A program made the translations under genes and the position numbers. From Eledone cirrhosa (lineage: Eukaryota): a stretch of 64,000 nt of DNA. The stretch is from assembly GCA_964016885.1 (NCBI GenBank), contig OZ024747.1:20646001-20710000 (forward strand), written 5' to 3'. Position 1 is the stretch's first letter. Every line of letters starts with the position of its first letter. This document shows, in pieces, positions 1-64,000 of the stretch. A model generated the notes under the pieces. It was given only the letters and a program-made list of their open reading frames with translations. It did not search any database and was not told where the DNA came from.

Positions 1-92
1 GTACAATAATCTGAAAGCAGCATGCACTTTCCAAATATATTCTCGTTTCATTTCTATTTTTTCTGCAGATGTTTTAGATGGTTCAGTTCTAG

Positions 93-183
93 TAGTGAAT
101 TGGCAGATTCGTTAGAACGTAAGACTGAGTTCAAATTGAGCTGAGGCTAACTATGCCTTTCATCTCTTCTATGATGATAACAT
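93..183 (+). mobile_element. Old degenerate tRNA-derived SINE fragment
   Basis: gaattggcag...ctgagttcaaat...gaggctaactatgcctttcatc matches the head and body of the SINE family seen intact at 2211 and 60458. Confidence 0.6.
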
Positions 184-500
184 TACACCCCATCCTCTAC
201 ATTGGATTGTTAGAGTCTCAGGACAGATGACATTTGTTCCTGTTATTTGTATTTTGAGTTAATCTGCCGCTGTAGAATACTTCAGTGGTAGACTTAATTT
301 GTCGGCTAGTTTAAAATACCCATGTCGGATCTTGGATTCTTTTAGCGAAGTCATCGCTGTTGCAAAGATGCGTGCGAAGGCTTTTGTTTAAGGATACTTT
401 CCTCCCTTCCTTTCTTTCTCACTTCCACCTGTCCTGTAGGCCTCGATAAAGGTTATGTACATTTCAACCCCCTCTCTGTCAGAATACTAAACTAAATAAT

Positions 501-716
501 TGTTTCTACTTTAGGAATAAGGCCAGCAAATTTTTTAAGGGGAAGGGAAAGTCGATTAAATCGACCCTAGTGCATTACTGGTACTTTATTTTATCGAACC
601 CGTAAGGATGAAAGGCAAAGTTAACCTCGGCGGGATTTGAACTCAGACTGTAAAGGGGCGTAACTCTATGCTGCAAATCATGGCATCCGACCCCCTACCA
701 ATACTGCCAATCCACC
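501..716 (-). mobile_element. tRNA-derived SINE (long variant), near full length, with 15-bp TSD
   Basis: Reverse complement of the family consensus (A box TGGCAGTATTGG, B box GAGTTCAAATCC, CTTTGCCTTTCATCCTTACGGG body). Flanked by actaaactaaataat at 486-500 and 717-731. Confidence 0.9.
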
Positions 717-731
717 ACTAAACTAAATAAT

Positions 732-780
732 TGTTTCTACTATTGGCACAAGGCCAGCAATTAGCCAGTACATTACTGGT
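732..780 (-). mobile_element. 5'-truncated SINE inserted at the same site as its neighbour
   Basis: 3' 49 bp of the SINE (tgtttctactattggcacaaggccagc...), followed by a third copy of actaaactaaataat at 781-795. Confidence 0.85.
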
Positions 781-2210
781 ACTAAACTAAATAATAACAT
801 TCTATCACTTCCTTTAGCCAGTCTGAAACCCTTTTCTTCAGACTACTAATTAAGTTGGCATCAAGTTGCACTTCTTAACTTGAGCTACGTATCAAGCTTT
901 CACAGTCTACTGATATAATCCTATGAAGATTTTTTACTTTGTCATATCTTGTGTTTCCATCTTATACCTATGTGGGATACATCTAACTGAATTCTAGTTT
1001 TGATATGAACAACTATCAGTATTTTGACTGAAATACAAACTTTAAGAAGGATGCCTACTAAGTCTTCTCTAATATATATTTAATATAATGATTTTACGTC
1101 ATTTTGCTTTTTGACTCAAAGGCATTTGATATGAGATATTGAGTCTTATTTCGATGATGGCAATTATAAAGCTTTTGGTTTCTATTTTTCCCATCTTAGT
1201 AGACACACACAGTGTTGCGAGGTTCAAGTGAAGAGTTTGCTTCGAAACCATACAGTTGCGGGTTCATTCCTAATGCAGCGTACATAAAGAAGTTGTCTCA
1301 TCTAGATGCTGTCCACTTAGATAGATTTGCAGCTTGTTTTGCAAAAAAGATCTGGAATATTTTATCAACCCGCAGCTTTTCTTGTCTCACTTCTTTTTCG
1401 ACTTCTATCTACTCAGCTTCTACATTATACTTAACTTTCTAGCTCCATATATTATTGCAAAACTATTTGCTTCAACGATGTGTCGCTCAACTCCTTGATT
1501 TTCAAAAAGTCACTTCTCATTATTTTTTAACAGTCTGTGCTGCTGGACCTATTCTATTCTACTTTCGTATTGCTTTATTTTAGCAGTATTTGCCATCATT
1601 CTTCAGGTCTTCAATTATCACTTTCCTTTCCTTTTCACAATATATTTTCTTTCTAGTGATTTGGTAACCTCTTCTTTACACAGAGCGCATTCTTTTAACG
1701 TATGTTGTTGGCCCACTTCTCTTCTCAAACTCTTTATGCTATTTTCTCTTCGTCTTTTACACCAAAGTATTGATCTGTCCATTCTCTCTGGTAAGCAGCT
1801 GTAGTAGAAGTCTAATACAGCATTGTATAGGTTATTTACCTCCAGTACAGAGTTATTGTTACATATCCAATAACATTGCAAACCTCTTTTGCTTTGATAT
1901 TTAACCTTCTCAGTATCAAATATTCTTACATCGGTATGCTTCTCATTACGGTTTTGTTTCAGTTGATCTTACCCAACCCTTTAATCTCATGCCCCCTTCA
2001 ACTATCCTGTTTCATTCTCTCTGTTATGTTTTCCCTATCTAATTCATCTCCTTCTCTGTGCTGTTTGAATTTTCCTCATTTATTTTTTTTCTACATACAC
2101 ACATTTCAGTTTGGCCTTTACCCTTGTTCGTTTTTGTATATGTTGTTGTCACATGTTCGATATTTTAAATCTCATATAATCAGAAAACATTATTAATATT
2201 ATGTTATAAA

Positions 2211-2395
2211 GGGCGGTGGATTGGCAGTATCGGTAGAGGGTCGGCCGCCATGCTTTCCAGCATAGTTACGTCCCTTTACGATCTGAGTTCAAATCCCGCC
2301 GAGGTTGACTTTGCCTTTCATCCTTACAGGGTCGATAAAATAAAGTACCGGTAATGAACTGGGTAATTGCTGGCCTTGTGCCTAAAGTAGAAACA
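2211..2395 (+). mobile_element. Full-length tRNA-derived SINE (Meta-domain-like body) with 17-bp TSD
   Basis: Pol III A box TGGCAGTATCGG, B box GAGTTCAAATCC, body GACTTTGCCTTTCATCCTTACAGGGTCGATAAAATAAAGTACC. TSD attattaatattatgtt at 2189-2205 and 2396-2412. Confidence 0.9.
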
Positions 2396-2412
2396 ATTAT
2401 TAATATTATGTT

Positions 2413-2478
2413 GTAATCCACCATTGTATTGTCCCTAAAGTCATGAGCCCTTGTGACCAATAAACTAAATTATTATTT
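2413..2478 (+). mobile_element. Short 3'-end relic of a more distant relative of the arrayed LINE
   Basis: cattgtattgtccctaaagtc-atgagcccttgtgaccaataaactaaattattatt aligns by eye with the LINE 3' terminus tgtattgtccttaatgtc...aaacccttgtggttaataaagaaa..attattatt. Confidence 0.6.
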
Positions 2479-2663
2479 TGGCAGTATCGGTAGAGGGTTG
2501 GACAACATGCTTTGACGCATAGAGTTACGGCCCTTGCCATTCGGAGTTCAAATCCCGCCGAGGTTAACTTTGCTTTTCATCCTTACGGGGTCGATAAAAT
2601 AAAGTACCAGTAATGCACTGGGTAATTGCTGGCCTTGTGCCAAAAGTAGAAACAATTATTATT
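2479..2663 (+). mobile_element. tRNA-derived SINE, slightly 5'-truncated, (ATT)n tail
   Basis: Same family as 2211-2395; starts directly after an ATT run. Confidence 0.9.
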
Positions 2664-2703
2664 GTTACAATTATTATTTTTATTGCGCATCATTATTGCT
2701 TTA

Positions 2704-2897
2704 GGTGGATTGGCAGTATCGGTAGAGGGTCGGACGTCATGCTTTCCAGCATAGTTACGTCCCTTTACGATCTGAGTTCAAATCCCGCCGAGGTTGACTT
2801 TGCCTTTCATCCTTACGGGGTCGATAAAATAAAAGTACCAGTAATGCACTGGGTATTTGCTGGCCTAGTGCCTAAAGTAGAAACAATTATTATTATT
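2704..2897 (+). mobile_element. tRNA-derived SINE whose (ATT)4 tail is the entry point of the LINE array
   Basis: Same family; ends ...gtgcctaaagtagaaacaattattattatt, immediately followed by LINE sequence. Confidence 0.9.
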
Positions 2898-3259
2898 GGG
2901 TGAGAGATGCAAGAATGGCCCTAGTGAATGGGCCTACTCTAGATATGTGCCTGTAAATTGGAGGTGGAAAACTGGGAGAGGGCACTTGCCCTGGTGGTCA
3001 GGGTCACCGTGGCTTTTCTAATAGGTTTTCTCCACGATGGCCCTCGGAAGTACCCCCCCCCCCCTATTGGGGAATATTTCATTGTTCTTTTATTGTTACA
3101 TCCTCTGTTTTTTTTTGTTTTATTTACACGCAGAAATGCCCATTTGTACCGTCCTGTATTGTCCTTAATGTCTATTTTATGTAAACCCTTGTGGTTAATA
3201 AAGAAAGTATTATTATTATTGTTATTATTATTTTTCATTGTTATTGTTATTGTTATTGC

Positions 3260-3314
<55 letters not shown>
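2898..3314 (+). mobile_element. 5'-truncated, diverged copy (sister subfamily) of the Tx1-like LINE
   Basis: Encodes (W)VRDARMALVNGPTLDMCL* versus WVREARMARVNGPTLSIYL* in the full copies. Has a homologous 3' UTR, AATAAA and a ~105-bp imperfect (ATT/GTT)n tail (about 3209-3314). Confidence 0.92.
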
Positions 3315-3527
3315 GAATGCCATGGTTGACGGAGGCTCGGCTCTGTAAGGTATAGTAATTTTTAACCGTTAAAACAATTGTAAATTGTTTAAAACTTGAA
3401 CCAAATTGTTGATAAAGACACCCTCCTCCTCGTGAGAGGGGTCTTTCTGTCCGTTATTTGGCCCTTCGGGGTTAAATAACCAGTTATTGGGGTTTTGTAC
3501 CCAAAATTTCATTTTAAACAAAAAAAC

Positions 3528-5624
3528 ATGGCTACCAAAAAGAAATTTCATACGTCACTCCCACTCATTCCGTCTTCTTCTTCCTCAATCATCACTACAG
3601 CAGAGAGAAGATTGTCTCTCTCCCTCCCTTCTTTAAATGTGTCTCTCTCCCTCCCTTCTCTTTCGCAAGTGACGAAAGAAAAGAAAAGTCTCGTGCAAAG
3701 CGTGCAAGGTTTCTCCACGACGACGACGACAGCGACGAAACAGGTGTGCGGGAAATACGAAAACCCAGTTCATTCGTCTGACGTCAGGAATAATAGCAGT
3801 AGCAGCCGTAATAACAACAGCAACAGTGACAATGAAAACAACAGTAGCAGCCGCAACAGCATCACCAGCAGCATAAACAACAACAGCATTAGCAGCAGCA
3901 ACACCAACAACAACCACAGCAACAGCGGCGGAGGCAGTAGTCGTAGTACCTGCAGCAACAACAAAAGTACCAGCAGCTCTGACGACAACAACAACAGCAG
4001 AGAAAAACCAATCTCATTTGCAGGTATTGCGAAAAATTTGGAAACAATCCTCATAACAAATGAGGAATTAGAGGAAGCGAAGAAGATGGTGACAAAGAAC
4101 GGACACCGAGCAATCTGCAAGGCAGCGAAAAATTTTTTCGAAACCCAAGAGCACTGTACGGTCACGTACCGTACAGTAAGTACAAAATCCCGTAGGGTGG
4201 AAAGAGCCACAGAGGCCCAAATACAAAAAGCCTTGGGGTCTGTGTGGCAGCGGAAAACGCACATCACCCGAGGCAAAAAATATGCCACCGTAGACGTACT
4301 TTTTGCCACACCCCAGGAGGCAAAGGCCCAATCAGTAGTGACCCTAAGGAGCGAGGAAATGGTGTTGGTGCCCTCCTACTGTGGGCAAAAAATTGTGAGG
4401 GTCAAACTGACCCACGTCCCCCCCGGAATGACCCCTTCTTGGCTGGCCGCGTCTGTCCTCGTCGGAATCGAGGACAAAACAACTGTACTGCAAGTACAGA
4501 AAAAAGTAAGAGAAGATTGGGTCGGCTCCTCCATTGAGATGCTAATCCAAACCAACCAGGAGTGCATCGAAGCTATCCCGGATGTGATAGACTTCGATAA
4601 CGGCACTCAACTGCCCATAAGTGTTGAGGGCAAACGCCCGAAATGCTTTCGCTGTGGATCGAAGACTCACCTCAGGGCCTTCTGCAACGAGAAGACCCTG
4701 AGAAAGGAGAAAACCCCCCTCCTTCCGAATCCGGCTCCACGGCTACCAGCAACAGGACAAGCGGCAACCAGGAACGATAGGCCCGTGGCACCCATACCCA
4801 CTCCACGGAAATCAAAAACAGCAGCAGCAGTGGAAATACTAACAACAACAACAGCAATACCAAATGCAGCTGCAACAGAGACTCCAGTGCAAACATCACC
4901 AACAACAACAAGTGAAAGAGTGGAGTTGGTACCCCTCCCCGACCTCACAGAATCAGACATGGAGTGTGAGGTGGGAGAGAGATGGCAAAAGGTCGTAAGA
5001 AGGCACAAACGCAGAAGCAGCGCATCGTCGCCTTTGAAAAGTGAGGAAAGAAATGAGAAAAGGGTAAAGTCTACTGCAAAGAGACCCACAGCAGCAACAA
5101 CACCAACACCATCACCACCCACACTAGCGCCACCATCACCACCGGCGACAACCCCACCGCCAACAACACCTTCAACACCACCACCACAAGCACCAACATC
5201 GCAAACACAACAACAAAACACACACACCCAGCAACAACGACAAGAAAATAGCAGAACCACACCCCACCCCCAGAAAAACAAATGCACGGCAATAAATACA
5301 CACAACAAGAAACTAATGACTTACATAATTGAACACACAGACATTTCACAACAGGACTACATAATACCAGCACCAATCAAAACGCCAACTAACATAAGAC
5401 TGCTAAAAATAGCACAGAAACAATACACAAATATTAAAACGAAATTCCCCAACGCAGTTGGTGATTTCAGGGACCTAGGAGGAACCATCAATCGAAGAGT
5501 ATACTCAGACATTCTCTTAGAAGAGCCGACGACCAGCCGAAGGGACGATTCAACGGTCCCTTCACCAGACGATCAAGTGAAAAGGGATGTAAAAACCATC
5601 CCTCCTCTACCAAAAGTACGGTAA
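3528..5624 (+). CDS. LINE ORF1, gag-like nucleic-acid-binding protein (698 aa), copy 1
   Basis: First ATG in frame (aacATGg); the track start at 3495 is a TTG. Contains CCHC knuckle CFRCGSKTHLRAFC, an N/S-rich N-terminal tract, a probable RRM-like middle region, a basic RRHKRR stretch and a P/T/Q-rich tail. Confidence 0.9.
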   Translation: MATKKKFHTSLPLIPSSSSSIITTAERRLSLSLPSLNVSLSLPSLSQVTKEKKSLVQSVQGFSTTTTTATKQVCGKYENPVHSSDVRNNSSSSRNNNSNSDNENNSSSRNSITSSINNNSISSSNTNNNHSNSGGGSSRSTCSNNKSTSSSDDNNNSREKPISFAGIAKNLETILITNEELEEAKKMVTKNGHRAICKAAKNFFETQEHCTVTYRTVSTKSRRVERATEAQIQKALGSVWQRKTHITRGKKYATVDVLFATPQEAKAQSVVTLRSEEMVLVPSYCGQKIVRVKLTHVPPGMTPSWLAASVLVGIEDKTTVLQVQKKVREDWVGSSIEMLIQTNQECIEAIPDVIDFDNGTQLPISVEGKRPKCFRCGSKTHLRAFCNEKTLRKEKTPLLPNPAPRLPATGQAATRNDRPVAPIPTPRKSKTAAAVEILTTTTAIPNAAATETPVQTSPTTTSERVELVPLPDLTESDMECEVGERWQKVVRRHKRRSSASSPLKSEERNEKRVKSTAKRPTAATTPTPSPPTLAPPSPPATTPPPTTPSTPPPQAPTSQTQQQNTHTQQQRQENSRTTPHPQKNKCTAINTHNKKLMTYIIEHTDISQQDYIIPAPIKTPTNIRLLKIAQKQYTNIKTKFPNAVGDFRDLGGTINRRVYSDILLEEPTTSRRDDSTVPSPDDQVKRDVKTIPPLPKVR

Positions 5625-5659
5625 GTGGTCTTTCCCATCTTTTCCACTCTATTTTAAAC

Positions 5660-8600
5660 ATGACCTCACTCAGAATAGGCAGCATAAATGCGCGTGGCTT
5701 GGGGTCGTCATGGAAGCAGGGTCACCTGCTCAACGACCTCAGGTCACTAAACATAGATGTAGTGGCCATCAGCGAGACCAGAATCTCCGAAGCACGGGCC
5801 TTCGCACCGATCTTCGGCGGCTTCGATGTGTACGCATCTCCCAGCCGTCCTGGATCCGGTGGAGGAGTTGCTGTGCTTTTTCGGAGAGGTTTGGATCTCG
5901 CCATACGGGCCATCTTCCTGGACCCAGAGGGTAAGCTGGTGGTGCTGGACGTGACCAGCGGAGACGGGCAAGCTTTCAGGCTAGTGGCCGTCTATGCCCC
6001 GACAGGAGCAGGGCGGCCTGATTTCTTCCGGCGTCTGGAGACCTTTCTTGGAACGTCCCGCTCTTTAGTGTTAGTGGGCGACTGGAACGGGATCTTAGAT
6101 GCACGCTGGGACTGTGTGGGATTAGCGGATAGGGGTGGAGGGTGCAAGAGCCTCACCAACCTGCTCAGGCGTTTTGAACTGTCTGACAGGTACCGATTGG
6201 ATTTCCCGAATGTGCCAATGTGGACTTGGACAAACCGCATAGGGTCATCCAGATCATATCTAGATAGAGTATTTTGTAGGGAAATAGATAGGTCTAGCAT
6301 AGGCTGTCCACAATTCAAGATAGTCAGCTACACGGACCACAAATTCGTGATCTGTGTGCTTGACTTAGATAGGCTTCATAGACGAGGACCCGGCTACTGG
6401 AAGCTAAACGCGTCCTTACCAGCGCGCAAGGCCTACAGAGACCGGATTAGCGAACTAGTTAAGCGGGCGTTGACGGGGGCCATCGTCAACAACAAGTGGT
6501 GGTTTGCTCTGAAAAGAGCGATTAGAATAGAATCGATTAGGTTTAGTAAGGCTTTAGCAATAGAGAAAAATAGAGCAGAGGGAGAACTAGTTAGAAAATT
6601 AGACGAGGCGCTTAGCAAAGGCATTGCGACCGACGTGCTTGCGGCGAAATTGGCCCTTGACCAATTCTTCAATGCAAAGCACGAAGGCTGCGTTGTCAGA
6701 GCTAGGGTGCGTGCTCTCAGAGACGAGGGGACGAAAGCCGTTCAATGGGCCCGAGTGGCGGAGGCGCGTCGTGGCAACAAAGCCACGATCCGGTCTTTGG
6801 TGGACCACGACGGGCGCATGCTACTCGATCCCGGGCAAATGTGTGAAGCTTTTCAGCGACACTTCGCTCAGCTGTTCGGGGGCAGCGGGGGGCCGGGTAG
6901 AGGGATGGACTTTAGTGTCTACCTCGACGGACTGCCGCGGCTCTCGGCCACTGAGGCGAAGTGTTGCGAAAAGCCGATAACAGCCGCTGAAGTAAGGGAG
7001 GCAATGACTGGCTGCACAAGGGGTAAATCGCCTGGTTTGGATGGTCTGCCCTATGAACTTTACGTACAGATGCCAGACTTGTTCGGAGGCCTCTTGGCGG
7101 ACGTCTACTGCAACTGGCAACAGAACGGGAGAATTCCCAGTTCTGTGAGCCGAGGAGCGGTGGCACTGCTGAGAAAGGATCCGAACAAGGGGGATAACAT
7201 AGACAATTTCCGGCCCATAACTCTGCTAAACACAGAGTTTAAGATTTTGGCCAAGGTGCTAGCAAAGAGGTTGGCGCTTGTCGTTGGTGGTCTGGTGGGA
7301 GAGGCGCAGACATGCGCCATTCCCGACAGATCCATCCACGACAACCTCCACCTCATGCGATACATCGTAGAGAGGGTAGCTAGGGAACCTGGCACGGGTG
7401 GGTCCTTGATCAATTTAGATCAGTCGAAAGCTTTCGATAGGGTCGACCATCGTTACCTAGCGGCAGTCCTGAGGGCGGCTGGCTTTGGGCCCGTCTTCAG
7501 AGGCTGGATCGCTGCCATGCACAGCGACATCTGCTCTGTGGTGAGAGTGAACGGTCACCTGTCGGAACCGTTCAACATCATGCGCTCGGTCCGCCAAGGA
7601 TGTCCCCTCTCGTCCCTCTTGTACGTATTGACTCTCGAGCCATTACTGCACAAACTGGAGACGTTGAGGGGAGTCCCGCGCGAACTAGGATGCGGAAGAT
7701 CCGTGTCAGCATATGCGGACGATGTCACCGTAGTGGTGTCGAACGCCAAACACATCGAGGCGATCGGCACTACACTAAGAGAATACGAAGCGGTGACAGG
7801 AGCAATGATCAACCAGGAAAAGTCAGTGGGCCTGCAGCTCGGCACCTGGAGAGGCAGGTCCATGCCGTTCAACAGCGTCGTCGGGCGCTGGACGGACGGA
7901 CCGGTTAAATTGCTAGGGGTCTGGTTCGGTCCGGACCTCCAGACGGACAAAAACTGGGACGAGGTGACGAGCAGGGTGGCTTCTCTCACCCAGAAATGGG
8001 CGGAGAGGAAGCTATCCCTGAAAGGTCGAGCGGAGGTGGCTAACGCGTACATCGCGTCTGTCATCTGCTACCGCCTAACCGTCGTACCTTGTCCTAAGCC
8101 TCGCCTGACTGCGCTGGAGCGTTTGCTCTTTCGCTTTTTGTGGAAGGGACGTGCTCCGATGGTCAGGCGGTCCATCTGTTGTCAACACCCGCTACGTGGA
8201 GGGCTGGGCATGCCGTGGCTGATGATGCGCAGGCACGCGCTCAGGCTACGACATCTCCACCTCTTCCTCGACGGTGATCAGGTGTGGTCGCCGTTTGCTA
8301 GACGCGTTTTTCCCCAGCTCGTTTCCTTGACGGAGCTGCAGTCCTGGGTCAAGCGAAGACCGAGAGGGAGCGCCTGGAGACTGGAATGTCTTCAGGCGCT
8401 CACAGCCCTCGACCAATCGGGCAATGTGATCGGTGGAAACTCCACCTCGGCGTTCTATAGAGGATTAGTGGAGGGGAAGAGCGACGACGTACTTGGGGAA
8501 ACTCTAGGCGTCGACGAAAATCAACTAGCCAATCTCTTCGGAAGAACCTTCGGGCCAGGGCCTATGGACAACTTCCAGAAATCTCTGGCCTGGCAGTGCT

Positions 8601-9079
8601 ACCGAGGAGCCTTGCCAGTTCGGGATAAACTCTACAGGCATGGAGGTGCCGTCAGCCGGGCATGTCCGAGATGCGCGCAGGGCGACGAAACCGTCCTGCA
8701 CGCACTCGTCCAGTGTCCGAAAATTGCTGACTTGTGGGTTTATGTCGAACACCTGCTGTCGCGTTTAGGACGGATCCAGCTATCATCTGAGTCTATCGTG
8801 AGGATTGCCCCGCCCTCCTCCTTTAGCCGGGAAGGGCAGGCAGTTTTTATCTGTCTGGTGGCCATGGCGAAAGAGATAGTATGGTGGACACGTTTGAAAG
8901 GGCTGAAGACGAGCACTTACCTCTTCGGTGATGCTCTGATTGACTTTTTCAAATTTCATTTGAAAAGGAAAATCAGAGTAGAGAAGGAAGTGCTCTCTTC
9001 CCAGCATTTTGTTGAAAGATGGGTGAGAGAAGCAAGAATGGCCCGAGTGAATGGGCCGACTCTGAGTATATATCTGTAA
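5660..9079 (+). CDS. LINE ORF2: APE endonuclease, reverse transcriptase, C-terminal zinc finger (1139 aa), copy 1
   Basis: APE motifs INARGL, SETR, VYAP, GDWN, LDR, TDH; linker GPGYWKLN; RT motifs KSPGLDG, FRPITLLN, LDQSKAFDRV, RQGCPLS, YADD; CPRC..DETVLHALVQC. This motif set is typical of L1/Tx1 elements. Confidence 0.97.
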   Translation: MTSLRIGSINARGLGSSWKQGHLLNDLRSLNIDVVAISETRISEARAFAPIFGGFDVYASPSRPGSGGGVAVLFRRGLDLAIRAIFLDPEGKLVVLDVTSGDGQAFRLVAVYAPTGAGRPDFFRRLETFLGTSRSLVLVGDWNGILDARWDCVGLADRGGGCKSLTNLLRRFELSDRYRLDFPNVPMWTWTNRIGSSRSYLDRVFCREIDRSSIGCPQFKIVSYTDHKFVICVLDLDRLHRRGPGYWKLNASLPARKAYRDRISELVKRALTGAIVNNKWWFALKRAIRIESIRFSKALAIEKNRAEGELVRKLDEALSKGIATDVLAAKLALDQFFNAKHEGCVVRARVRALRDEGTKAVQWARVAEARRGNKATIRSLVDHDGRMLLDPGQMCEAFQRHFAQLFGGSGGPGRGMDFSVYLDGLPRLSATEAKCCEKPITAAEVREAMTGCTRGKSPGLDGLPYELYVQMPDLFGGLLADVYCNWQQNGRIPSSVSRGAVALLRKDPNKGDNIDNFRPITLLNTEFKILAKVLAKRLALVVGGLVGEAQTCAIPDRSIHDNLHLMRYIVERVAREPGTGGSLINLDQSKAFDRVDHRYLAAVLRAAGFGPVFRGWIAAMHSDICSVVRVNGHLSEPFNIMRSVRQGCPLSSLLYVLTLEPLLHKLETLRGVPRELGCGRSVSAYADDVTVVVSNAKHIEAIGTTLREYEAVTGAMINQEKSVGLQLGTWRGRSMPFNSVVGRWTDGPVKLLGVWFGPDLQTDKNWDEVTSRVASLTQKWAERKLSLKGRAEVANAYIASVICYRLTVVPCPKPRLTALERLLFRFLWKGRAPMVRRSICCQHPLRGGLGMPWLMMRRHALRLRHLHLFLDGDQVWSPFARRVFPQLVSLTELQSWVKRRPRGSAWRLECLQALTALDQSGNVIGGNSTSAFYRGLVEGKSDDVLGETLGVDENQLANLFGRTFGPGPMDNFQKSLAWQCYRGALPVRDKLYRHGGAVSRACPRCAQGDETVLHALVQCPKIADLWVYVEHLLSRLGRIQLSSESIVRIAPPSSFSREGQAVFICLVAMAKEIVWWTRLKGLKTSTYLFGDALIDFFKFHLKRKIRVEKEVLSSQHFVERWVREARMARVNGPTLSIYL

Positions 9080-9340
9080 ACTAAAGGTGGAAAACTGGGA
9101 GAGGGCACTTGCCTTGGTGGTCAGGGTCATTGTGGCTTTTTACTGGGCTTTCTCCACAAATGTCCCTCCGAAGTCTCCCCCCTATTGGGGAATTTTTCAT
9201 TGTTATTTTCATTGTTATTTTTGTTACATCCTCTATTTTTGTTTTTTTTACACGCAGAAATGCCCATTTGTACCGTCCTGCATTGTCCTGCACTGTCCTT
9301 AATGTCTACTTTATGTAAACCCTTGTGGTTAATAAAGAAA

Positions 9341-9387
<47 letters not shown>

Positions 9388-9600
9388 GAATGCCATGGTT
9401 GACGGAGGCTCGGCTCTGTAAGGTATAGTAATTTTTAACCGTTAAAACAATTGTAAATTGTTTAAAACTTGAACCAAATTGTTGATAAAGACACCCTCCT
9501 CCTCGTGAGAGGGGTCTTTCTGTCCGTTATTTGGCCCTTCGGGGTTAAATAGCCAGTTATTGGGGTTTTGTACCCAAAATTTCATTTTAAACAAAAAAAC

Positions 9601-11700
9601 ATGGCTACCAAAAAAAAAAAATTTCATACGTCACTCCCACTCATTCCGTCTTCTTCTTCCTCAATCATCACTACAGGAGAGAGAAGATTGTCTCTCTCCC
9701 TCCCTTCTTTAAATGTGTCTCTCTCCCTACCTTCTCTTTCGCAAGCGACGAAAGAAAAGAAAAGTCTCGTGCAAAGCGTGCAAGGTTTCTCCACGACGAC
9801 GACGACAGCGACGAAACAGGTGTGCGGGAAATACGAAAACCCAGTTCATTCGTCTGACGTCAGGAATAATAGCAGTAGCAGCCGTAATAACAACAGCAAC
9901 AGTGACAATGAAAACAACAGTAGCAGCCGCAACAGCATCACCAGCAGCATAAACAACAACACCATTAGCAGCAGCAACACCAACAACAACCACAGCAACA
10001 GCGGCGGAGGCAGTAGTCGTAGTACCTGCAGCAACAACAAAAGTACCAGCAGCTCTGACGACAACAACAACAGCAGAGAAAAACCAATCTCATTTGCAGG
10101 TATTGCGAAAAACCTGGAAACAATCCTCATAACAAATGAGGAATTAGAGGAAGCGAAGAAGATGGTGACAAAGAACGGACACCGAGCAATCTGCAAGGCA
10201 GCGAAAAATTTTTTCGAAACCCAAGAGCACTGTACGGTCACGTACCGTACAGTAAGTACAAAATCCCGTAGGGTGGAAAGAGCCACAGAGGCCCAAATAC
10301 AAAAAGCCTTGGGGTCTGTGTGGCAGAGGAAAACGCACATCACCCGAGGCAAAAAATACGCCACCGTAGACGTACTTTTTGCCACACCCCAGGAGGCAAA
10401 GGCCCAATCAGTAGTGACCCTAAGGAGCGAGGAAATGGTGTTGGTGCCCTCCTACTGCGGGCAAAAAATTGTGAGGGTCAAACTGACCCACGTCCCCCCC
10501 GGAATGACCCCTTCTTGGCTGGCCGCGTCTGTCCTCGTCGGAATCGAGGACAAAACAACTGTACTGCAAGTACAGAAAAAAGTAAGAGAAGATTGGGTCG
10601 GCTCCTCCATTGAGATGCTAATCCAAACCAACCAGGAGTGCATCGAAGCTATCCCGGATGTGATAGACTTCGATAACGGCACTCAACTGCCCATAAGTGT
10701 TGAGGGCAAACGCCCGAAATGCTTTCGCTGTGGATCGAAGACTCACCTCAGGGCCTTCTGCAACGAGAAGACCCTGAGAAAGGAGAAAACCCCCCTCCTC
10801 CCGAATCCGGTTCCACGGCTACCAGCAACAGGACAAGCGGCAACCAGGAACGATAGGTCCGTGGCACCCATACCCACTCCACGGAAATCAAAGACAGCAG
10901 CAGCAGTGGAAATATTAACAACAACAACAGCAATACCAAATGCAGCTGCAACAGAGACTCCAGTGCAAACATCACCAACAACAACAAGTGAAAGAGTGGA
11001 GCTGGTACCCCTCCCCGACCTTACAGAATCAGACATGGAGTGTGAGGTGGGAGAGGGATGGCAAAAGGTCTCAAGAAGGCACAAACGCAGAAGCAGCGCA
11101 TCGTCGCCTTTGAAAAGGGAGGAAAGAAATGAGAAAAGGGTAAAGTCTACTGCAAAGAGACCCACAGCAGCAACACCACCAACACCATCACCACCCACAC
11201 CAGCACCACCATCACCACCGGCGACAACCCCACCGCCAACAACACCTTCAACACCACCACCACAAGCACCAACATCGCAAACACAACAACAAAACACACA
11301 CACCCAGCAACAACGACAAGAAAATAGCAGAACCACACCCCACCCCCAGAAAAACAAATGCACGGCAATAAACACACACAACAAGAAACTAATGACTTAC
11401 ATAATTGAACACACAGACATTTCACAACAGGACTACATAATACCAGCACCAATCAAAACGCCAACTAACATAAGACTGCTAAAAATAGCACAGAAACAAT
11501 ACACAAACATTAAAACGAAATTCCCCAACGCAGTTGGTGATTTCAGGGACCTAGGAGGAACCATTAATCGAAGAGTATATTCAGACATTCTCTTAGAAGA
11601 GCCGACGACCAGCCGAAGGGACGATTCAACGGTCCCTTCACCAGACGATCAAGTGAAAAGGGATGTAAAAACCATCCCTCCTCTACCAAAAATACGGTAA
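9601..11700 (+). CDS. LINE ORF1, copy 2 (699 aa)
   Basis: As copy 1, with one extra Lys and 11 amino-acid differences. Confidence 0.9.
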   Translation: MATKKKKFHTSLPLIPSSSSSIITTGERRLSLSLPSLNVSLSLPSLSQATKEKKSLVQSVQGFSTTTTTATKQVCGKYENPVHSSDVRNNSSSSRNNNSNSDNENNSSSRNSITSSINNNTISSSNTNNNHSNSGGGSSRSTCSNNKSTSSSDDNNNSREKPISFAGIAKNLETILITNEELEEAKKMVTKNGHRAICKAAKNFFETQEHCTVTYRTVSTKSRRVERATEAQIQKALGSVWQRKTHITRGKKYATVDVLFATPQEAKAQSVVTLRSEEMVLVPSYCGQKIVRVKLTHVPPGMTPSWLAASVLVGIEDKTTVLQVQKKVREDWVGSSIEMLIQTNQECIEAIPDVIDFDNGTQLPISVEGKRPKCFRCGSKTHLRAFCNEKTLRKEKTPLLPNPVPRLPATGQAATRNDRSVAPIPTPRKSKTAAAVEILTTTTAIPNAAATETPVQTSPTTTSERVELVPLPDLTESDMECEVGEGWQKVSRRHKRRSSASSPLKREERNEKRVKSTAKRPTAATPPTPSPPTPAPPSPPATTPPPTTPSTPPPQAPTSQTQQQNTHTQQQRQENSRTTPHPQKNKCTAINTHNKKLMTYIIEHTDISQQDYIIPAPIKTPTNIRLLKIAQKQYTNIKTKFPNAVGDFRDLGGTINRRVYSDILLEEPTTSRRDDSTVPSPDDQVKRDVKTIPPLPKIR

Positions 11701-11735
11701 GTGGTCTTTCCCATCTTTTCCACTCTATTTTAAAC

Positions 11736-14700
11736 ATGACCTCACTCAGAATAGGCAGCATAAATGCGCGTGGCTTGGGGTCGTCATGGAAGCAGGGTCA
11801 CCTGCTCAACGACCTCAGGTCACTAAACATAGATGTAGTGGCCATCAGCGAGACCAGAATCTCCGAAGCACGGGCCTTCGCACCGATCTTCGGCGGCTAC
11901 GATGTGTACGCATCTCCCAGCCGTCCTGGATCGGGTGGAGGAGTTGCTGTGCTTTTTCGGAGAGGTTTGGATCTCGCCATACGGGCCATCTTCCTGGACC
12001 CAGAGGGTAAGCTGGTGGTGCTGGACGTGACCAGCGGAGACGGGCAAGCTTTCAGGCTAGTGGCCGTCTATGCCCCGACAGGAGCAGGGCGGCCTGATTT
12101 CTTCCGGCGTCTGGAGACCTTTCTTGGAACGTCGCGCTCTTTAGTGTTAGTGGGCGACTGGAACGGGATCTTAGATGCACGCTGGGACTGTGTGGGATTA
12201 GCGGATAGGGGTGGAGGGTGCAAGAGCCTCACCAACCTGCTCAGGCGTTTTGAACTGTCTGACAGGTACCGATTGGATTTCCCGAATGTGCCAATGTGGA
12301 CTTGGACAAACCGCATAGGGTCATCCAGATCATATCTAGATAGAGTATTTTGTAGGGAAATAGATAGGTCTAGCATAGGCTGTCCACAATTCAAGATAGT
12401 CAGCTACACGGACCACAAATTCGTGATCTGTGTGCTTGACTTAGATAGGCTTCATAGACGAGGACCCGGCTACTGGAAGCTAAACGCGTCCTTACCAGCG
12501 CGCAAGGCCTACAGAGACCGGATTAGCGAACTAGTTAAGCGGGCGTTGACGGGGGCCATCGTCAACAACAAGTGGTGGTTTGCTCTGAAAAGAGCGATTA
12601 GAATAGAATCGATTAGGTTTAGTAAGGCTTTAGCAATAGAGAAAAATAGAGCAGAGGGAGAACTAGTTAGAAAATTAGACGAGGCGCTTAGCAAAGGCAT
12701 TGCGACCGACGTGCTTGCGGCGAAATTGGCCCTTGACCAATTCTTCAATGCAAAGCACGAAGGCTGCGTTGTCAGAGCTAGGGTGCGTGCTCTCAGACAC
12801 GAGGGGACGAAAGCCGTTCAATGGGCCCGAGTGGCGGAGGCGCGTCGTGGCAACAAAGCCACGATCCGGTCTTTGGTGGACCACGACGGGCGCATGCTAC
12901 TCGATCCCGGGCAAATGTGTGAAGCTTTTCAGCGACACTTCGCTCAGCTGTTCGGGGGCAGCGGGGGGCCGGGTAGAGGGATGGACTTTAGTGTCTACCT
13001 CGACGGACTGCCGCGGCTCTCGGCCACTGAGGCGAAGTGTTGCGAAAAGCCGATAACAGCCGCTGAAGTAAGGGAGGCAATGACTGGCTGCACAAGGGGT
13101 AAATCGCCTGGTTTGGATGGTCTGCCCTATGAACTTTACGTACAGATGCCAGACTTGTTCGGAGGCCTCTTGGCGGACGTCTACTGCAACTGGCAACAGA
13201 ACGGGAGAATTCCCAGTTCTGTGAGCCGAGGAGCGGTGGCACTGCTGAGAAAGGATCCGAACAAGGGGGATAACATAGACAATTTCCGGCCCATAACTCT
13301 GCTAAACACAGAGTTTAAGATTTTGGCCAAGGTGCTAGCAAAGAGGTTGGCGCTTGTCGTTGGTGGTCTGGTGGGAGAGGCGCAGACATGCGCCATTCCC
13401 GACAGATCCATCCACGACAACCTCCACCTCATGCGATACATCGTAGAGAGGGTAGCTAGGGAACCTGGCACGGGTGGGTCCTTGATCAATTTAGATCAGT
13501 CGAAAGCTTTCGATAGGGTCGACCATCGTTACCTAGCGGCAGTCCTGAGGGCGGCTGGCTTTGGGCCCGTCTTCAGAGGCTGGATCGCTGCCATGCACAG
13601 CGACATCTGCTCTGTGGTGAGAGTGAACGGTCACCTGTCGGAACCGTTCAACATCATGCGCTCGGTCCGCCAAGGATGTCCCCTCTCGTCCCTCTTGTAC
13701 GTATTGACTCTCGAGCCATTACTGCACAAACTGGAGACGTTGAGGGGAGTCCCGCGCGAACTAGGATGCGGAAGATCCGTGTCAGCATATGCGGACGATG
13801 TCACCGTAGTGGTGTCGAACGCCAAACACATCGAGGCGATCGGCACTACACTAAGAGAATACGAAGCGGTGACAGGAGCAATGATCAACCAGGAAAAGTC
13901 AGTGGGCCTGCAGCTCGGCACCTGGAGAGGCAGGTCCATGCCGTCCAACAGCGTCGTCGGGCGCTGGACGGACGGACCGGTTAAATTGCTAGGGGTCTGG
14001 TTCGGTCCGGACCTCCAGACGGACAAAAACTGGGACGAGGTGACGAGCAGGGTGGCTTCTCTCACCCAGAAATGGGCGGAGAGGAAGCTATCCCTGAAAG
14101 GTCGAGCGGAGGTGGCTAACGCGTACATCGCGTCTGTCATCTGCTACCGCCTAACCGTCGTACCTTGTCCTAAGCCTCGCCTGACTGCGCTGGAGCGTTT
14201 GCTCTTTCGCTTTTTGTGGAAGGGACGTGCTCCGATGGTCAGGCGGTCCATCTGTTGTCAACACCCGCTACGTGGAGGGCTGGGCATGCCGTGGCTGATG
14301 ATGCGCAGGCACGCGCTCAGGCTACGACATCTCCACCTCTTCCTCGACGGTGATCAGGTGTGGTCGCCGTTTGCTAGACGCGTTTTTCCCCAGCTCGTTT
14401 CCTTGACGGAGCTGCAGTCCTGGGTCAAGCGAAGACCGAGAGGGAGCGCCTGGAGACTGGAATGTCTTCAGGCGCTCACAGCCCTCGACCAATCGGGCAA
14501 TGTGATCGGTGGAAACTCCACCTCGGCGTTCTATAGAGGATTAGTGGAGGGGAAGAGCGACGACGTACTTGGGGAAACTCTAGGCGTCGACGAAAATCAA
14601 CTAGCCAATCTCTTCGGAAGAACCTTCGGGCCAGGGCCTATGGACAACTTCCAGAAATCTCTGGCCTGGCAGTGCTACCGAGGAGCCTTGCCAGTTCGGG

Positions 14701-15155
14701 ATAAACTCTACAGGCATGGAGGTGCCGTCAGCCGGGCATGTCCGAGATGCGCGCAGGGCGACGAAACCGTCCTGCACGCACTCGTCCAGTGTCCGAAAAT
14801 TGCTGACTTGTGGGTTTATGTCGAACACCTGCTGTCGCGTTTAGGACGGATCCAGCTATCATCTGAGTCTATCGTGAGGATTGCCCCGCCCTCCTCCTTT
14901 AGCCGGGAAGGGCAGGCAGTTTTTATCTGTCTGGTGGCCATGGCGAAAGAGATAGTATGGTGGACACGTTTGAAAGGGCTGAAGACGAGCACTTACCTCT
15001 TCGGTGATGCTCTGATTGACTTTTTCAAATTTCATTTGAAAAGGAAAATCAGAGTAGAGAAGGAAGTGCTCTCTTCCCAGCATTTTGTTGAAAGATGGGT
15101 GAGAGAAGCAAGAATGGCCCGAGTGAATGGGCCGACTCTGAGTATATATCTGTAA
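11736..15155 (+). CDS. LINE ORF2 (APE-RT-zinc finger), copy 2
   Basis: 1139 aa, intact; 3 amino-acid differences from copy 1. Confidence 0.97.
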   Translation: MTSLRIGSINARGLGSSWKQGHLLNDLRSLNIDVVAISETRISEARAFAPIFGGYDVYASPSRPGSGGGVAVLFRRGLDLAIRAIFLDPEGKLVVLDVTSGDGQAFRLVAVYAPTGAGRPDFFRRLETFLGTSRSLVLVGDWNGILDARWDCVGLADRGGGCKSLTNLLRRFELSDRYRLDFPNVPMWTWTNRIGSSRSYLDRVFCREIDRSSIGCPQFKIVSYTDHKFVICVLDLDRLHRRGPGYWKLNASLPARKAYRDRISELVKRALTGAIVNNKWWFALKRAIRIESIRFSKALAIEKNRAEGELVRKLDEALSKGIATDVLAAKLALDQFFNAKHEGCVVRARVRALRHEGTKAVQWARVAEARRGNKATIRSLVDHDGRMLLDPGQMCEAFQRHFAQLFGGSGGPGRGMDFSVYLDGLPRLSATEAKCCEKPITAAEVREAMTGCTRGKSPGLDGLPYELYVQMPDLFGGLLADVYCNWQQNGRIPSSVSRGAVALLRKDPNKGDNIDNFRPITLLNTEFKILAKVLAKRLALVVGGLVGEAQTCAIPDRSIHDNLHLMRYIVERVAREPGTGGSLINLDQSKAFDRVDHRYLAAVLRAAGFGPVFRGWIAAMHSDICSVVRVNGHLSEPFNIMRSVRQGCPLSSLLYVLTLEPLLHKLETLRGVPRELGCGRSVSAYADDVTVVVSNAKHIEAIGTTLREYEAVTGAMINQEKSVGLQLGTWRGRSMPSNSVVGRWTDGPVKLLGVWFGPDLQTDKNWDEVTSRVASLTQKWAERKLSLKGRAEVANAYIASVICYRLTVVPCPKPRLTALERLLFRFLWKGRAPMVRRSICCQHPLRGGLGMPWLMMRRHALRLRHLHLFLDGDQVWSPFARRVFPQLVSLTELQSWVKRRPRGSAWRLECLQALTALDQSGNVIGGNSTSAFYRGLVEGKSDDVLGETLGVDENQLANLFGRTFGPGPMDNFQKSLAWQCYRGALPVRDKLYRHGGAVSRACPRCAQGDETVLHALVQCPKIADLWVYVEHLLSRLGRIQLSSESIVRIAPPSSFSREGQAVFICLVAMAKEIVWWTRLKGLKTSTYLFGDALIDFFKFHLKRKIRVEKEVLSSQHFVERWVREARMARVNGPTLSIYL

Positions 15156-15657
15156 ACTAAAGGTGGAAAACTGGGAGAGGGCACTTGCCTTGGTGGTCAG
15201 GGTCATTGTGGCTTTTTACTGGGCTTTCTCCACAAATGTCCCTCCGAAGTCTCCCCCCTATTGGGGAATTTTTCATTGTTATTTTCATTGTTATTTTTGT
15301 TACATCCTCTATTTTTGTTTTTTTACACGCAGAAATGCCCATTTGTACCGTCCTGCATTGTCCTGCACTGTCCTTAATGTCTACTTTATGTAAACCCTTG
15401 TGGTTAATAAAGAAATCATTATTATTATTATTATTATTATTATTGAATGCCATGGTTGACGGAGGCTCGGCTCTGTAAGGTATAGTAATTTTTAACCGTT
15501 AAAACAATTGTAAATTGTTTAAAACTTGAACCAAATTGTTGATAAAGACACCCTCCTCCTCGTGAGAGGGGTCTTTCTGTCCGTTATTTGGCCCTTCGGG
15601 GTTAAATAGCCAGTTATTGGGGTTTTGTACCCAAAATTTCATTTTAAACAAAAAAAC

Positions 15658-17757
15658 ATGGCTACCAAAAAAAAAAAATTTCATACGTCACTCCCACTCA
15701 TTCCGTCTTCTTCTTCCTCAATCATCACTACAGGAGAGAGAAGATTGTCTCTCTCCCTCCCTTCTTTAAATGTGTCTCTCTCCCTACCTTCTCTTTCGCA
15801 AGCGACGAAAGAAAAGAAAAGTCTCGTGCAAAGCGTGCAAGGTTTCTCCACGACGACGACGACAGCGACGAAACAGGTGTGCGGGAAATACGAAAACCCA
15901 GTTCATTCGTCTGACGTCAGGAATAATAGCAGTAGCAGCCGTAATAACAACAGCAACAGTGACAATGAAAACAACAGTAGCAGCCGCAACAGCATCACCA
16001 GCAGCATAAACAACAACACCATTAGCAGCAGCAACACCAACAACAACCACAGCAACAGCGGCGGAGGCAGTAGTCGTAGTACCTGCAGCAACAACAAAAG
16101 TACCAGCAGCTCTGACGACAACAACAACAGCAGAGAAAAACCAATCTCATTTGCAGGTATTGCGAAAAACCTGGAAACAATCCTCATAACAAATGAGGAA
16201 TTAGAGGAAGCGAAGAAGATGGTGACAAAGAACGGACACCGAGCAATCTGCAAGGCAGCGAAAAATTTTTTCGAAACCCAAGAGCACTGTACGGTCACGT
16301 ACCGTACAGTAAGTACAAAATCCCGTAGGGTGGAAAGAGCCACAGAGGCCCAAATACAAAAAGCCTTGGGGTCTGTGTGGCAGAGGAAAACGCACATCAC
16401 CCGAGGCAAAAAATACGCCACCGTAGACGTACTTTTTGCCACACCCCAGGAGGCAAAAGCCCAATCAGTAGTGACCCTAAGGAGCGAGGAAATGGTGTTG
16501 GTGCCCTCCTACTGCGGGCAAAAAATTGTGAGGGTCAAACTGACCCACGTCCCCCCCGGAATGACCCCTTCTTGGCTGGCCGCGTCTGTCCTCGTCGGAA
16601 TCGAGGACAAAACAACTGTACTGCAAGTACAGAAAAAAGTAAGAGAAGATTGGGTCGGCTCCTCCATTGAGATGCTAATACAAACCAACCAGGAGTGCAT
16701 CGAAGCTATCCCGGATGTGATAGACTTCGATAACGGCACTCAACTGCCCATAAGTGTTGAGGGCAAACGCCCGAAATGCTTTCGCTGTGGATCGAAGACT
16801 CACCTCAGGGCCTTCTGCAACGAGAAGACCCTGAGAAAGGAGAAAACCCCCCTCCTCCCGAATCCGGTTCCACGGCTACCAGCAACAGGACAAGCGGCAA
16901 CCAGGAACGATAGGTCCGTGGCACCCATACCCACTCCACGGAAATCAAAGACAGCAGCAGCAGTGGAAATATTAACAACAACAACAGCAATACCAAATGC
17001 AGCTGCAACAGAGACTCCAGTGCAAACATCACCAACAACAACAAGTGAAAGAGTGGAGCTGGTACCCCTCCCCGACCTTACAGAATCAGACATGGAGTGT
17101 GAGGTGGGAGAGGGATGGCAAAAGGTCTCAAGAAGGCACAAACGCAGAAGCAGCGCATCGTCGCCTTTGAAAAGGGAGGAAAGAAATGAGAAAAGGGTAA
17201 AGTCTACTGCAAAGAGACCCACAGCAGCAACACCACCAACACCATCACCACCCACACCAGCACCACCATCACCACCGGCGACAACCCCACCGCCAACAAC
17301 ACCTTCAACACCACCACCACAAGCACCAACATCGCAAACACAACAACAAAACACACACACCCAGCAACAACGACAAGAAAATAGCAGAACCACACCCCAC
17401 CCCCAGAAAAACAAATGCACGGCAATAAACACACACAACAAGAAACTAATGACTTACATAATTGAACACACAGACATTTCACAACAGGACTACATAATAC
17501 CAGCACCAATCAAAACGCCAACTAACATAAGACTGCTAAAAATAGCACAGAAACAATACACAAACATTAAAACGAAATTCCCCAACGCAGTTGGTGATTT
17601 CAGGGACCTAGGAGGAACCATTAATCGAAGAGTATATTCAGACATTCTCTTAGAAGAGCCGACGACCAGCCGAAGGGACGATTCAACGGTCCCTTCACCA
17701 GACGATCAAGTGAAAAGGGATGTAAAAACCATCCCTCCTCTACCAAAAATACGGTAA
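15658..17757 (+). CDS. LINE ORF1, copy 3
   Basis: Protein appears identical to copy 2. Confidence 0.9.
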   Translation: MATKKKKFHTSLPLIPSSSSSIITTGERRLSLSLPSLNVSLSLPSLSQATKEKKSLVQSVQGFSTTTTTATKQVCGKYENPVHSSDVRNNSSSSRNNNSNSDNENNSSSRNSITSSINNNTISSSNTNNNHSNSGGGSSRSTCSNNKSTSSSDDNNNSREKPISFAGIAKNLETILITNEELEEAKKMVTKNGHRAICKAAKNFFETQEHCTVTYRTVSTKSRRVERATEAQIQKALGSVWQRKTHITRGKKYATVDVLFATPQEAKAQSVVTLRSEEMVLVPSYCGQKIVRVKLTHVPPGMTPSWLAASVLVGIEDKTTVLQVQKKVREDWVGSSIEMLIQTNQECIEAIPDVIDFDNGTQLPISVEGKRPKCFRCGSKTHLRAFCNEKTLRKEKTPLLPNPVPRLPATGQAATRNDRSVAPIPTPRKSKTAAAVEILTTTTAIPNAAATETPVQTSPTTTSERVELVPLPDLTESDMECEVGEGWQKVSRRHKRRSSASSPLKREERNEKRVKSTAKRPTAATPPTPSPPTPAPPSPPATTPPPTTPSTPPPQAPTSQTQQQNTHTQQQRQENSRTTPHPQKNKCTAINTHNKKLMTYIIEHTDISQQDYIIPAPIKTPTNIRLLKIAQKQYTNIKTKFPNAVGDFRDLGGTINRRVYSDILLEEPTTSRRDDSTVPSPDDQVKRDVKTIPPLPKIR

Positions 17758-17792
17758 GTGGTCTTTCCCATCTTTTCCACTCTATTTTAAAC

Positions 17793-20700
17793 ATGACCTC
17801 ACTCAGAATAGGCAGCATAAATGCGCGTGGCTTGGGGTCGTCATGGAAGCAGGGTCACCTGCTCAACGACCTCAGGTCACTAAACATAGATGTAGTGGCC
17901 ATCAGCGAGACCAGAATCTCCGAAGCACGGGCCTTCGCACCGATCTTCGGCGGCTACGATGTGTACGCATCTCCCAGCCGTCCTGGATCGGGTGGAGGAG
18001 TTGCTGTGCTTTTTCGGAGAGGTTTGGATCTCGCCATACGGGCCATCTTCCTGGACCCAGAGGGTAAGCTGGTGGTGCTGGACGTGACCAGCGGAGACGG
18101 GCAAGCTTTCAGGCTAGTGGCCGTCTATGCCCCGACAGGAGCAGGGCGGCCTGATTTCTTCCGGCGTCTGGAGACCTTTCTTGGAACGTCGCGCTCTTTA
18201 GTGTTAGTGGGCGACTGGAACGGGATCTTAGATGCACGCTGGGACTGTGTGGGATTAGCGGATAGGGGTGGAGGGTGCAAGAGCCTCACCAACCTGCTCA
18301 GGCGTTTTGAACTGTCTGACAGGTACCGATTGGATTTCCCGAATGTGCCAATGTGGACTTGGACAAACCGCATAGGGTCATCCAGATCATATCTAGATAG
18401 AGTATTTTGTAGGGAAATAGATAGGTCTAGCATAGGCTGTCCACAATTCAAGATAGTCAGCTACACGGACCACAAATTCGTGATCTGTGTGCTTGACTTA
18501 GATAGGCTTCATAGACGAGGACCCGGCTACTGGAAGCTAAACGCGTCCTTACCAGCGCGCAAGGCCTACAGAGACCGGATTAGCGAACTAGTTAAGCGGG
18601 CGTTGACGGGGGCCATCGTCAACAACAAGTGGTGGTTTGCTCTGAAAAGAGCGATTAGAATAGAATCGATTAGGTTTAGTAAGGCTTTAGCAATAGAGAA
18701 AAATAGAGCAGAGGGAGAACTAGTTAGAAAATTAGACGAGGCGCTTAGCAAAGGCATTGCGACCGACGTGCTTGCGGCGAAATTGGCCCTTGACCAATTC
18801 TTCAATGCAAAGCACGAAGGCTGCGTTGTCAGAGCTAGGGTGCGTGCTCTCAGACACGAGGGGACGAAAGCCGTTCAATGGGCCCGAGTGGCGGAGGCGC
18901 GTCGTGGCAACAAAGCCACGATCCGGTCTTTGGTGGACCACGACGGGCGCATGCTACTCGATCCCGGGCAAATGTGTGAAGCTTTTCAGCGACACTTCGC
19001 TCAGCTGTTCGGGGGCAGCGGGGGGCCGGGTAGAGGGATGGACTTTAGTGTCTACCTCGACGGACTGCCGCGGCTCTCGGCCACTGAGGCGAAGTGTTGC
19101 GAAAAGCCGATAACAGCCGCTGAAGTAAGGGAGGCAATGACTGGCTGCACAAGGGGTAAATCGCCTGGTTTGGATGGTCTGCCCTATGAACTTTACGTAC
19201 AGATGCCAGACTTGTTCGGAGGCCTCTTGGCGGACGTCTACTGCAACTGGCAACAGAACGGGAGAATTCCCAGTTCTGTGAGCCGAGGAGCGGTGGCACT
19301 GCTGAGAAAGGATCCGAACAAGGGGGATAACATAGACAATTTCCGGCCCATAACTCTGCTAAACACAGAGTTTAAGATTTTGGCCAAGGTGCTAGCAAAG
19401 AGGTTGGCGCTTGTCGTTGGTGGTCTGGTGGGAGAGGCGCAGACATGCGCCATTCCCGACAGATCCATCCACGACAACCTCCACCTCATGCGATACATCG
19501 TAGAGAGGGTAGCTAGGGAACCTGGCACGGGTGGGTCCTTGATCAATTTAGATCAGTCGAAAGCTTTCGATAGGGTCGACCATCGTTACCTAGCGGCAGT
19601 CCTGAGGGCGGCTGGCTTTGGGCCCGTCTTCAGAGGCTGGATCGCTGCCATGCACAGCGACATCTGCTCTGTGGTGAGAGTGAACGGTCACCTGTCGGAA
19701 CCGTTCAACATCATGCGCTCGGTCCGCCAAGGATGTCCCCTCTCGTCCCTCTTGTACGTATTGACTCTCGAGCCATTACTGCACAAACTGGAGACGTTGA
19801 GGGGAGTCCCGCGCGAACTAGGATGCGGAAGATCCGTGTCAGCATATGCGGACGATGTCACCGTAGTGGTGTCGAACGCCAAACACATCGAGGCGATCGG
19901 CACTACACTAAGAGAATACGAAGCGGTGACAGGAGCAATGATCAACCAGGAAAAGTCAGTGGGCCTGCAGCTCGGCACCTGGAGAGGCAGGTCCATGCCG
20001 TCCAACAGCGTCGTCGGGCGCTGGACGGACGGACCGGTTAAATTGCTAGGGGTCTGGTTCGGTCCGGACCTCCAGACGGACAAAAACTGGGACGAGGTGA
20101 CGAGCAGGGTGGCTTCTCTCACCCAGAAATGGGCGGAGAGGAAGCTATCCCTGAAAGGTCGAGCGGAGGTGGCTAACGCGTACATCGCGTCTGTCATCTG
20201 CTACCGCCTAACCGTCGTACCTTGTCCTAAGCCTCGCCTGACTGCGCTGGAGCGTTTGCTCTTTCGCTTTTTGTGGAAGGGACGTGCTCCGATGGTCAGG
20301 CGGTCCATCTGTTGTCAACACCCGCTACGTGGAGGGCTGGGCATGCCGTGGCTGATGATGCGCAGGCACGCGCTCAGGCTACGACATCTCCACCTCTTCC
20401 TCGACGGTGATCAGGTGTGGTCGCCGTTTGCTAGACGCGTTTTTCCCCAGCTCGTTTCCTTGACGGAGCTGCAGTCCTGGGTCAAGCGAAGACCGAGAGG
20501 GAGCGCCTGGAGACTGGAATGTCTTCAGGCGCTCACAGCCCTCGACCAATCGGGCAATGTGATCGGTGGAAACTCCACCTCGGCGTTCTATAGAGGATTA
20601 GTGGAGGGGAAGAGCGACGACGTACTTGGGGAAACTCTAGGCGTCGACGAAAATCAACTAGCCAATCTCTTCGGAAGAACCTTCGGGCCAGGGCCTATGG

Positions 20701-21212
20701 ACAACTTCCAGAAATCTCTGGCCTGGCAGTGCTACCGAGGAGCCTTGCCAGTTCGGGATAAACTCTACAGGCATGGAGGTGCCGTCAGCCGGGCATGTCC
20801 GAGATGCGCGCAGGGCGACGAAACCGTCCTGCACGCACTCGTCCAGTGTCCGAAAATTGCTGACTTGTGGGTTTATGTCGAACACCTGCTGTCGCGTTTA
20901 GGACGGATCCAGCTATCATCTGAGTCTATCGTGAGGATTGCCCCGCCCTCCTCCTTTAGCCGGGAAGGGCAGGCAGTTTTTATCTGTCTGGTGGCCATGG
21001 CGAAAGAGATAGTATGGTGGACACGTTTGAAAGGGCTGAAGACGAGCACTTACCTCTTCGGTGATGCTCTGATTGACTTTTTCAAATTTCATTTGAAAAG
21101 GAAAATCAGAGTAGAGAAGGAAGTGCTCTCTTCCCAGCATTTTGTTGAAAGATGGGTGAGAGAAGCAAGAATGGCCCGAGTGAATGGGCCGACTCTGAGT
21201 ATATATCTGTAA
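17793..21212 (+). CDS. LINE ORF2 (APE-RT-zinc finger), copy 3
   Basis: 1139 aa, intact. Confidence 0.97.
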   Translation: MTSLRIGSINARGLGSSWKQGHLLNDLRSLNIDVVAISETRISEARAFAPIFGGYDVYASPSRPGSGGGVAVLFRRGLDLAIRAIFLDPEGKLVVLDVTSGDGQAFRLVAVYAPTGAGRPDFFRRLETFLGTSRSLVLVGDWNGILDARWDCVGLADRGGGCKSLTNLLRRFELSDRYRLDFPNVPMWTWTNRIGSSRSYLDRVFCREIDRSSIGCPQFKIVSYTDHKFVICVLDLDRLHRRGPGYWKLNASLPARKAYRDRISELVKRALTGAIVNNKWWFALKRAIRIESIRFSKALAIEKNRAEGELVRKLDEALSKGIATDVLAAKLALDQFFNAKHEGCVVRARVRALRHEGTKAVQWARVAEARRGNKATIRSLVDHDGRMLLDPGQMCEAFQRHFAQLFGGSGGPGRGMDFSVYLDGLPRLSATEAKCCEKPITAAEVREAMTGCTRGKSPGLDGLPYELYVQMPDLFGGLLADVYCNWQQNGRIPSSVSRGAVALLRKDPNKGDNIDNFRPITLLNTEFKILAKVLAKRLALVVGGLVGEAQTCAIPDRSIHDNLHLMRYIVERVAREPGTGGSLINLDQSKAFDRVDHRYLAAVLRAAGFGPVFRGWIAAMHSDICSVVRVNGHLSEPFNIMRSVRQGCPLSSLLYVLTLEPLLHKLETLRGVPRELGCGRSVSAYADDVTVVVSNAKHIEAIGTTLREYEAVTGAMINQEKSVGLQLGTWRGRSMPSNSVVGRWTDGPVKLLGVWFGPDLQTDKNWDEVTSRVASLTQKWAERKLSLKGRAEVANAYIASVICYRLTVVPCPKPRLTALERLLFRFLWKGRAPMVRRSICCQHPLRGGLGMPWLMMRRHALRLRHLHLFLDGDQVWSPFARRVFPQLVSLTELQSWVKRRPRGSAWRLECLQALTALDQSGNVIGGNSTSAFYRGLVEGKSDDVLGETLGVDENQLANLFGRTFGPGPMDNFQKSLAWQCYRGALPVRDKLYRHGGAVSRACPRCAQGDETVLHALVQCPKIADLWVYVEHLLSRLGRIQLSSESIVRIAPPSSFSREGQAVFICLVAMAKEIVWWTRLKGLKTSTYLFGDALIDFFKFHLKRKIRVEKEVLSSQHFVERWVREARMARVNGPTLSIYL

Positions 21213-21714
21213 ACTAAAGGTGGAAAACTGGGAGAGGGCACTTGCCTTGGTGGTCAGGGTCATTGTGGCTTTTTACTGGGCTTTCTCCACAAATGTCCCT
21301 CCGAAGTCTCCCCCCTATTGGGGAATTTTTCATTGTTATTTTCATTGTTATTTTTGTTACATCCTCTATTTTTGTTTTTTTACACGCAGAAATGCCCATT
21401 TGTACCGTCCTGCATTGTCCTGCACTGTCCTTAATGTCTACTTTATGTAAACCCTTGTGGTTAATAAAGAAATCATTATTATTATTATTATTATTATTAT
21501 TGAATGCCATGGTTGACGGAGGCTCGGCTCTGTAAGGTATAGTAATTTTTAACCGTTAAAACAATTGTAAATTGTTTAAAACTTGAACCAAATTGTTGAT
21601 AAAGACACCCTCCTCCTCGTGAGAGGGGTCTTTCTGTCCGTTATTTGGCCCTTCGGGGTTAAATAGCCAGTTATTGGGGTTTTGTACCCAAAATTTCATT
21701 TTAAACAAAAAAAC

Positions 21715-23814
21715 ATGGCTACCAAAAAAAAAAAATTTCATACGTCACTCCCACTCATTCCGTCTTCTTCTTCCTCAATCATCACTACAGGAGAGAGAAG
21801 ATTGTCTCTCTCCCTCCCTTCTTTAAATGTGTCTCTCTCCCTACCTTCTCTTTCGCAAGCGACGAAAGAAAAGAAAAGTCTCGTGCAAAGCGTGCAAGGT
21901 TTCTCCACGACGACGACGACAGCGACGAAACAGGTGTGCGGGAAATACGAAAACCCAGTTCATTCGTCTGACGTCAGGAATAATAGCAGTAGCAGCCGTA
22001 ATAACAACAGCAACAGTGACAATGAAAACAACAGTAGCAGCCGCAACAGCATCACCAGCAGCATAAACAACAACACCATTAGCAGCAGCAACACCAACAA
22101 CAACCACAGCAACAGCGGCGGAGGCAGTAGTCGTAGTACCTGCAGCAACAACAAAAGTACCAGCAGCTCTGACGACAACAACAACAGCAGAGAAAAACCA
22201 ATCTCATTTGCAGGTATTGCGAAAAACCTGGAAACAATCCTCATAACAAATGAGGAATTAGAGGAAGCGAAGAAGATGGTGACAAAGAACGGACACCGAG
22301 CAATCTGCAAGGCAGCGAAAAATTTTTTCGAAACCCAAGAGCACTGTACGGTCACGTACCGTACAGTAAGTACAAAATCCCGTAGGGTGGAAAGAGCCAC
22401 AGAGGCCCAAATACAAAAAGCCTTGGGGTCTGTGTGGCAGAGGAAAACGCACATCACCCGAGGCAAAAAATACGCCACCGTAGACGTACTTTTTGCCACA
22501 CCCCAGGAGGCAAAGGCCCAATCAGTAGTGACCCTAAGGAGCGAGGAAATGGTGTTGGTGCCCTCCTACTGCGGGCAAAAAATTGTGAGGGTCAAACTGA
22601 CCCACGTCCCCCCCGGAATGACCCCTTCTTGGCTGGCCGCGTCTGTCCTCGTCGGAATCGAGGACAAAACAACTGTACTGCAAGTACAGAAAAAAGTAAG
22701 AGAAGATTGGGTCGGCTCCTCCATTGAGATGCTAATACAAACCAACCAGGAGTGCATCGAAGCTATCCCGGATGTGATAGACTTCGATAACGGCACTCAA
22801 CTGCCCATAAGTGTTGAGGGCAAACGCCCGAAATGCTTTCGCTGTGGATCGAAGACTCACCTCAGGGCCTTCTGCAACGAGAAGACCCTGAGAAAGGAGA
22901 AAACCCCCCTCCTCCCGAATCCGGTTCCACGGCTACCAGCAACAGGACAAGCGGCAACCAGGAACGATAGGTCCGTGGCACCCATACCCACTCCACGGAA
23001 ATCAAAGACAGCAGCAGCAGTGGAAATATTAACAACAACAACAGCAATACCAAATGCAGCTGCAACAGAGACTCCAGTGCAAACATCACCAACAACAACA
23101 AGTGAAAGAGTGGAGCTGGTACCCCTCCCCGACCTTACAGAATCAGACATGGAGTGTGAGGTGGGAGAGGGATGGCAAAAGGTCTCAAGAAGGCACAAAC
23201 GCAGAAGCAGCGCATCGTCGCCTTTGAAAAGGGAGGAAAGAAATGAGAAAAGGGTAAAGTCTACTGCAAAGAGACCCACAGCAGCAACACCACCAACACC
23301 ATCACCACCCACACCAGCACCACCATCACCACCGGCGACAACCCCACCGCCAACAACACCTTCAACACCACCACCACAAGCACCAACATCGCAAACACAA
23401 CAACAAAACACACACACCCAGCAACAACGACAAGAAAATAGCAGAACCACACCCCACCCCCAGAAAAACAAATGCACGGCAATAAACACACACAACAAGA
23501 AACTAATGACTTACATAATTGAACACACAGACATTTCACAACAGGACTACATAATACCAGCACCAATCAAAACGCCAACTAACATAAGACTGCTAAAAAT
23601 AGCACAGAAACAATACACAAACATTAAAACGAAATTCCCCAACGCAGTTGGTGATTTCAGGGACCTAGGAGGAACCATTAATCGAAGAGTATATTCAGAC
23701 ATTCTCTTAGAAGAGCCGACGACCAGCCGAAGGGACGATTCAACGGTCCCTTCACCAGACGATCAAGTGAAAAGGGATGTAAAAACCATCCCTCCTCTAC
23801 CAAAAATACGGTAA
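21715..23814 (+). CDS. LINE ORF1, copy 4
   Basis: Protein appears identical to copy 2. Confidence 0.9.
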   Translation: MATKKKKFHTSLPLIPSSSSSIITTGERRLSLSLPSLNVSLSLPSLSQATKEKKSLVQSVQGFSTTTTTATKQVCGKYENPVHSSDVRNNSSSSRNNNSNSDNENNSSSRNSITSSINNNTISSSNTNNNHSNSGGGSSRSTCSNNKSTSSSDDNNNSREKPISFAGIAKNLETILITNEELEEAKKMVTKNGHRAICKAAKNFFETQEHCTVTYRTVSTKSRRVERATEAQIQKALGSVWQRKTHITRGKKYATVDVLFATPQEAKAQSVVTLRSEEMVLVPSYCGQKIVRVKLTHVPPGMTPSWLAASVLVGIEDKTTVLQVQKKVREDWVGSSIEMLIQTNQECIEAIPDVIDFDNGTQLPISVEGKRPKCFRCGSKTHLRAFCNEKTLRKEKTPLLPNPVPRLPATGQAATRNDRSVAPIPTPRKSKTAAAVEILTTTTAIPNAAATETPVQTSPTTTSERVELVPLPDLTESDMECEVGEGWQKVSRRHKRRSSASSPLKREERNEKRVKSTAKRPTAATPPTPSPPTPAPPSPPATTPPPTTPSTPPPQAPTSQTQQQNTHTQQQRQENSRTTPHPQKNKCTAINTHNKKLMTYIIEHTDISQQDYIIPAPIKTPTNIRLLKIAQKQYTNIKTKFPNAVGDFRDLGGTINRRVYSDILLEEPTTSRRDDSTVPSPDDQVKRDVKTIPPLPKIR

Positions 23815-23849
23815 GTGGTCTTTCCCATCTTTTCCACTCTATTTTAAAC

Positions 23850-26800
23850 ATGACCTCACTCAGAATAGGCAGCATAAATGCGCGTGGCTTGGGGTCGTCA
23901 TGGAAGCAGGGTCACCTGCTCAACGACCTCAGGTCACTAAACATAGATGTAGTGGCCATCAGCGAGACCAGAATCTCCGAAGCACGGGCCTTCGCACCGA
24001 TCTTCGGCGGCTACGATGTGTACGCATCTCCCAGCCGTCCTGGATCGGGTGGAGGAGTTGCTGTGCTTTTTCGGAGAGGTTTGGATCTCGCCATACGGGC
24101 CATCTTCCTGGACCCAGAGGGTAAGCTGGTGGTGCTGGACGTGACCAGCGGAGACGGGCAAGCTTTCAGGCTAGTGGCCGTCTATGCCCCGACAGGAGCA
24201 GGGCGGCCTGATTTCTTCCGGCGTCTGGAGACCTTTCTTGGAACGTCGCGCTCTTTAGTGTTAGTGGGCGACTGGAACGGGATCTTAGATGCACGCTGGG
24301 ACTGTGTGGGATTAGCGGATAGGGGTGGAGGGTGCAAGAGCCTCACCAACCTGCTCAGGCGTTTTGAACTGTCTGACAGGTACCGATTGGATTTCCCGAA
24401 TGTGCCAATGTGGACTTGGACAAACCGCATAGGGTCATCCAGATCATATCTAGATAGAGTATTTTGTAGGGAAATAGATAGGTCTAGCATAGGCTGTCCA
24501 CAATTCAAGATAGTCAGCTACACGGACCACAAATTCGTGATCTGTGTGCTTGACTTAGATAGGCTTCATAGACGAGGACCCGGCTACTGGAAGCTAAACG
24601 CGTCCTTACCAGCGCGCAAGGCCTACAGAGACCGGATTAGCGAACTAGTTAAGCGGGCGTTGACGGGGGCCATCGTCAACAACAAGTGGTGGTTTGCTCT
24701 GAAAAGAGCGATTAGAATAGAATCGATTAGGTTTAGTAAGGCTTTAGCAATAGAGAAAAATAGAGCAGAGGGAGAACTAGTTAGAAAATTAGACGAGGCG
24801 CTTAGCAAAGGCATTGCGACCGACGTGCTTGCGGCGAAATTGGCCCTTGACCAATTCTTCAATGCAAAGCACGAAGGCTGCGTTGTCAGAGCTAGGGTGC
24901 GTGCTCTCAGACACGAGGGGACGAAAGCCGTTCAATGGGCCCGAGTGGCGGAGGCGCGTCGTGGCAACAAAGCCACGATCCGGTCTTTGGTGGACCACGA
25001 CGGGCGCATGCTACTCGATCCCGGGCAAATGTGTGAAGCTTTTCAGCGACACTTCGCTCAGCTGTTCGGGGGCAGCGGGGGGCCGGGTAGAGGGATGGAC
25101 TTTAGTGTCTACCTCGACGGACTGCCGCGGCTCTCGGCCACTGAGGCGAAGTGTTGCGAAAAGCCGATAACAGCCGCTGAAGTAAGGGAGGCAATGACTG
25201 GCTGCACAAGGGGTAAATCGCCTGGTTTGGATGGTCTGCCCTATGAACTTTACGTACAGATGCCAGACTTGTTCGGAGGCCTCTTGGCGGACGTCTACTG
25301 CAACTGGCAACAGAACGGGAGAATTCCCAGTTCTGTGAGCCGAGGAGCGGTGGCACTGCTGAGAAAGGATCCGAACAAGGGGGATAACATAGACAATTTC
25401 CGGCCCATAACTCTGCTAAACACAGAGTTTAAGATTTTGGCCAAGGTGCTAGCAAAGAGGTTGGCGCTTGTCGTTGGTGGTCTGGTGGGAGAGGCGCAGA
25501 CATGCGCCATTCCCGACAGATCCATCCACGACAACCTCCACCTCATGCGATACATCGTAGAGAGGGTAGCTAGGGAACCTGGCACGGGTGGGTCCTTGAT
25601 CAATTTAGATCAGTCGAAAGCTTTCGATAGGGTCGACCATCGTTACCTAGCGGCAGTCCTGAGGGCGGCTGGCTTTGGGCCCGTCTTCAGAGGCTGGATC
25701 GCTGCCATGCACAGCGACATCTGCTCTGTGGTGAGAGTGAACGGTCACCTGTCGGAACCGTTCAACATCATGCGCTCGGTCCGCCAAGGATGTCCCCTCT
25801 CGTCCCTCTTGTACGTATTGACTCTCGAGCCATTACTGCACAAACTGGAGACGTTGAGGGGAGTCCCGCGCGAACTAGGATGCGGAAGATCCGTGTCAGC
25901 ATATGCGGACGATGTCACCGTAGTGGTGTCGAACGCCAAACACATCGAGGCGATCGGCACTACACTAAGAGAATACGAAGCGGTGACAGGAGCAATGATC
26001 AACCAGGAAAAGTCAGTGGGCCTGCAGCTCGGCACCTGGAGAGGCAGGTCCATGCCGTCCAACAGCGTCGTCGGGCGCTGGACGGACGGACCGGTTAAAT
26101 TGCTAGGGGTCTGGTTCGGTCCGGACCTCCAGACGGACAAAAACTGGGACGAGGTGACGAGCAGGGTGGCTTCTCTCACCCAGAAATGGGCGGAGAGGAA
26201 GCTATCCCTGAAAGGTCGAGCGGAGGTGGCTAACGCGTACATCGCGTCTGTCATCTGCTACCGCCTAACCGTCGTACCTTGTCCTAAGCCTCGCCTGACT
26301 GCGCTGGAGCGTTTGCTCTTTCGCTTTTTGTGGAAGGGACGTGCTCCGATGGTCAGGCGGTCCATCTGTTGTCAACACCCGCTACGTGGAGGGCTGGGCA
26401 TGCCGTGGCTGATGATGCGCAGGCACGCGCTCAGGCTACGACATCTCCACCTCTTCCTCGACGGTGATCAGGTGTGGTCGCCGTTTGCTAGACGCGTTTT
26501 TCCCCAGCTCGTTTCCTTGACGGAGCTGCAGTCCTGGGTCAAGCGAAGACCGAGAGGGAGCGCCTGGAGACTGGAATGTCTTCAGGCGCTCACAGCCCTC
26601 GACCAATCGGGCAATGTGATCGGTGGAAACTCCACCTCGGCGTTCTATAGAGGATTAGTGGAGGGGAAGAGCGACGACGTACTTGGGGAAACTCTAGGCG
26701 TCGACGAAAATCAACTAGCCAATCTCTTCGGAAGAACCTTCGGGCCAGGGCCTATGGACAACTTCCAGAAATCTCTGGCCTGGCAGTGCTACCGAGGAGC

Positions 26801-27269
26801 CTTGCCAGTTCGGGATAAACTCTACAGGCATGGAGGTGCCGTCAGCCGGGCATGTCCGAGATGCGCGCAGGGCGACGAAACCGTCCTGCACGCACTCGTC
26901 CAGTGTCCGAAAATTGCTGACTTGTGGGTTTATGTCGAACACCTGCTGTCGCGTTTAGGACGGATCCAGCTATCATCTGAGTCTATCGTGAGGATTGCCC
27001 CGCCCTCCTCCTTTAGCCGGGAAGGGCAGGCAGTTTTTATCTGTCTGGTGGCCATGGCGAAAGAGATAGTATGGTGGACACGTTTGAAAGGGCTGAAGAC
27101 GAGCACTTACCTCTTCGGTGATGCTCTGATTGACTTTTTCAAATTTCATTTGAAAAGGAAAATCAGAGTAGAGAAGGAAGTGCTCTCTTCCCAGCATTTT
27201 GTTGAAAGATGGGTGAGAGAAGCAAGAATGGCCCGAGTGAATGGGCCGACTCTGAGTATATATCTGTAA
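23850..27269 (+). CDS. LINE ORF2 (APE-RT-zinc finger), copy 4
   Basis: 1139 aa, intact. Confidence 0.97.
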   Translation: MTSLRIGSINARGLGSSWKQGHLLNDLRSLNIDVVAISETRISEARAFAPIFGGYDVYASPSRPGSGGGVAVLFRRGLDLAIRAIFLDPEGKLVVLDVTSGDGQAFRLVAVYAPTGAGRPDFFRRLETFLGTSRSLVLVGDWNGILDARWDCVGLADRGGGCKSLTNLLRRFELSDRYRLDFPNVPMWTWTNRIGSSRSYLDRVFCREIDRSSIGCPQFKIVSYTDHKFVICVLDLDRLHRRGPGYWKLNASLPARKAYRDRISELVKRALTGAIVNNKWWFALKRAIRIESIRFSKALAIEKNRAEGELVRKLDEALSKGIATDVLAAKLALDQFFNAKHEGCVVRARVRALRHEGTKAVQWARVAEARRGNKATIRSLVDHDGRMLLDPGQMCEAFQRHFAQLFGGSGGPGRGMDFSVYLDGLPRLSATEAKCCEKPITAAEVREAMTGCTRGKSPGLDGLPYELYVQMPDLFGGLLADVYCNWQQNGRIPSSVSRGAVALLRKDPNKGDNIDNFRPITLLNTEFKILAKVLAKRLALVVGGLVGEAQTCAIPDRSIHDNLHLMRYIVERVAREPGTGGSLINLDQSKAFDRVDHRYLAAVLRAAGFGPVFRGWIAAMHSDICSVVRVNGHLSEPFNIMRSVRQGCPLSSLLYVLTLEPLLHKLETLRGVPRELGCGRSVSAYADDVTVVVSNAKHIEAIGTTLREYEAVTGAMINQEKSVGLQLGTWRGRSMPSNSVVGRWTDGPVKLLGVWFGPDLQTDKNWDEVTSRVASLTQKWAERKLSLKGRAEVANAYIASVICYRLTVVPCPKPRLTALERLLFRFLWKGRAPMVRRSICCQHPLRGGLGMPWLMMRRHALRLRHLHLFLDGDQVWSPFARRVFPQLVSLTELQSWVKRRPRGSAWRLECLQALTALDQSGNVIGGNSTSAFYRGLVEGKSDDVLGETLGVDENQLANLFGRTFGPGPMDNFQKSLAWQCYRGALPVRDKLYRHGGAVSRACPRCAQGDETVLHALVQCPKIADLWVYVEHLLSRLGRIQLSSESIVRIAPPSSFSREGQAVFICLVAMAKEIVWWTRLKGLKTSTYLFGDALIDFFKFHLKRKIRVEKEVLSSQHFVERWVREARMARVNGPTLSIYL

Positions 27270-27771
27270 ACTAAAGGTGGAAAACTGGGAGAGGGCACTT
27301 GCCTTGGTGGTCAGGGTCATTGTGGCTTTTTACTGGGCTTTCTCCACAAATGTCCCTCCGAAGTCTCCCCCCTATTGGGGAATTTTTCATTGTTATTTTC
27401 ATTGTTATTTTTGTTACATCCTCTATTTTTGTTTTTTTACACGCAGAAATGCCCATTTGTACCGTCCTGCATTGTCCTGCACTGTCCTTAATGTCTACTT
27501 TATGTAAACCCTTGTGGTTAATAAAGAAATCATTATTATTATTATTATTATTATTATTGAATGCCATGGTTGACGGAGGCTCGGCTCTGTAAGGTATAGT
27601 AATTTTTAACCGTTAAAACAATTGTAAATTGTTTAAAACTTGAACCAAATTGTTGATAAAGACACCCTCCTCCTCGTGAGAGGGGTCTTTCTGTCCGTTA
27701 TTTGGCCCTTCGGGGTTAAATAACCAGTTATTGGGGTTTTGTACCCAAAATTTGATTTTAAACAAAAAAAC

Positions 27772-29862
27772 ATGGCTACCAAAAAGAAATTTCATACGTC
27801 ACTCCCACTCATTCCGTCTTCTTCTTCCTCAATCATCACTACAGCAGAGAGAAGATTGTCTCTCTCCCTCCCTTCTTTAAATGTGTCTCTCTCCCTCCCT
27901 TCTCTTTCGCAAGCGACGAAAGAAAAGAAAAGTCTCGTGCAAAGCGTGCAAGGTTTCTCCACGACGACGACGACAGCGACGAAACAGGTGTGCGGGAAAT
28001 ACGAAAACCCAGTTCATTCGTCTGACGTCAGGAATAATAGCAGTAGCAGCCGTAATAACAACAGCAACAGTGACAATGAAAACAACAGTAGCAGCCGCAA
28101 CAGCATCACCAGCAGCATAAACAACAACAGCATTAGCAGCAGCAACACCAACAACAACCACAGCAACAGCGGCGGAGGCAGTAGTCGTAGTACCTGCAGC
28201 AACAACAAAAGTACCAGCAGCTCTGACGACAACAACAACAGCAGAGAAAAACCAATCTCATTTGCAGGTATTGCGAAAAACCTGGAAACAATCCTCATAA
28301 CAAATGAGGAATTAGAGGAAGCGAAGAAGATGGTGACAAAGAACGGACACCGAGCAATCTGCAAGGCAGCGAAAAATTTTTTCGAAACCCAAGAGCACTG
28401 TACGGTCACGTACCGTACAGTAAGTACAAAATCCCGTAGGGTGGAAAGAGCCACAGAGGCCCAAATACAAAAAGCCTTGGGGTCTGTGTGGCAGAGGAAA
28501 ACGCACATCACCCGAGGCAAAAAATACGCCACCGTAGACGTACTTTTTGCCACACCCCAGGAGGCAAAGGCCCAATCAGTAGTGACCCTAAGGAGCGAGG
28601 AAATGGTGTTGGTGCCCTCCTACTGCGGGCAAAAAATTGTGAGGGTCAAACTGACCCACGTCCCCCCCGGAATGACCCCTTCTTGGCTGGCCGCGTCTGT
28701 CCTCGTCGGAATCGAGGACAAAACAACTGTACTGCAAGTACAGAAAAAAGTAAGAGAAGATTGGGTCGGCTCCTCCATTGAGATGCTAATCCAAACCAAC
28801 CAGGAGTGCATCGAAGCTATCCCGGATGTGATAGACTTCGATAACGGCACTCAACTGCCCATAAGTGTTGAGGGCAAACGCCCGAAATGCTTTCGCTGTG
28901 GATCGAAGACTCACCTCAGGGCCTTCTGCAACGAGAAGACCATGAGAAAGGAGAAAACCCCCCTCCTCCCGAATCCGGTTCCACGGCTACCAGCAACAGG
29001 ACAAGCGGCAACCAGGAACGATAGGTCCGTGGCACCCATACCCACTCCACGGAAATCAAAGACAGCAGCAGCAGTGGAAATATTAACAACAACAACAGCA
29101 ATACCAAATGCAGCTGCAACAGAGACTCCAGTGCAAACATCACCAACAACAACAAGTGAAAGAGTGGAGCTGGTACCCCTCCCCGACCTTACAGAATCAG
29201 ACATGGAGTGTGAGGTGGGAGAGGGATGGCAAAAGGTCTCAAGAAGGCACAAACGCAGAAGCAGCGCATCGTCGCCTTTGAAAAGGGAGGAAAGAAATGA
29301 GAAAAGGGTAAAGTCTACTGCAAAGAGACCCACAGCAGCAACACCACCAACACCATCACCACCCACACCAGCACCACCATCACCACCGGCGACAACCCCA
29401 CCGCCAACAACACCTTCAACACCACAAGCACCAACATCGCAAACACAACAACAAAACACACACACCCAGCAACAACGACAAGAAAATAGCAGAACCACAC
29501 CCCACCCCCAGAAAAACAAATGCACGGCAATAAACACACACAACAAGAAACTAATGACTTACATAATTGAACACACAGACATTTCACAACAGGACTACAT
29601 AATACCAGCACCAATCAAAACGCCAACTAACATAAGACTGCTAAAAATAGCACAGAAACAATACACAAACATTAAAACGAAATTCCCCAACGCAGTTGGT
29701 GATTTCAGGGACCTAGGAGGAACCATTAATCGAAGAGTATATTCAGACATTCTCTTAGAAGAGCCGACGACCAGCCGAAGGGACGATTCAACGGTCCCTT
29801 CACCAGACGATCAAGTGAAAAGGGATGTAAAAACCATCCCTCCTCTACCAAAAATACGGTAA
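27772..29862 (+). CDS. LINE ORF1, copy 5 (696 aa)
   Basis: Intact; lacks two Pro residues (STPQ versus STPPPQ). Confidence 0.9.
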   Translation: MATKKKFHTSLPLIPSSSSSIITTAERRLSLSLPSLNVSLSLPSLSQATKEKKSLVQSVQGFSTTTTTATKQVCGKYENPVHSSDVRNNSSSSRNNNSNSDNENNSSSRNSITSSINNNSISSSNTNNNHSNSGGGSSRSTCSNNKSTSSSDDNNNSREKPISFAGIAKNLETILITNEELEEAKKMVTKNGHRAICKAAKNFFETQEHCTVTYRTVSTKSRRVERATEAQIQKALGSVWQRKTHITRGKKYATVDVLFATPQEAKAQSVVTLRSEEMVLVPSYCGQKIVRVKLTHVPPGMTPSWLAASVLVGIEDKTTVLQVQKKVREDWVGSSIEMLIQTNQECIEAIPDVIDFDNGTQLPISVEGKRPKCFRCGSKTHLRAFCNEKTMRKEKTPLLPNPVPRLPATGQAATRNDRSVAPIPTPRKSKTAAAVEILTTTTAIPNAAATETPVQTSPTTTSERVELVPLPDLTESDMECEVGEGWQKVSRRHKRRSSASSPLKREERNEKRVKSTAKRPTAATPPTPSPPTPAPPSPPATTPPPTTPSTPQAPTSQTQQQNTHTQQQRQENSRTTPHPQKNKCTAINTHNKKLMTYIIEHTDISQQDYIIPAPIKTPTNIRLLKIAQKQYTNIKTKFPNAVGDFRDLGGTINRRVYSDILLEEPTTSRRDDSTVPSPDDQVKRDVKTIPPLPKIR

Positions 29863-29897
29863 GTGGTCTTTCCCATCTTTTCCACTCTATTTTAAAC

Positions 29898-32800
29898 ATG
29901 ACCTCACTCAGAATAGGCAGCATAAATGCGCGTGGCTTGGGGTCGTCATGGAAGCAGGGTCACCTGCTCAACGACCTCAGGTCACTAAACATAGATGTAG
30001 TGGCCATCAGCGAGACCAGAATCTCCGAAGCACGGGCCTTCGCACCGATCTTCGGCGGCTACGATGTGTACGCATCTCCCAGCCGTCCTGGATCCGGTGG
30101 AGGAGTTGCTGTACTTTTTCGGAGAGGTTTGGATCTCGCCATACGGGCCATCTTCCTGGACCCAGAGGGTAAGCTGGTGGTGCTGGACGTGACCAGCGGA
30201 GACGGGCAAGCTTTCAGGCTAGTGGCCGTCTATGCCCCGACAGGAGCAGGGCGGCCTGATTTCTTCCGGCGTCTGGAGACCTTTCTTGGAACGTCCCGCT
30301 CTTTAGTGTTAGTGGGCGACTGGAACGGGATCTTAGATGCACGCTGGGACTGTGTGGGATTAGCGGATAGGGGTGGAGGGTGCAAGAGCCTCACCAACCT
30401 GCTCAGGCGTTTTGAACTGTCTGACAGGTACCGATTGGATTTCCCGAATGTGCCAATGTGGACTTGGACAAACCGCATAGGGTCATCCAGATCATATCTA
30501 GATAGAGTATTTTGTAGGGAAATAGATAGGTCTAGCATAGGCTGTCCACAATTCAAGATAGTCAGCTACACGGACCACAAATTCGTGACCTGTGTGCTTG
30601 ACTTAGATAGGCTTCATAGACGAGGACCCGGCTACTGGAAGCTAAACGCGTCCTTACCAGCGCGCAAGGCCTACAGAGACCGGATTAGCGAACTAGTTAA
30701 GCGGGCGTTGACGGGGGCCATCGTCAACAACAAGTGGTGGTTTGCTCTGAAAAGAGCGATTAGAATAGAATCGATTAGGTTTAGTAAGGCTTTAGCAATA
30801 GAGAAAAATAGAGCAGAGGGAGAACTAGTTAGAAAATTAGACGAGGCGCTTAGCAAAGGCATTGCGACCGACGTGCTTGCGGCGAAATTGGCCCTTGACC
30901 AATTCTTCAATGCAAAGCACGAAGGCTGCGTTGTCAGAGCTAGGGTGCGTGCTCTCAGACACGAGGGGACGAAAGCCGTTCAATGGGCCCGAGTGGCGGA
31001 GGCGCGTCGTGGCAACAAAGCCACGATCCGGTCTTTGGTGGACCACGACGGGCGCATGCTACTCGATCCCGGGCAAATGTGTGAAGCTTTTCAGCGACAC
31101 TTCGCTCAGCTGTTCGGGGGCAGCGGGGGGCCGGGTAGAGGGATGGACTTTAGTGTCTACCTCGACGGGCTGCCGCGGCTCTCGGCCACTGAGGCGAGGT
31201 GTTGCGAAAAGCCGATAACAGCCGCTGAAGTACGGGAGGCAATGACTGGCTGCACAAGGGGTAAATCGCCTGGTTTGGATGGTCTGCCCTATGAACTTTA
31301 CGTACAGATGCCAGACTTGTTCGGAGGCCTCTTGGCGGACGTCTACTGCAACTGGCAACAGAACGGGAGAATTCCCAGTTCTGTGAGCCGAGGAGCGGTG
31401 GCACTGCTGAGAAAGGATCCGAACAAGGGGGATAACATAGACAATTTCCGGCCCATAACTCTGCTAAACACAGAGTTTAAGATTTTGGCCAAGGTGCTAG
31501 CAAAGAGGTTGGCGCTTGTCGTTGGTGGTCTGGTGGGAGAGGCGCAGACATGCGCCATTCCCGACAGATCCATCCACGACAACCTCCACCTCATGCGATA
31601 CATCGTAGAGAGGGTAGCTAGGGAACCTGGCACGGGTGGGTCCTTGATCAATTTAGATCAGTCGAAAGCTTTCGATAGGGTCGACCATCGTTACCTAGCG
31701 GCAGTCCTGAGGGCGGCTGGCTTTGGGCCCGTCTTCAGAGGCTGGATCGCTGCCATGCACAGCGACATCTGCTCTGTGGTGAGAGTGAACGGTCACCTGT
31801 CGGAACCGTTCAACATCATGCGCTCGGTCCGCCAAGGATGTCCCCTCTCGTCCCTCTTGTACGTATTGACGCTCGAGCCATCACTGCACAAACTGGAGAC
31901 GTTGAGGGGAGTCCCGCGCGAACTAGGATGCGGAAGATCCGTGTCAGCATATGCGGACGATGTCACCGTAGTGGTGTCGAACGCCAAACACATCGAGGCG
32001 ATCGGCACTACACTAAGAGAATACGAAGCGGTGACAGGAGCAATGATCAACCAGGAAAAGTCAGTGGGCCTGCAGCTCGGCACCTGGAGAGGCAGGTCCA
32101 TGCCGTCCAACAGCGTCGTCGGGCGCTGGACGGACGGACGGTTAAATTGCTAGGGGTCTGGTTCGGTCCGGACCTCCAGACGGACAAAAACTGGGACGAG
32201 GTGACGAGCAGGGTGGCTTCTCTCACCCAGAAATGGGCGGAGAGGAAGCTATCCCTGAAAGGTCGAGCGGAGGTGGCTAACGCGTACATCGCGTCTGTCA
32301 TCTGCTACCGCCTAACCGTCGTACCTTGTCCTAAGCCTCGCCTGACTGCGCTGGAGCGTTTGCTCTTTCGCTTTTTGTGGAAGGGACGTGCTCCGATGGT
32401 CAGGCGGTCCATCTGTTGTCAACACCCGCTACGTGGAGGGCTGGGCATGCCGTGGCTGATGATGCGCAGGCACGCGCTCAGGCTACGACATCTCCACCTC
32501 TTCCTCGACGGTGATCAGGTGTGGTCGCCGTTTGCTAGACGCGTTTTTCCCCAGCTCGTTTCCTTGACGGAGCTGCAGTCCTGGGTCAAGCGAAGACCGA
32601 GAGGGAGCGCCTGGAGACTGGAATGTCTTCAGGCGCTCACAGCCCTCGACCAATCGGGCAATGTGATCGGTGGAAACTCCACCTCGGCGTTCTATAGAGG
32701 ATTAGTGGAGGGGAAGAGCGACGACGTACTTGGGGAAACTCTAGGCGTCGACGAAAATCAACTAGCCAATCTCTTCGGAAGAACTTTCGGGCCAGGGCCT

Positions 32801-33316
32801 ATGGACAACTTCCAGAAATCTCTGGCCTGGCAGTGCTACCGAGGAGCCTTGCCAGTTCGGGATAAACTCTACAGGCATGGAGGTGCCGTCAGCCGGGCAT
32901 GTCCGAGATGCGCGCAGGGCGACGAAACCGTCCTGCACGCACTCGTCCAGTGTCCGAAAATTGCTGACTTGTGGGTTTATGTCGAACACCTGCTGTCGCG
33001 TTTAGGACGGATCCAGCTATCATCTGAGTCTATCGTGAGGATTGCCCCGCCCTCCTCCTTTAGCCGGGAAGGGCAGGCAGTTTTTATCTGTCTGGTGGCC
33101 ATGGCGAAAGAGATAGTATGGTGGACACGTTTGAAAGGGCTGAAGACGAGCACTTACCTCTTCGGTGATGCTCTGATTGACTTTTTCAAATTTCATTTGA
33201 AAAGGAAAATCAGAGTAGAGAAGGAAGTGCTCTCTTCCCAGCATTTTGTTGAAAGATGGGTGAGAGAAGCAAGAATGGCCCGAGTGAATGGGCCGACTCT
33301 GAGTATATATCTGTAA
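29898..33316 (+). pseudogene. LINE ORF2, copy 5, split by a 1-bp deletion near 32139
   Basis: ggacggaccggtt reads ggacggacggtt here. The track shows a 751-aa N-terminal part (to 32153) and the remainder in another frame ending at 33316. Could also be an assembly error. Confidence 0.85.
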
Positions 33317-33577
33317 ACTAAAGGTGGAAAACTGGGAGAGGGCACTTGCCTTGGTGGTCAGGGTCATTGTGGCTTTTTACTGGGCTTTCTCCACAAATGT
33401 CCCTCCGAAGTCTCCCCCCTATTGGGGAATTTTTCATTGTTATTTTCATTGTTATTTTTGTTACATCCTCTATTTTTGTTTTTTTTACACGCAGAAATGC
33501 CCATTTGTACCGTCCTGCATTGTCCTGCACTGTCCTTAATGTCTACTTTATGTAAACCCTTGTGGTTAATAAAGAAA

Positions 33578-33629
<52 letters not shown>

Positions 33630-33746
33630 CGCCGAGGTTAACTTTGCCTTTCATCCTTACGTGGTCGATAAAATAAAGTACCAGTAATGCACTGGGTATT
33701 TGCTGGCCTTGTGTCAAATGTAGAAACAATTATTTTTATTATTATT
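33630..33746 (+). mobile_element. 5'-truncated SINE directly abutting the tail of LINE copy 5
   Basis: cgccgaggttaactttgcctttcatcc...gccttgtgtcaaatgtagaaacaattatttttattattatt. Confidence 0.9.
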
Positions 33747-35990
33747 TCTTTATCTTTCTCCAAATGAATCCAACGTTCTTCCTTGATTGCTTCACTCAAA
33801 CTTCCATATCATTGTCTGCTGAAGAATTAATGAACGGTTGGTGTATGTATGCCAATACGATTATCATCCCACCCCTGCTGTGACAAATAACAGTCGACCA
33901 AGCAGAAAGTGGGTGGCATCAAGTATATATTGTTCACTAATTTTTCAAGCATCAATGAACAGAATTTGCAATCTAATATTTGACCAATCTATGCAGAACA
34001 AGCATGAGTGAAACGGAGAATGAAATGCTAAAGAAAATGATAAATAGAATAACGAAGGTTAAGAAAAGTTGGATGAGGACATAACGACGCGTAGCAAATG
34101 ATAAAACACAGCAGGAAAGCTCGAGACGTCGCGAGGAGTGATCGGAATGAAACGGATGTATTTGACGTGACTAGAGATTGGTTTTAATGATACGTTTGAA
34201 AGTCACCGAAGTGAAACAGAAATTGAGATATTCTATAGTTCTTCAATGTCCTTCTTTGCACCGAGACATACATAATTATGGTCAGTCAGGAATTGGTTTG
34301 CAATCTGACAATAATTTTGATTCAAGTCTTCTTTCATTTATCTTTTTTTCAATTCATTCTCTTGTTTTAGTTTTCCTTTTGGTGCTTCAAATGAACAAAA
34401 ATCAAAACTTCCGTTGTTAGAGATATTAAAACTCCTTTACCAAAGTATTTATATTTATATTCCTACCTCGATTGATCCTTGATTTCATGATGTGTCATAA
34501 AATTATGATGTATTTTCAAGGCTATGTCAGAAGAGGGAAAAGCAGTATTTAAGGCGTTTTCACGAAGTCCGTGATTTATAGGAAGTATGGAAAAAATAAA
34601 CCTCAGATATTAGATCTGACCCATATGCTTAAAATGGAGTGGACTCCTCTAAATTCACCTAAGAATTCAACCAATCCATGGGTGTTAAACCAGATAACGA
34701 ATTACGTCTGCCATCCAAAATTTAAAGCATACTATGGCCATCACCTATTTCCATTGCCCCAAACATTAATTTAAGTATCACAGTTGTCACGATGCTGGTA
34801 ATGGAACACGATATTGAATGAATTATACACACATAGGATATAAGTGCAAATCTATTGTATGTGTTTTGTTTTATTTCTGGGTAAAAAACGAGATGGACAG
34901 AGCAGGAGAGACGGAGGCAGTGACAGTGGGAGTTTAATTCCATTGTGTATATATTTATTTACCACACCTCATATACAATTTTTTTAAGTAAACCAAGAAA
35001 TTATTACTACTCTATATTTCTGTTTACAGGTGAAAGGATGTCAGAAAAGCCAAACCTTCAGTTGGATTTGAACTCGAAATAACACAATATTTAATTAATT
35101 GCCACAAGGTACTTAATTGATTTTATTGTAATATTAACCATCGAATAATTTTCTCTTTCTAGATTTGGTTCTAATTAGTTATTTAATGTCTCATGCATTA
35201 AATATGATTATATTGATTTCACTGATTATTACGTGAATGGCATAGGAGAATTGTTTAACATCTAAATAATGTCATATTTCTCCATCAACAAATATACGTT
35301 TCTGTATAATTACTCAGTTATTCGTTCATTAACCTTTCAGGATGTTACAGCAATCAGTTATACTACAGGAAGGCTGCTAAAATATGATATAAGCATGTGT
35401 GGAGTTGTCTCCCATACTTCTAAAGAAAAAATTAATATTTGTTACCAAAAGAATATATTCTTATCCGTCATATATATTATTATATTTTAACTTTTTTAAT
35501 ATTCCGTTTATTAAATAAATGAGAGAATGTGTTCAACTGTGTATCAGGTGACGTATAGCCAAAGACCTCACAGTGACAGATGAAACAGCATGCGAGATGT
35601 ATTCGAATCCCACCGAGGTCAAATTTGATTTAATTCTCTCGACCTCTACTAATAAGTTACCATAAACTATTGGAGTCATTAGAGTGTCGTGTTTTTTCCA
35701 GTTCGTTAAATTCTGGGTTTAAATCCTTCCGTGATCTAATTTGGTGATAGATATACACGGTCTGACCCCGCTGGCACTAGGTGTTTTTAGCGGAGCCCAT
35801 TCTGTTGCAAGCATTTGCGCCAAATCTCTGCTTTGTGGGTACCTTTATTTCGAAAATATTGAAAAGGAGAACATGCGCAGTGCCCTTCTCTGACTAAATG
35901 ATAGAAATATGGTTTTATGTTCAGAAACGTCTCCACAGTTGTCTCCTGCATATTCTAGGAAAATTACATAATTATAATAATATTAATAAC

Positions 35991-36151
35991 AATAATAATT
36001 GTTTCTACCTTAGGCACAAGGCCAGCAATTTGAAGGGGAGGGGAAAGTTGATTAAATCGATCCCAGTACTTACTGGTGCTTTATTTTATCGACCCCGTTA
36101 GCATGAAAGGCAAAGCTAACCTTACCGATATTTGAACTGAGAACGTAAAGA
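35991..36151 (-). mobile_element. tRNA-derived SINE (long variant), partial
   Basis: aataataattgtttctaccttaggcacaaggccagc...atgaaaggcaaag...tttgaact; lies in an (AAT)n-like tract. Confidence 0.85.
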
Positions 36152-36534
36152 GATATAAGACATCAGACTGGACATGTGAGCTATTTCGTCTTAACGAATT
36201 CTGTTTGCAGATACTGATTTTTATCTTGTCATTCAGTTGTGAAAATATGTACGGTTGATTGATAGGGAAAATATATAATGTATATTTTCTAGCATGTGTG
36301 AAACCGATAAAACTCTTGTGTTTGTCTTATTGTATTCTACTTTATCGTTCAGAGATACGTGCAATAATTATGCTAACGTCAGCTTACAGCTTCATGCAAT
36401 AATCAACATCCATTGCCCATCCTTTCCTTCAGTTTTATATATTATCAAAATTAGTAAATCAAAGTTAAATTATACAACCATAGATATGAATATGGATTGC
36501 AACACTTACTTTTTCTAATATTGTTTAATATATA

Positions 36535-36696
36535 TAATATTTTCTACTTTTGGCACAAGGCCAGCAATTACTTGTACTTTATTTGATCGACGCCGTAAGG
36601 ATGAAAGGCAAAGTTAATCTCGGCGGCATTTGAACTCAGACCGTAAAGGGCCGTAACTCTATGCTACACAGCATGGCTTCCAACCCTCTACCGATA
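36535..36696 (-). mobile_element. tRNA-derived SINE, partial
   Basis: tttctacttttggcacaaggccagc...ggatgaaaggcaaagtt..ctcggcggcatttgaactcag. Confidence 0.85.
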
Positions 36697-36894
36697 AATG
36701 ATATAAGGACATTATAATAACAAGTTCATGATAGTACGGAGTTACATATTAATTATCTGACTCTGTTTAAGTGTCACGATATGTAGTTAGAGTCATAACA
36801 GCGAACCAGTTTATCTTTCTCTGGTTTTAAATTGGTACATCTGTTGATTAATATTAATTACTCCAAAGGTATAGTTCATTCTTACAAACATCTA

Positions 36895-37333
<439 letters not shown>

Positions 37334-37681
37334 CTCACCAATATAGGAGTCCATTATTGAAAATTAATTTAAATATTGCAAGGTACTCAATTTGTAGTAA
37401 ACACTAGAGCATAGCAATTACAAATAGTGTAATTAGTATTAGCAGTATTAGATGATCTAAGATCAAATCCAACTTAGAATTATGCAAACGTAGAAACCCT
37501 GGCGATATATGCAAGGTTTTAAACCGGGAAAGACTTAGTATATGACAGAAATATGAAATATGTGGTAAATAGTCCAGGCAGAAATACCGAATCTTTGTTC
37601 TATTTTTCTTTTTAATATGAATATGTAATTTTAGTGATAAGCGCACCCAGAAGGCAAAGATGTCGCTTTGTGTCGGGTCGC

Positions 37682-40600
37682 ATTATGTGGCACCCTGACA
37701 ATGTGTCTTACACGGTAACCAATGTGTTGTGTGACATCCTGATAATGTGTCTTACACCGTAACCAATGTATTGTGTGACACCCTGACAATGTGTCTTACA
37801 CTGTAACCAATGTATTGTGTGGCACCCTGACAATGTGTCTTACACTGTAACCAGTCTGTTGTGCGACATCCTGACAATGTGTCTTACACTGTAATTAATG
37901 TATTGTGTGATATCCTGACAATGTGTCTTACACTGTAACCAATGTATTGTGTGACACCCTGACAATGTGTCTTACACTGTAACCAATGAGTTGTGTGACA
38001 TCAAGACAATGTGTCTTACACTGTAACCAACGTATTGTGTAACATCCTGACAATGTGTCTTACACTGTAACCAATGGATTGTGTGACATCCTGACAATGT
38101 GTCTTACACTGTAACCAAAGTATTGTGTGACATCCTGACAATGTGTCTTACACTGTAACCAATGTATTGTGTGACACCCTGACAATGTGTCTTACACCGT
38201 AACGAATGTATTGTGTGACATCCTGACACTGTGTCTTACACTGTAACCAATGTATTGTGTGACACCCTGACAATGTGTCTTACACTGTAACCAATGTATA
38301 TGTGTGACACCCTGCCAATGTGTCTTACACTGTAACCAATGTGTTGTGTGACATCCTGACAATGTGCCTTACACTGTAACCAATGTGGTGTGTGACATGT
38401 TGACAATGTGTCTTACACTGTAACCAATGTATTGTGTGATATCCTGACAATGTGTCTTCCACTGTAACCAATGTATTGTGTGATACCCTGACAATGTGTC
38501 TTACACTGTAACCAATGTGTTGTGTGACAGCCTGACAATGTGTCTTACACTGTAACCAATGTGTTGTGTGACACCCTGACAATATGTCTTACACTGTAAT
38601 CAATGTGTTGTGTGACATCCTGACAATGTGTCTTACACTGTAACCAATGTATTGTGTGACATGCTGACAATGTGCCTTACACTGTAACCAATGTATTGTG
38701 TGACACCCTGACAATGTGTCTTACACCGTAACCAATGTATTGTGTGACATCCTGACAATGTGTCTTACACTGTAACCAATGGATTGTGTGACATCCTGAC
38801 AATGTGTCTTACACTGTAACCAAAGTATTGTGTGACATCCTGACAATGTGTCTTACACTGTAACCAATGTATTGTGTGACACCCTGACAATGTGTCTTAC
38901 ACCGTAACCAATGTATTGTGTGACATCCTGACAATGTGTCTTACACTGTAACCAATGGATTGTGTGACATCCTGACAATGTGTCTTACACTGTAACCAAA
39001 GTATTGTGTGATATCCTGACAATGTGTCTTACACTGTAACCAATGTATTGTGTGACACCCTGACAATGTGTCTTACACTGTAAACATTGTATTGTGTGAC
39101 ACCCTGCAATGTGTCTTACACTGTAACCAAAGTATTGTGTGACATCTTGACAATGTGTCTTACACTGTAACCAATGTATTGTGTGACACCCTGACAATGT
39201 GTCTTACACTGTAACCAATGAGTTGTGTGATAATCTAGACAATGTGTCTTACACTGTAACCAACCTATTGTGTAACATCCTGACAATGTGACTTACACTG
39301 TAAACAATGGATTGTGTGACATCCTGACAATGTGTCTTACACTGTAACCAATGTATTGTGTGACACCCTGACAATGTGTCTTACACTGTAACCAATGTAT
39401 TGTGTGACATCCTGACAATGTGTCTTACATTGTAACCAAAGTAATGTGTGACACCCTGACAATGTGTCTTACACTGTAACCAATGTATTGTGTGACACCC
39501 TGACAATGTGTCTTACACCGTAACCAATGTATTGTGTGACATCCTGACAATGTGTCTTACACTGTAACCAAAGTATTGTGTGACACCCTAACAATGTGTC
39601 TTACACTGTAACCAATGTATTGTGTGACACCCTGACAATGTGTCTTACACCGTAACCAATGTATTGTGTGACATCCTGACAATGTGTCTTACACTGTAAC
39701 CAATGTATTGTGTGACATCCTGACAATGTGTGTTACACTGCAACCAAAGTATTGTGTGACACCCTGACAATATGTCTTACACTGTAACCAATGTATTGTG
39801 TGACACCCTGACAATGTGTCTTACACTGTAACCAATGTATTGTGTGACATCCTGACAATGTGTCTTACACTGTAACCAATGTATTGTGTAACATCCTGAC
39901 AATGTGTCTTACTCTGTAACCAATGTATTGTGTGACATCCTGACAATGTGTCTTACACTGTAACCAATGTATTGTGTGACATCCTGACAATGTGTCTTAC
40001 ACGGTAACCAATGGATTGTGTGACATCCTGACAATGTGTTTTACACTGTAACCAAAGTATTGTGTGACATCCTGACAATGTGTCTTACACTGTAACCAAT
40101 GTATTGTGTGACACCCTGACAATGTGTCTTACACCGTAACCAATGTATTGTGTGACATCCTGACAATGTGTCTTACACTGTAACCAATGGATTGTGTGAC
40201 ATCCTGACAATGTGTCTTACACTGTAACCAAGGTATTGTGTGATATCCTGACAATATGTCTTACACTGTAAACAATGTATTGTGTGACACCCTGACAATG
40301 TGTCTTACACTGTAAACATTGTATTGTGTGACACCCTGACAATGTGTCTTACACTGTAACCAAAGTATTGTGTGACATCCTGACAATGTGTCTTACACTG
40401 TAAACAATGTATTGTGTGACACCCTGACAATGTGTCTTACACTGTAACCAATGTATTGTATGACATCCTGACAATGCGTCTTACACTGTAACCAATGTAT
40501 TGTGTGACACCCTGACAATGTGTCTTACACTGTAACCAATGTATTGTGTGACATCCTGACAATGTGTCTTACACTGTAACCAATGTATTGTGTAACATCC

Positions 40601-43600
40601 TGACAATGTGTCTTACTCTGTAACCAATGTATTGTGTGACATCCTGACAATGTGTCTTACACTGTAACCAATGTATTGTGTGACATCCTGACAATGTGTC
40701 TTACACGGTAACCAATGGATTGTGTGACATCCTGACAATGTGTTTTACACTGTAACCAAAGTATTGTGTGATATCCTGACAATGTGTCTTACACTGTAAC
40801 CAATGTATTGTGTGACACCCTGACAATGTGTCTTACACTGTAAACATTGTATTGTGTGACACCCTGACAATGTGTCTTACACTGTAACCAAAGTATTGTG
40901 TGACATCCTGACAATGTGTCTTACACTGTAAACAATGTATTGTGTGACACCCTGACAATGTGTCTTACACTGTAACCAATGTATTGTATGACATCCTGAC
41001 AATGCGTCTTACACTGTAACCAATGTATTGTGTGACACCCTGACAATGTGTCTTACACTGTAACCAATGTGGTGTGTGACATGTTGACAATGTGTCTTAC
41101 ACTGTAACCAATTTATTGTGTGATATCCTGACAATGTGTCTTCCACTGTAACCAATGTATTGTGTGATACCCTGACAATGTGTCTTACACTGTAACCAAT
41201 GTGTTGTGTGACAGCCTGACAATGTGTCTTACACTGTAACCAATGTGTTGTGTGACACCCTGACAATATGTCTTACACTGTAATCAATGTGTTGTGTGAC
41301 ACCCTGACAATGTGTCTTACACTGCAACCAAAGTATTATGTGACACCCTGACAATATGTCTTACACTGTAATCAATGTATTGTGTGACACCCAGACAATG
41401 TGTCTTACACTGTAACCAATGTATTGTGTGACATCCTGACAATGTGTCTTACACTGTAACCAATGTATTGTGTAACATCCTGACAATGTGTCTTACACTG
41501 TAACCAATCTATTGTGTGACATCCTGACAATGTGTCTTACACTGTAACCAATGTATTGTGTGACATCCTGACAATGTGTCTTACACTGTAACCAATGGAT
41601 TGTGTGACATCCTGACAATGTGTCTTACACTGTAACAAAAGTATTGTGTGACATCCTGACAATGTGTCTTACACTGTAACCAATGTATTGTGTGACACCC
41701 TGACAATGTGTCTTACACCGTAACCAATGTATTGTGTGTCATCCTGACAATGTGTCTTACACTGTAACCAATGAGTTGTGTGACATCCAGACAATGTGTC
41801 TTACACTGTAACCAACCTATTGTGTAACATCCTGACAATGTGTTTTACACTGTAACCAATGGATTGCGTGACATCCTGACAATGTGTCTTACACTGTAAC
41901 CAAAGTATTGTGTGACATCCTGACAATGTGTCTTACACTGTAACCAATGTATTGTGTGACACCCTGACAATGTGTCTTACACCGTAACCAATGTATTGTG
42001 TGACATCCTGACAATGTGTCTTACACTGTAACCAATGTATTGTGTGACACCCTGACAATGTGTCTTACACTGTAACCAATGTATTGTGTGACATCCTGAC
42101 AATGTGTCTTACATTGTAACCAAAGTATTGTGTGACACCCTGACAATGTGTCTTACACTGTAACCAATGTATTGTGTGACACCCTGACAATGTGTCTTAC
42201 ACCGTAACCAATGTATTGTGTGACATCCTGACAATGTGTCTTACACTGTAACCAAAGTATTGTGTGACACCCTGACAATGTGTCTTACACTGTAACCAAT
42301 GTATTGTGTGACATCCTGACAATGTGTCTTACACTGTAACCAATGTATTGTGTAACATCCTGACAATGTGTCTTACTCTGTAACCAATGTATTGTGTGAC
42401 ATCCTGACAATGTGTCTTACACTGTAACCAATGTATTGTGTGACATCCTGACAATGTGTCTTACACGGTAACCAATGGATTGTGTGACATCCTGACAATG
42501 TGTTTTACACTGTAACCAAAGTATTGTGTGACATCCTGACAATGTGTCTTACACTGTAACCAATGTATTGTGTGACACCCTGACAATGTGTCTTACACCG
42601 TAACCAATGTATTGTGTGACATCCTGACAATGTGTCTTACACTGTAACCAATGGATTGTGTGACATCCTGACAATGTGTCTTACACTGTAACCAAGGTAT
42701 TGTGTGATATCCTGACAATATGTCTTACACTGTAAACAATGTATTGTGTGACACCCTGACAATGTGTCTTACACTGTAAACATTGTATTGTGTGACACCC
42801 TGACAATGTGTCTTACACTGTAACCAAAGTATTGTGTGACATCCTGACAATGTGTCTTACACTGTAAACAATGTATTGTGTGACACCCTGACAATGTGTC
42901 TTACACTGTAACCAATGTATTGTATGACATCCTGACAATGCGTCTTACACTGTAACCAATGTATTGTGTGACACCCTGACAATGTGTCTTACACTGTAAC
43001 CAATGTATTGTGTGACATCCTGACAATGTGTCTTACACTGTAATCAATGTATTGTGTAACATCCTGACAATGTGTCTTACTCTGTAACCAATGTATTGTG
43101 TGACATCCTGACAATGTGTCTTACACTGTAACCAATGTATTGTGTGACATCCTGACAATGTGTCTTACACGGTAACCAATGGATTGTGTGACATCCTGAC
43201 AATGTGTTTTACACTGTAACCAAAGTATTGTGTGACATCCTGACAATGTGTCTTACACTGTAACCAATGTATTGTGTGACACCCTGACAATGTGTCTTAC
43301 ACCGTAACCAATGTATTGTGTGACATCCTGACAATGTGTCTTACACTGTAACCAATGGAGTGTGTGACATCCTGACAATGTGTCTTACACTGTAACCAAA
43401 GTATTGTGTGATATCCTGACAATGTGTCTTACACTGTAACCAATGTATTGTGTGACACCCTGACAATGTGTCTTACACTGTAAACATTGTATTGTGTGAC
43501 ACCCTGACAATGTGTCTTACACTGTAACCAAAGTATTGTGTGACATCCTGACAATGTGTCTTACACTGTAAACAATGTATTGTGTGACACCCTGACAATG

Positions 43601-46600
43601 TGTCTTACACTGTAACCAATGTATTGTATGACATCCTGACAATGCGTCTTACACTGTAACCAATGTATTGTGTGACACCCTGACAATGTGTCTTACACTG
43701 TAACCAATGTGGTGTGTGACATGTTGACAATGTGTCTTACACTGTAACCAATTTATTGTGTGATATCCTGACAATGTGTCTTCCACTGTAACCAATGTAT
43801 TGTGTGATACCCTGACAATGTGTCTTACACTGTAACCAATGTGTTGTGTGACAGCCTGACAATGTGTCTTACACTGTAACCAATGTGTTGTGTGACACCC
43901 TGACAATATGTCTTACACTGTAATCAATGTGTTGTGTGACACCCTGACAATGTGTCTTACACTGCAACCAAAGTATTATGTGACACCCTGACAATATGTC
44001 TTACACTGTAATCAATGTATTGTGTGACACCCAGACAATGTGTCTTACACTGTAACCAATGTATTGTGTGACATCCTGACAATGTGTCTTACACTGTAAC
44101 CAATGTATTGTGTAACATCCTGACAATGTGTCTTACACTGTAACCAATCTATTGTGTGACATCCTGACAATGTGTCTTACACTGTAACCAATGTATTGTG
44201 TGACATCCTGACAATGTGTCTTACACTGTAACCAATGGATTGTGTGACATCCTGACAATGTGTCTTACACTGTAACAAAAGTATTGTGTGACATCCTGAC
44301 AATGTGTCTTACACTGTAACCAATGTATTGTGTGACACCCTGACAATGTGTCTTACACCGTAACCAATGTATTGTGTGTCATCCTGACAATGTGTCTTAC
44401 ACTGTAACCAATGAGTTGTGTGACATCCAGACAATGTGTCTTACACTGTAACCAACCTATTGTGTAACATCCTGACAATGTGTTTTACACTGTAACCAAT
44501 GGATTGCGTGACATCCTGACAATGTGTCTTACACTGTAACCAAAGTATTGTGTGACATCCTGACAATGTGTCTTACACTGTAACCAATGTATTGTGTGAC
44601 ACCCTGACAATGTGTCTTACACCGTAACCAATGTATTGTGTGACATCCTGACAATGTGTCTTACACTGTAACCAATGTATTGTGTGACACCCTGACAATG
44701 TGTCTTACACTGTAACCAATGTATTGTGTGACATCCTGACAATGTGTCTTACATTGTAACCAAAGTATTGTGTGACACCCTGACAATGTGTCTTACACTG
44801 TAACCAATGTATTGTGTGACACCCTGACAATGTGTCTTACACCGTAACCAATGTATTGTGTGACATCCTGACAATGTGTCTTACACTGTAACCAAAGTAT
44901 TGTGTGACACCCTGACAATGTGACTTACACTGTAACCAATGTACATGTGTGACACCCTGCCAATGTGTCTTACACCGTAACCAATGTGTTGTGTGACATC
45001 CTGACAATGTGTCTTACACTGTAACCAATGTGGTGTGTGACATGTTGACAATGTGTCTTACACTGTAACCAATGTATTGTGTGATATCCTGACAATGTGT
45101 CTTCCACTGTAACCAATGTATTGTGTGATACCCTGACAATGTGTCTTACACTGTAACCAATGTGTTGTGTGACAGCCTGACAATGTGTCTTACACTGTAA
45201 ACAATGTGTTGTGTGACACCCTGACAATATGTCTTACACTGTAATCAATGTGTTGTGTGACATCCTGACAATGTGTCTTACACTGTAACCAATGTATTGT
45301 GTGACATGCTGACAATGTGCCTTACACTGTAACCAATGTATTGTGTGACACCCTGACAATGTGTCTTACACCGTAACCAATGTATTGTGTGACATCCTGA
45401 CAATGTGTCTTACACTGTAACCAATGGATTGTGTGACATCCTGACAATGTGTCTTACACTGTAACCAAAGTATTGTGTGACATCCTGACAATGTGTCTTA
45501 CACTGTAACCAATGTATTGTGTGACACCCTGACAATGTGTCTTACACCGTAACCAATGTATTGTGTGACATCCTGACAATGTGTCTTACACTGTAACCAA
45601 TGGATTGTGTGACATCCTGACAATGTGTCTTACACTGTAACCAAAGTATTGTGTGATATCCTGACAATGTGTCTTACACTGTAACCAATGTATTGTGTGA
45701 CACCCTGACAATGTGTCTTACACTGTAAACATTGTATTGTGTGACACCCTGCAATGTGTCTTACACTGTAACCAAAGTATTGTGTGACATCTTGACAATG
45801 TGTGTTACACACCGTAACCAATGTATTGTGTGACACCCTGACAATGTGTCTTACACTGTAACCAATGAGTTGTGTGACATCCAGACAATGTGTCTTACAC
45901 TGTAACCAACCTATTGTGTAACATCCTGACAATGTGACTTACACTGTAACCAATGTAGTGTGTGACATCCTGACAATGTGTCTTACACTGTAACCAATGT
46001 ATTGTGTGACACCCTGACAATGTGTCTTACACTGTAACCAATGTATTGTGTGACATCCTGACAATGTGTCTTACACTGTAACCAATGTATTGTGTGACAC
46101 CCTGACAATGTGTCTTACACTGTAACCAATGTATTGTGTGACATCCTGACAATGTGTCTTACATTGTAACCAAAGTAATGTGTGACACCCTGACAATGTG
46201 TCTTACACTGTAACCAATGTATTGTGTGACACCCTGACAATGTGTCTTACACCGTAACCAATGTATTGTGTGACATCCTGACAATGTGTCTTACACTGTA
46301 ACCAAAGTATTGTGTGACACCCTAACAATGTGTCTTACACTGTAACCAATGTATTGTGTGACACCCTGACAATGTGTCTTACACCGTAACCAATGTATTG
46401 TGTGACATCCTTACAATGTGTCTTACACTGTAACCAATGTATTGTGTGACACCCTGACAATGTGTCTTACACTGCAACCAAAGTATTGTGTGACACCCTG
46501 ACAATATGTCTTACACTGTAACCAATGTATTGTGTGACACCCTGACAATGTGTCTTACACTGTAACCAATGTATTGTGTGACATCCTGACAATGTGTCTT

Positions 46601-49600
46601 ACACTGTAACCAATGTATTGTGTAACATCCTGACAATGTGTTTTACTCTGTAACCAGTGTATTGTGTGACATCCTGACAATGTGTCTTACACTGTAACCA
46701 ATGTATTGTGTGACATCCTGACAATGTGTCTTACACGGTAACCAATGGATTGTGTGACATCCTGACAATGTGTTTTTCACTGTAACCAAAGTATTGTGTG
46801 ACATCCTGACAATGTGTCTTACACTGTAACCAATGTATTGTGTGACACCCTGACAATGTGTCTTACACCGTAACCAATGTATTGTGTGACATCCTGACAA
46901 TGTGTCTTACACTGTAACCAATGGATTGTGTGACATCCTGACAATGTGTCTTACACTGTAACCAAAGTATTGTGTGATATCCTGACAATGTGTCTTACAC
47001 TGTAACCAATGTATTGTGTGACACCCTGACAATGTGTCTTACACTGTAAACATTGTATTGTGTGACACCCTGACAATGTGTCTTACACTGTAACCAAAGT
47101 ATTGTGTGACATCCTGACAATGTGTCTTACACTGTAAACAATGTATTGTGTGACACCCTGACAATGTGTCTTACACTGTAACCAATGTATTGTATGACAT
47201 CCTGACAATGCGTCTTACACTGTAACCAATGTATTGTGTGACACCCTGACAATGTGTCTTACACTGTAACCAATGTATTGTATGACATCCTGACAATGCG
47301 TCTTACACTGTAACCAATGTATTGTGTGACACCCTGACAATGTGTCTTACACTGTAGCCAATGTATTGTGTGACACCCTGACAATGTGTCTTACACTGTA
47401 AACAATGTATTGTGTGACACCCTGACAATGTGTCTTACACTGTAACCAATGTATTGTGTGGCATCATGACAATGTGTCTTACACCGTAACCAATGTATTG
47501 TGTGACATCCTGACAATGTGTCTTACACTGTAACCAATGTGTTGTGTGACATCCTGACAATGTGTCTTACACTGTAACCAAAGTGTTGTGTGACATCCTG
47601 ACAATGTGTCTTACACTGTAACCAATGTGTTGTGTGACATCCTGACAATGTGTCTTACACTGTAACCAATGTGTTGTGTTGCAGCCTGCCAATGTGTCTT
47701 ACACCGTAACCAATGTGTTGTGTGACATCCTGACAATGTGTCTTACACTGTAACCAATGTGGTGTGTGACATGTTGACAATGTGTCTTACACTGTAACCA
47801 ATGTATTGTGTGATATCCTGACAATGTGTCTTACACTGTAAACAATGTATTGTGTGACACCCTGACAATGTGTCTTACACTGTAACCAATGTGTTGTGTG
47901 ACAGCCTGACAATGTGTCTTACACTGTAACCAATGTGTTGTGTGACACCCTGACAATATGTCTTACGCTGTAACCAATGTATTGTGTGACACCCTGACAA
48001 TATGTCTCACACCGTAACGAATGTATTGTGTGACATCCTGACAATGTGTCTGACACTGTAACCAATGTATTGTGTGACACCCTGACAATGTGTCTCACAC
48101 CGTAACGAATTTATTGTGTGACATCCTGACAATGTGTCTTATACTGTAACCAATGTGTTGTGTCACAGCCTGACGATGTGTCTTACACTGTAACCAATCT
48201 ATTGTGTGACACCCTGAAAATGTGTCTTACACTGTAACTAATGTATTGTGTGACAACCTGACAATGTGTCTGACACTGTAACTAATGTATTGTGTGACAC
48301 CCTGACAATGTGTCTTACACTGTAACCAATGTATTGTGTAACATCATGACAATGTGTCTTACACTGTAACCAATGTGTCGTGTGACATCCTGACAATGTG
48401 TCTTACACTGTAACCAATGTGTCGTGTGACATCCTGACAATGTGTCTTACACTGTAACCAAAGTATTGTGTGACACCCTGACAATGTGTCTGACACTGTA
48501 ACTAATGTATTGTGTGACAACCTGACAATGTGTCTGACACTGTAACTAATGTATTGTGTGACACCCTGACAATGTGTCTTACACTGCAACCAATGTATTG
48601 TGTAACATCATGACAATGTGTCTTACACTGTAACCAATGTGTCGTGTGACATCCTGACAATGTGTCTTACACTGTAACCAATGTGTCGTGTGACACCCTG
48701 ACAATGTGTCTTACACTGTAACCAATGTGTTGTGTGGCATCATGACAATGTGTCTTACACCGTAACCAATGTATTGTATGACACCCTGACAATGTGTCTT
48801 ACACTGTAACTAATCTAGTGTGTGACACCCTGACAATGTGTCTTACACTGTAACCAATGTATTGTGTGACACCCTGACAATGTGTCTTACACCGTAACCA
48901 ATGTGTTGTGTGACATCCAGACAATGTGTCTTACACTGTAACCAACCAATGGATTGTGTGACATCCTGACAATGTGTCTTACACTGTAACCAAATTATTG
49001 TGTGACATCCTGACAATGTGTCTTACACTGTAACCAATGGATTGTGTGACATCCTGACAATGTGTCTTACACTGTAACCAAAGTATTGTGTGACACCCTG
49101 ACAATGTGTCTTACACTGTAAACAATGTATTCTGTGACACCCTGACAATGTGTCTTACACCGTAACCAATGTATTGTGTGACATCCTGACAATGTGTCTT
49201 ACACTGTAACCAATGTATTGTGTGGCACCCTTACAATGTTTCTTACACTGTAACCAATGTATTGTGTGACATCCTGACAATGTGTCTTACACTGTAACCA
49301 ATGTATTGTGTGGGATCATGACAATGTGTCTTACACCGTAACCAATGTATTGTGTGACACCCTGACAATGTGTCTTACACCGTAACGAATATATTGTGTG
49401 ACATCCTGACAATGTGTCTTACACTGTAACTAATGTATTGTGTGACACCCTGACAATGTGTCTTACACTGTAGCCAATGTATTGTGTGACATCCTGACAA
49501 TGGGTCTTACACTGTAACCAATCTAGTGTGTGACACCCTGACAATGTGTCTTACACCGTAACCAATGTATTGTGTGACATCCTGACAATGTGTCTTACAC

Positions 49601-49787
49601 TGTAACCAATCTAGTGTGTGACACCCTGACAATGTGTCTTACACTGTAACCAATGTATTGTGTGACACCCTGACAATGTGTCTTACACTGTAACCAATCT
49701 AGTGTGTGACACCCTGACAATGTGTCTTACACTGTAACCAATGTATTGTGTGACACCCTGACAATGTGTCTTACACCGTAACCAATG
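37682..49787. repeat. 44-bp satellite array, about 275 monomers
   Basis: Consensus TGTGACA(C/T)CCTGACAATGTGTCTTACACTGTAACCAATGTATTG, uninterrupted for about 12.1 kb. Confidence 0.98.
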
Positions 49788-49874
49788 GAATGGCCGATAC
49801 CTAGTGAGTGGATTTCGTTTGACGGAAATTATGCAGAACCGCGATTAATAAAAATACTCTCACGAACACCATCA

Positions 49875-49993
49875 TGTGTGTGTGAGAATGTGTGTGTGCA
49901 TGTGTGTGTTTGTGTGTATATGTGTGTGTCTGAGAGAATGTGTGTGTGCTTGTGTGTGTATATTTATATATGTGTGTGTGTGGGGGGGGGGGT
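49875..49993. repeat. Imperfect (GT)n microsatellite ending in poly-G
   Basis: Directly visible. Confidence 0.9.
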
Positions 49994-50135
49994 GTTTACC
50001 GATGTACACCGTTGTGTACAGTTGTGTACAGTTACGTCAGTATTTGGAAAACATGATTCAGAGATTCGATTAAGATCAAGAAAATAAATGCCAAGTTAAA
50101 AAAAAAAGAACTGGCGTCTATATCATTGACTACAA

Positions 50136-50199
50136 CAATCAAAGATGATAACCAGTATGGCTGTTAGTCCAATGACTGAAATCAGTAAAAGAGTAAAAG
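50136..50199 (+). mobile_element. 3'-tail fragment of another SINE
   Basis: ccagtatggctg..agtccaatgactgaaatcagtaaaagag resembles a SINE terminus I recall from octopod genomes; not verifiable within the window. Confidence 0.4.
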
Positions 50200-50853
50200 T
50201 ATATATCAATATTTCACGTGTGATTGTTTTATAGATAAACTTGATATTCTCCATTCGCATGGACAAGGATAAGCACTACAACTCAACTGTACATTTTATG
50301 TTAAAAAGATATATATATATATATATATAAATATATAAATATATATATATTGCCCTACGGTTCTTATATATCTGATATATATTTATCCTTATCGAGCCCT
50401 CTTTGGATGTTAGCCTTCAAATTTACTATTATTACGATATATATATATATATATATTTATCTCCAAATCATTTGTCGAGCAATATTGGCCATGACTGCTG
50501 CTATGGTAGTAGGCAGGCCGCTGTCTTATTAACAACTCGCTTTCCACTGATTGACCTCGATGTCACGTGATTGATTCTTCTTGAATTTGCCACAGACGTA
50601 GAGGCAGTGATTTTCTCAATGGCTAGGAATTCAGTCCACGCTTCGCTATTTCCTCTCTACTGAATTATTTTTTTAATAAGTTCCCAGTGTCCTCGCTATG
50701 CCTGGAAACTTACACGAAAATAGACTTTCCTGACGACGGAATGCTTTTCCATATATTCTTCGGAAAATATATTTACTCCATTCCAGAAACTAATTAGTTG
50801 GAAGTGATATTTTAGTAAGTAAGTTAATTTTATAATTTTCTTATATTACGTCT

Positions 50854-50912
<59 letters not shown>

Positions 50913-51589
50913 GATGATAGCTGCAATTCGATTTCGAGTAATGCCATCGCTTGATACTTAAGCATGGGCACCATGGACGTGGCTCTTTAGTCCTGCATCG
51001 CAGAAAATGTCACATATCAAAAGATGCCTGTGCTTGACGCTTTTTTAAGTGAGGAAGGGTTTTGCTTCGTGCCAATCCCACTCTCTGAACATCGAATGCA
51101 TTTACCCACAAGAGGAAGATCTGATCTACATCATTGGATGCAAACGAAGTCGCAGGTTTTATATCAGAGTGACCTTCTCCTAGAGAGATGCCTTAATGAA
51201 GTCTAGATGTCTCTTGCTCCACAAAAATATCTTTATTGGATGGCCGTTGACTCTACTGAGTTCCTTCGCTCTTTTGATAGGTTTTGTTTTTCATCACACA
51301 TGGTGTCCAAAATCACCCTACATACAAAGAAAGCTTATATACATATACTAGATTGAGGTATCATAACATATTTAATATCTATGATGATTATGTTTCTCAA
51401 TGGAAAAACCCAACAGTCTTTTATCCAGACCATCAATGATTCAAATTAACGGATATATGTATATATAGAGAGAGCGAAAGAGACGCATGTGGTCAGAGAA
51501 ACACATTATTGGCTATATATAGTATTTATTTCAAAGTACATACATTAAGGCGGAAAGGTTCTGATATTCATTACAGTATCTTTTCATAA

Positions 51590-51686
51590 TTTGTAAACCG
51601 AAGTAAAATTCGATGTAACCAACTTTTTTTCTTCTTAAAAAGTAAACCTCATTTGGTCAGCCTATGAACTTTCCAGTCGACCCTGA

Positions 51687-51689
<3 letters not shown>
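51590..51689 (-). mobile_element. Tc1/mariner-like terminal fragment
   Basis: Minus strand reads TA-TCAGGGTCGACTGGAAAGTTC, like mariner TIRs (TA-CGAGGG..TGAAAAGT), and abuts a (TA)n tract. No partner TIR found. Confidence 0.45.
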
Positions 51690-51741
<52 letters not shown>

Positions 51742-51789
51742 ACAGGGAGAAAAAGACGATTATTAGGGAGAAAAATAAATATATATTTA

Positions 51790-51830
<41 letters not shown>

Positions 51831-51920
51831 CAAATAGGATGTGGTAAGATACCAGGTGGACCATAACGCACCAGAGTACTCAATACATAAGGTAGTAGAA
51901 TGGGTAATATGGAAAGAATC

Positions 51921-52017
51921 GGGACCCTGATGGCTGAGCTCTGGCCGTTTCGACAGCTAGTTCTGAACTGTTCCGATTTGGCTGTCGAAACAGCCGGAGC
52001 TCAGCCATCGGGGTCCT
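51921..52017 (+). repeat. GC-rich fold-back: 39-bp stem, 19-nt loop
   Basis: gggaccctgatggctgagctctggccgtttcgacagcta / tggctgtcgaaacagccggagctcagccatcggggtcct. Confidence 0.92.
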
Positions 52018-52022
52018 AACTC

Positions 52023-52102
<80 letters not shown>

Positions 52103-52502
52103 AGAAATGACACATCATTTTCCATTTTTTTTTTTTTTTAGTTTAGACGGAAATAGATAGAAGTTAAATAAATATAGGATGACGCCAAAAAGGCAAAGAA
52201 CAAGAATCCTTTAATAGCCCCAAATAACTCTGCTAATGGAGATTCTGATATCTTAAACATCGCAGCTGATGCTGAAAGACCCAGTTTAGACATAAAAGGT
52301 TGTTCAATCTGCCTACAAATGTAATTTTATTTCAAGTTTACTTGATATTTTTTTTACTCATATATTCATGGATTCCGTTGTGTGTGTATATATACATCAA
52401 TATGTACATATGTATACCCTGTGTGTGTATGTAGATACCTGAATAGTTTTACACACGCACCTGTGCTTGCGCGCATTAATACACACACACACGCACGCAC
52501 AA

Positions 52503-52601
<99 letters not shown>

Positions 52602-52677
52602 CGTACATATATATGTGTGTGTGTACATATACTAGTCAGACTTTGTAATTTTATCTGTGTTCGTCTAGTTTATATTC

Positions 52678-52761
<84 letters not shown>

Positions 52762-52859
52762 GTACATAGATTTAAGATGTAAATATATGTATATAGATGT
52801 AAAATACATATGTATAAATGTGCACTGATTACATATATATCGTTTATACTTTTCTTCAA

Positions 52860-52894
<35 letters not shown>

Positions 52895-52992
52895 CATATG
52901 TATATATATAAATGTATATACATATGTATATATACATATGCATATATATGTATATATATATATATGTATATGTATACATATAAATGTATATA

Positions 52993-53048
<56 letters not shown>

Positions 53049-53621
53049 GCACACACAAAGTTTAGCTGAAAGCTAAATTCCTGATGAAAGATATTATTTA
53101 TCATTTAATCTTGTGAATCGTCGGAGTAATGAGAAAAAATAAAAATTCTGAATACATAGAAGTTCGAAGAAATGTGTGCGTAGGTTAAGATGCAGAGAAG
53201 ACTATCACATAAATTCTAAGGAGAATCGTAAATTTTTTTAAGGGAAATTGTGAAAAAAAATTAAACGTTATTAGTTAAGAAAAAAGACATTGAACGATAC
53301 CACAAAATATCTTATATGGATAATATATGTCATGTTAATATACTGCAAGCTTGAGACGTAACTCAAATGAGATCAATAATTTTAGAGAAGGTTCTTGTTT
53401 AATGAGAAAGGTATACGGTTCGAAAGGAATATGGAGCATGGATCGTTTGTATTTTTAGTCATTGCTAGATGTGTGCATTTTAACCTGTTATCATTGTGTT
53501 TCAATGACAATCAAAGATGCCAGTATATGTTAAATGATCATATTCAATTTGGTTTTTAATATTGTCGTCTGCAATTCACAATATAAGAAATGTCCTAGTC
53601 TACTTTCAGTGAAATAATAAT

Positions 53622-53836
53622 TTCTGCTATAGGCATAAGGCCAGTAATTTGGGGGAGAGGGGAAAGTCGAATAAATCGACCCCAGTACGTTACTGGTGAT
53701 TTATTTTATCGACCCCCTACGGATGAAAGGCAAAGTTTACCTCGGTGGCATTTAAACTCAGATCATAAAGGGCCGTAGCTCTATGCTGCCAAGCATGGCA
53801 TCCGACACTCTATCGATACTGCCAATCTACCGCCCT
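53622..53836 (-). mobile_element. Full-length tRNA-derived SINE (long variant) with 21-bp TSD
   Basis: Family consensus on the minus strand; TSD tactttcagtgaaataataat at 53601-53621 and 53837-53857. Confidence 0.92.
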
Positions 53837-54552
53837 TACTTTCAGTGAAATAATAATATCTAAATCATTTTTTTGTATATATCATATAGAACACTTCCGC
53901 AATTGCCATTGTTTATGTGTTTCTTGTTAAGAGAACGGACGTAAAATAGTTTCCAATTTTCCACAGATAGGTCGCGCATCCCCTGGTTAGTGGGTTATGG
54001 ATTGCCCTGTAGTAATAGAGGACAACTCTGATATAAGCTGGTGTACCAGTCAAATTAACAATTGTGAAATGAGAGCAATGAGGTGACCAGAATGCAACTG
54101 GACCTTTCATAAATTGCTGCAGATATCCTATAATGGTTATACTAGACGGGTAAAGGCGTCTTTAAATAACCTTTCCAGTTTGGGGAGCGTATTTAAGTCG
54201 GATTAATGACCCTGTGATAAGCAGCCAAATCTGCAGAATGATAATACTCACTATTCAGCCTTAATAAAATGAATATTTGAATATTTAAACTCTACTTCGG
54301 TATTGAGTACAATTTTCTCCTACCCCTCAACTACATACGGATATGTATATATGTATATATGCAGAGGTTATATTTAATTTGTTGGGATTCAACGTTAAGG
54401 TTGTCTTTTTTTCCGGATATGTCAATATTTAGTTATAAAACAAATCTGTATTTTATCTGATGAAAGCGCACCATAATTTTCCTTGGTGGCCCTTGAAATA
54501 TGTATAATAAAATAAATATGGTTTTATAAATATAGTTTCCATTTATTAATAT

Positions 54553-54649
<97 letters not shown>

Positions 54650-54732
54650 GTCTTTTAGAGGTTGTTGGAGGTTATATATATATAGAGGTTATATATATAT
54701 AAACATACATATATTTATAACTTTGATAACTT

Positions 54733-54768
<36 letters not shown>

Positions 54769-55717
54769 ATAATAAATGTGAAAACTAAAGTCCGAAGTGG
54801 GCTCTATAAGGATTATATATATATATAATGAGTTCTTTACACGAGGAATTAATATTGGTTTTGAAATAACTAATTAACCCGCGTGTGTTTTATATTTTAC
54901 TCTTAATTCGGCCGGAGAATTATATTCCCATTCGCCCTTTATAGCATAACTTTCTGCATTTACTGCGGTTATGAGAAGCGGTTCTTATTCGGGTACAACT
55001 TCTGATTTAGCCTAAGAAAATATCTATATGCGTGTGTAATTTATACAAGCATATATTTATTTTTTTATTTTCAATTGAGTTCTTAAAGACGTTGGATTGA
55101 TAATGTTTTCAAAAAAACTAAATAACCCGCGTGTATATTTTTTTTTTCCTCATTTCGTGGATCGTGGGTTGTCTCCCCTTCCCGCTTCGTGTCGCTATGA
55201 TACTTCCTCAGCCAAACACTGCTGGAATTTCAAATTTGGCGGTCATTCGAGGCGAGAGAGAGTAACTTTAAGGACACGATTTTTGACAGCGGTAAGAAAT
55301 TATTTTCTTATATCAAAGTTTAACGGGCTTCCACTGATGATTTATAAGTGCCCACCTAAATATATTCTTACATGAATATATATTAGGCTTCTACAGTAAC
55401 TGGAAACATTCTCCCAACTTGTAGAAAACTTATAATGAAACAATTGTTTGGAAAGAGATATACCTTAACTTTAATTATATCTCATAAAATAATACAACTC
55501 GTTTTTCCACATTATACATATTGTTAGTACCCCAAACACTAAAATTGGGTTTATATTTAAATATAACCTAATGTTTGTTGAGTGAGATGGTTACCAGTCA
55601 TAGTTTAGTTTTAAACTATCTCTGTTATTGTATTAAATATATATAAAACCTATATAAACCCGTAGAGCAAATATTTATCATAAGAACATATATATATTTA
55701 TATATATATTTATATAT

Positions 55718-55785
<68 letters not shown>

Positions 55786-55818
55786 TCGTCTTCTTTTCAA
55801 CACACACACACACAGACA

Positions 55819-55885
<67 letters not shown>

Positions 55886-56155
55886 AAAACATCTTGATGA
55901 ATGACCTGAAAACTAATCTTTCTGAAGTCCATAGAGCAATATTGGTGTGATGAGATACTCACCATCACCCACATCATATGTTACAATACTCATCACTTAT
56001 CTGGGATGTTACACATGTTACTCATAAATGCCGAACATTCTAGACCGCAACAACTATGCTTGACTTCTTTTTCCTGCAACTAGTCCCTTCAACTATTGAT
56101 ATGTCCATGCTCTGGTGAGCAAACATACTGTTCAATATATATATAAGTGTATATA

Positions 56156-56430
<275 letters not shown>

Positions 56431-56473
56431 GAAAGTATAGAAATTATTGTGAGCGTGAAACCAACAGTATTTC

Positions 56474-56516
<43 letters not shown>

Positions 56517-56669
56517 TATATATATGATCTGTTTAACCATCATCTCAGTGTGTTTGGCCCTTAACGTATGTTGTAGCTCTGATTCACATGAATCATCGAG
56601 CGCTTGCCACACATATCGGACGTTGATTTTCGTTAATTCCTGAGCTGAAATACGATTCTCGCTAATTTA

Positions 56670-56761
<92 letters not shown>

Positions 56762-57201
56762 ACTGTATTACTACTAATGACAGGATAGAATAGAAACTGC
56801 TATTCACCTGACTGCATTTCCACTTTCAATTTAAATCAGTCCTTCAAGTTCTGATTTGTAGACATACAGCTGAAGATGAACTGACAAGAGAAGAGGATAT
56901 TTACATTAAAACAGCACCAAATGAAGAACAGTATAACTGGTGAGAGTGTTGAAAGGTTCGATGGTTGCAGAGGTTAGATTTGAGGTTAGATAAGGTGAAA
57001 GCAAGGTCTATAATTGATCATTCACCGTTAGAAGTTCTCAACCATGATACATTTACAAACACCTTTGCCTGTTTAAGATAACTTTGTATAAAGACATATA
57101 GCATATATATATAGTCACATAAACCTGCACATGTACGTAGACAGAAACAGACACACTTACACATACATCAACTATCAGAGACACAGCTACACACACATAT
57201 C

Positions 57202-57243
<42 letters not shown>

Positions 57244-57317
57244 CATATAATGAGTATAACCAAAGTTGTTGCTGCACAATAGCATATTTATATATATATA
57301 TAGAGAGAGAGAGAGAA

Positions 57318-57357
<40 letters not shown>

Positions 57358-58461
57358 GGCGGACGGGGGGAATAAAGAAAGAAAGAAAAAGAGACGTACA
57401 GACAGACATACGCACACACGCACGCACACATGTATATGTGTATGCATGTATCTGTGTGAAAGTTTATGTGTATGTATGTATATATATATATACATATATA
57501 TATATCTTTTACATTTGACTTATGTATATATATATATATATGTGTGTGTGTTGTGTGTGTACCTATATATATATATATATATATATAGGGGGAGATAATG
57601 AGGAGGATTTAATAAATGTTCACGTCATCAATGAAGTAATATTTATCTGTGGAGTCAAAATTACATGTCATATTGGTAATTGAATGTGGGTGGGTAGAAA
57701 CGTGTCCTGTACAATTATATGAAGCTCCATATGTTTCTGAGAAGAGAATTAGCATGTTATTATATGGTTGCTGATGGAGATATTCTGTTCCTAACTGAAA
57801 GTGGACTTTTATTTTATTAATGTTACTTATCAAATTGAATACACACGGAGTTTTGGCAATTTTTTCAACACCATTTGCTGGTATTGTTCGGTTTTGTATG
57901 ATGGCATTATAACTAGGAAACCATATTTTTTGTAATGTTGTCTCCTGCTTTTTTTAATGTTATTCCTATGAACACTAGATCATGCACAATGACCTACATA
58001 GTAGTTTCTTTATACAGATAAATACCCACGCATTACTTGACTGAATCAAGAGAGAACAATGATAATGATCTTGGCCAATTTTCTTGACTAGTCAGATTGA
58101 TAAAGCCAATGTTGAGTTTTGGCAAATCTTTCTAGGCCGGTGTCCAATTTGAATATCTACAAATCAATACTTTTTAACAAATATGAGAACGCTACGAGTA
58201 TTTCACATAGGGGATACTTTAAGGCTACGAAATAAGCATAAACGTGTTTTTTCAGCCTCAGAGAAACTTATACTTTGGTTGGAGAGTAAAAATAGGTATG
58301 GTAATTAAATAGAAGTTACCAAACAGAATATTCTGCTTCAGTAAGGCTTTGATAAACAGAGCATGGAATAAGTGTATCTCTAAGTTTGTGCTTGATGTGT
58401 GTTGATGAATAGATGCTTTTGAAACATACCAGATGATTTTCAATTTTAAAATGGTATAGAG

Positions 58462-58747
58462 CAATCATGGGCAACCTGCGTCCCGTTTCTGAATGGCTCA
58501 CCTAAATCACCTAAGTGAAATCTTTCTGATTTTTTTACCCCAACTTTTCAGTCGTAGTTTATCTTTGTATAATTTTTACGATCAAGGAAAACAACGTGTA
58601 CGAATTCTGAAGAAACAAATCAAAACAACCTGAGTTACCACCCTTCTTTTTTAATGTGAGCAAGAATGTAAATTACCGCTTGCGGCCCGCCTTATAATGA
58701 GCCATATCTCATGCGACCCGCTTCTCGAAAATTGTTACCTATGCCTG
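58462..58747. mobile_element. Non-autonomous hAT (Charlie-like) MITE
   Basis: Degenerate TIRs caatcatgggcaac / gttacctatgcctg, subterminal gcggcccg-type motifs, 8-bp TSD gtatagag (58454-58461) / gtatagtg (58748-58755). Confidence 0.7.
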
Positions 58748-59321
58748 GTATAGTGTCCACGTATGTAGGAATATCACCGTCCCAGATGTGGTGGTAGCAT
58801 TTTATTGCTTCACTTGACCCCATCGAAGAGGGTTAAATGCTCTTCGGAATGAAAGTCTTCGGAGATACTTGATTCCAGTTTTAGCTATACGTATTACAAA
58901 TATATGAATATGAGATCACCTCGAGTGATTGGTTGGAGAGTCACATACATTCAGTAATATTTGAGTTGTGAAATAACATTGAATATATGTCTATGCATAA
59001 TGCTTTTTTTAAGGGACTGCATCGCAAAGGATTAGGATTAATAGGATGTCATATATCTCATATATTATTGGGTATAAAATGACTGAGTGTAGCAAACTAA
59101 TAAACAAAAGGGTATCAGATGATGTGTGGCTGTATGATAATATATCTAATATCTATTGTGTTGGACCTACATAAGTCTCGACCGCGAGCGTTACAGCTAC
59201 ATAAGTCTCGACCGTTCACTCAACAGAACAGCCTGCTATTTAAATAAGCGTCCCTGTGACTGCTCATTATAGAACAGCTTGTACAGATGACACCCTTTAC
59301 ATAGTTCTTTATAGTATTTAG

Positions 59322-59498
59322 TGACACGAGGTGTGACAAGGCTGGTGCCTTGACTGAAATTACAACTCATTTCTTTTTCAACTGAGTGTACTAGAGCAAC
59401 ATAAATAAAAATTCTTTCTCAAAGACATGACGTGGTATCGGGAATCGAAATCACGACCTGAGGATCGTTAGACAAACACACTAACCACTAAGCCACGT
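59322..59498 (-). mobile_element. Degenerate tRNA-head SINE of a second family (CORE-like body)
   Basis: Minus strand acgtggcttagtggttagtgtg...gtgatttcgattcccg (A and B boxes), then tgtctttgagaaag..tttatttatgttgctctagtacactcag. Confidence 0.65.
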
Positions 59499-59499
59499 A

Positions 59500-59618
59500 T
59501 CTTTTCATATACTTAAGGTGACACCTAATGCTGCTTTGGAGAAGTCCAGTTTGTTTGTTTGAAACAAACTGGAGTTCTCCAAAGCTGCATTAGGTGTCAC
59601 CTTAAGTATATGAAAAGA
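59500..59618. repeat. Near-perfect palindrome: 57-bp arms, 5-nt loop, 2 mismatches
   Basis: tcttttcatatacttaaggtgacacctaatgc...ccagtttgttt gtttg aaacaaactgg...gcattaggtgtcaccttaagtatatgaaaaga. Confidence 0.95.
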
Positions 59619-59859
59619 CTATGGGTCAGATGAAGTCTGAGCGTAGTTCTAAACTACACTGCAGGCTACTTTTGTCAGAACATTTACTGTGGATTCTTTC
59701 TCTGCCAGCTTTGCAGCCTCTACATATAGTCAAAGAGTGTTATATTCTCTAAATTAGCTAAATAAATTAATGTCCATATATATTTCATGTTTCGTGGAAA
59801 TCCTGTGACCCATATTCACTCTCTCTCATTCGCACACGCAAACGTCTAAACGTATATAC

Positions 59860-59965
59860 AATTATAAATATGAAAGGGTAGCATGTTGTATATGCATATA
59901 TATATATAATTTTATTATTATATATATATGCATATACAACATACTACCCTTTCATATTTATAATT
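59860..59965. repeat. Near-perfect palindrome with arms of about 49 bp
   Basis: aattataaatatgaaagggtagcatgttgtatatgcatata... / ...tatatgcatatacaacatactaccctttcatatttataatt. Confidence 0.92.
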
Positions 59966-60457
59966 TTATAATATAATTTTATTATTATATATATATATAA
60001 ATACATACATAAATACATAAATCTAAAATGAAACAGTGGTAACAGTGGTAGTCTGGTGGCAATGAGGGTGCTGATGGTGCTGATGGTGAGGTTGGCGTTG
60101 GTGGTGGAGAGGCCTGGTACTGTTGCTGATAGGGTGGGTGGTGGAGCCGCTGCTGTTGGTAGTGGTGGTGATAGTACTGATAGTATCGTTATAATTTTGA
60201 TTATTTATTTAATCATTTCTGAATCATTAATAATCGAGCCAGCCTTGGGTCTCTTGGTAAAGCTTCATCAATTATCGTTATAAGATATCCTACTGGAATA
60301 TTAAAACGATATTGCGAATGCGAGGAACCAATCACACTGAGGGACCTGTAAGAAATAAGGAAATCTAAGTGATAGTAGAGCTAATCAACAGAATAAAATA
60401 TACAATATGGTAAATTACACATATGATTCCACATATAAGCACTTATTATTATATATA

Positions 60458-60646
60458 AGGGCGGTGGATTGGCAGTATCAGTAGAGGGTAGGACACCATG
60501 CTTTCCAGCATAGTTACGTCCCTTTACGATCTGAGTTCAAATCCTGCCGAGGTTGACTTTGCCTTTCATCCTTACGGGGTCGATAAAATAAAGTACCAGT
60601 AATGCACTGGTTTATTGCTGGCCTTGTGCCTAAAGTAGAAACAATT
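60458..60646 (+). mobile_element. Full-length tRNA-derived SINE with TSD
   Basis: Family consensus; attattatatata on both sides (60445-60457 and 60644-60656). Confidence 0.9.
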
Positions 60647-60677
60647 ATTATATATATGTACTGAGTTCATATATATT

Positions 60678-60792
60678 CTGAGTTCAAATCCCGCCGAGGT
60701 CAACTTTGCCTTTCATCCTTACGGGGTCGATAAAATAAAGTACCAGTAATGTACTGGGCAATTGATGGCCTTGTGCCAAAAGTAGAAACAAT
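60678..60792 (+). mobile_element. 5'-truncated SINE inserted at the tail of the preceding SINE
   Basis: Starts at the B box; duplication attatatatatgtactga at 60647-60664 and 60791-60808. Confidence 0.88.
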
Positions 60793-60819
60793 TATATATA
60801 TGTACTGATGTGTAGATAT

Positions 60820-61145
60820 ATACTCTTAATGAGAGTGCAAAACCCATCCTGGAAACGACATCCCACCTTGTCTAAAATCTATGGCAAACTCCTTCGAGCC
60901 TCTGCCCTTCTAAAATCCCGGAGAGCTCACTGTCACCGTGCCAGCAATGAAATCATATCCGCTCTCTTGCTCTGGAACCCTGACTCCAGCCTGACTAGGA
61001 GTAGGAAGCTGTCATTCCCTGACGTTATCTCTAGGGATACGGGAATCAGTAGACAGGAGCTGGGGGCAGCGATGGGGGACAGGGAATTCTGGGGCATGAG
61101 GGTGAGATCCATCATCTCGACAGTAGTCGACGAATGATGATGATG
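60820..61145 (+). mobile_element. 3' fragment of an RTE-clade LINE with a (TGA)n tail
   Basis: LLMRVQNPSWKRHPT..IYG.L...RR-AHCHRA..E.IS.LLLW.P....RKLSFPDVISRDTG....L..AM.DR..W is a typical RTE C-terminus; ends gaatgatgatgatg. Confidence 0.8.
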
Positions 61146-61287
61146 CTGAGATATACATGGCTGCCTGTATGTCTGTGACTTTAACTAAATATTCTCTTAA
61201 ACTGGCACCAACATTGCCAATGTAAGTTTGCGCACCTAGCTTAATGTTCATAACCTTTCGGCCCCATTGTTATCCTCGGTCAATTCT

Positions 61288-61488
61288 CGTCGTAGGTGGC
61301 GGCGGTGGTGGTGATGGTGGTGATGGTGGCGGTGGTGGTGGTGATGGTGGCGGCGGCGGTGGCGGCGGCGGTGGCGGCAGAGTCATAATCATAACTGTCG
61401 TCGTCGTCGTCGCCACCATCATGACCATCAGCAGCAGCAGCAGCATCGCCATCATCGTCGTCGTCGTCGTCATCATCTTCGTCGCCAC

Positions 61489-61519
<31 letters not shown>

Positions 61520-61570
61520 TCCATCATCATCATCACCATCATCATCATCACCATCATCATCGTCATCAAT
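61288..61570. repeat. Compound trinucleotide microsatellite (GGT/GGC, GTC, AGC, ATC)
   Basis: Directly visible. Confidence 0.92.
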
Positions 61571-61699
61571 TATAATCGTCAATGACCCAGTAACCATCAT
61601 ATCTATTCCGATCATCAAAACCCCATCCAAAATCACCAATGTTTATCACTCTCCCTGTCATCATGGCCATGATTGTTATTATTATAATTTATATTCTAG

Positions 61700-64000
61700 T
61701 CATCATTAGCACCATCATCATCAGCACCATCATCATTAGCACCATCATCAGCAGCACCATCATCATCACCATCATCATCATTAGCACCATCATCATCAGC
61801 ACCATCATCATCAGCACCATCATCATCAGCATCATCATCAGCAGCACCATCATCATCAGCACCATCATCATTAGCACCATCATCATCAGCACCATCATCA
61901 TCAGCAACACCATCATCATCAGCACCATCATCATCACCACCAGCATCATCAGCACCATCATCATCACCACCACCATCATCAGCACCATCATCATCATCAC
62001 CATCATCATCAGCACCATCATCATCAGCACCATCATCATCAGCACCATCATCATCATCACCATCATCAGCACCATCATCATCATCACCATCATCATCAGC
62101 ACCATCATCATCAGCACCATCATCATCAGCACCATCATCATCAGCACCATCATCATCAGCACCATCACCATCAGCACCATCATCATCAGCACCATCATCA
62201 TCATCAGCACCATCATCATCAGCACCATCATCATCAGCACCATCATCATCAGCACCACCATCATTAGCACCATCATCATCAGCACCACCATCATTAGCAC
62301 CATCATCATCAGCACCATCATCATCACCACCAGCATCATCAGCACCATCATCATCATCACCATCATCATCAGCACCACCATCATTAGCACCATCATCATC
62401 AGCACCACCATCATTAGCACCATCATCATCAGCACCATCATCATCATCACCATCATCATCATCACCATCATCATCAGCACCATCATCATCATCACCATCA
62501 TCATCATCACCATCATCATCAGCACCATCATCATCAGCACCATCATCATCAGCACCACCATCATTAGCACCATCATCATCATCACCATCATCATCATCAC
62601 CATCATCATCAGCACCATCATCATCACCACCACCATCATCATCACCATCATCATCAGCACCATCATCATTAGCACCATCATCATCATCACCATCATCATC
62701 AGCACCATCATCATCACCACCACCATCATCATCACCATCATCATCAGCACCATCATCATTAGCACCATCATCATCATCACCATCATCATCATCACCATCA
62801 TCATCATCACCATCATCATCATCACCATCATCATCAGCACCATCATCATCAGCACCACCATCATTAGCACCATCATCATCAGCACCATCATCATCATCAC
62901 CATCATCATCATCACCATCATCATCAGCACCATCATCATCACCACCACCATCATCATCACCATCATCATCATCACCATCATCATCAGCACCATCATCATC
63001 ATCACCATCATCATCAGCACCATCATCATCAGCACCATCATCATCATCACCAGCATCATCAGCACCATCATCATCAGCACCATCATCATCAGCACCATCA
63101 TCATCACCACCACCATCATCAGCACCATCATCATCATCATCACCATCATCATCAGCACCATCATCATCAGCACCATCATCATCAGCACCATCATCATCAT
63201 CACCATCATCATCAGCACCATCATCATCAGCACCATCATCATCATCACCAGCATCATCAGCACCATCATCATCAGCACCATCATCATCAGCACCATCATC
63301 ATCACCACCACCATCATCAGCACCATCATCATCATCATCACCATCATCATCAGCACCATCATCATCAGCACCATCATCATCAGCACCATCATCATCAGCA
63401 CCATCACCATCAGCACCATCATCATCAGCACCATCACCATCAGCACCATCATCATCAGCACCATCATCATCATCACCATCATCATCACCACCATCATCAT
63501 CAGCACCATCATCATCAGCACCATCATCATCACCACCACCATCATCAGCACCATCATCATCATCATCACCATCATCATCAGCACCATCATCATCAGCACC
63601 ATCATCATCAGCACCATCATCATCAGCACCATCATCATCAGCACCATCATCATCACCACCATCATCATCAGCACCATCATCATCAGCACCATCATCACCA
63701 TCGGCACCATCATCATCATCACCATCATCATCAGCACCATCATCATCATCAGCACCATCATCATCAGCACCATCATCATCAGCACCATCATCATCAGCAC
63801 CATCATCATCATCACCATCATCATCACCATCATCATCAGCACCATCATCATCATCACCATCATCATCAGCACCATCATCATCATCACCATCATCATCAGC
63901 ACCATCATCATCACCACCATCATCATCAGCACCACCATCATCAGCACCATCATCATCAGCACCATCACCACAATCACCATCATCATCAGCACCATCATCA
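61700..64000. repeat. 15-bp minisatellite (AGCACCATCATCATC)n derived from (CAT)n, running off the window end
   Basis: Directly visible; variants differ by whole triplets. Confidence 0.96.

Follow-up and report, generated by a model that had tools for sequence, protein, structure and literature searches.

INTRODUCTION

Chimeric insertions of human L1 that were finished on nearby homologous DNA were reportedly seen by Gilbert et al. in 2005. An SDSA-like finish of this kind is described for 22 templated human L1 insertions, most of them <250 bp, and is rare (bioRxiv 10.1101/2024.08.27.596794). Telomeric LINE arrays are formed by HeT-A, TART and TAHRE (PMC4700185), and the routes to tandem elements given by McGurk and Barbash (2018, PMC5932611), who describe an R1 array of Drosophila, are LTR recombination, rolling circle and double insertion. 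Microsatellites are targets of several LINEs. Within the Tx1 clade, Kibi is described from (TC)n, Koshi from (TTC)n and crocodilian Tx1 families from (TTCC)n/(TTTC)n (PMC4494074, PMC3812793). Dong elements are described as (TAA)n-specific (PMC3812793), R4 is listed as carrying a restriction-like endonuclease (RLE; PMC4640811), and among the LINE groups recently active in Octopus vulgaris, Dong-R4 is named as the most numerous (PMC13282606).

Here we analyse a LINE array in another octopod, Eledone cirrhosa. The element is a young L1/Tx1-type LINE residing almost exclusively in (ATT)n. We consider it probable that its stacks grow mostly at the front: a newcomer would insert in the ATT tract just 5' of a resident and, for about one-third to one-half of adjacent pairs, would finish by copying the resident's 5' part together with the tract.

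RESULTS

A 30-kb array of LINEs separated by (ATT)n

The window, a 64,000-nucleotide stretch of contig OZ024747.1, contains as assembled a 30-kb array of one truncated and five full-length co-oriented LINEs with only (ATT)n between the units (Table 1). The sequence GAATGCCATGG occurs five times in the window, always on the forward strand (positions 3315, 9388, 15445, 21502 and 27559) and always directly 3' of an (ATT)n tract, with n = 18, 15, 9, 9 and 9 in that order; the 3' terminus of the last unit is (ATT)16 at 33580–33627. A sequence-only reading of the window had described six co-oriented units without intervening host DNA and five (ATT)n junctions to a 5' end, and both descriptions were borne out, the former by the sequence and by self-BLAST. 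That reading also placed the start of the truncated unit in the (ATT)4 tail of a SINE; U0 does begin immediately after the tail of the repeat at 2704–2897, which we take to be a SINE from its form and size. The right flank, missed in that reading, is a 5'-truncated SINE as well, so that the array lies between two SINEs. The element had been said to be absent from (TA)n, (CA)n, (GA)n and CAT-rich arrays, and among the self-BLAST matches listed for this region those of the element all fall within 2897–33627, none of them at such a tract.

Table 1. Features of the LINE array and its flanks (positions in the window)
Feature	Position	Strand	Description	Evidence
Left flank	2704..2897	+	SINE-like repeat, ends in (ATT)4	self-BLAST to many window copies; sequence
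U0	2898..3314	+	5'-truncated, diverged LINE 3' end (~83% identical to the others); mixed tail closing in (ATT)18	
U1	3315..9387	+	full-length LINE; ORF stops at 5624 and 9079, both ORFs open; tail (ATT)15	
U2	9388..15444	+	full-length LINE; tail (ATT)9	
ORF1 of U2	9601..11700	+	699 aa; CX2CX4HX4C knuckle	sequence
ORF2 of U2	11736..15155	+	1139 aa; APE endonuclease, reverse transcriptase, zf-RVT	Pfam PF03372, PF00078, PF13966
U2 3' end	15406..15444	+	AATAAA, 6 nt, (ATT)9, then directly the next 5' end	sequence
U3	15445..21501	+	full-length LINE; tail (ATT)9	
U4	21502..27558	+	full-length LINE; tail (ATT)9	
U5	27559..33629	+	full-length LINE; 1-bp ORF2 frameshift; 2 private substitutions; tail (ATT)16AT	
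Right flank	33630..33742	+	5'-truncated SINE-like repeat	

Over 6 kb, U2, U3 and U4 differ from one another by 1–2 substitutions, U1 differs from these three by 35–37 and U5 by 17–19. U1 is a block-mosaic haplotype, its 3' half being nearly identical to U2 and its 5' half different. Both ORFs are intact in U1–U4; the frameshift in U5 is a 1-bp deletion near 32,140. As U4 shows 0 substitutions relative to L142 and L144, two copies on another contig, identity alone is no proof that U2–U4 arose by plain duplication. The number of these near-identical units rests on the assembly and is unconfirmed; among short contigs assembled from reads, none extended over the whole array or crossed the L168 junction, where repeats had been skipped.

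The element is an APE-type LINE that appears most similar to Tx1

ORF1 had no Pfam match; its look-alikes in an atlas, which serve as a lead only, were zf-CCHC and RNA-binding (0.90–0.93). The best PDB match of ORF2 was human L1 ORF2p (E 3e-52, 181 bits), compared with only 79 bits for R2. The element has the traits of the APE-type L1 group, namely an N-terminal APE domain, a reverse transcriptase, a C-terminal zinc-binding domain and a separate upstream ORF1. Copies truncated at the 5' side share its 3' end, in which a poly(A) signal precedes a simple tail, and LTRs are absent. The genome contains 9,738 3'-end motifs and 1,604 5' starts, the former count including sibling families. These siblings are 95–99% identical in ORF2 and only ~50% identical in ORF1. 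A coral protein bearing the automatic name 'Transposon TX1 149 kDa protein' was 38% identical over the reverse transcriptase region and 32% over 714 aa; other named protein matches came from cuttlefish, Argonauta, sea cucumbers, amphioxus, fish and turtles, and most matches were unnamed. The Pfam domains and protein matches agree with the initial assignment to APE-type, Tx1-like LINEs, a placement by similarity only, and support an APE–RT–zf-RVT LINE of the L1 group that appears most like Tx1.

Nineteen runs coded as 16 organisms contain 24–92% of the words, and two foreign runs, X4 and X5, yield only 39 and 30 contigs. Host range and horizontal transfer were set aside as readings of these 19 runs, because the X4 and X5 contigs are few; the best runs are perhaps the assembly's own source and are not independent.

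Insertions are tied to (ATT)n throughout the genome

Genome-wide, ATTATTATT precedes 1,564 of the 1,604 exact 26-nt 5' ends, which far exceeds the >20% of flanks with one repeat type that is used as a criterion of target specificity (PMC4494074). After 2 nt, (ATT)3 follows 7,416 of the 9,738 3' ends, sibling families counted in. At least three ATT repeats were present in 77 of 80 fetched copies and at least two in all 80. Thus, the strict tie to (ATT)n seen in the window extends to the genome, and the 5' flanks of dispersed copies are not random: they are enriched in (ATT)n and include SINE and LINE tails. The tail of the element's own family lies upstream in only 21 of the 80 sampled copies, so the element is ATT-targeting rather than self-targeting, as it had first been called. 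Others come after the tail of a SINE or of a sibling LINE, after an RLE-type element or after a plain microsatellite. Pairing between RNA and target could add to the ATT specificity, with a putative role for the endonuclease.

The expectation that arrays are common was confirmed by 465 tail-to-head junctions genome-wide. Other arrays have up to nine full-length copies, and arrays occupy interior positions of contigs >370 Mb long. Off-target copies (L041, L054, L055, L167 and L168) end in only 1–2 ATT followed by non-ATT DNA; the initial proposal that the element deposits a fresh ATT tail was therefore not upheld, and the long 3' tail is probably for the most part target DNA. Tail origin and duplication length were deduced from the copies themselves, because neither an empty site nor an RNA read nor a long read was in evidence.

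Host-tract markers are repeated in internal junctions

Interruptions in the host ATT tract upstream of an array were used as markers, and the loci were selected by their 5' start. All 8 of 8 copies (four arrays) that precede a full-length copy have the upstream interruption again in their own tail, equally far from the copy. Such a recurrence was found in 0 of 14 copies with anything else downstream (4/0 arrays versus 0/14; Fisher p = 3e-4). The duplication includes 14 nt of non-repeat host DNA in L168 and a similar stretch in L167, and in the array at C1:441 Mb the host GCT(ATT)6 marker is present in 9 of 9 internal junctions, with three different left limits. In marker-bearing arrays, then, the host tract that lies before the array is copied into the internal junctions, which do not form a succession in which each tail is the next insertion site. 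Read-through of a concatemer RNA was rejected for these arrays, because what the junctions repeat is the host sequence flanking that very locus.

Several observations count against the proposed copying of a neighbour. Of the 14 marker junctions whose upstream copy is full-length, 5 do not show the marker again (L164, L173, L174, L179 and L180), L172 repeats the flank of its array and not its own upstream junction, and L157 stands in front of a duplicated host stretch with no 5' alleles of the copy behind seen to be shared. As the window junctions are pure ATT, the route taken there is only hinted at.

Adjacent copies often share their 5' parts

A prefix was scored as shared when the identical 5' prefix of an adjacent pair was longer than in 95% of unlinked copies. 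The count covered 54 of 66 pairs, the 12 pairs left out coming from arrays that had been located through a 100% match to the first 200 nt of U2. Prefix sharing was found in 25 of the 54 pairs, which are not independent within one array, and the signal was absent in the other 29; among pairs neither picked by marker nor from the two long arrays, it was found in 10 of 28. The front copy often has the private 5' alleles of its downstream neighbour and a different 3' part. For example, over the first 1.5 kb L091 has 3 differences from its neighbour L090, compared with 103 from the next best copy, and beyond that point ~240; L106 is identical to L107 over 2.9 kb, after which its matches are unlinked copies; and fragment A0 equals its neighbour A1 for 1,409 nt, continues as another haplotype and stops at ~2.1 kb. 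Marker duplication and prefix sharing occurred together (9/9 versus 0/5, p = 5e-4). In the window, the absence of prefix sharing in U1/U2 and U4/U5 counts against neighbour copying, U1/U2 being the sole suffix-only pair; one informative site pair suggests that the 5' end of U2 is possibly chimeric with U3.

The main rival explanation is an ordinary double insertion at a regenerated target. Alleles or sister chromatids would later have undergone unequal crossover or long gene conversion, and this would have produced both the chimeras and the repeated junctions. Double insertion with unequal exchange is a published route to tandems (PMC5932611), the product would be no different if a filled allele had crossed over with an unfilled one, and near-identical neighbours with identical junctions (U2–U4, L155/L156 and L141–L145) are in keeping with it. 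However, expansion by unequal exchange should leave shared suffixes and shared prefixes in similar numbers, whereas among 22 complete pairs we found 8 prefix-only and 1 suffix-only (p = 0.04). Moreover, informative junctions were of the recombined form in 9 cases and of the parent form in 5, different haplotypes are separated by identical junctions (L142/L143/L144 and A1–A9), and A0 has a segment absent from its neighbour. We regard this explanation as unlikely.

Growth is probably mostly at the 5' side

Private substitutions in a nine-copy array were, from 5' to 3', 3, 1, 0, 0, 1, 1, 2, 5 and 19, making the 3'-most copy the oldest. The corresponding numbers for U1–U5 in the window were 0, 0, 0, 0 and 2; U5 is likely the oldest full-length unit, U4–U1 having probably arrived later, each 5' of the units already present. 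The gradient is not monotonic in L125 (11), L124 (4) and L123 (10), which counts against such an order. Marker-bearing arrays appear to grow mostly at the 5' side and not into the previous tail.

If growth were mainly at the 3' side, each new copy would enter the fresh ATT tail of the previous one. The 465 tail-to-head junctions fit this route, as do the greater numbers of private changes in the upstream copy of L081/L080, L087/L088 and L129/L128. Young copies also stand behind older, diverged ones at L201, L206, L210, L211, L218 and L219, as U1 does behind U0, and the six loci confirm that insertion into an older copy's tail occurs; it is a real minor route. As the main route, 3'-side growth is improbable. 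It explains neither the host flank in internal junctions, by which it is refuted for marker-bearing arrays, nor the private 5' alleles common with the downstream copy, and it is opposed by the 1–2 ATT of off-target copies and by the nine-copy array with its oldest member 3'-most.

That collapsed or over-expanded repeats and haplotype switches in the assembly made the arrays and chimeras is very improbable: array order is known from the assembly alone and U2–U4 are nearly identical, all with (ATT)9, but U0, U1, U5 and U2–U4 are four distinct sequences, leaving the caveat mainly on the U2–U4 count, L091/L090 switch between sequences ~5% apart with 3 diverged sites inside the shared part, and nine distinct copies with a host marker at every junction are impossible from two haplotypes.

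DISCUSSION

Proposed completion of new copies on a resident neighbour

Growth at the front with copying of the resident can be set out as follows. Both ends of the element are strictly ATT-associated. The RNA would end in ~1–4 AUU and poly(A), and the APE domain would nick the AAT strand, where the RNA end would pair and prime reverse transcription. Most of the long 3' tail would then stem from the original tract, whereas the repeats left before the element, with a median of 8, would largely be target-site duplication. When a copy of the same family lies downstream, the products suggest that the cDNA would quit the RNA, anneal to that copy and be extended back through the resident's 5' end and the host tract. 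This would yield a full-length chimera, with the neighbour's 5' part and a new 3' part, and an internal junction repeating the host flank. Other pairs would be ordinary insertions before an older copy or in an older copy's tail. We lean slightly towards the broader view that the LINE routinely finishes on a resident neighbour, as its target repeat flanks its own copies; incomplete cDNAs would thereby become full-length, arrays would form from the 5' side, and the family would have a built-in recombination system.

Relation to known elements

Human L1 chimeras are comparable in that the cDNA switches from the RNA to genomic DNA close by, which results in a chimera and a duplication; here, by contrast, ~1/3–1/2 of adjacent full-length pairs appear to be involved and whole elements would be rebuilt. 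Neighbour copying may be commoner here because the shared target sets new cDNA beside old copies. The R1 array and double insertion in Drosophila are similar in that a site-preferring element keeps and regenerates its target, which then lies at the junctions of the head-to-tail tandems that it forms. However, the routes as given by McGurk and Barbash include no completion on a neighbour, and here the duplication spans from the nick to as much as several kb into the resident. HeT-A, TART and TAHRE also form head-to-tail LINE arrays, whereas those described here are interstitial and occur at many sites, those with markers appear to extend into the tract that precedes them, and the element has its own endonuclease domain. 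Our literature search returned no description of neighbour-templated LINE arrays.

Like Kibi, Koshi and the crocodilian Tx1 families, the element is an L1-group APE–RT LINE with strong specificity for a single simple repeat; unlike them, as they are described in PMC4494074 and PMC3812793, it targets (ATT)n, has an octopod host and forms arrays that are probably neighbour-copied. The search found no ATT-specific Tx1 family in cephalopods, although the supplementary target lists of PMC4494074 could include ATT. RLE-type elements occupy the same ATT tracts in this genome in the opposite orientation. Dong, which belongs with R4 in the restriction-like endonuclease clade, shares the microsatellite, but Dong and R4 have that endonuclease at the C-terminus, whereas the present element has an N-terminal APE domain and zf-RVT and inserts on the ATT strand. 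Thus, (ATT)n is added as a target of an APE-type, Tx1-like family, one that is common to RLE-type elements in the opposite orientation, and ATT microsatellite markers in this animal group can be expected to be retroelement ends in many cases.

The origin of LINE tandem arrays, 5'-end swapping and mosaic lineages are presented as open questions (PMC5932611, PMC13174262). Completion on a neighbour, if true, would add a fourth way for LINEs to form tandem arrays, offer a natural test of LINE 5'-end swapping, and explain the block-mosaic haplotypes as well as siblings that keep ORF2 and differ in ORF1. Hundreds of young junctions are available, in which interruptions of the microsatellite show where the nick fell and how far the duplication reaches and the switch point can be read from the neighbour's alleles, so that a step rare for human L1 becomes countable in a germline.

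Results

The window array had been described from the sequence alone as five full-length units (U1 to U5) and a truncated unit (U0, a 3' fragment), each full-length start abutting (ATT)n; this description was correct, and we conclude that the array and its ATT association are real. Every full-length unit contained an ORF1 of 699 aa and an ORF2 of 1139 aa with APE, RT and zf-RVT domains, and U5 carried a 1-bp frameshift. Among solved relatives, human L1 ORF2p ranked first (E 3e-52), with R2 far behind. Named relatives included Octopus sinensis and Argonauta fragments, which matched at 64% in short stretches, cuttlefish sequences (45-50%) and a coral protein carrying the automatic name TX1, with 38% over the RT region and 32% over 714 aa. 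Because of the human L1 ORF2p match and the named relatives, sequence similarity places the element among the L1-group LINEs, probably in the Tx1 clade; its host is likely an octopod. The family is young: a sample of 61 near-full-length copies from contig C1 of the same assembly contained 27 with both ORFs open, and U4 had no substitutions relative to two copies on contig C2. The family as a whole is a block mosaic of haplotypes.

A sibling LINE family starting with GGCGACC after (ATT)n was found at six loci (L192, L199, L204, L209, L214 and, as the upstream element of that C1 locus, L215). Its ORF2 was about 90-99% identical to that of the element (95-99% in the best copies) and its ORF1 ~50%, so that these siblings look like products of an ORF1/5' end swap. 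Elements with two other recurrent starts behind ATT tracts, GGTCTAAGCGG and GGTCGGTGAAG, may be further siblings.

Features of the window array, its surroundings and comparison loci
Feature	Position	Description
SINE-like repeats	2215-2897, 33630-33742	start after ATT, end in ATT, stack head to tail
LINE-like piece	2424-2476	~50 nt, like 3' end of a related LINE, AATAAA + ATT tail, between two SINEs
U0, 3' fragment	2898-3314	~83% identical to full-length units; preceded by (ATT)4 tail of SINE-like repeat
U1	start 3315	abuts (ATT)18
U2	start 9388	abuts (ATT)15
U3	start 15445	abuts (ATT)9
U4	start 21502	abuts (ATT)9
U5	start 27559	abuts (ATT)9
U5 3' end		tail (ATT)16
5'-truncated SINE-like repeat	from 33630	right flank of array
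Satellite	37682-49787	44-nt unit, 275 copies, 92% matches
Satellite	61417-64000	CAT/CAG-rich, 15 nt, >170 copies, continues past window end
9-copy array (L181-L187)	C1:441.09-441.15 Mb	nine full-length copies (A1-A9) + 2.17-kb 5' fragment (A0), 1.7 Mb from contig end
Opposite-orientation upstream element in shared ATT/AAT tract	L001, L002, L008, L016, L017, L021, L022, L023, L028	

The flanks of genomic copies showed the enrichment of (ATT)n at 5' junctions anticipated by the sequence-only reading: ATTATTATT directly preceded 1,564 of 1,604 genome occurrences of the 26-nt 5' start. In an initial search ATT stood at the junction in 30/30 loci, which represent 30 of 40 scored hits. Among 80 of the first 100 starts on C1 (rows 1-40 and 61-100), at least three ATT preceded 77 and at least two preceded all 80. 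(ATT)3 followed 7,416 of 9,738 3'-end motifs, a count that also includes sibling families. Because an own-family tail preceded only 21 of the 80 sampled C1 copies, we conclude that the target is the ATT repeat itself, not the family. The element had been called self-targeting; the strict association with ATT stands, but the other upstream contexts were SINE tails, sibling tails, reversed RLE-type elements and plain microsatellites. The reversed long ORF of another element lay upstream in 9/30 loci; the one at L017 matched R2 weakly (E 0.003) and had motifs of RLE type, and we take these elements to be probably Dong/R4-like.

A gap of 6 nt separated AATAAA from the first ATT. In a set of 30 loci selected through the 3' motif, non-ATT DNA followed a single ATT in L041 and L055 and two ATT in L054. 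L168 had (ATT)2AAT and then host DNA; AAT after (ATT)2-4 recurred (L099, L134, L140, L164, L166, L168 and L179) and may represent the start of poly(A). In 57 copies without a full-length start behind them, the median tract was 8 repeats in front and 14 behind, and the front tract was no longer than the back tract in 44. These lengths fit a ~24-nt duplication plus the original tract, and the long 3' tail is probably mostly target DNA. Insertion thus does regenerate its target, as had been proposed, but probably mainly by duplicating it, off-target tails having only 1-2 ATT.

Tail-(ATT)n-head junctions numbered 465 (331 + 134), about 29% of 5' starts, a ratio that is approximate because the start motifs counted differ in length. 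Of 69 sampled copies whose end could be recognised, 12 were followed by another full-length start. As the genome contains at least 44,770 tracts of six or more ATT, random tract use would yield at most 4-7% copy-then-copy; relative to 7%, the binomial p was 0.003, with tracts counted without weighting by length. Arrays are therefore common and somewhat enriched over random tract use.

Interruptions in (ATT)n tracts served as markers of the side on which arrays grow. Among loci chosen by 5' start, 8/8 copies with a full-length copy behind them (4 arrays) had the upstream marker again in their own tails and at an equal distance, compared with 0/14 that had anything else behind them (p = 3e-4 by array). 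A second set was made up of 20 junctions selected because they carry a marker; a full-length copy lay upstream of 14. Of these 14, 8 repeated their own upstream marker and 5 did not. L172, from this set, repeated its array's flank, and L168 duplicated 14 nt of non-repeat host DNA. Host GCT(ATT)6 was present in 9/9 internal junctions of the C1:441 Mb array, its left limit taking three different positions. Private substitutions numbered, 5' to 3', 3, 1, 0, 0, 1, 1, 2, 5 and 19, rising at the 3' end. Insertion of each new copy into the preceding tail cannot yield a host marker in all internal junctions together with this rise, and was rejected as the source of marker-bearing arrays. Where growth is visible, we conclude that arrays grow mostly at the front.

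Of 66 adjacent pairs examined for shared 5' sequence, 54 were kept; the other 12 had been selected by their 5' 200 nt and were set aside. The identical 5' prefix was longer than in 95% of unlinked copies in 25/54 pairs, although pairs within one array are not independent; the signal was present in 10/28 pairs (5/12 + 5/16) that were neither marker-picked nor from the two long arrays. The 22 complete pairs included 8 that were prefix-only and one, U1/U2, that was suffix-only (p = 0.04). Marker duplication and prefix sharing coincided (9/9 versus 0/5, p = 5e-4). L091 differed from L090 at 3 sites over 1.5 kb (next best copy 103) before turning into young-family sequence, L106 equalled L107 for 2.9 kb and then matched unlinked copies, and A0, which lacks a 3' end, equalled A1 for 1,409 nt before another haplotype. 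First differences between adjacent copies lay about 0.2 to 5.2 kb from the 5' end. These products suggest that the front copy takes its 5' part from its downstream neighbour. The 29/54 pairs without signal are ordinary insertions on either side; the earlier idea that each tail is the next insertion site survives among these pairs but not for marker arrays, which carry host flank internally.

The marker test was inapplicable to the window array because its junctions are pure ATT. Private changes occurred in U5 only, which fits growth towards the 5' side. U2-U4 differed from one another by 1-2 substitutions, from U1 by 35-37 and from U5 by 17-19; they may have arisen when the most active lineage inserted several times or by duplication on the spot, or they may in part be artefacts of assembly. 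Prefix sharing was absent from U1/U2 and U4/U5. Allele 575C was paired with 1236A in 7 copies and with 1236C only in U2 and L143; both of these have a 575C/1236A copy as their immediate downstream neighbour. The U2 alleles are a hint of neighbour copying in the window; an intermediate haplotype would also explain them.

Several other loci were noted. Host flanks like those of the C1:441 Mb array carried arrays on contigs C3 and C4 (L170, L175, L176), and this repeated host sequence is therefore a recurrent target. In the C1:114.8 Mb array (L122-L125) the host marker found in the LINE junctions was also present in a SINE tail; the SINE therefore likely uses the same machinery and site. At C1:234.59-234.62 Mb (L154-L158; five copies), ~250 nt of host microsatellite-rich DNA was repeated along with the element, and L157 was at odds with a simple neighbour-copy prediction. 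At the L174 junction, (ATT)2 was followed by a second copy of the 9 nt that end the element, a product of re-priming or slippage, and the 3' flank of L089 was tail to tail with an inverted copy.

Discussion

Judged from the products, neighbour-templated completion would be the simplest way to obtain marker duplication and prefix sharing in one event. Reverse transcription would be primed in the ATT tract in front of a resident copy. The end of the cDNA would then anneal to that copy, and synthesis would run back through the resident's 5' end and ATT tract. In the main rival, an ordinary insertion comes first and alleles then undergo unequal crossover, which yields the same product; we disfavour this rival because recombined forms exceed parent forms, prefix and suffix sharing are polarised (8 versus 1), and A0 carries a haplotype not in A1 after 1,409 nt.

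Microsatellite-specific Tx1 families are described in PMC4494074 and PMC3812793, the latter also giving Dong as a TAA-specific element. Tandem formation at regenerated targets is likewise known, and the routes outlined in PMC5932611 omit neighbour-templated completion. An SDSA-like completion has been proposed in a preprint for rare human L1 insertions (bioRxiv 10.1101/2024.08.27.596794), whereas in this LINE family it would be a frequent array-building step. Our searches, which covered published papers as distinct from the repeat libraries Repbase and Dfam, turned up neither an ATT-specific Tx1 family in cephalopods nor LINE arrays templated by a neighbour. On this evidence an element of a known kind has a new target, (ATT)n, and frequent neighbour-templated array-building appears to be undescribed at this scale.
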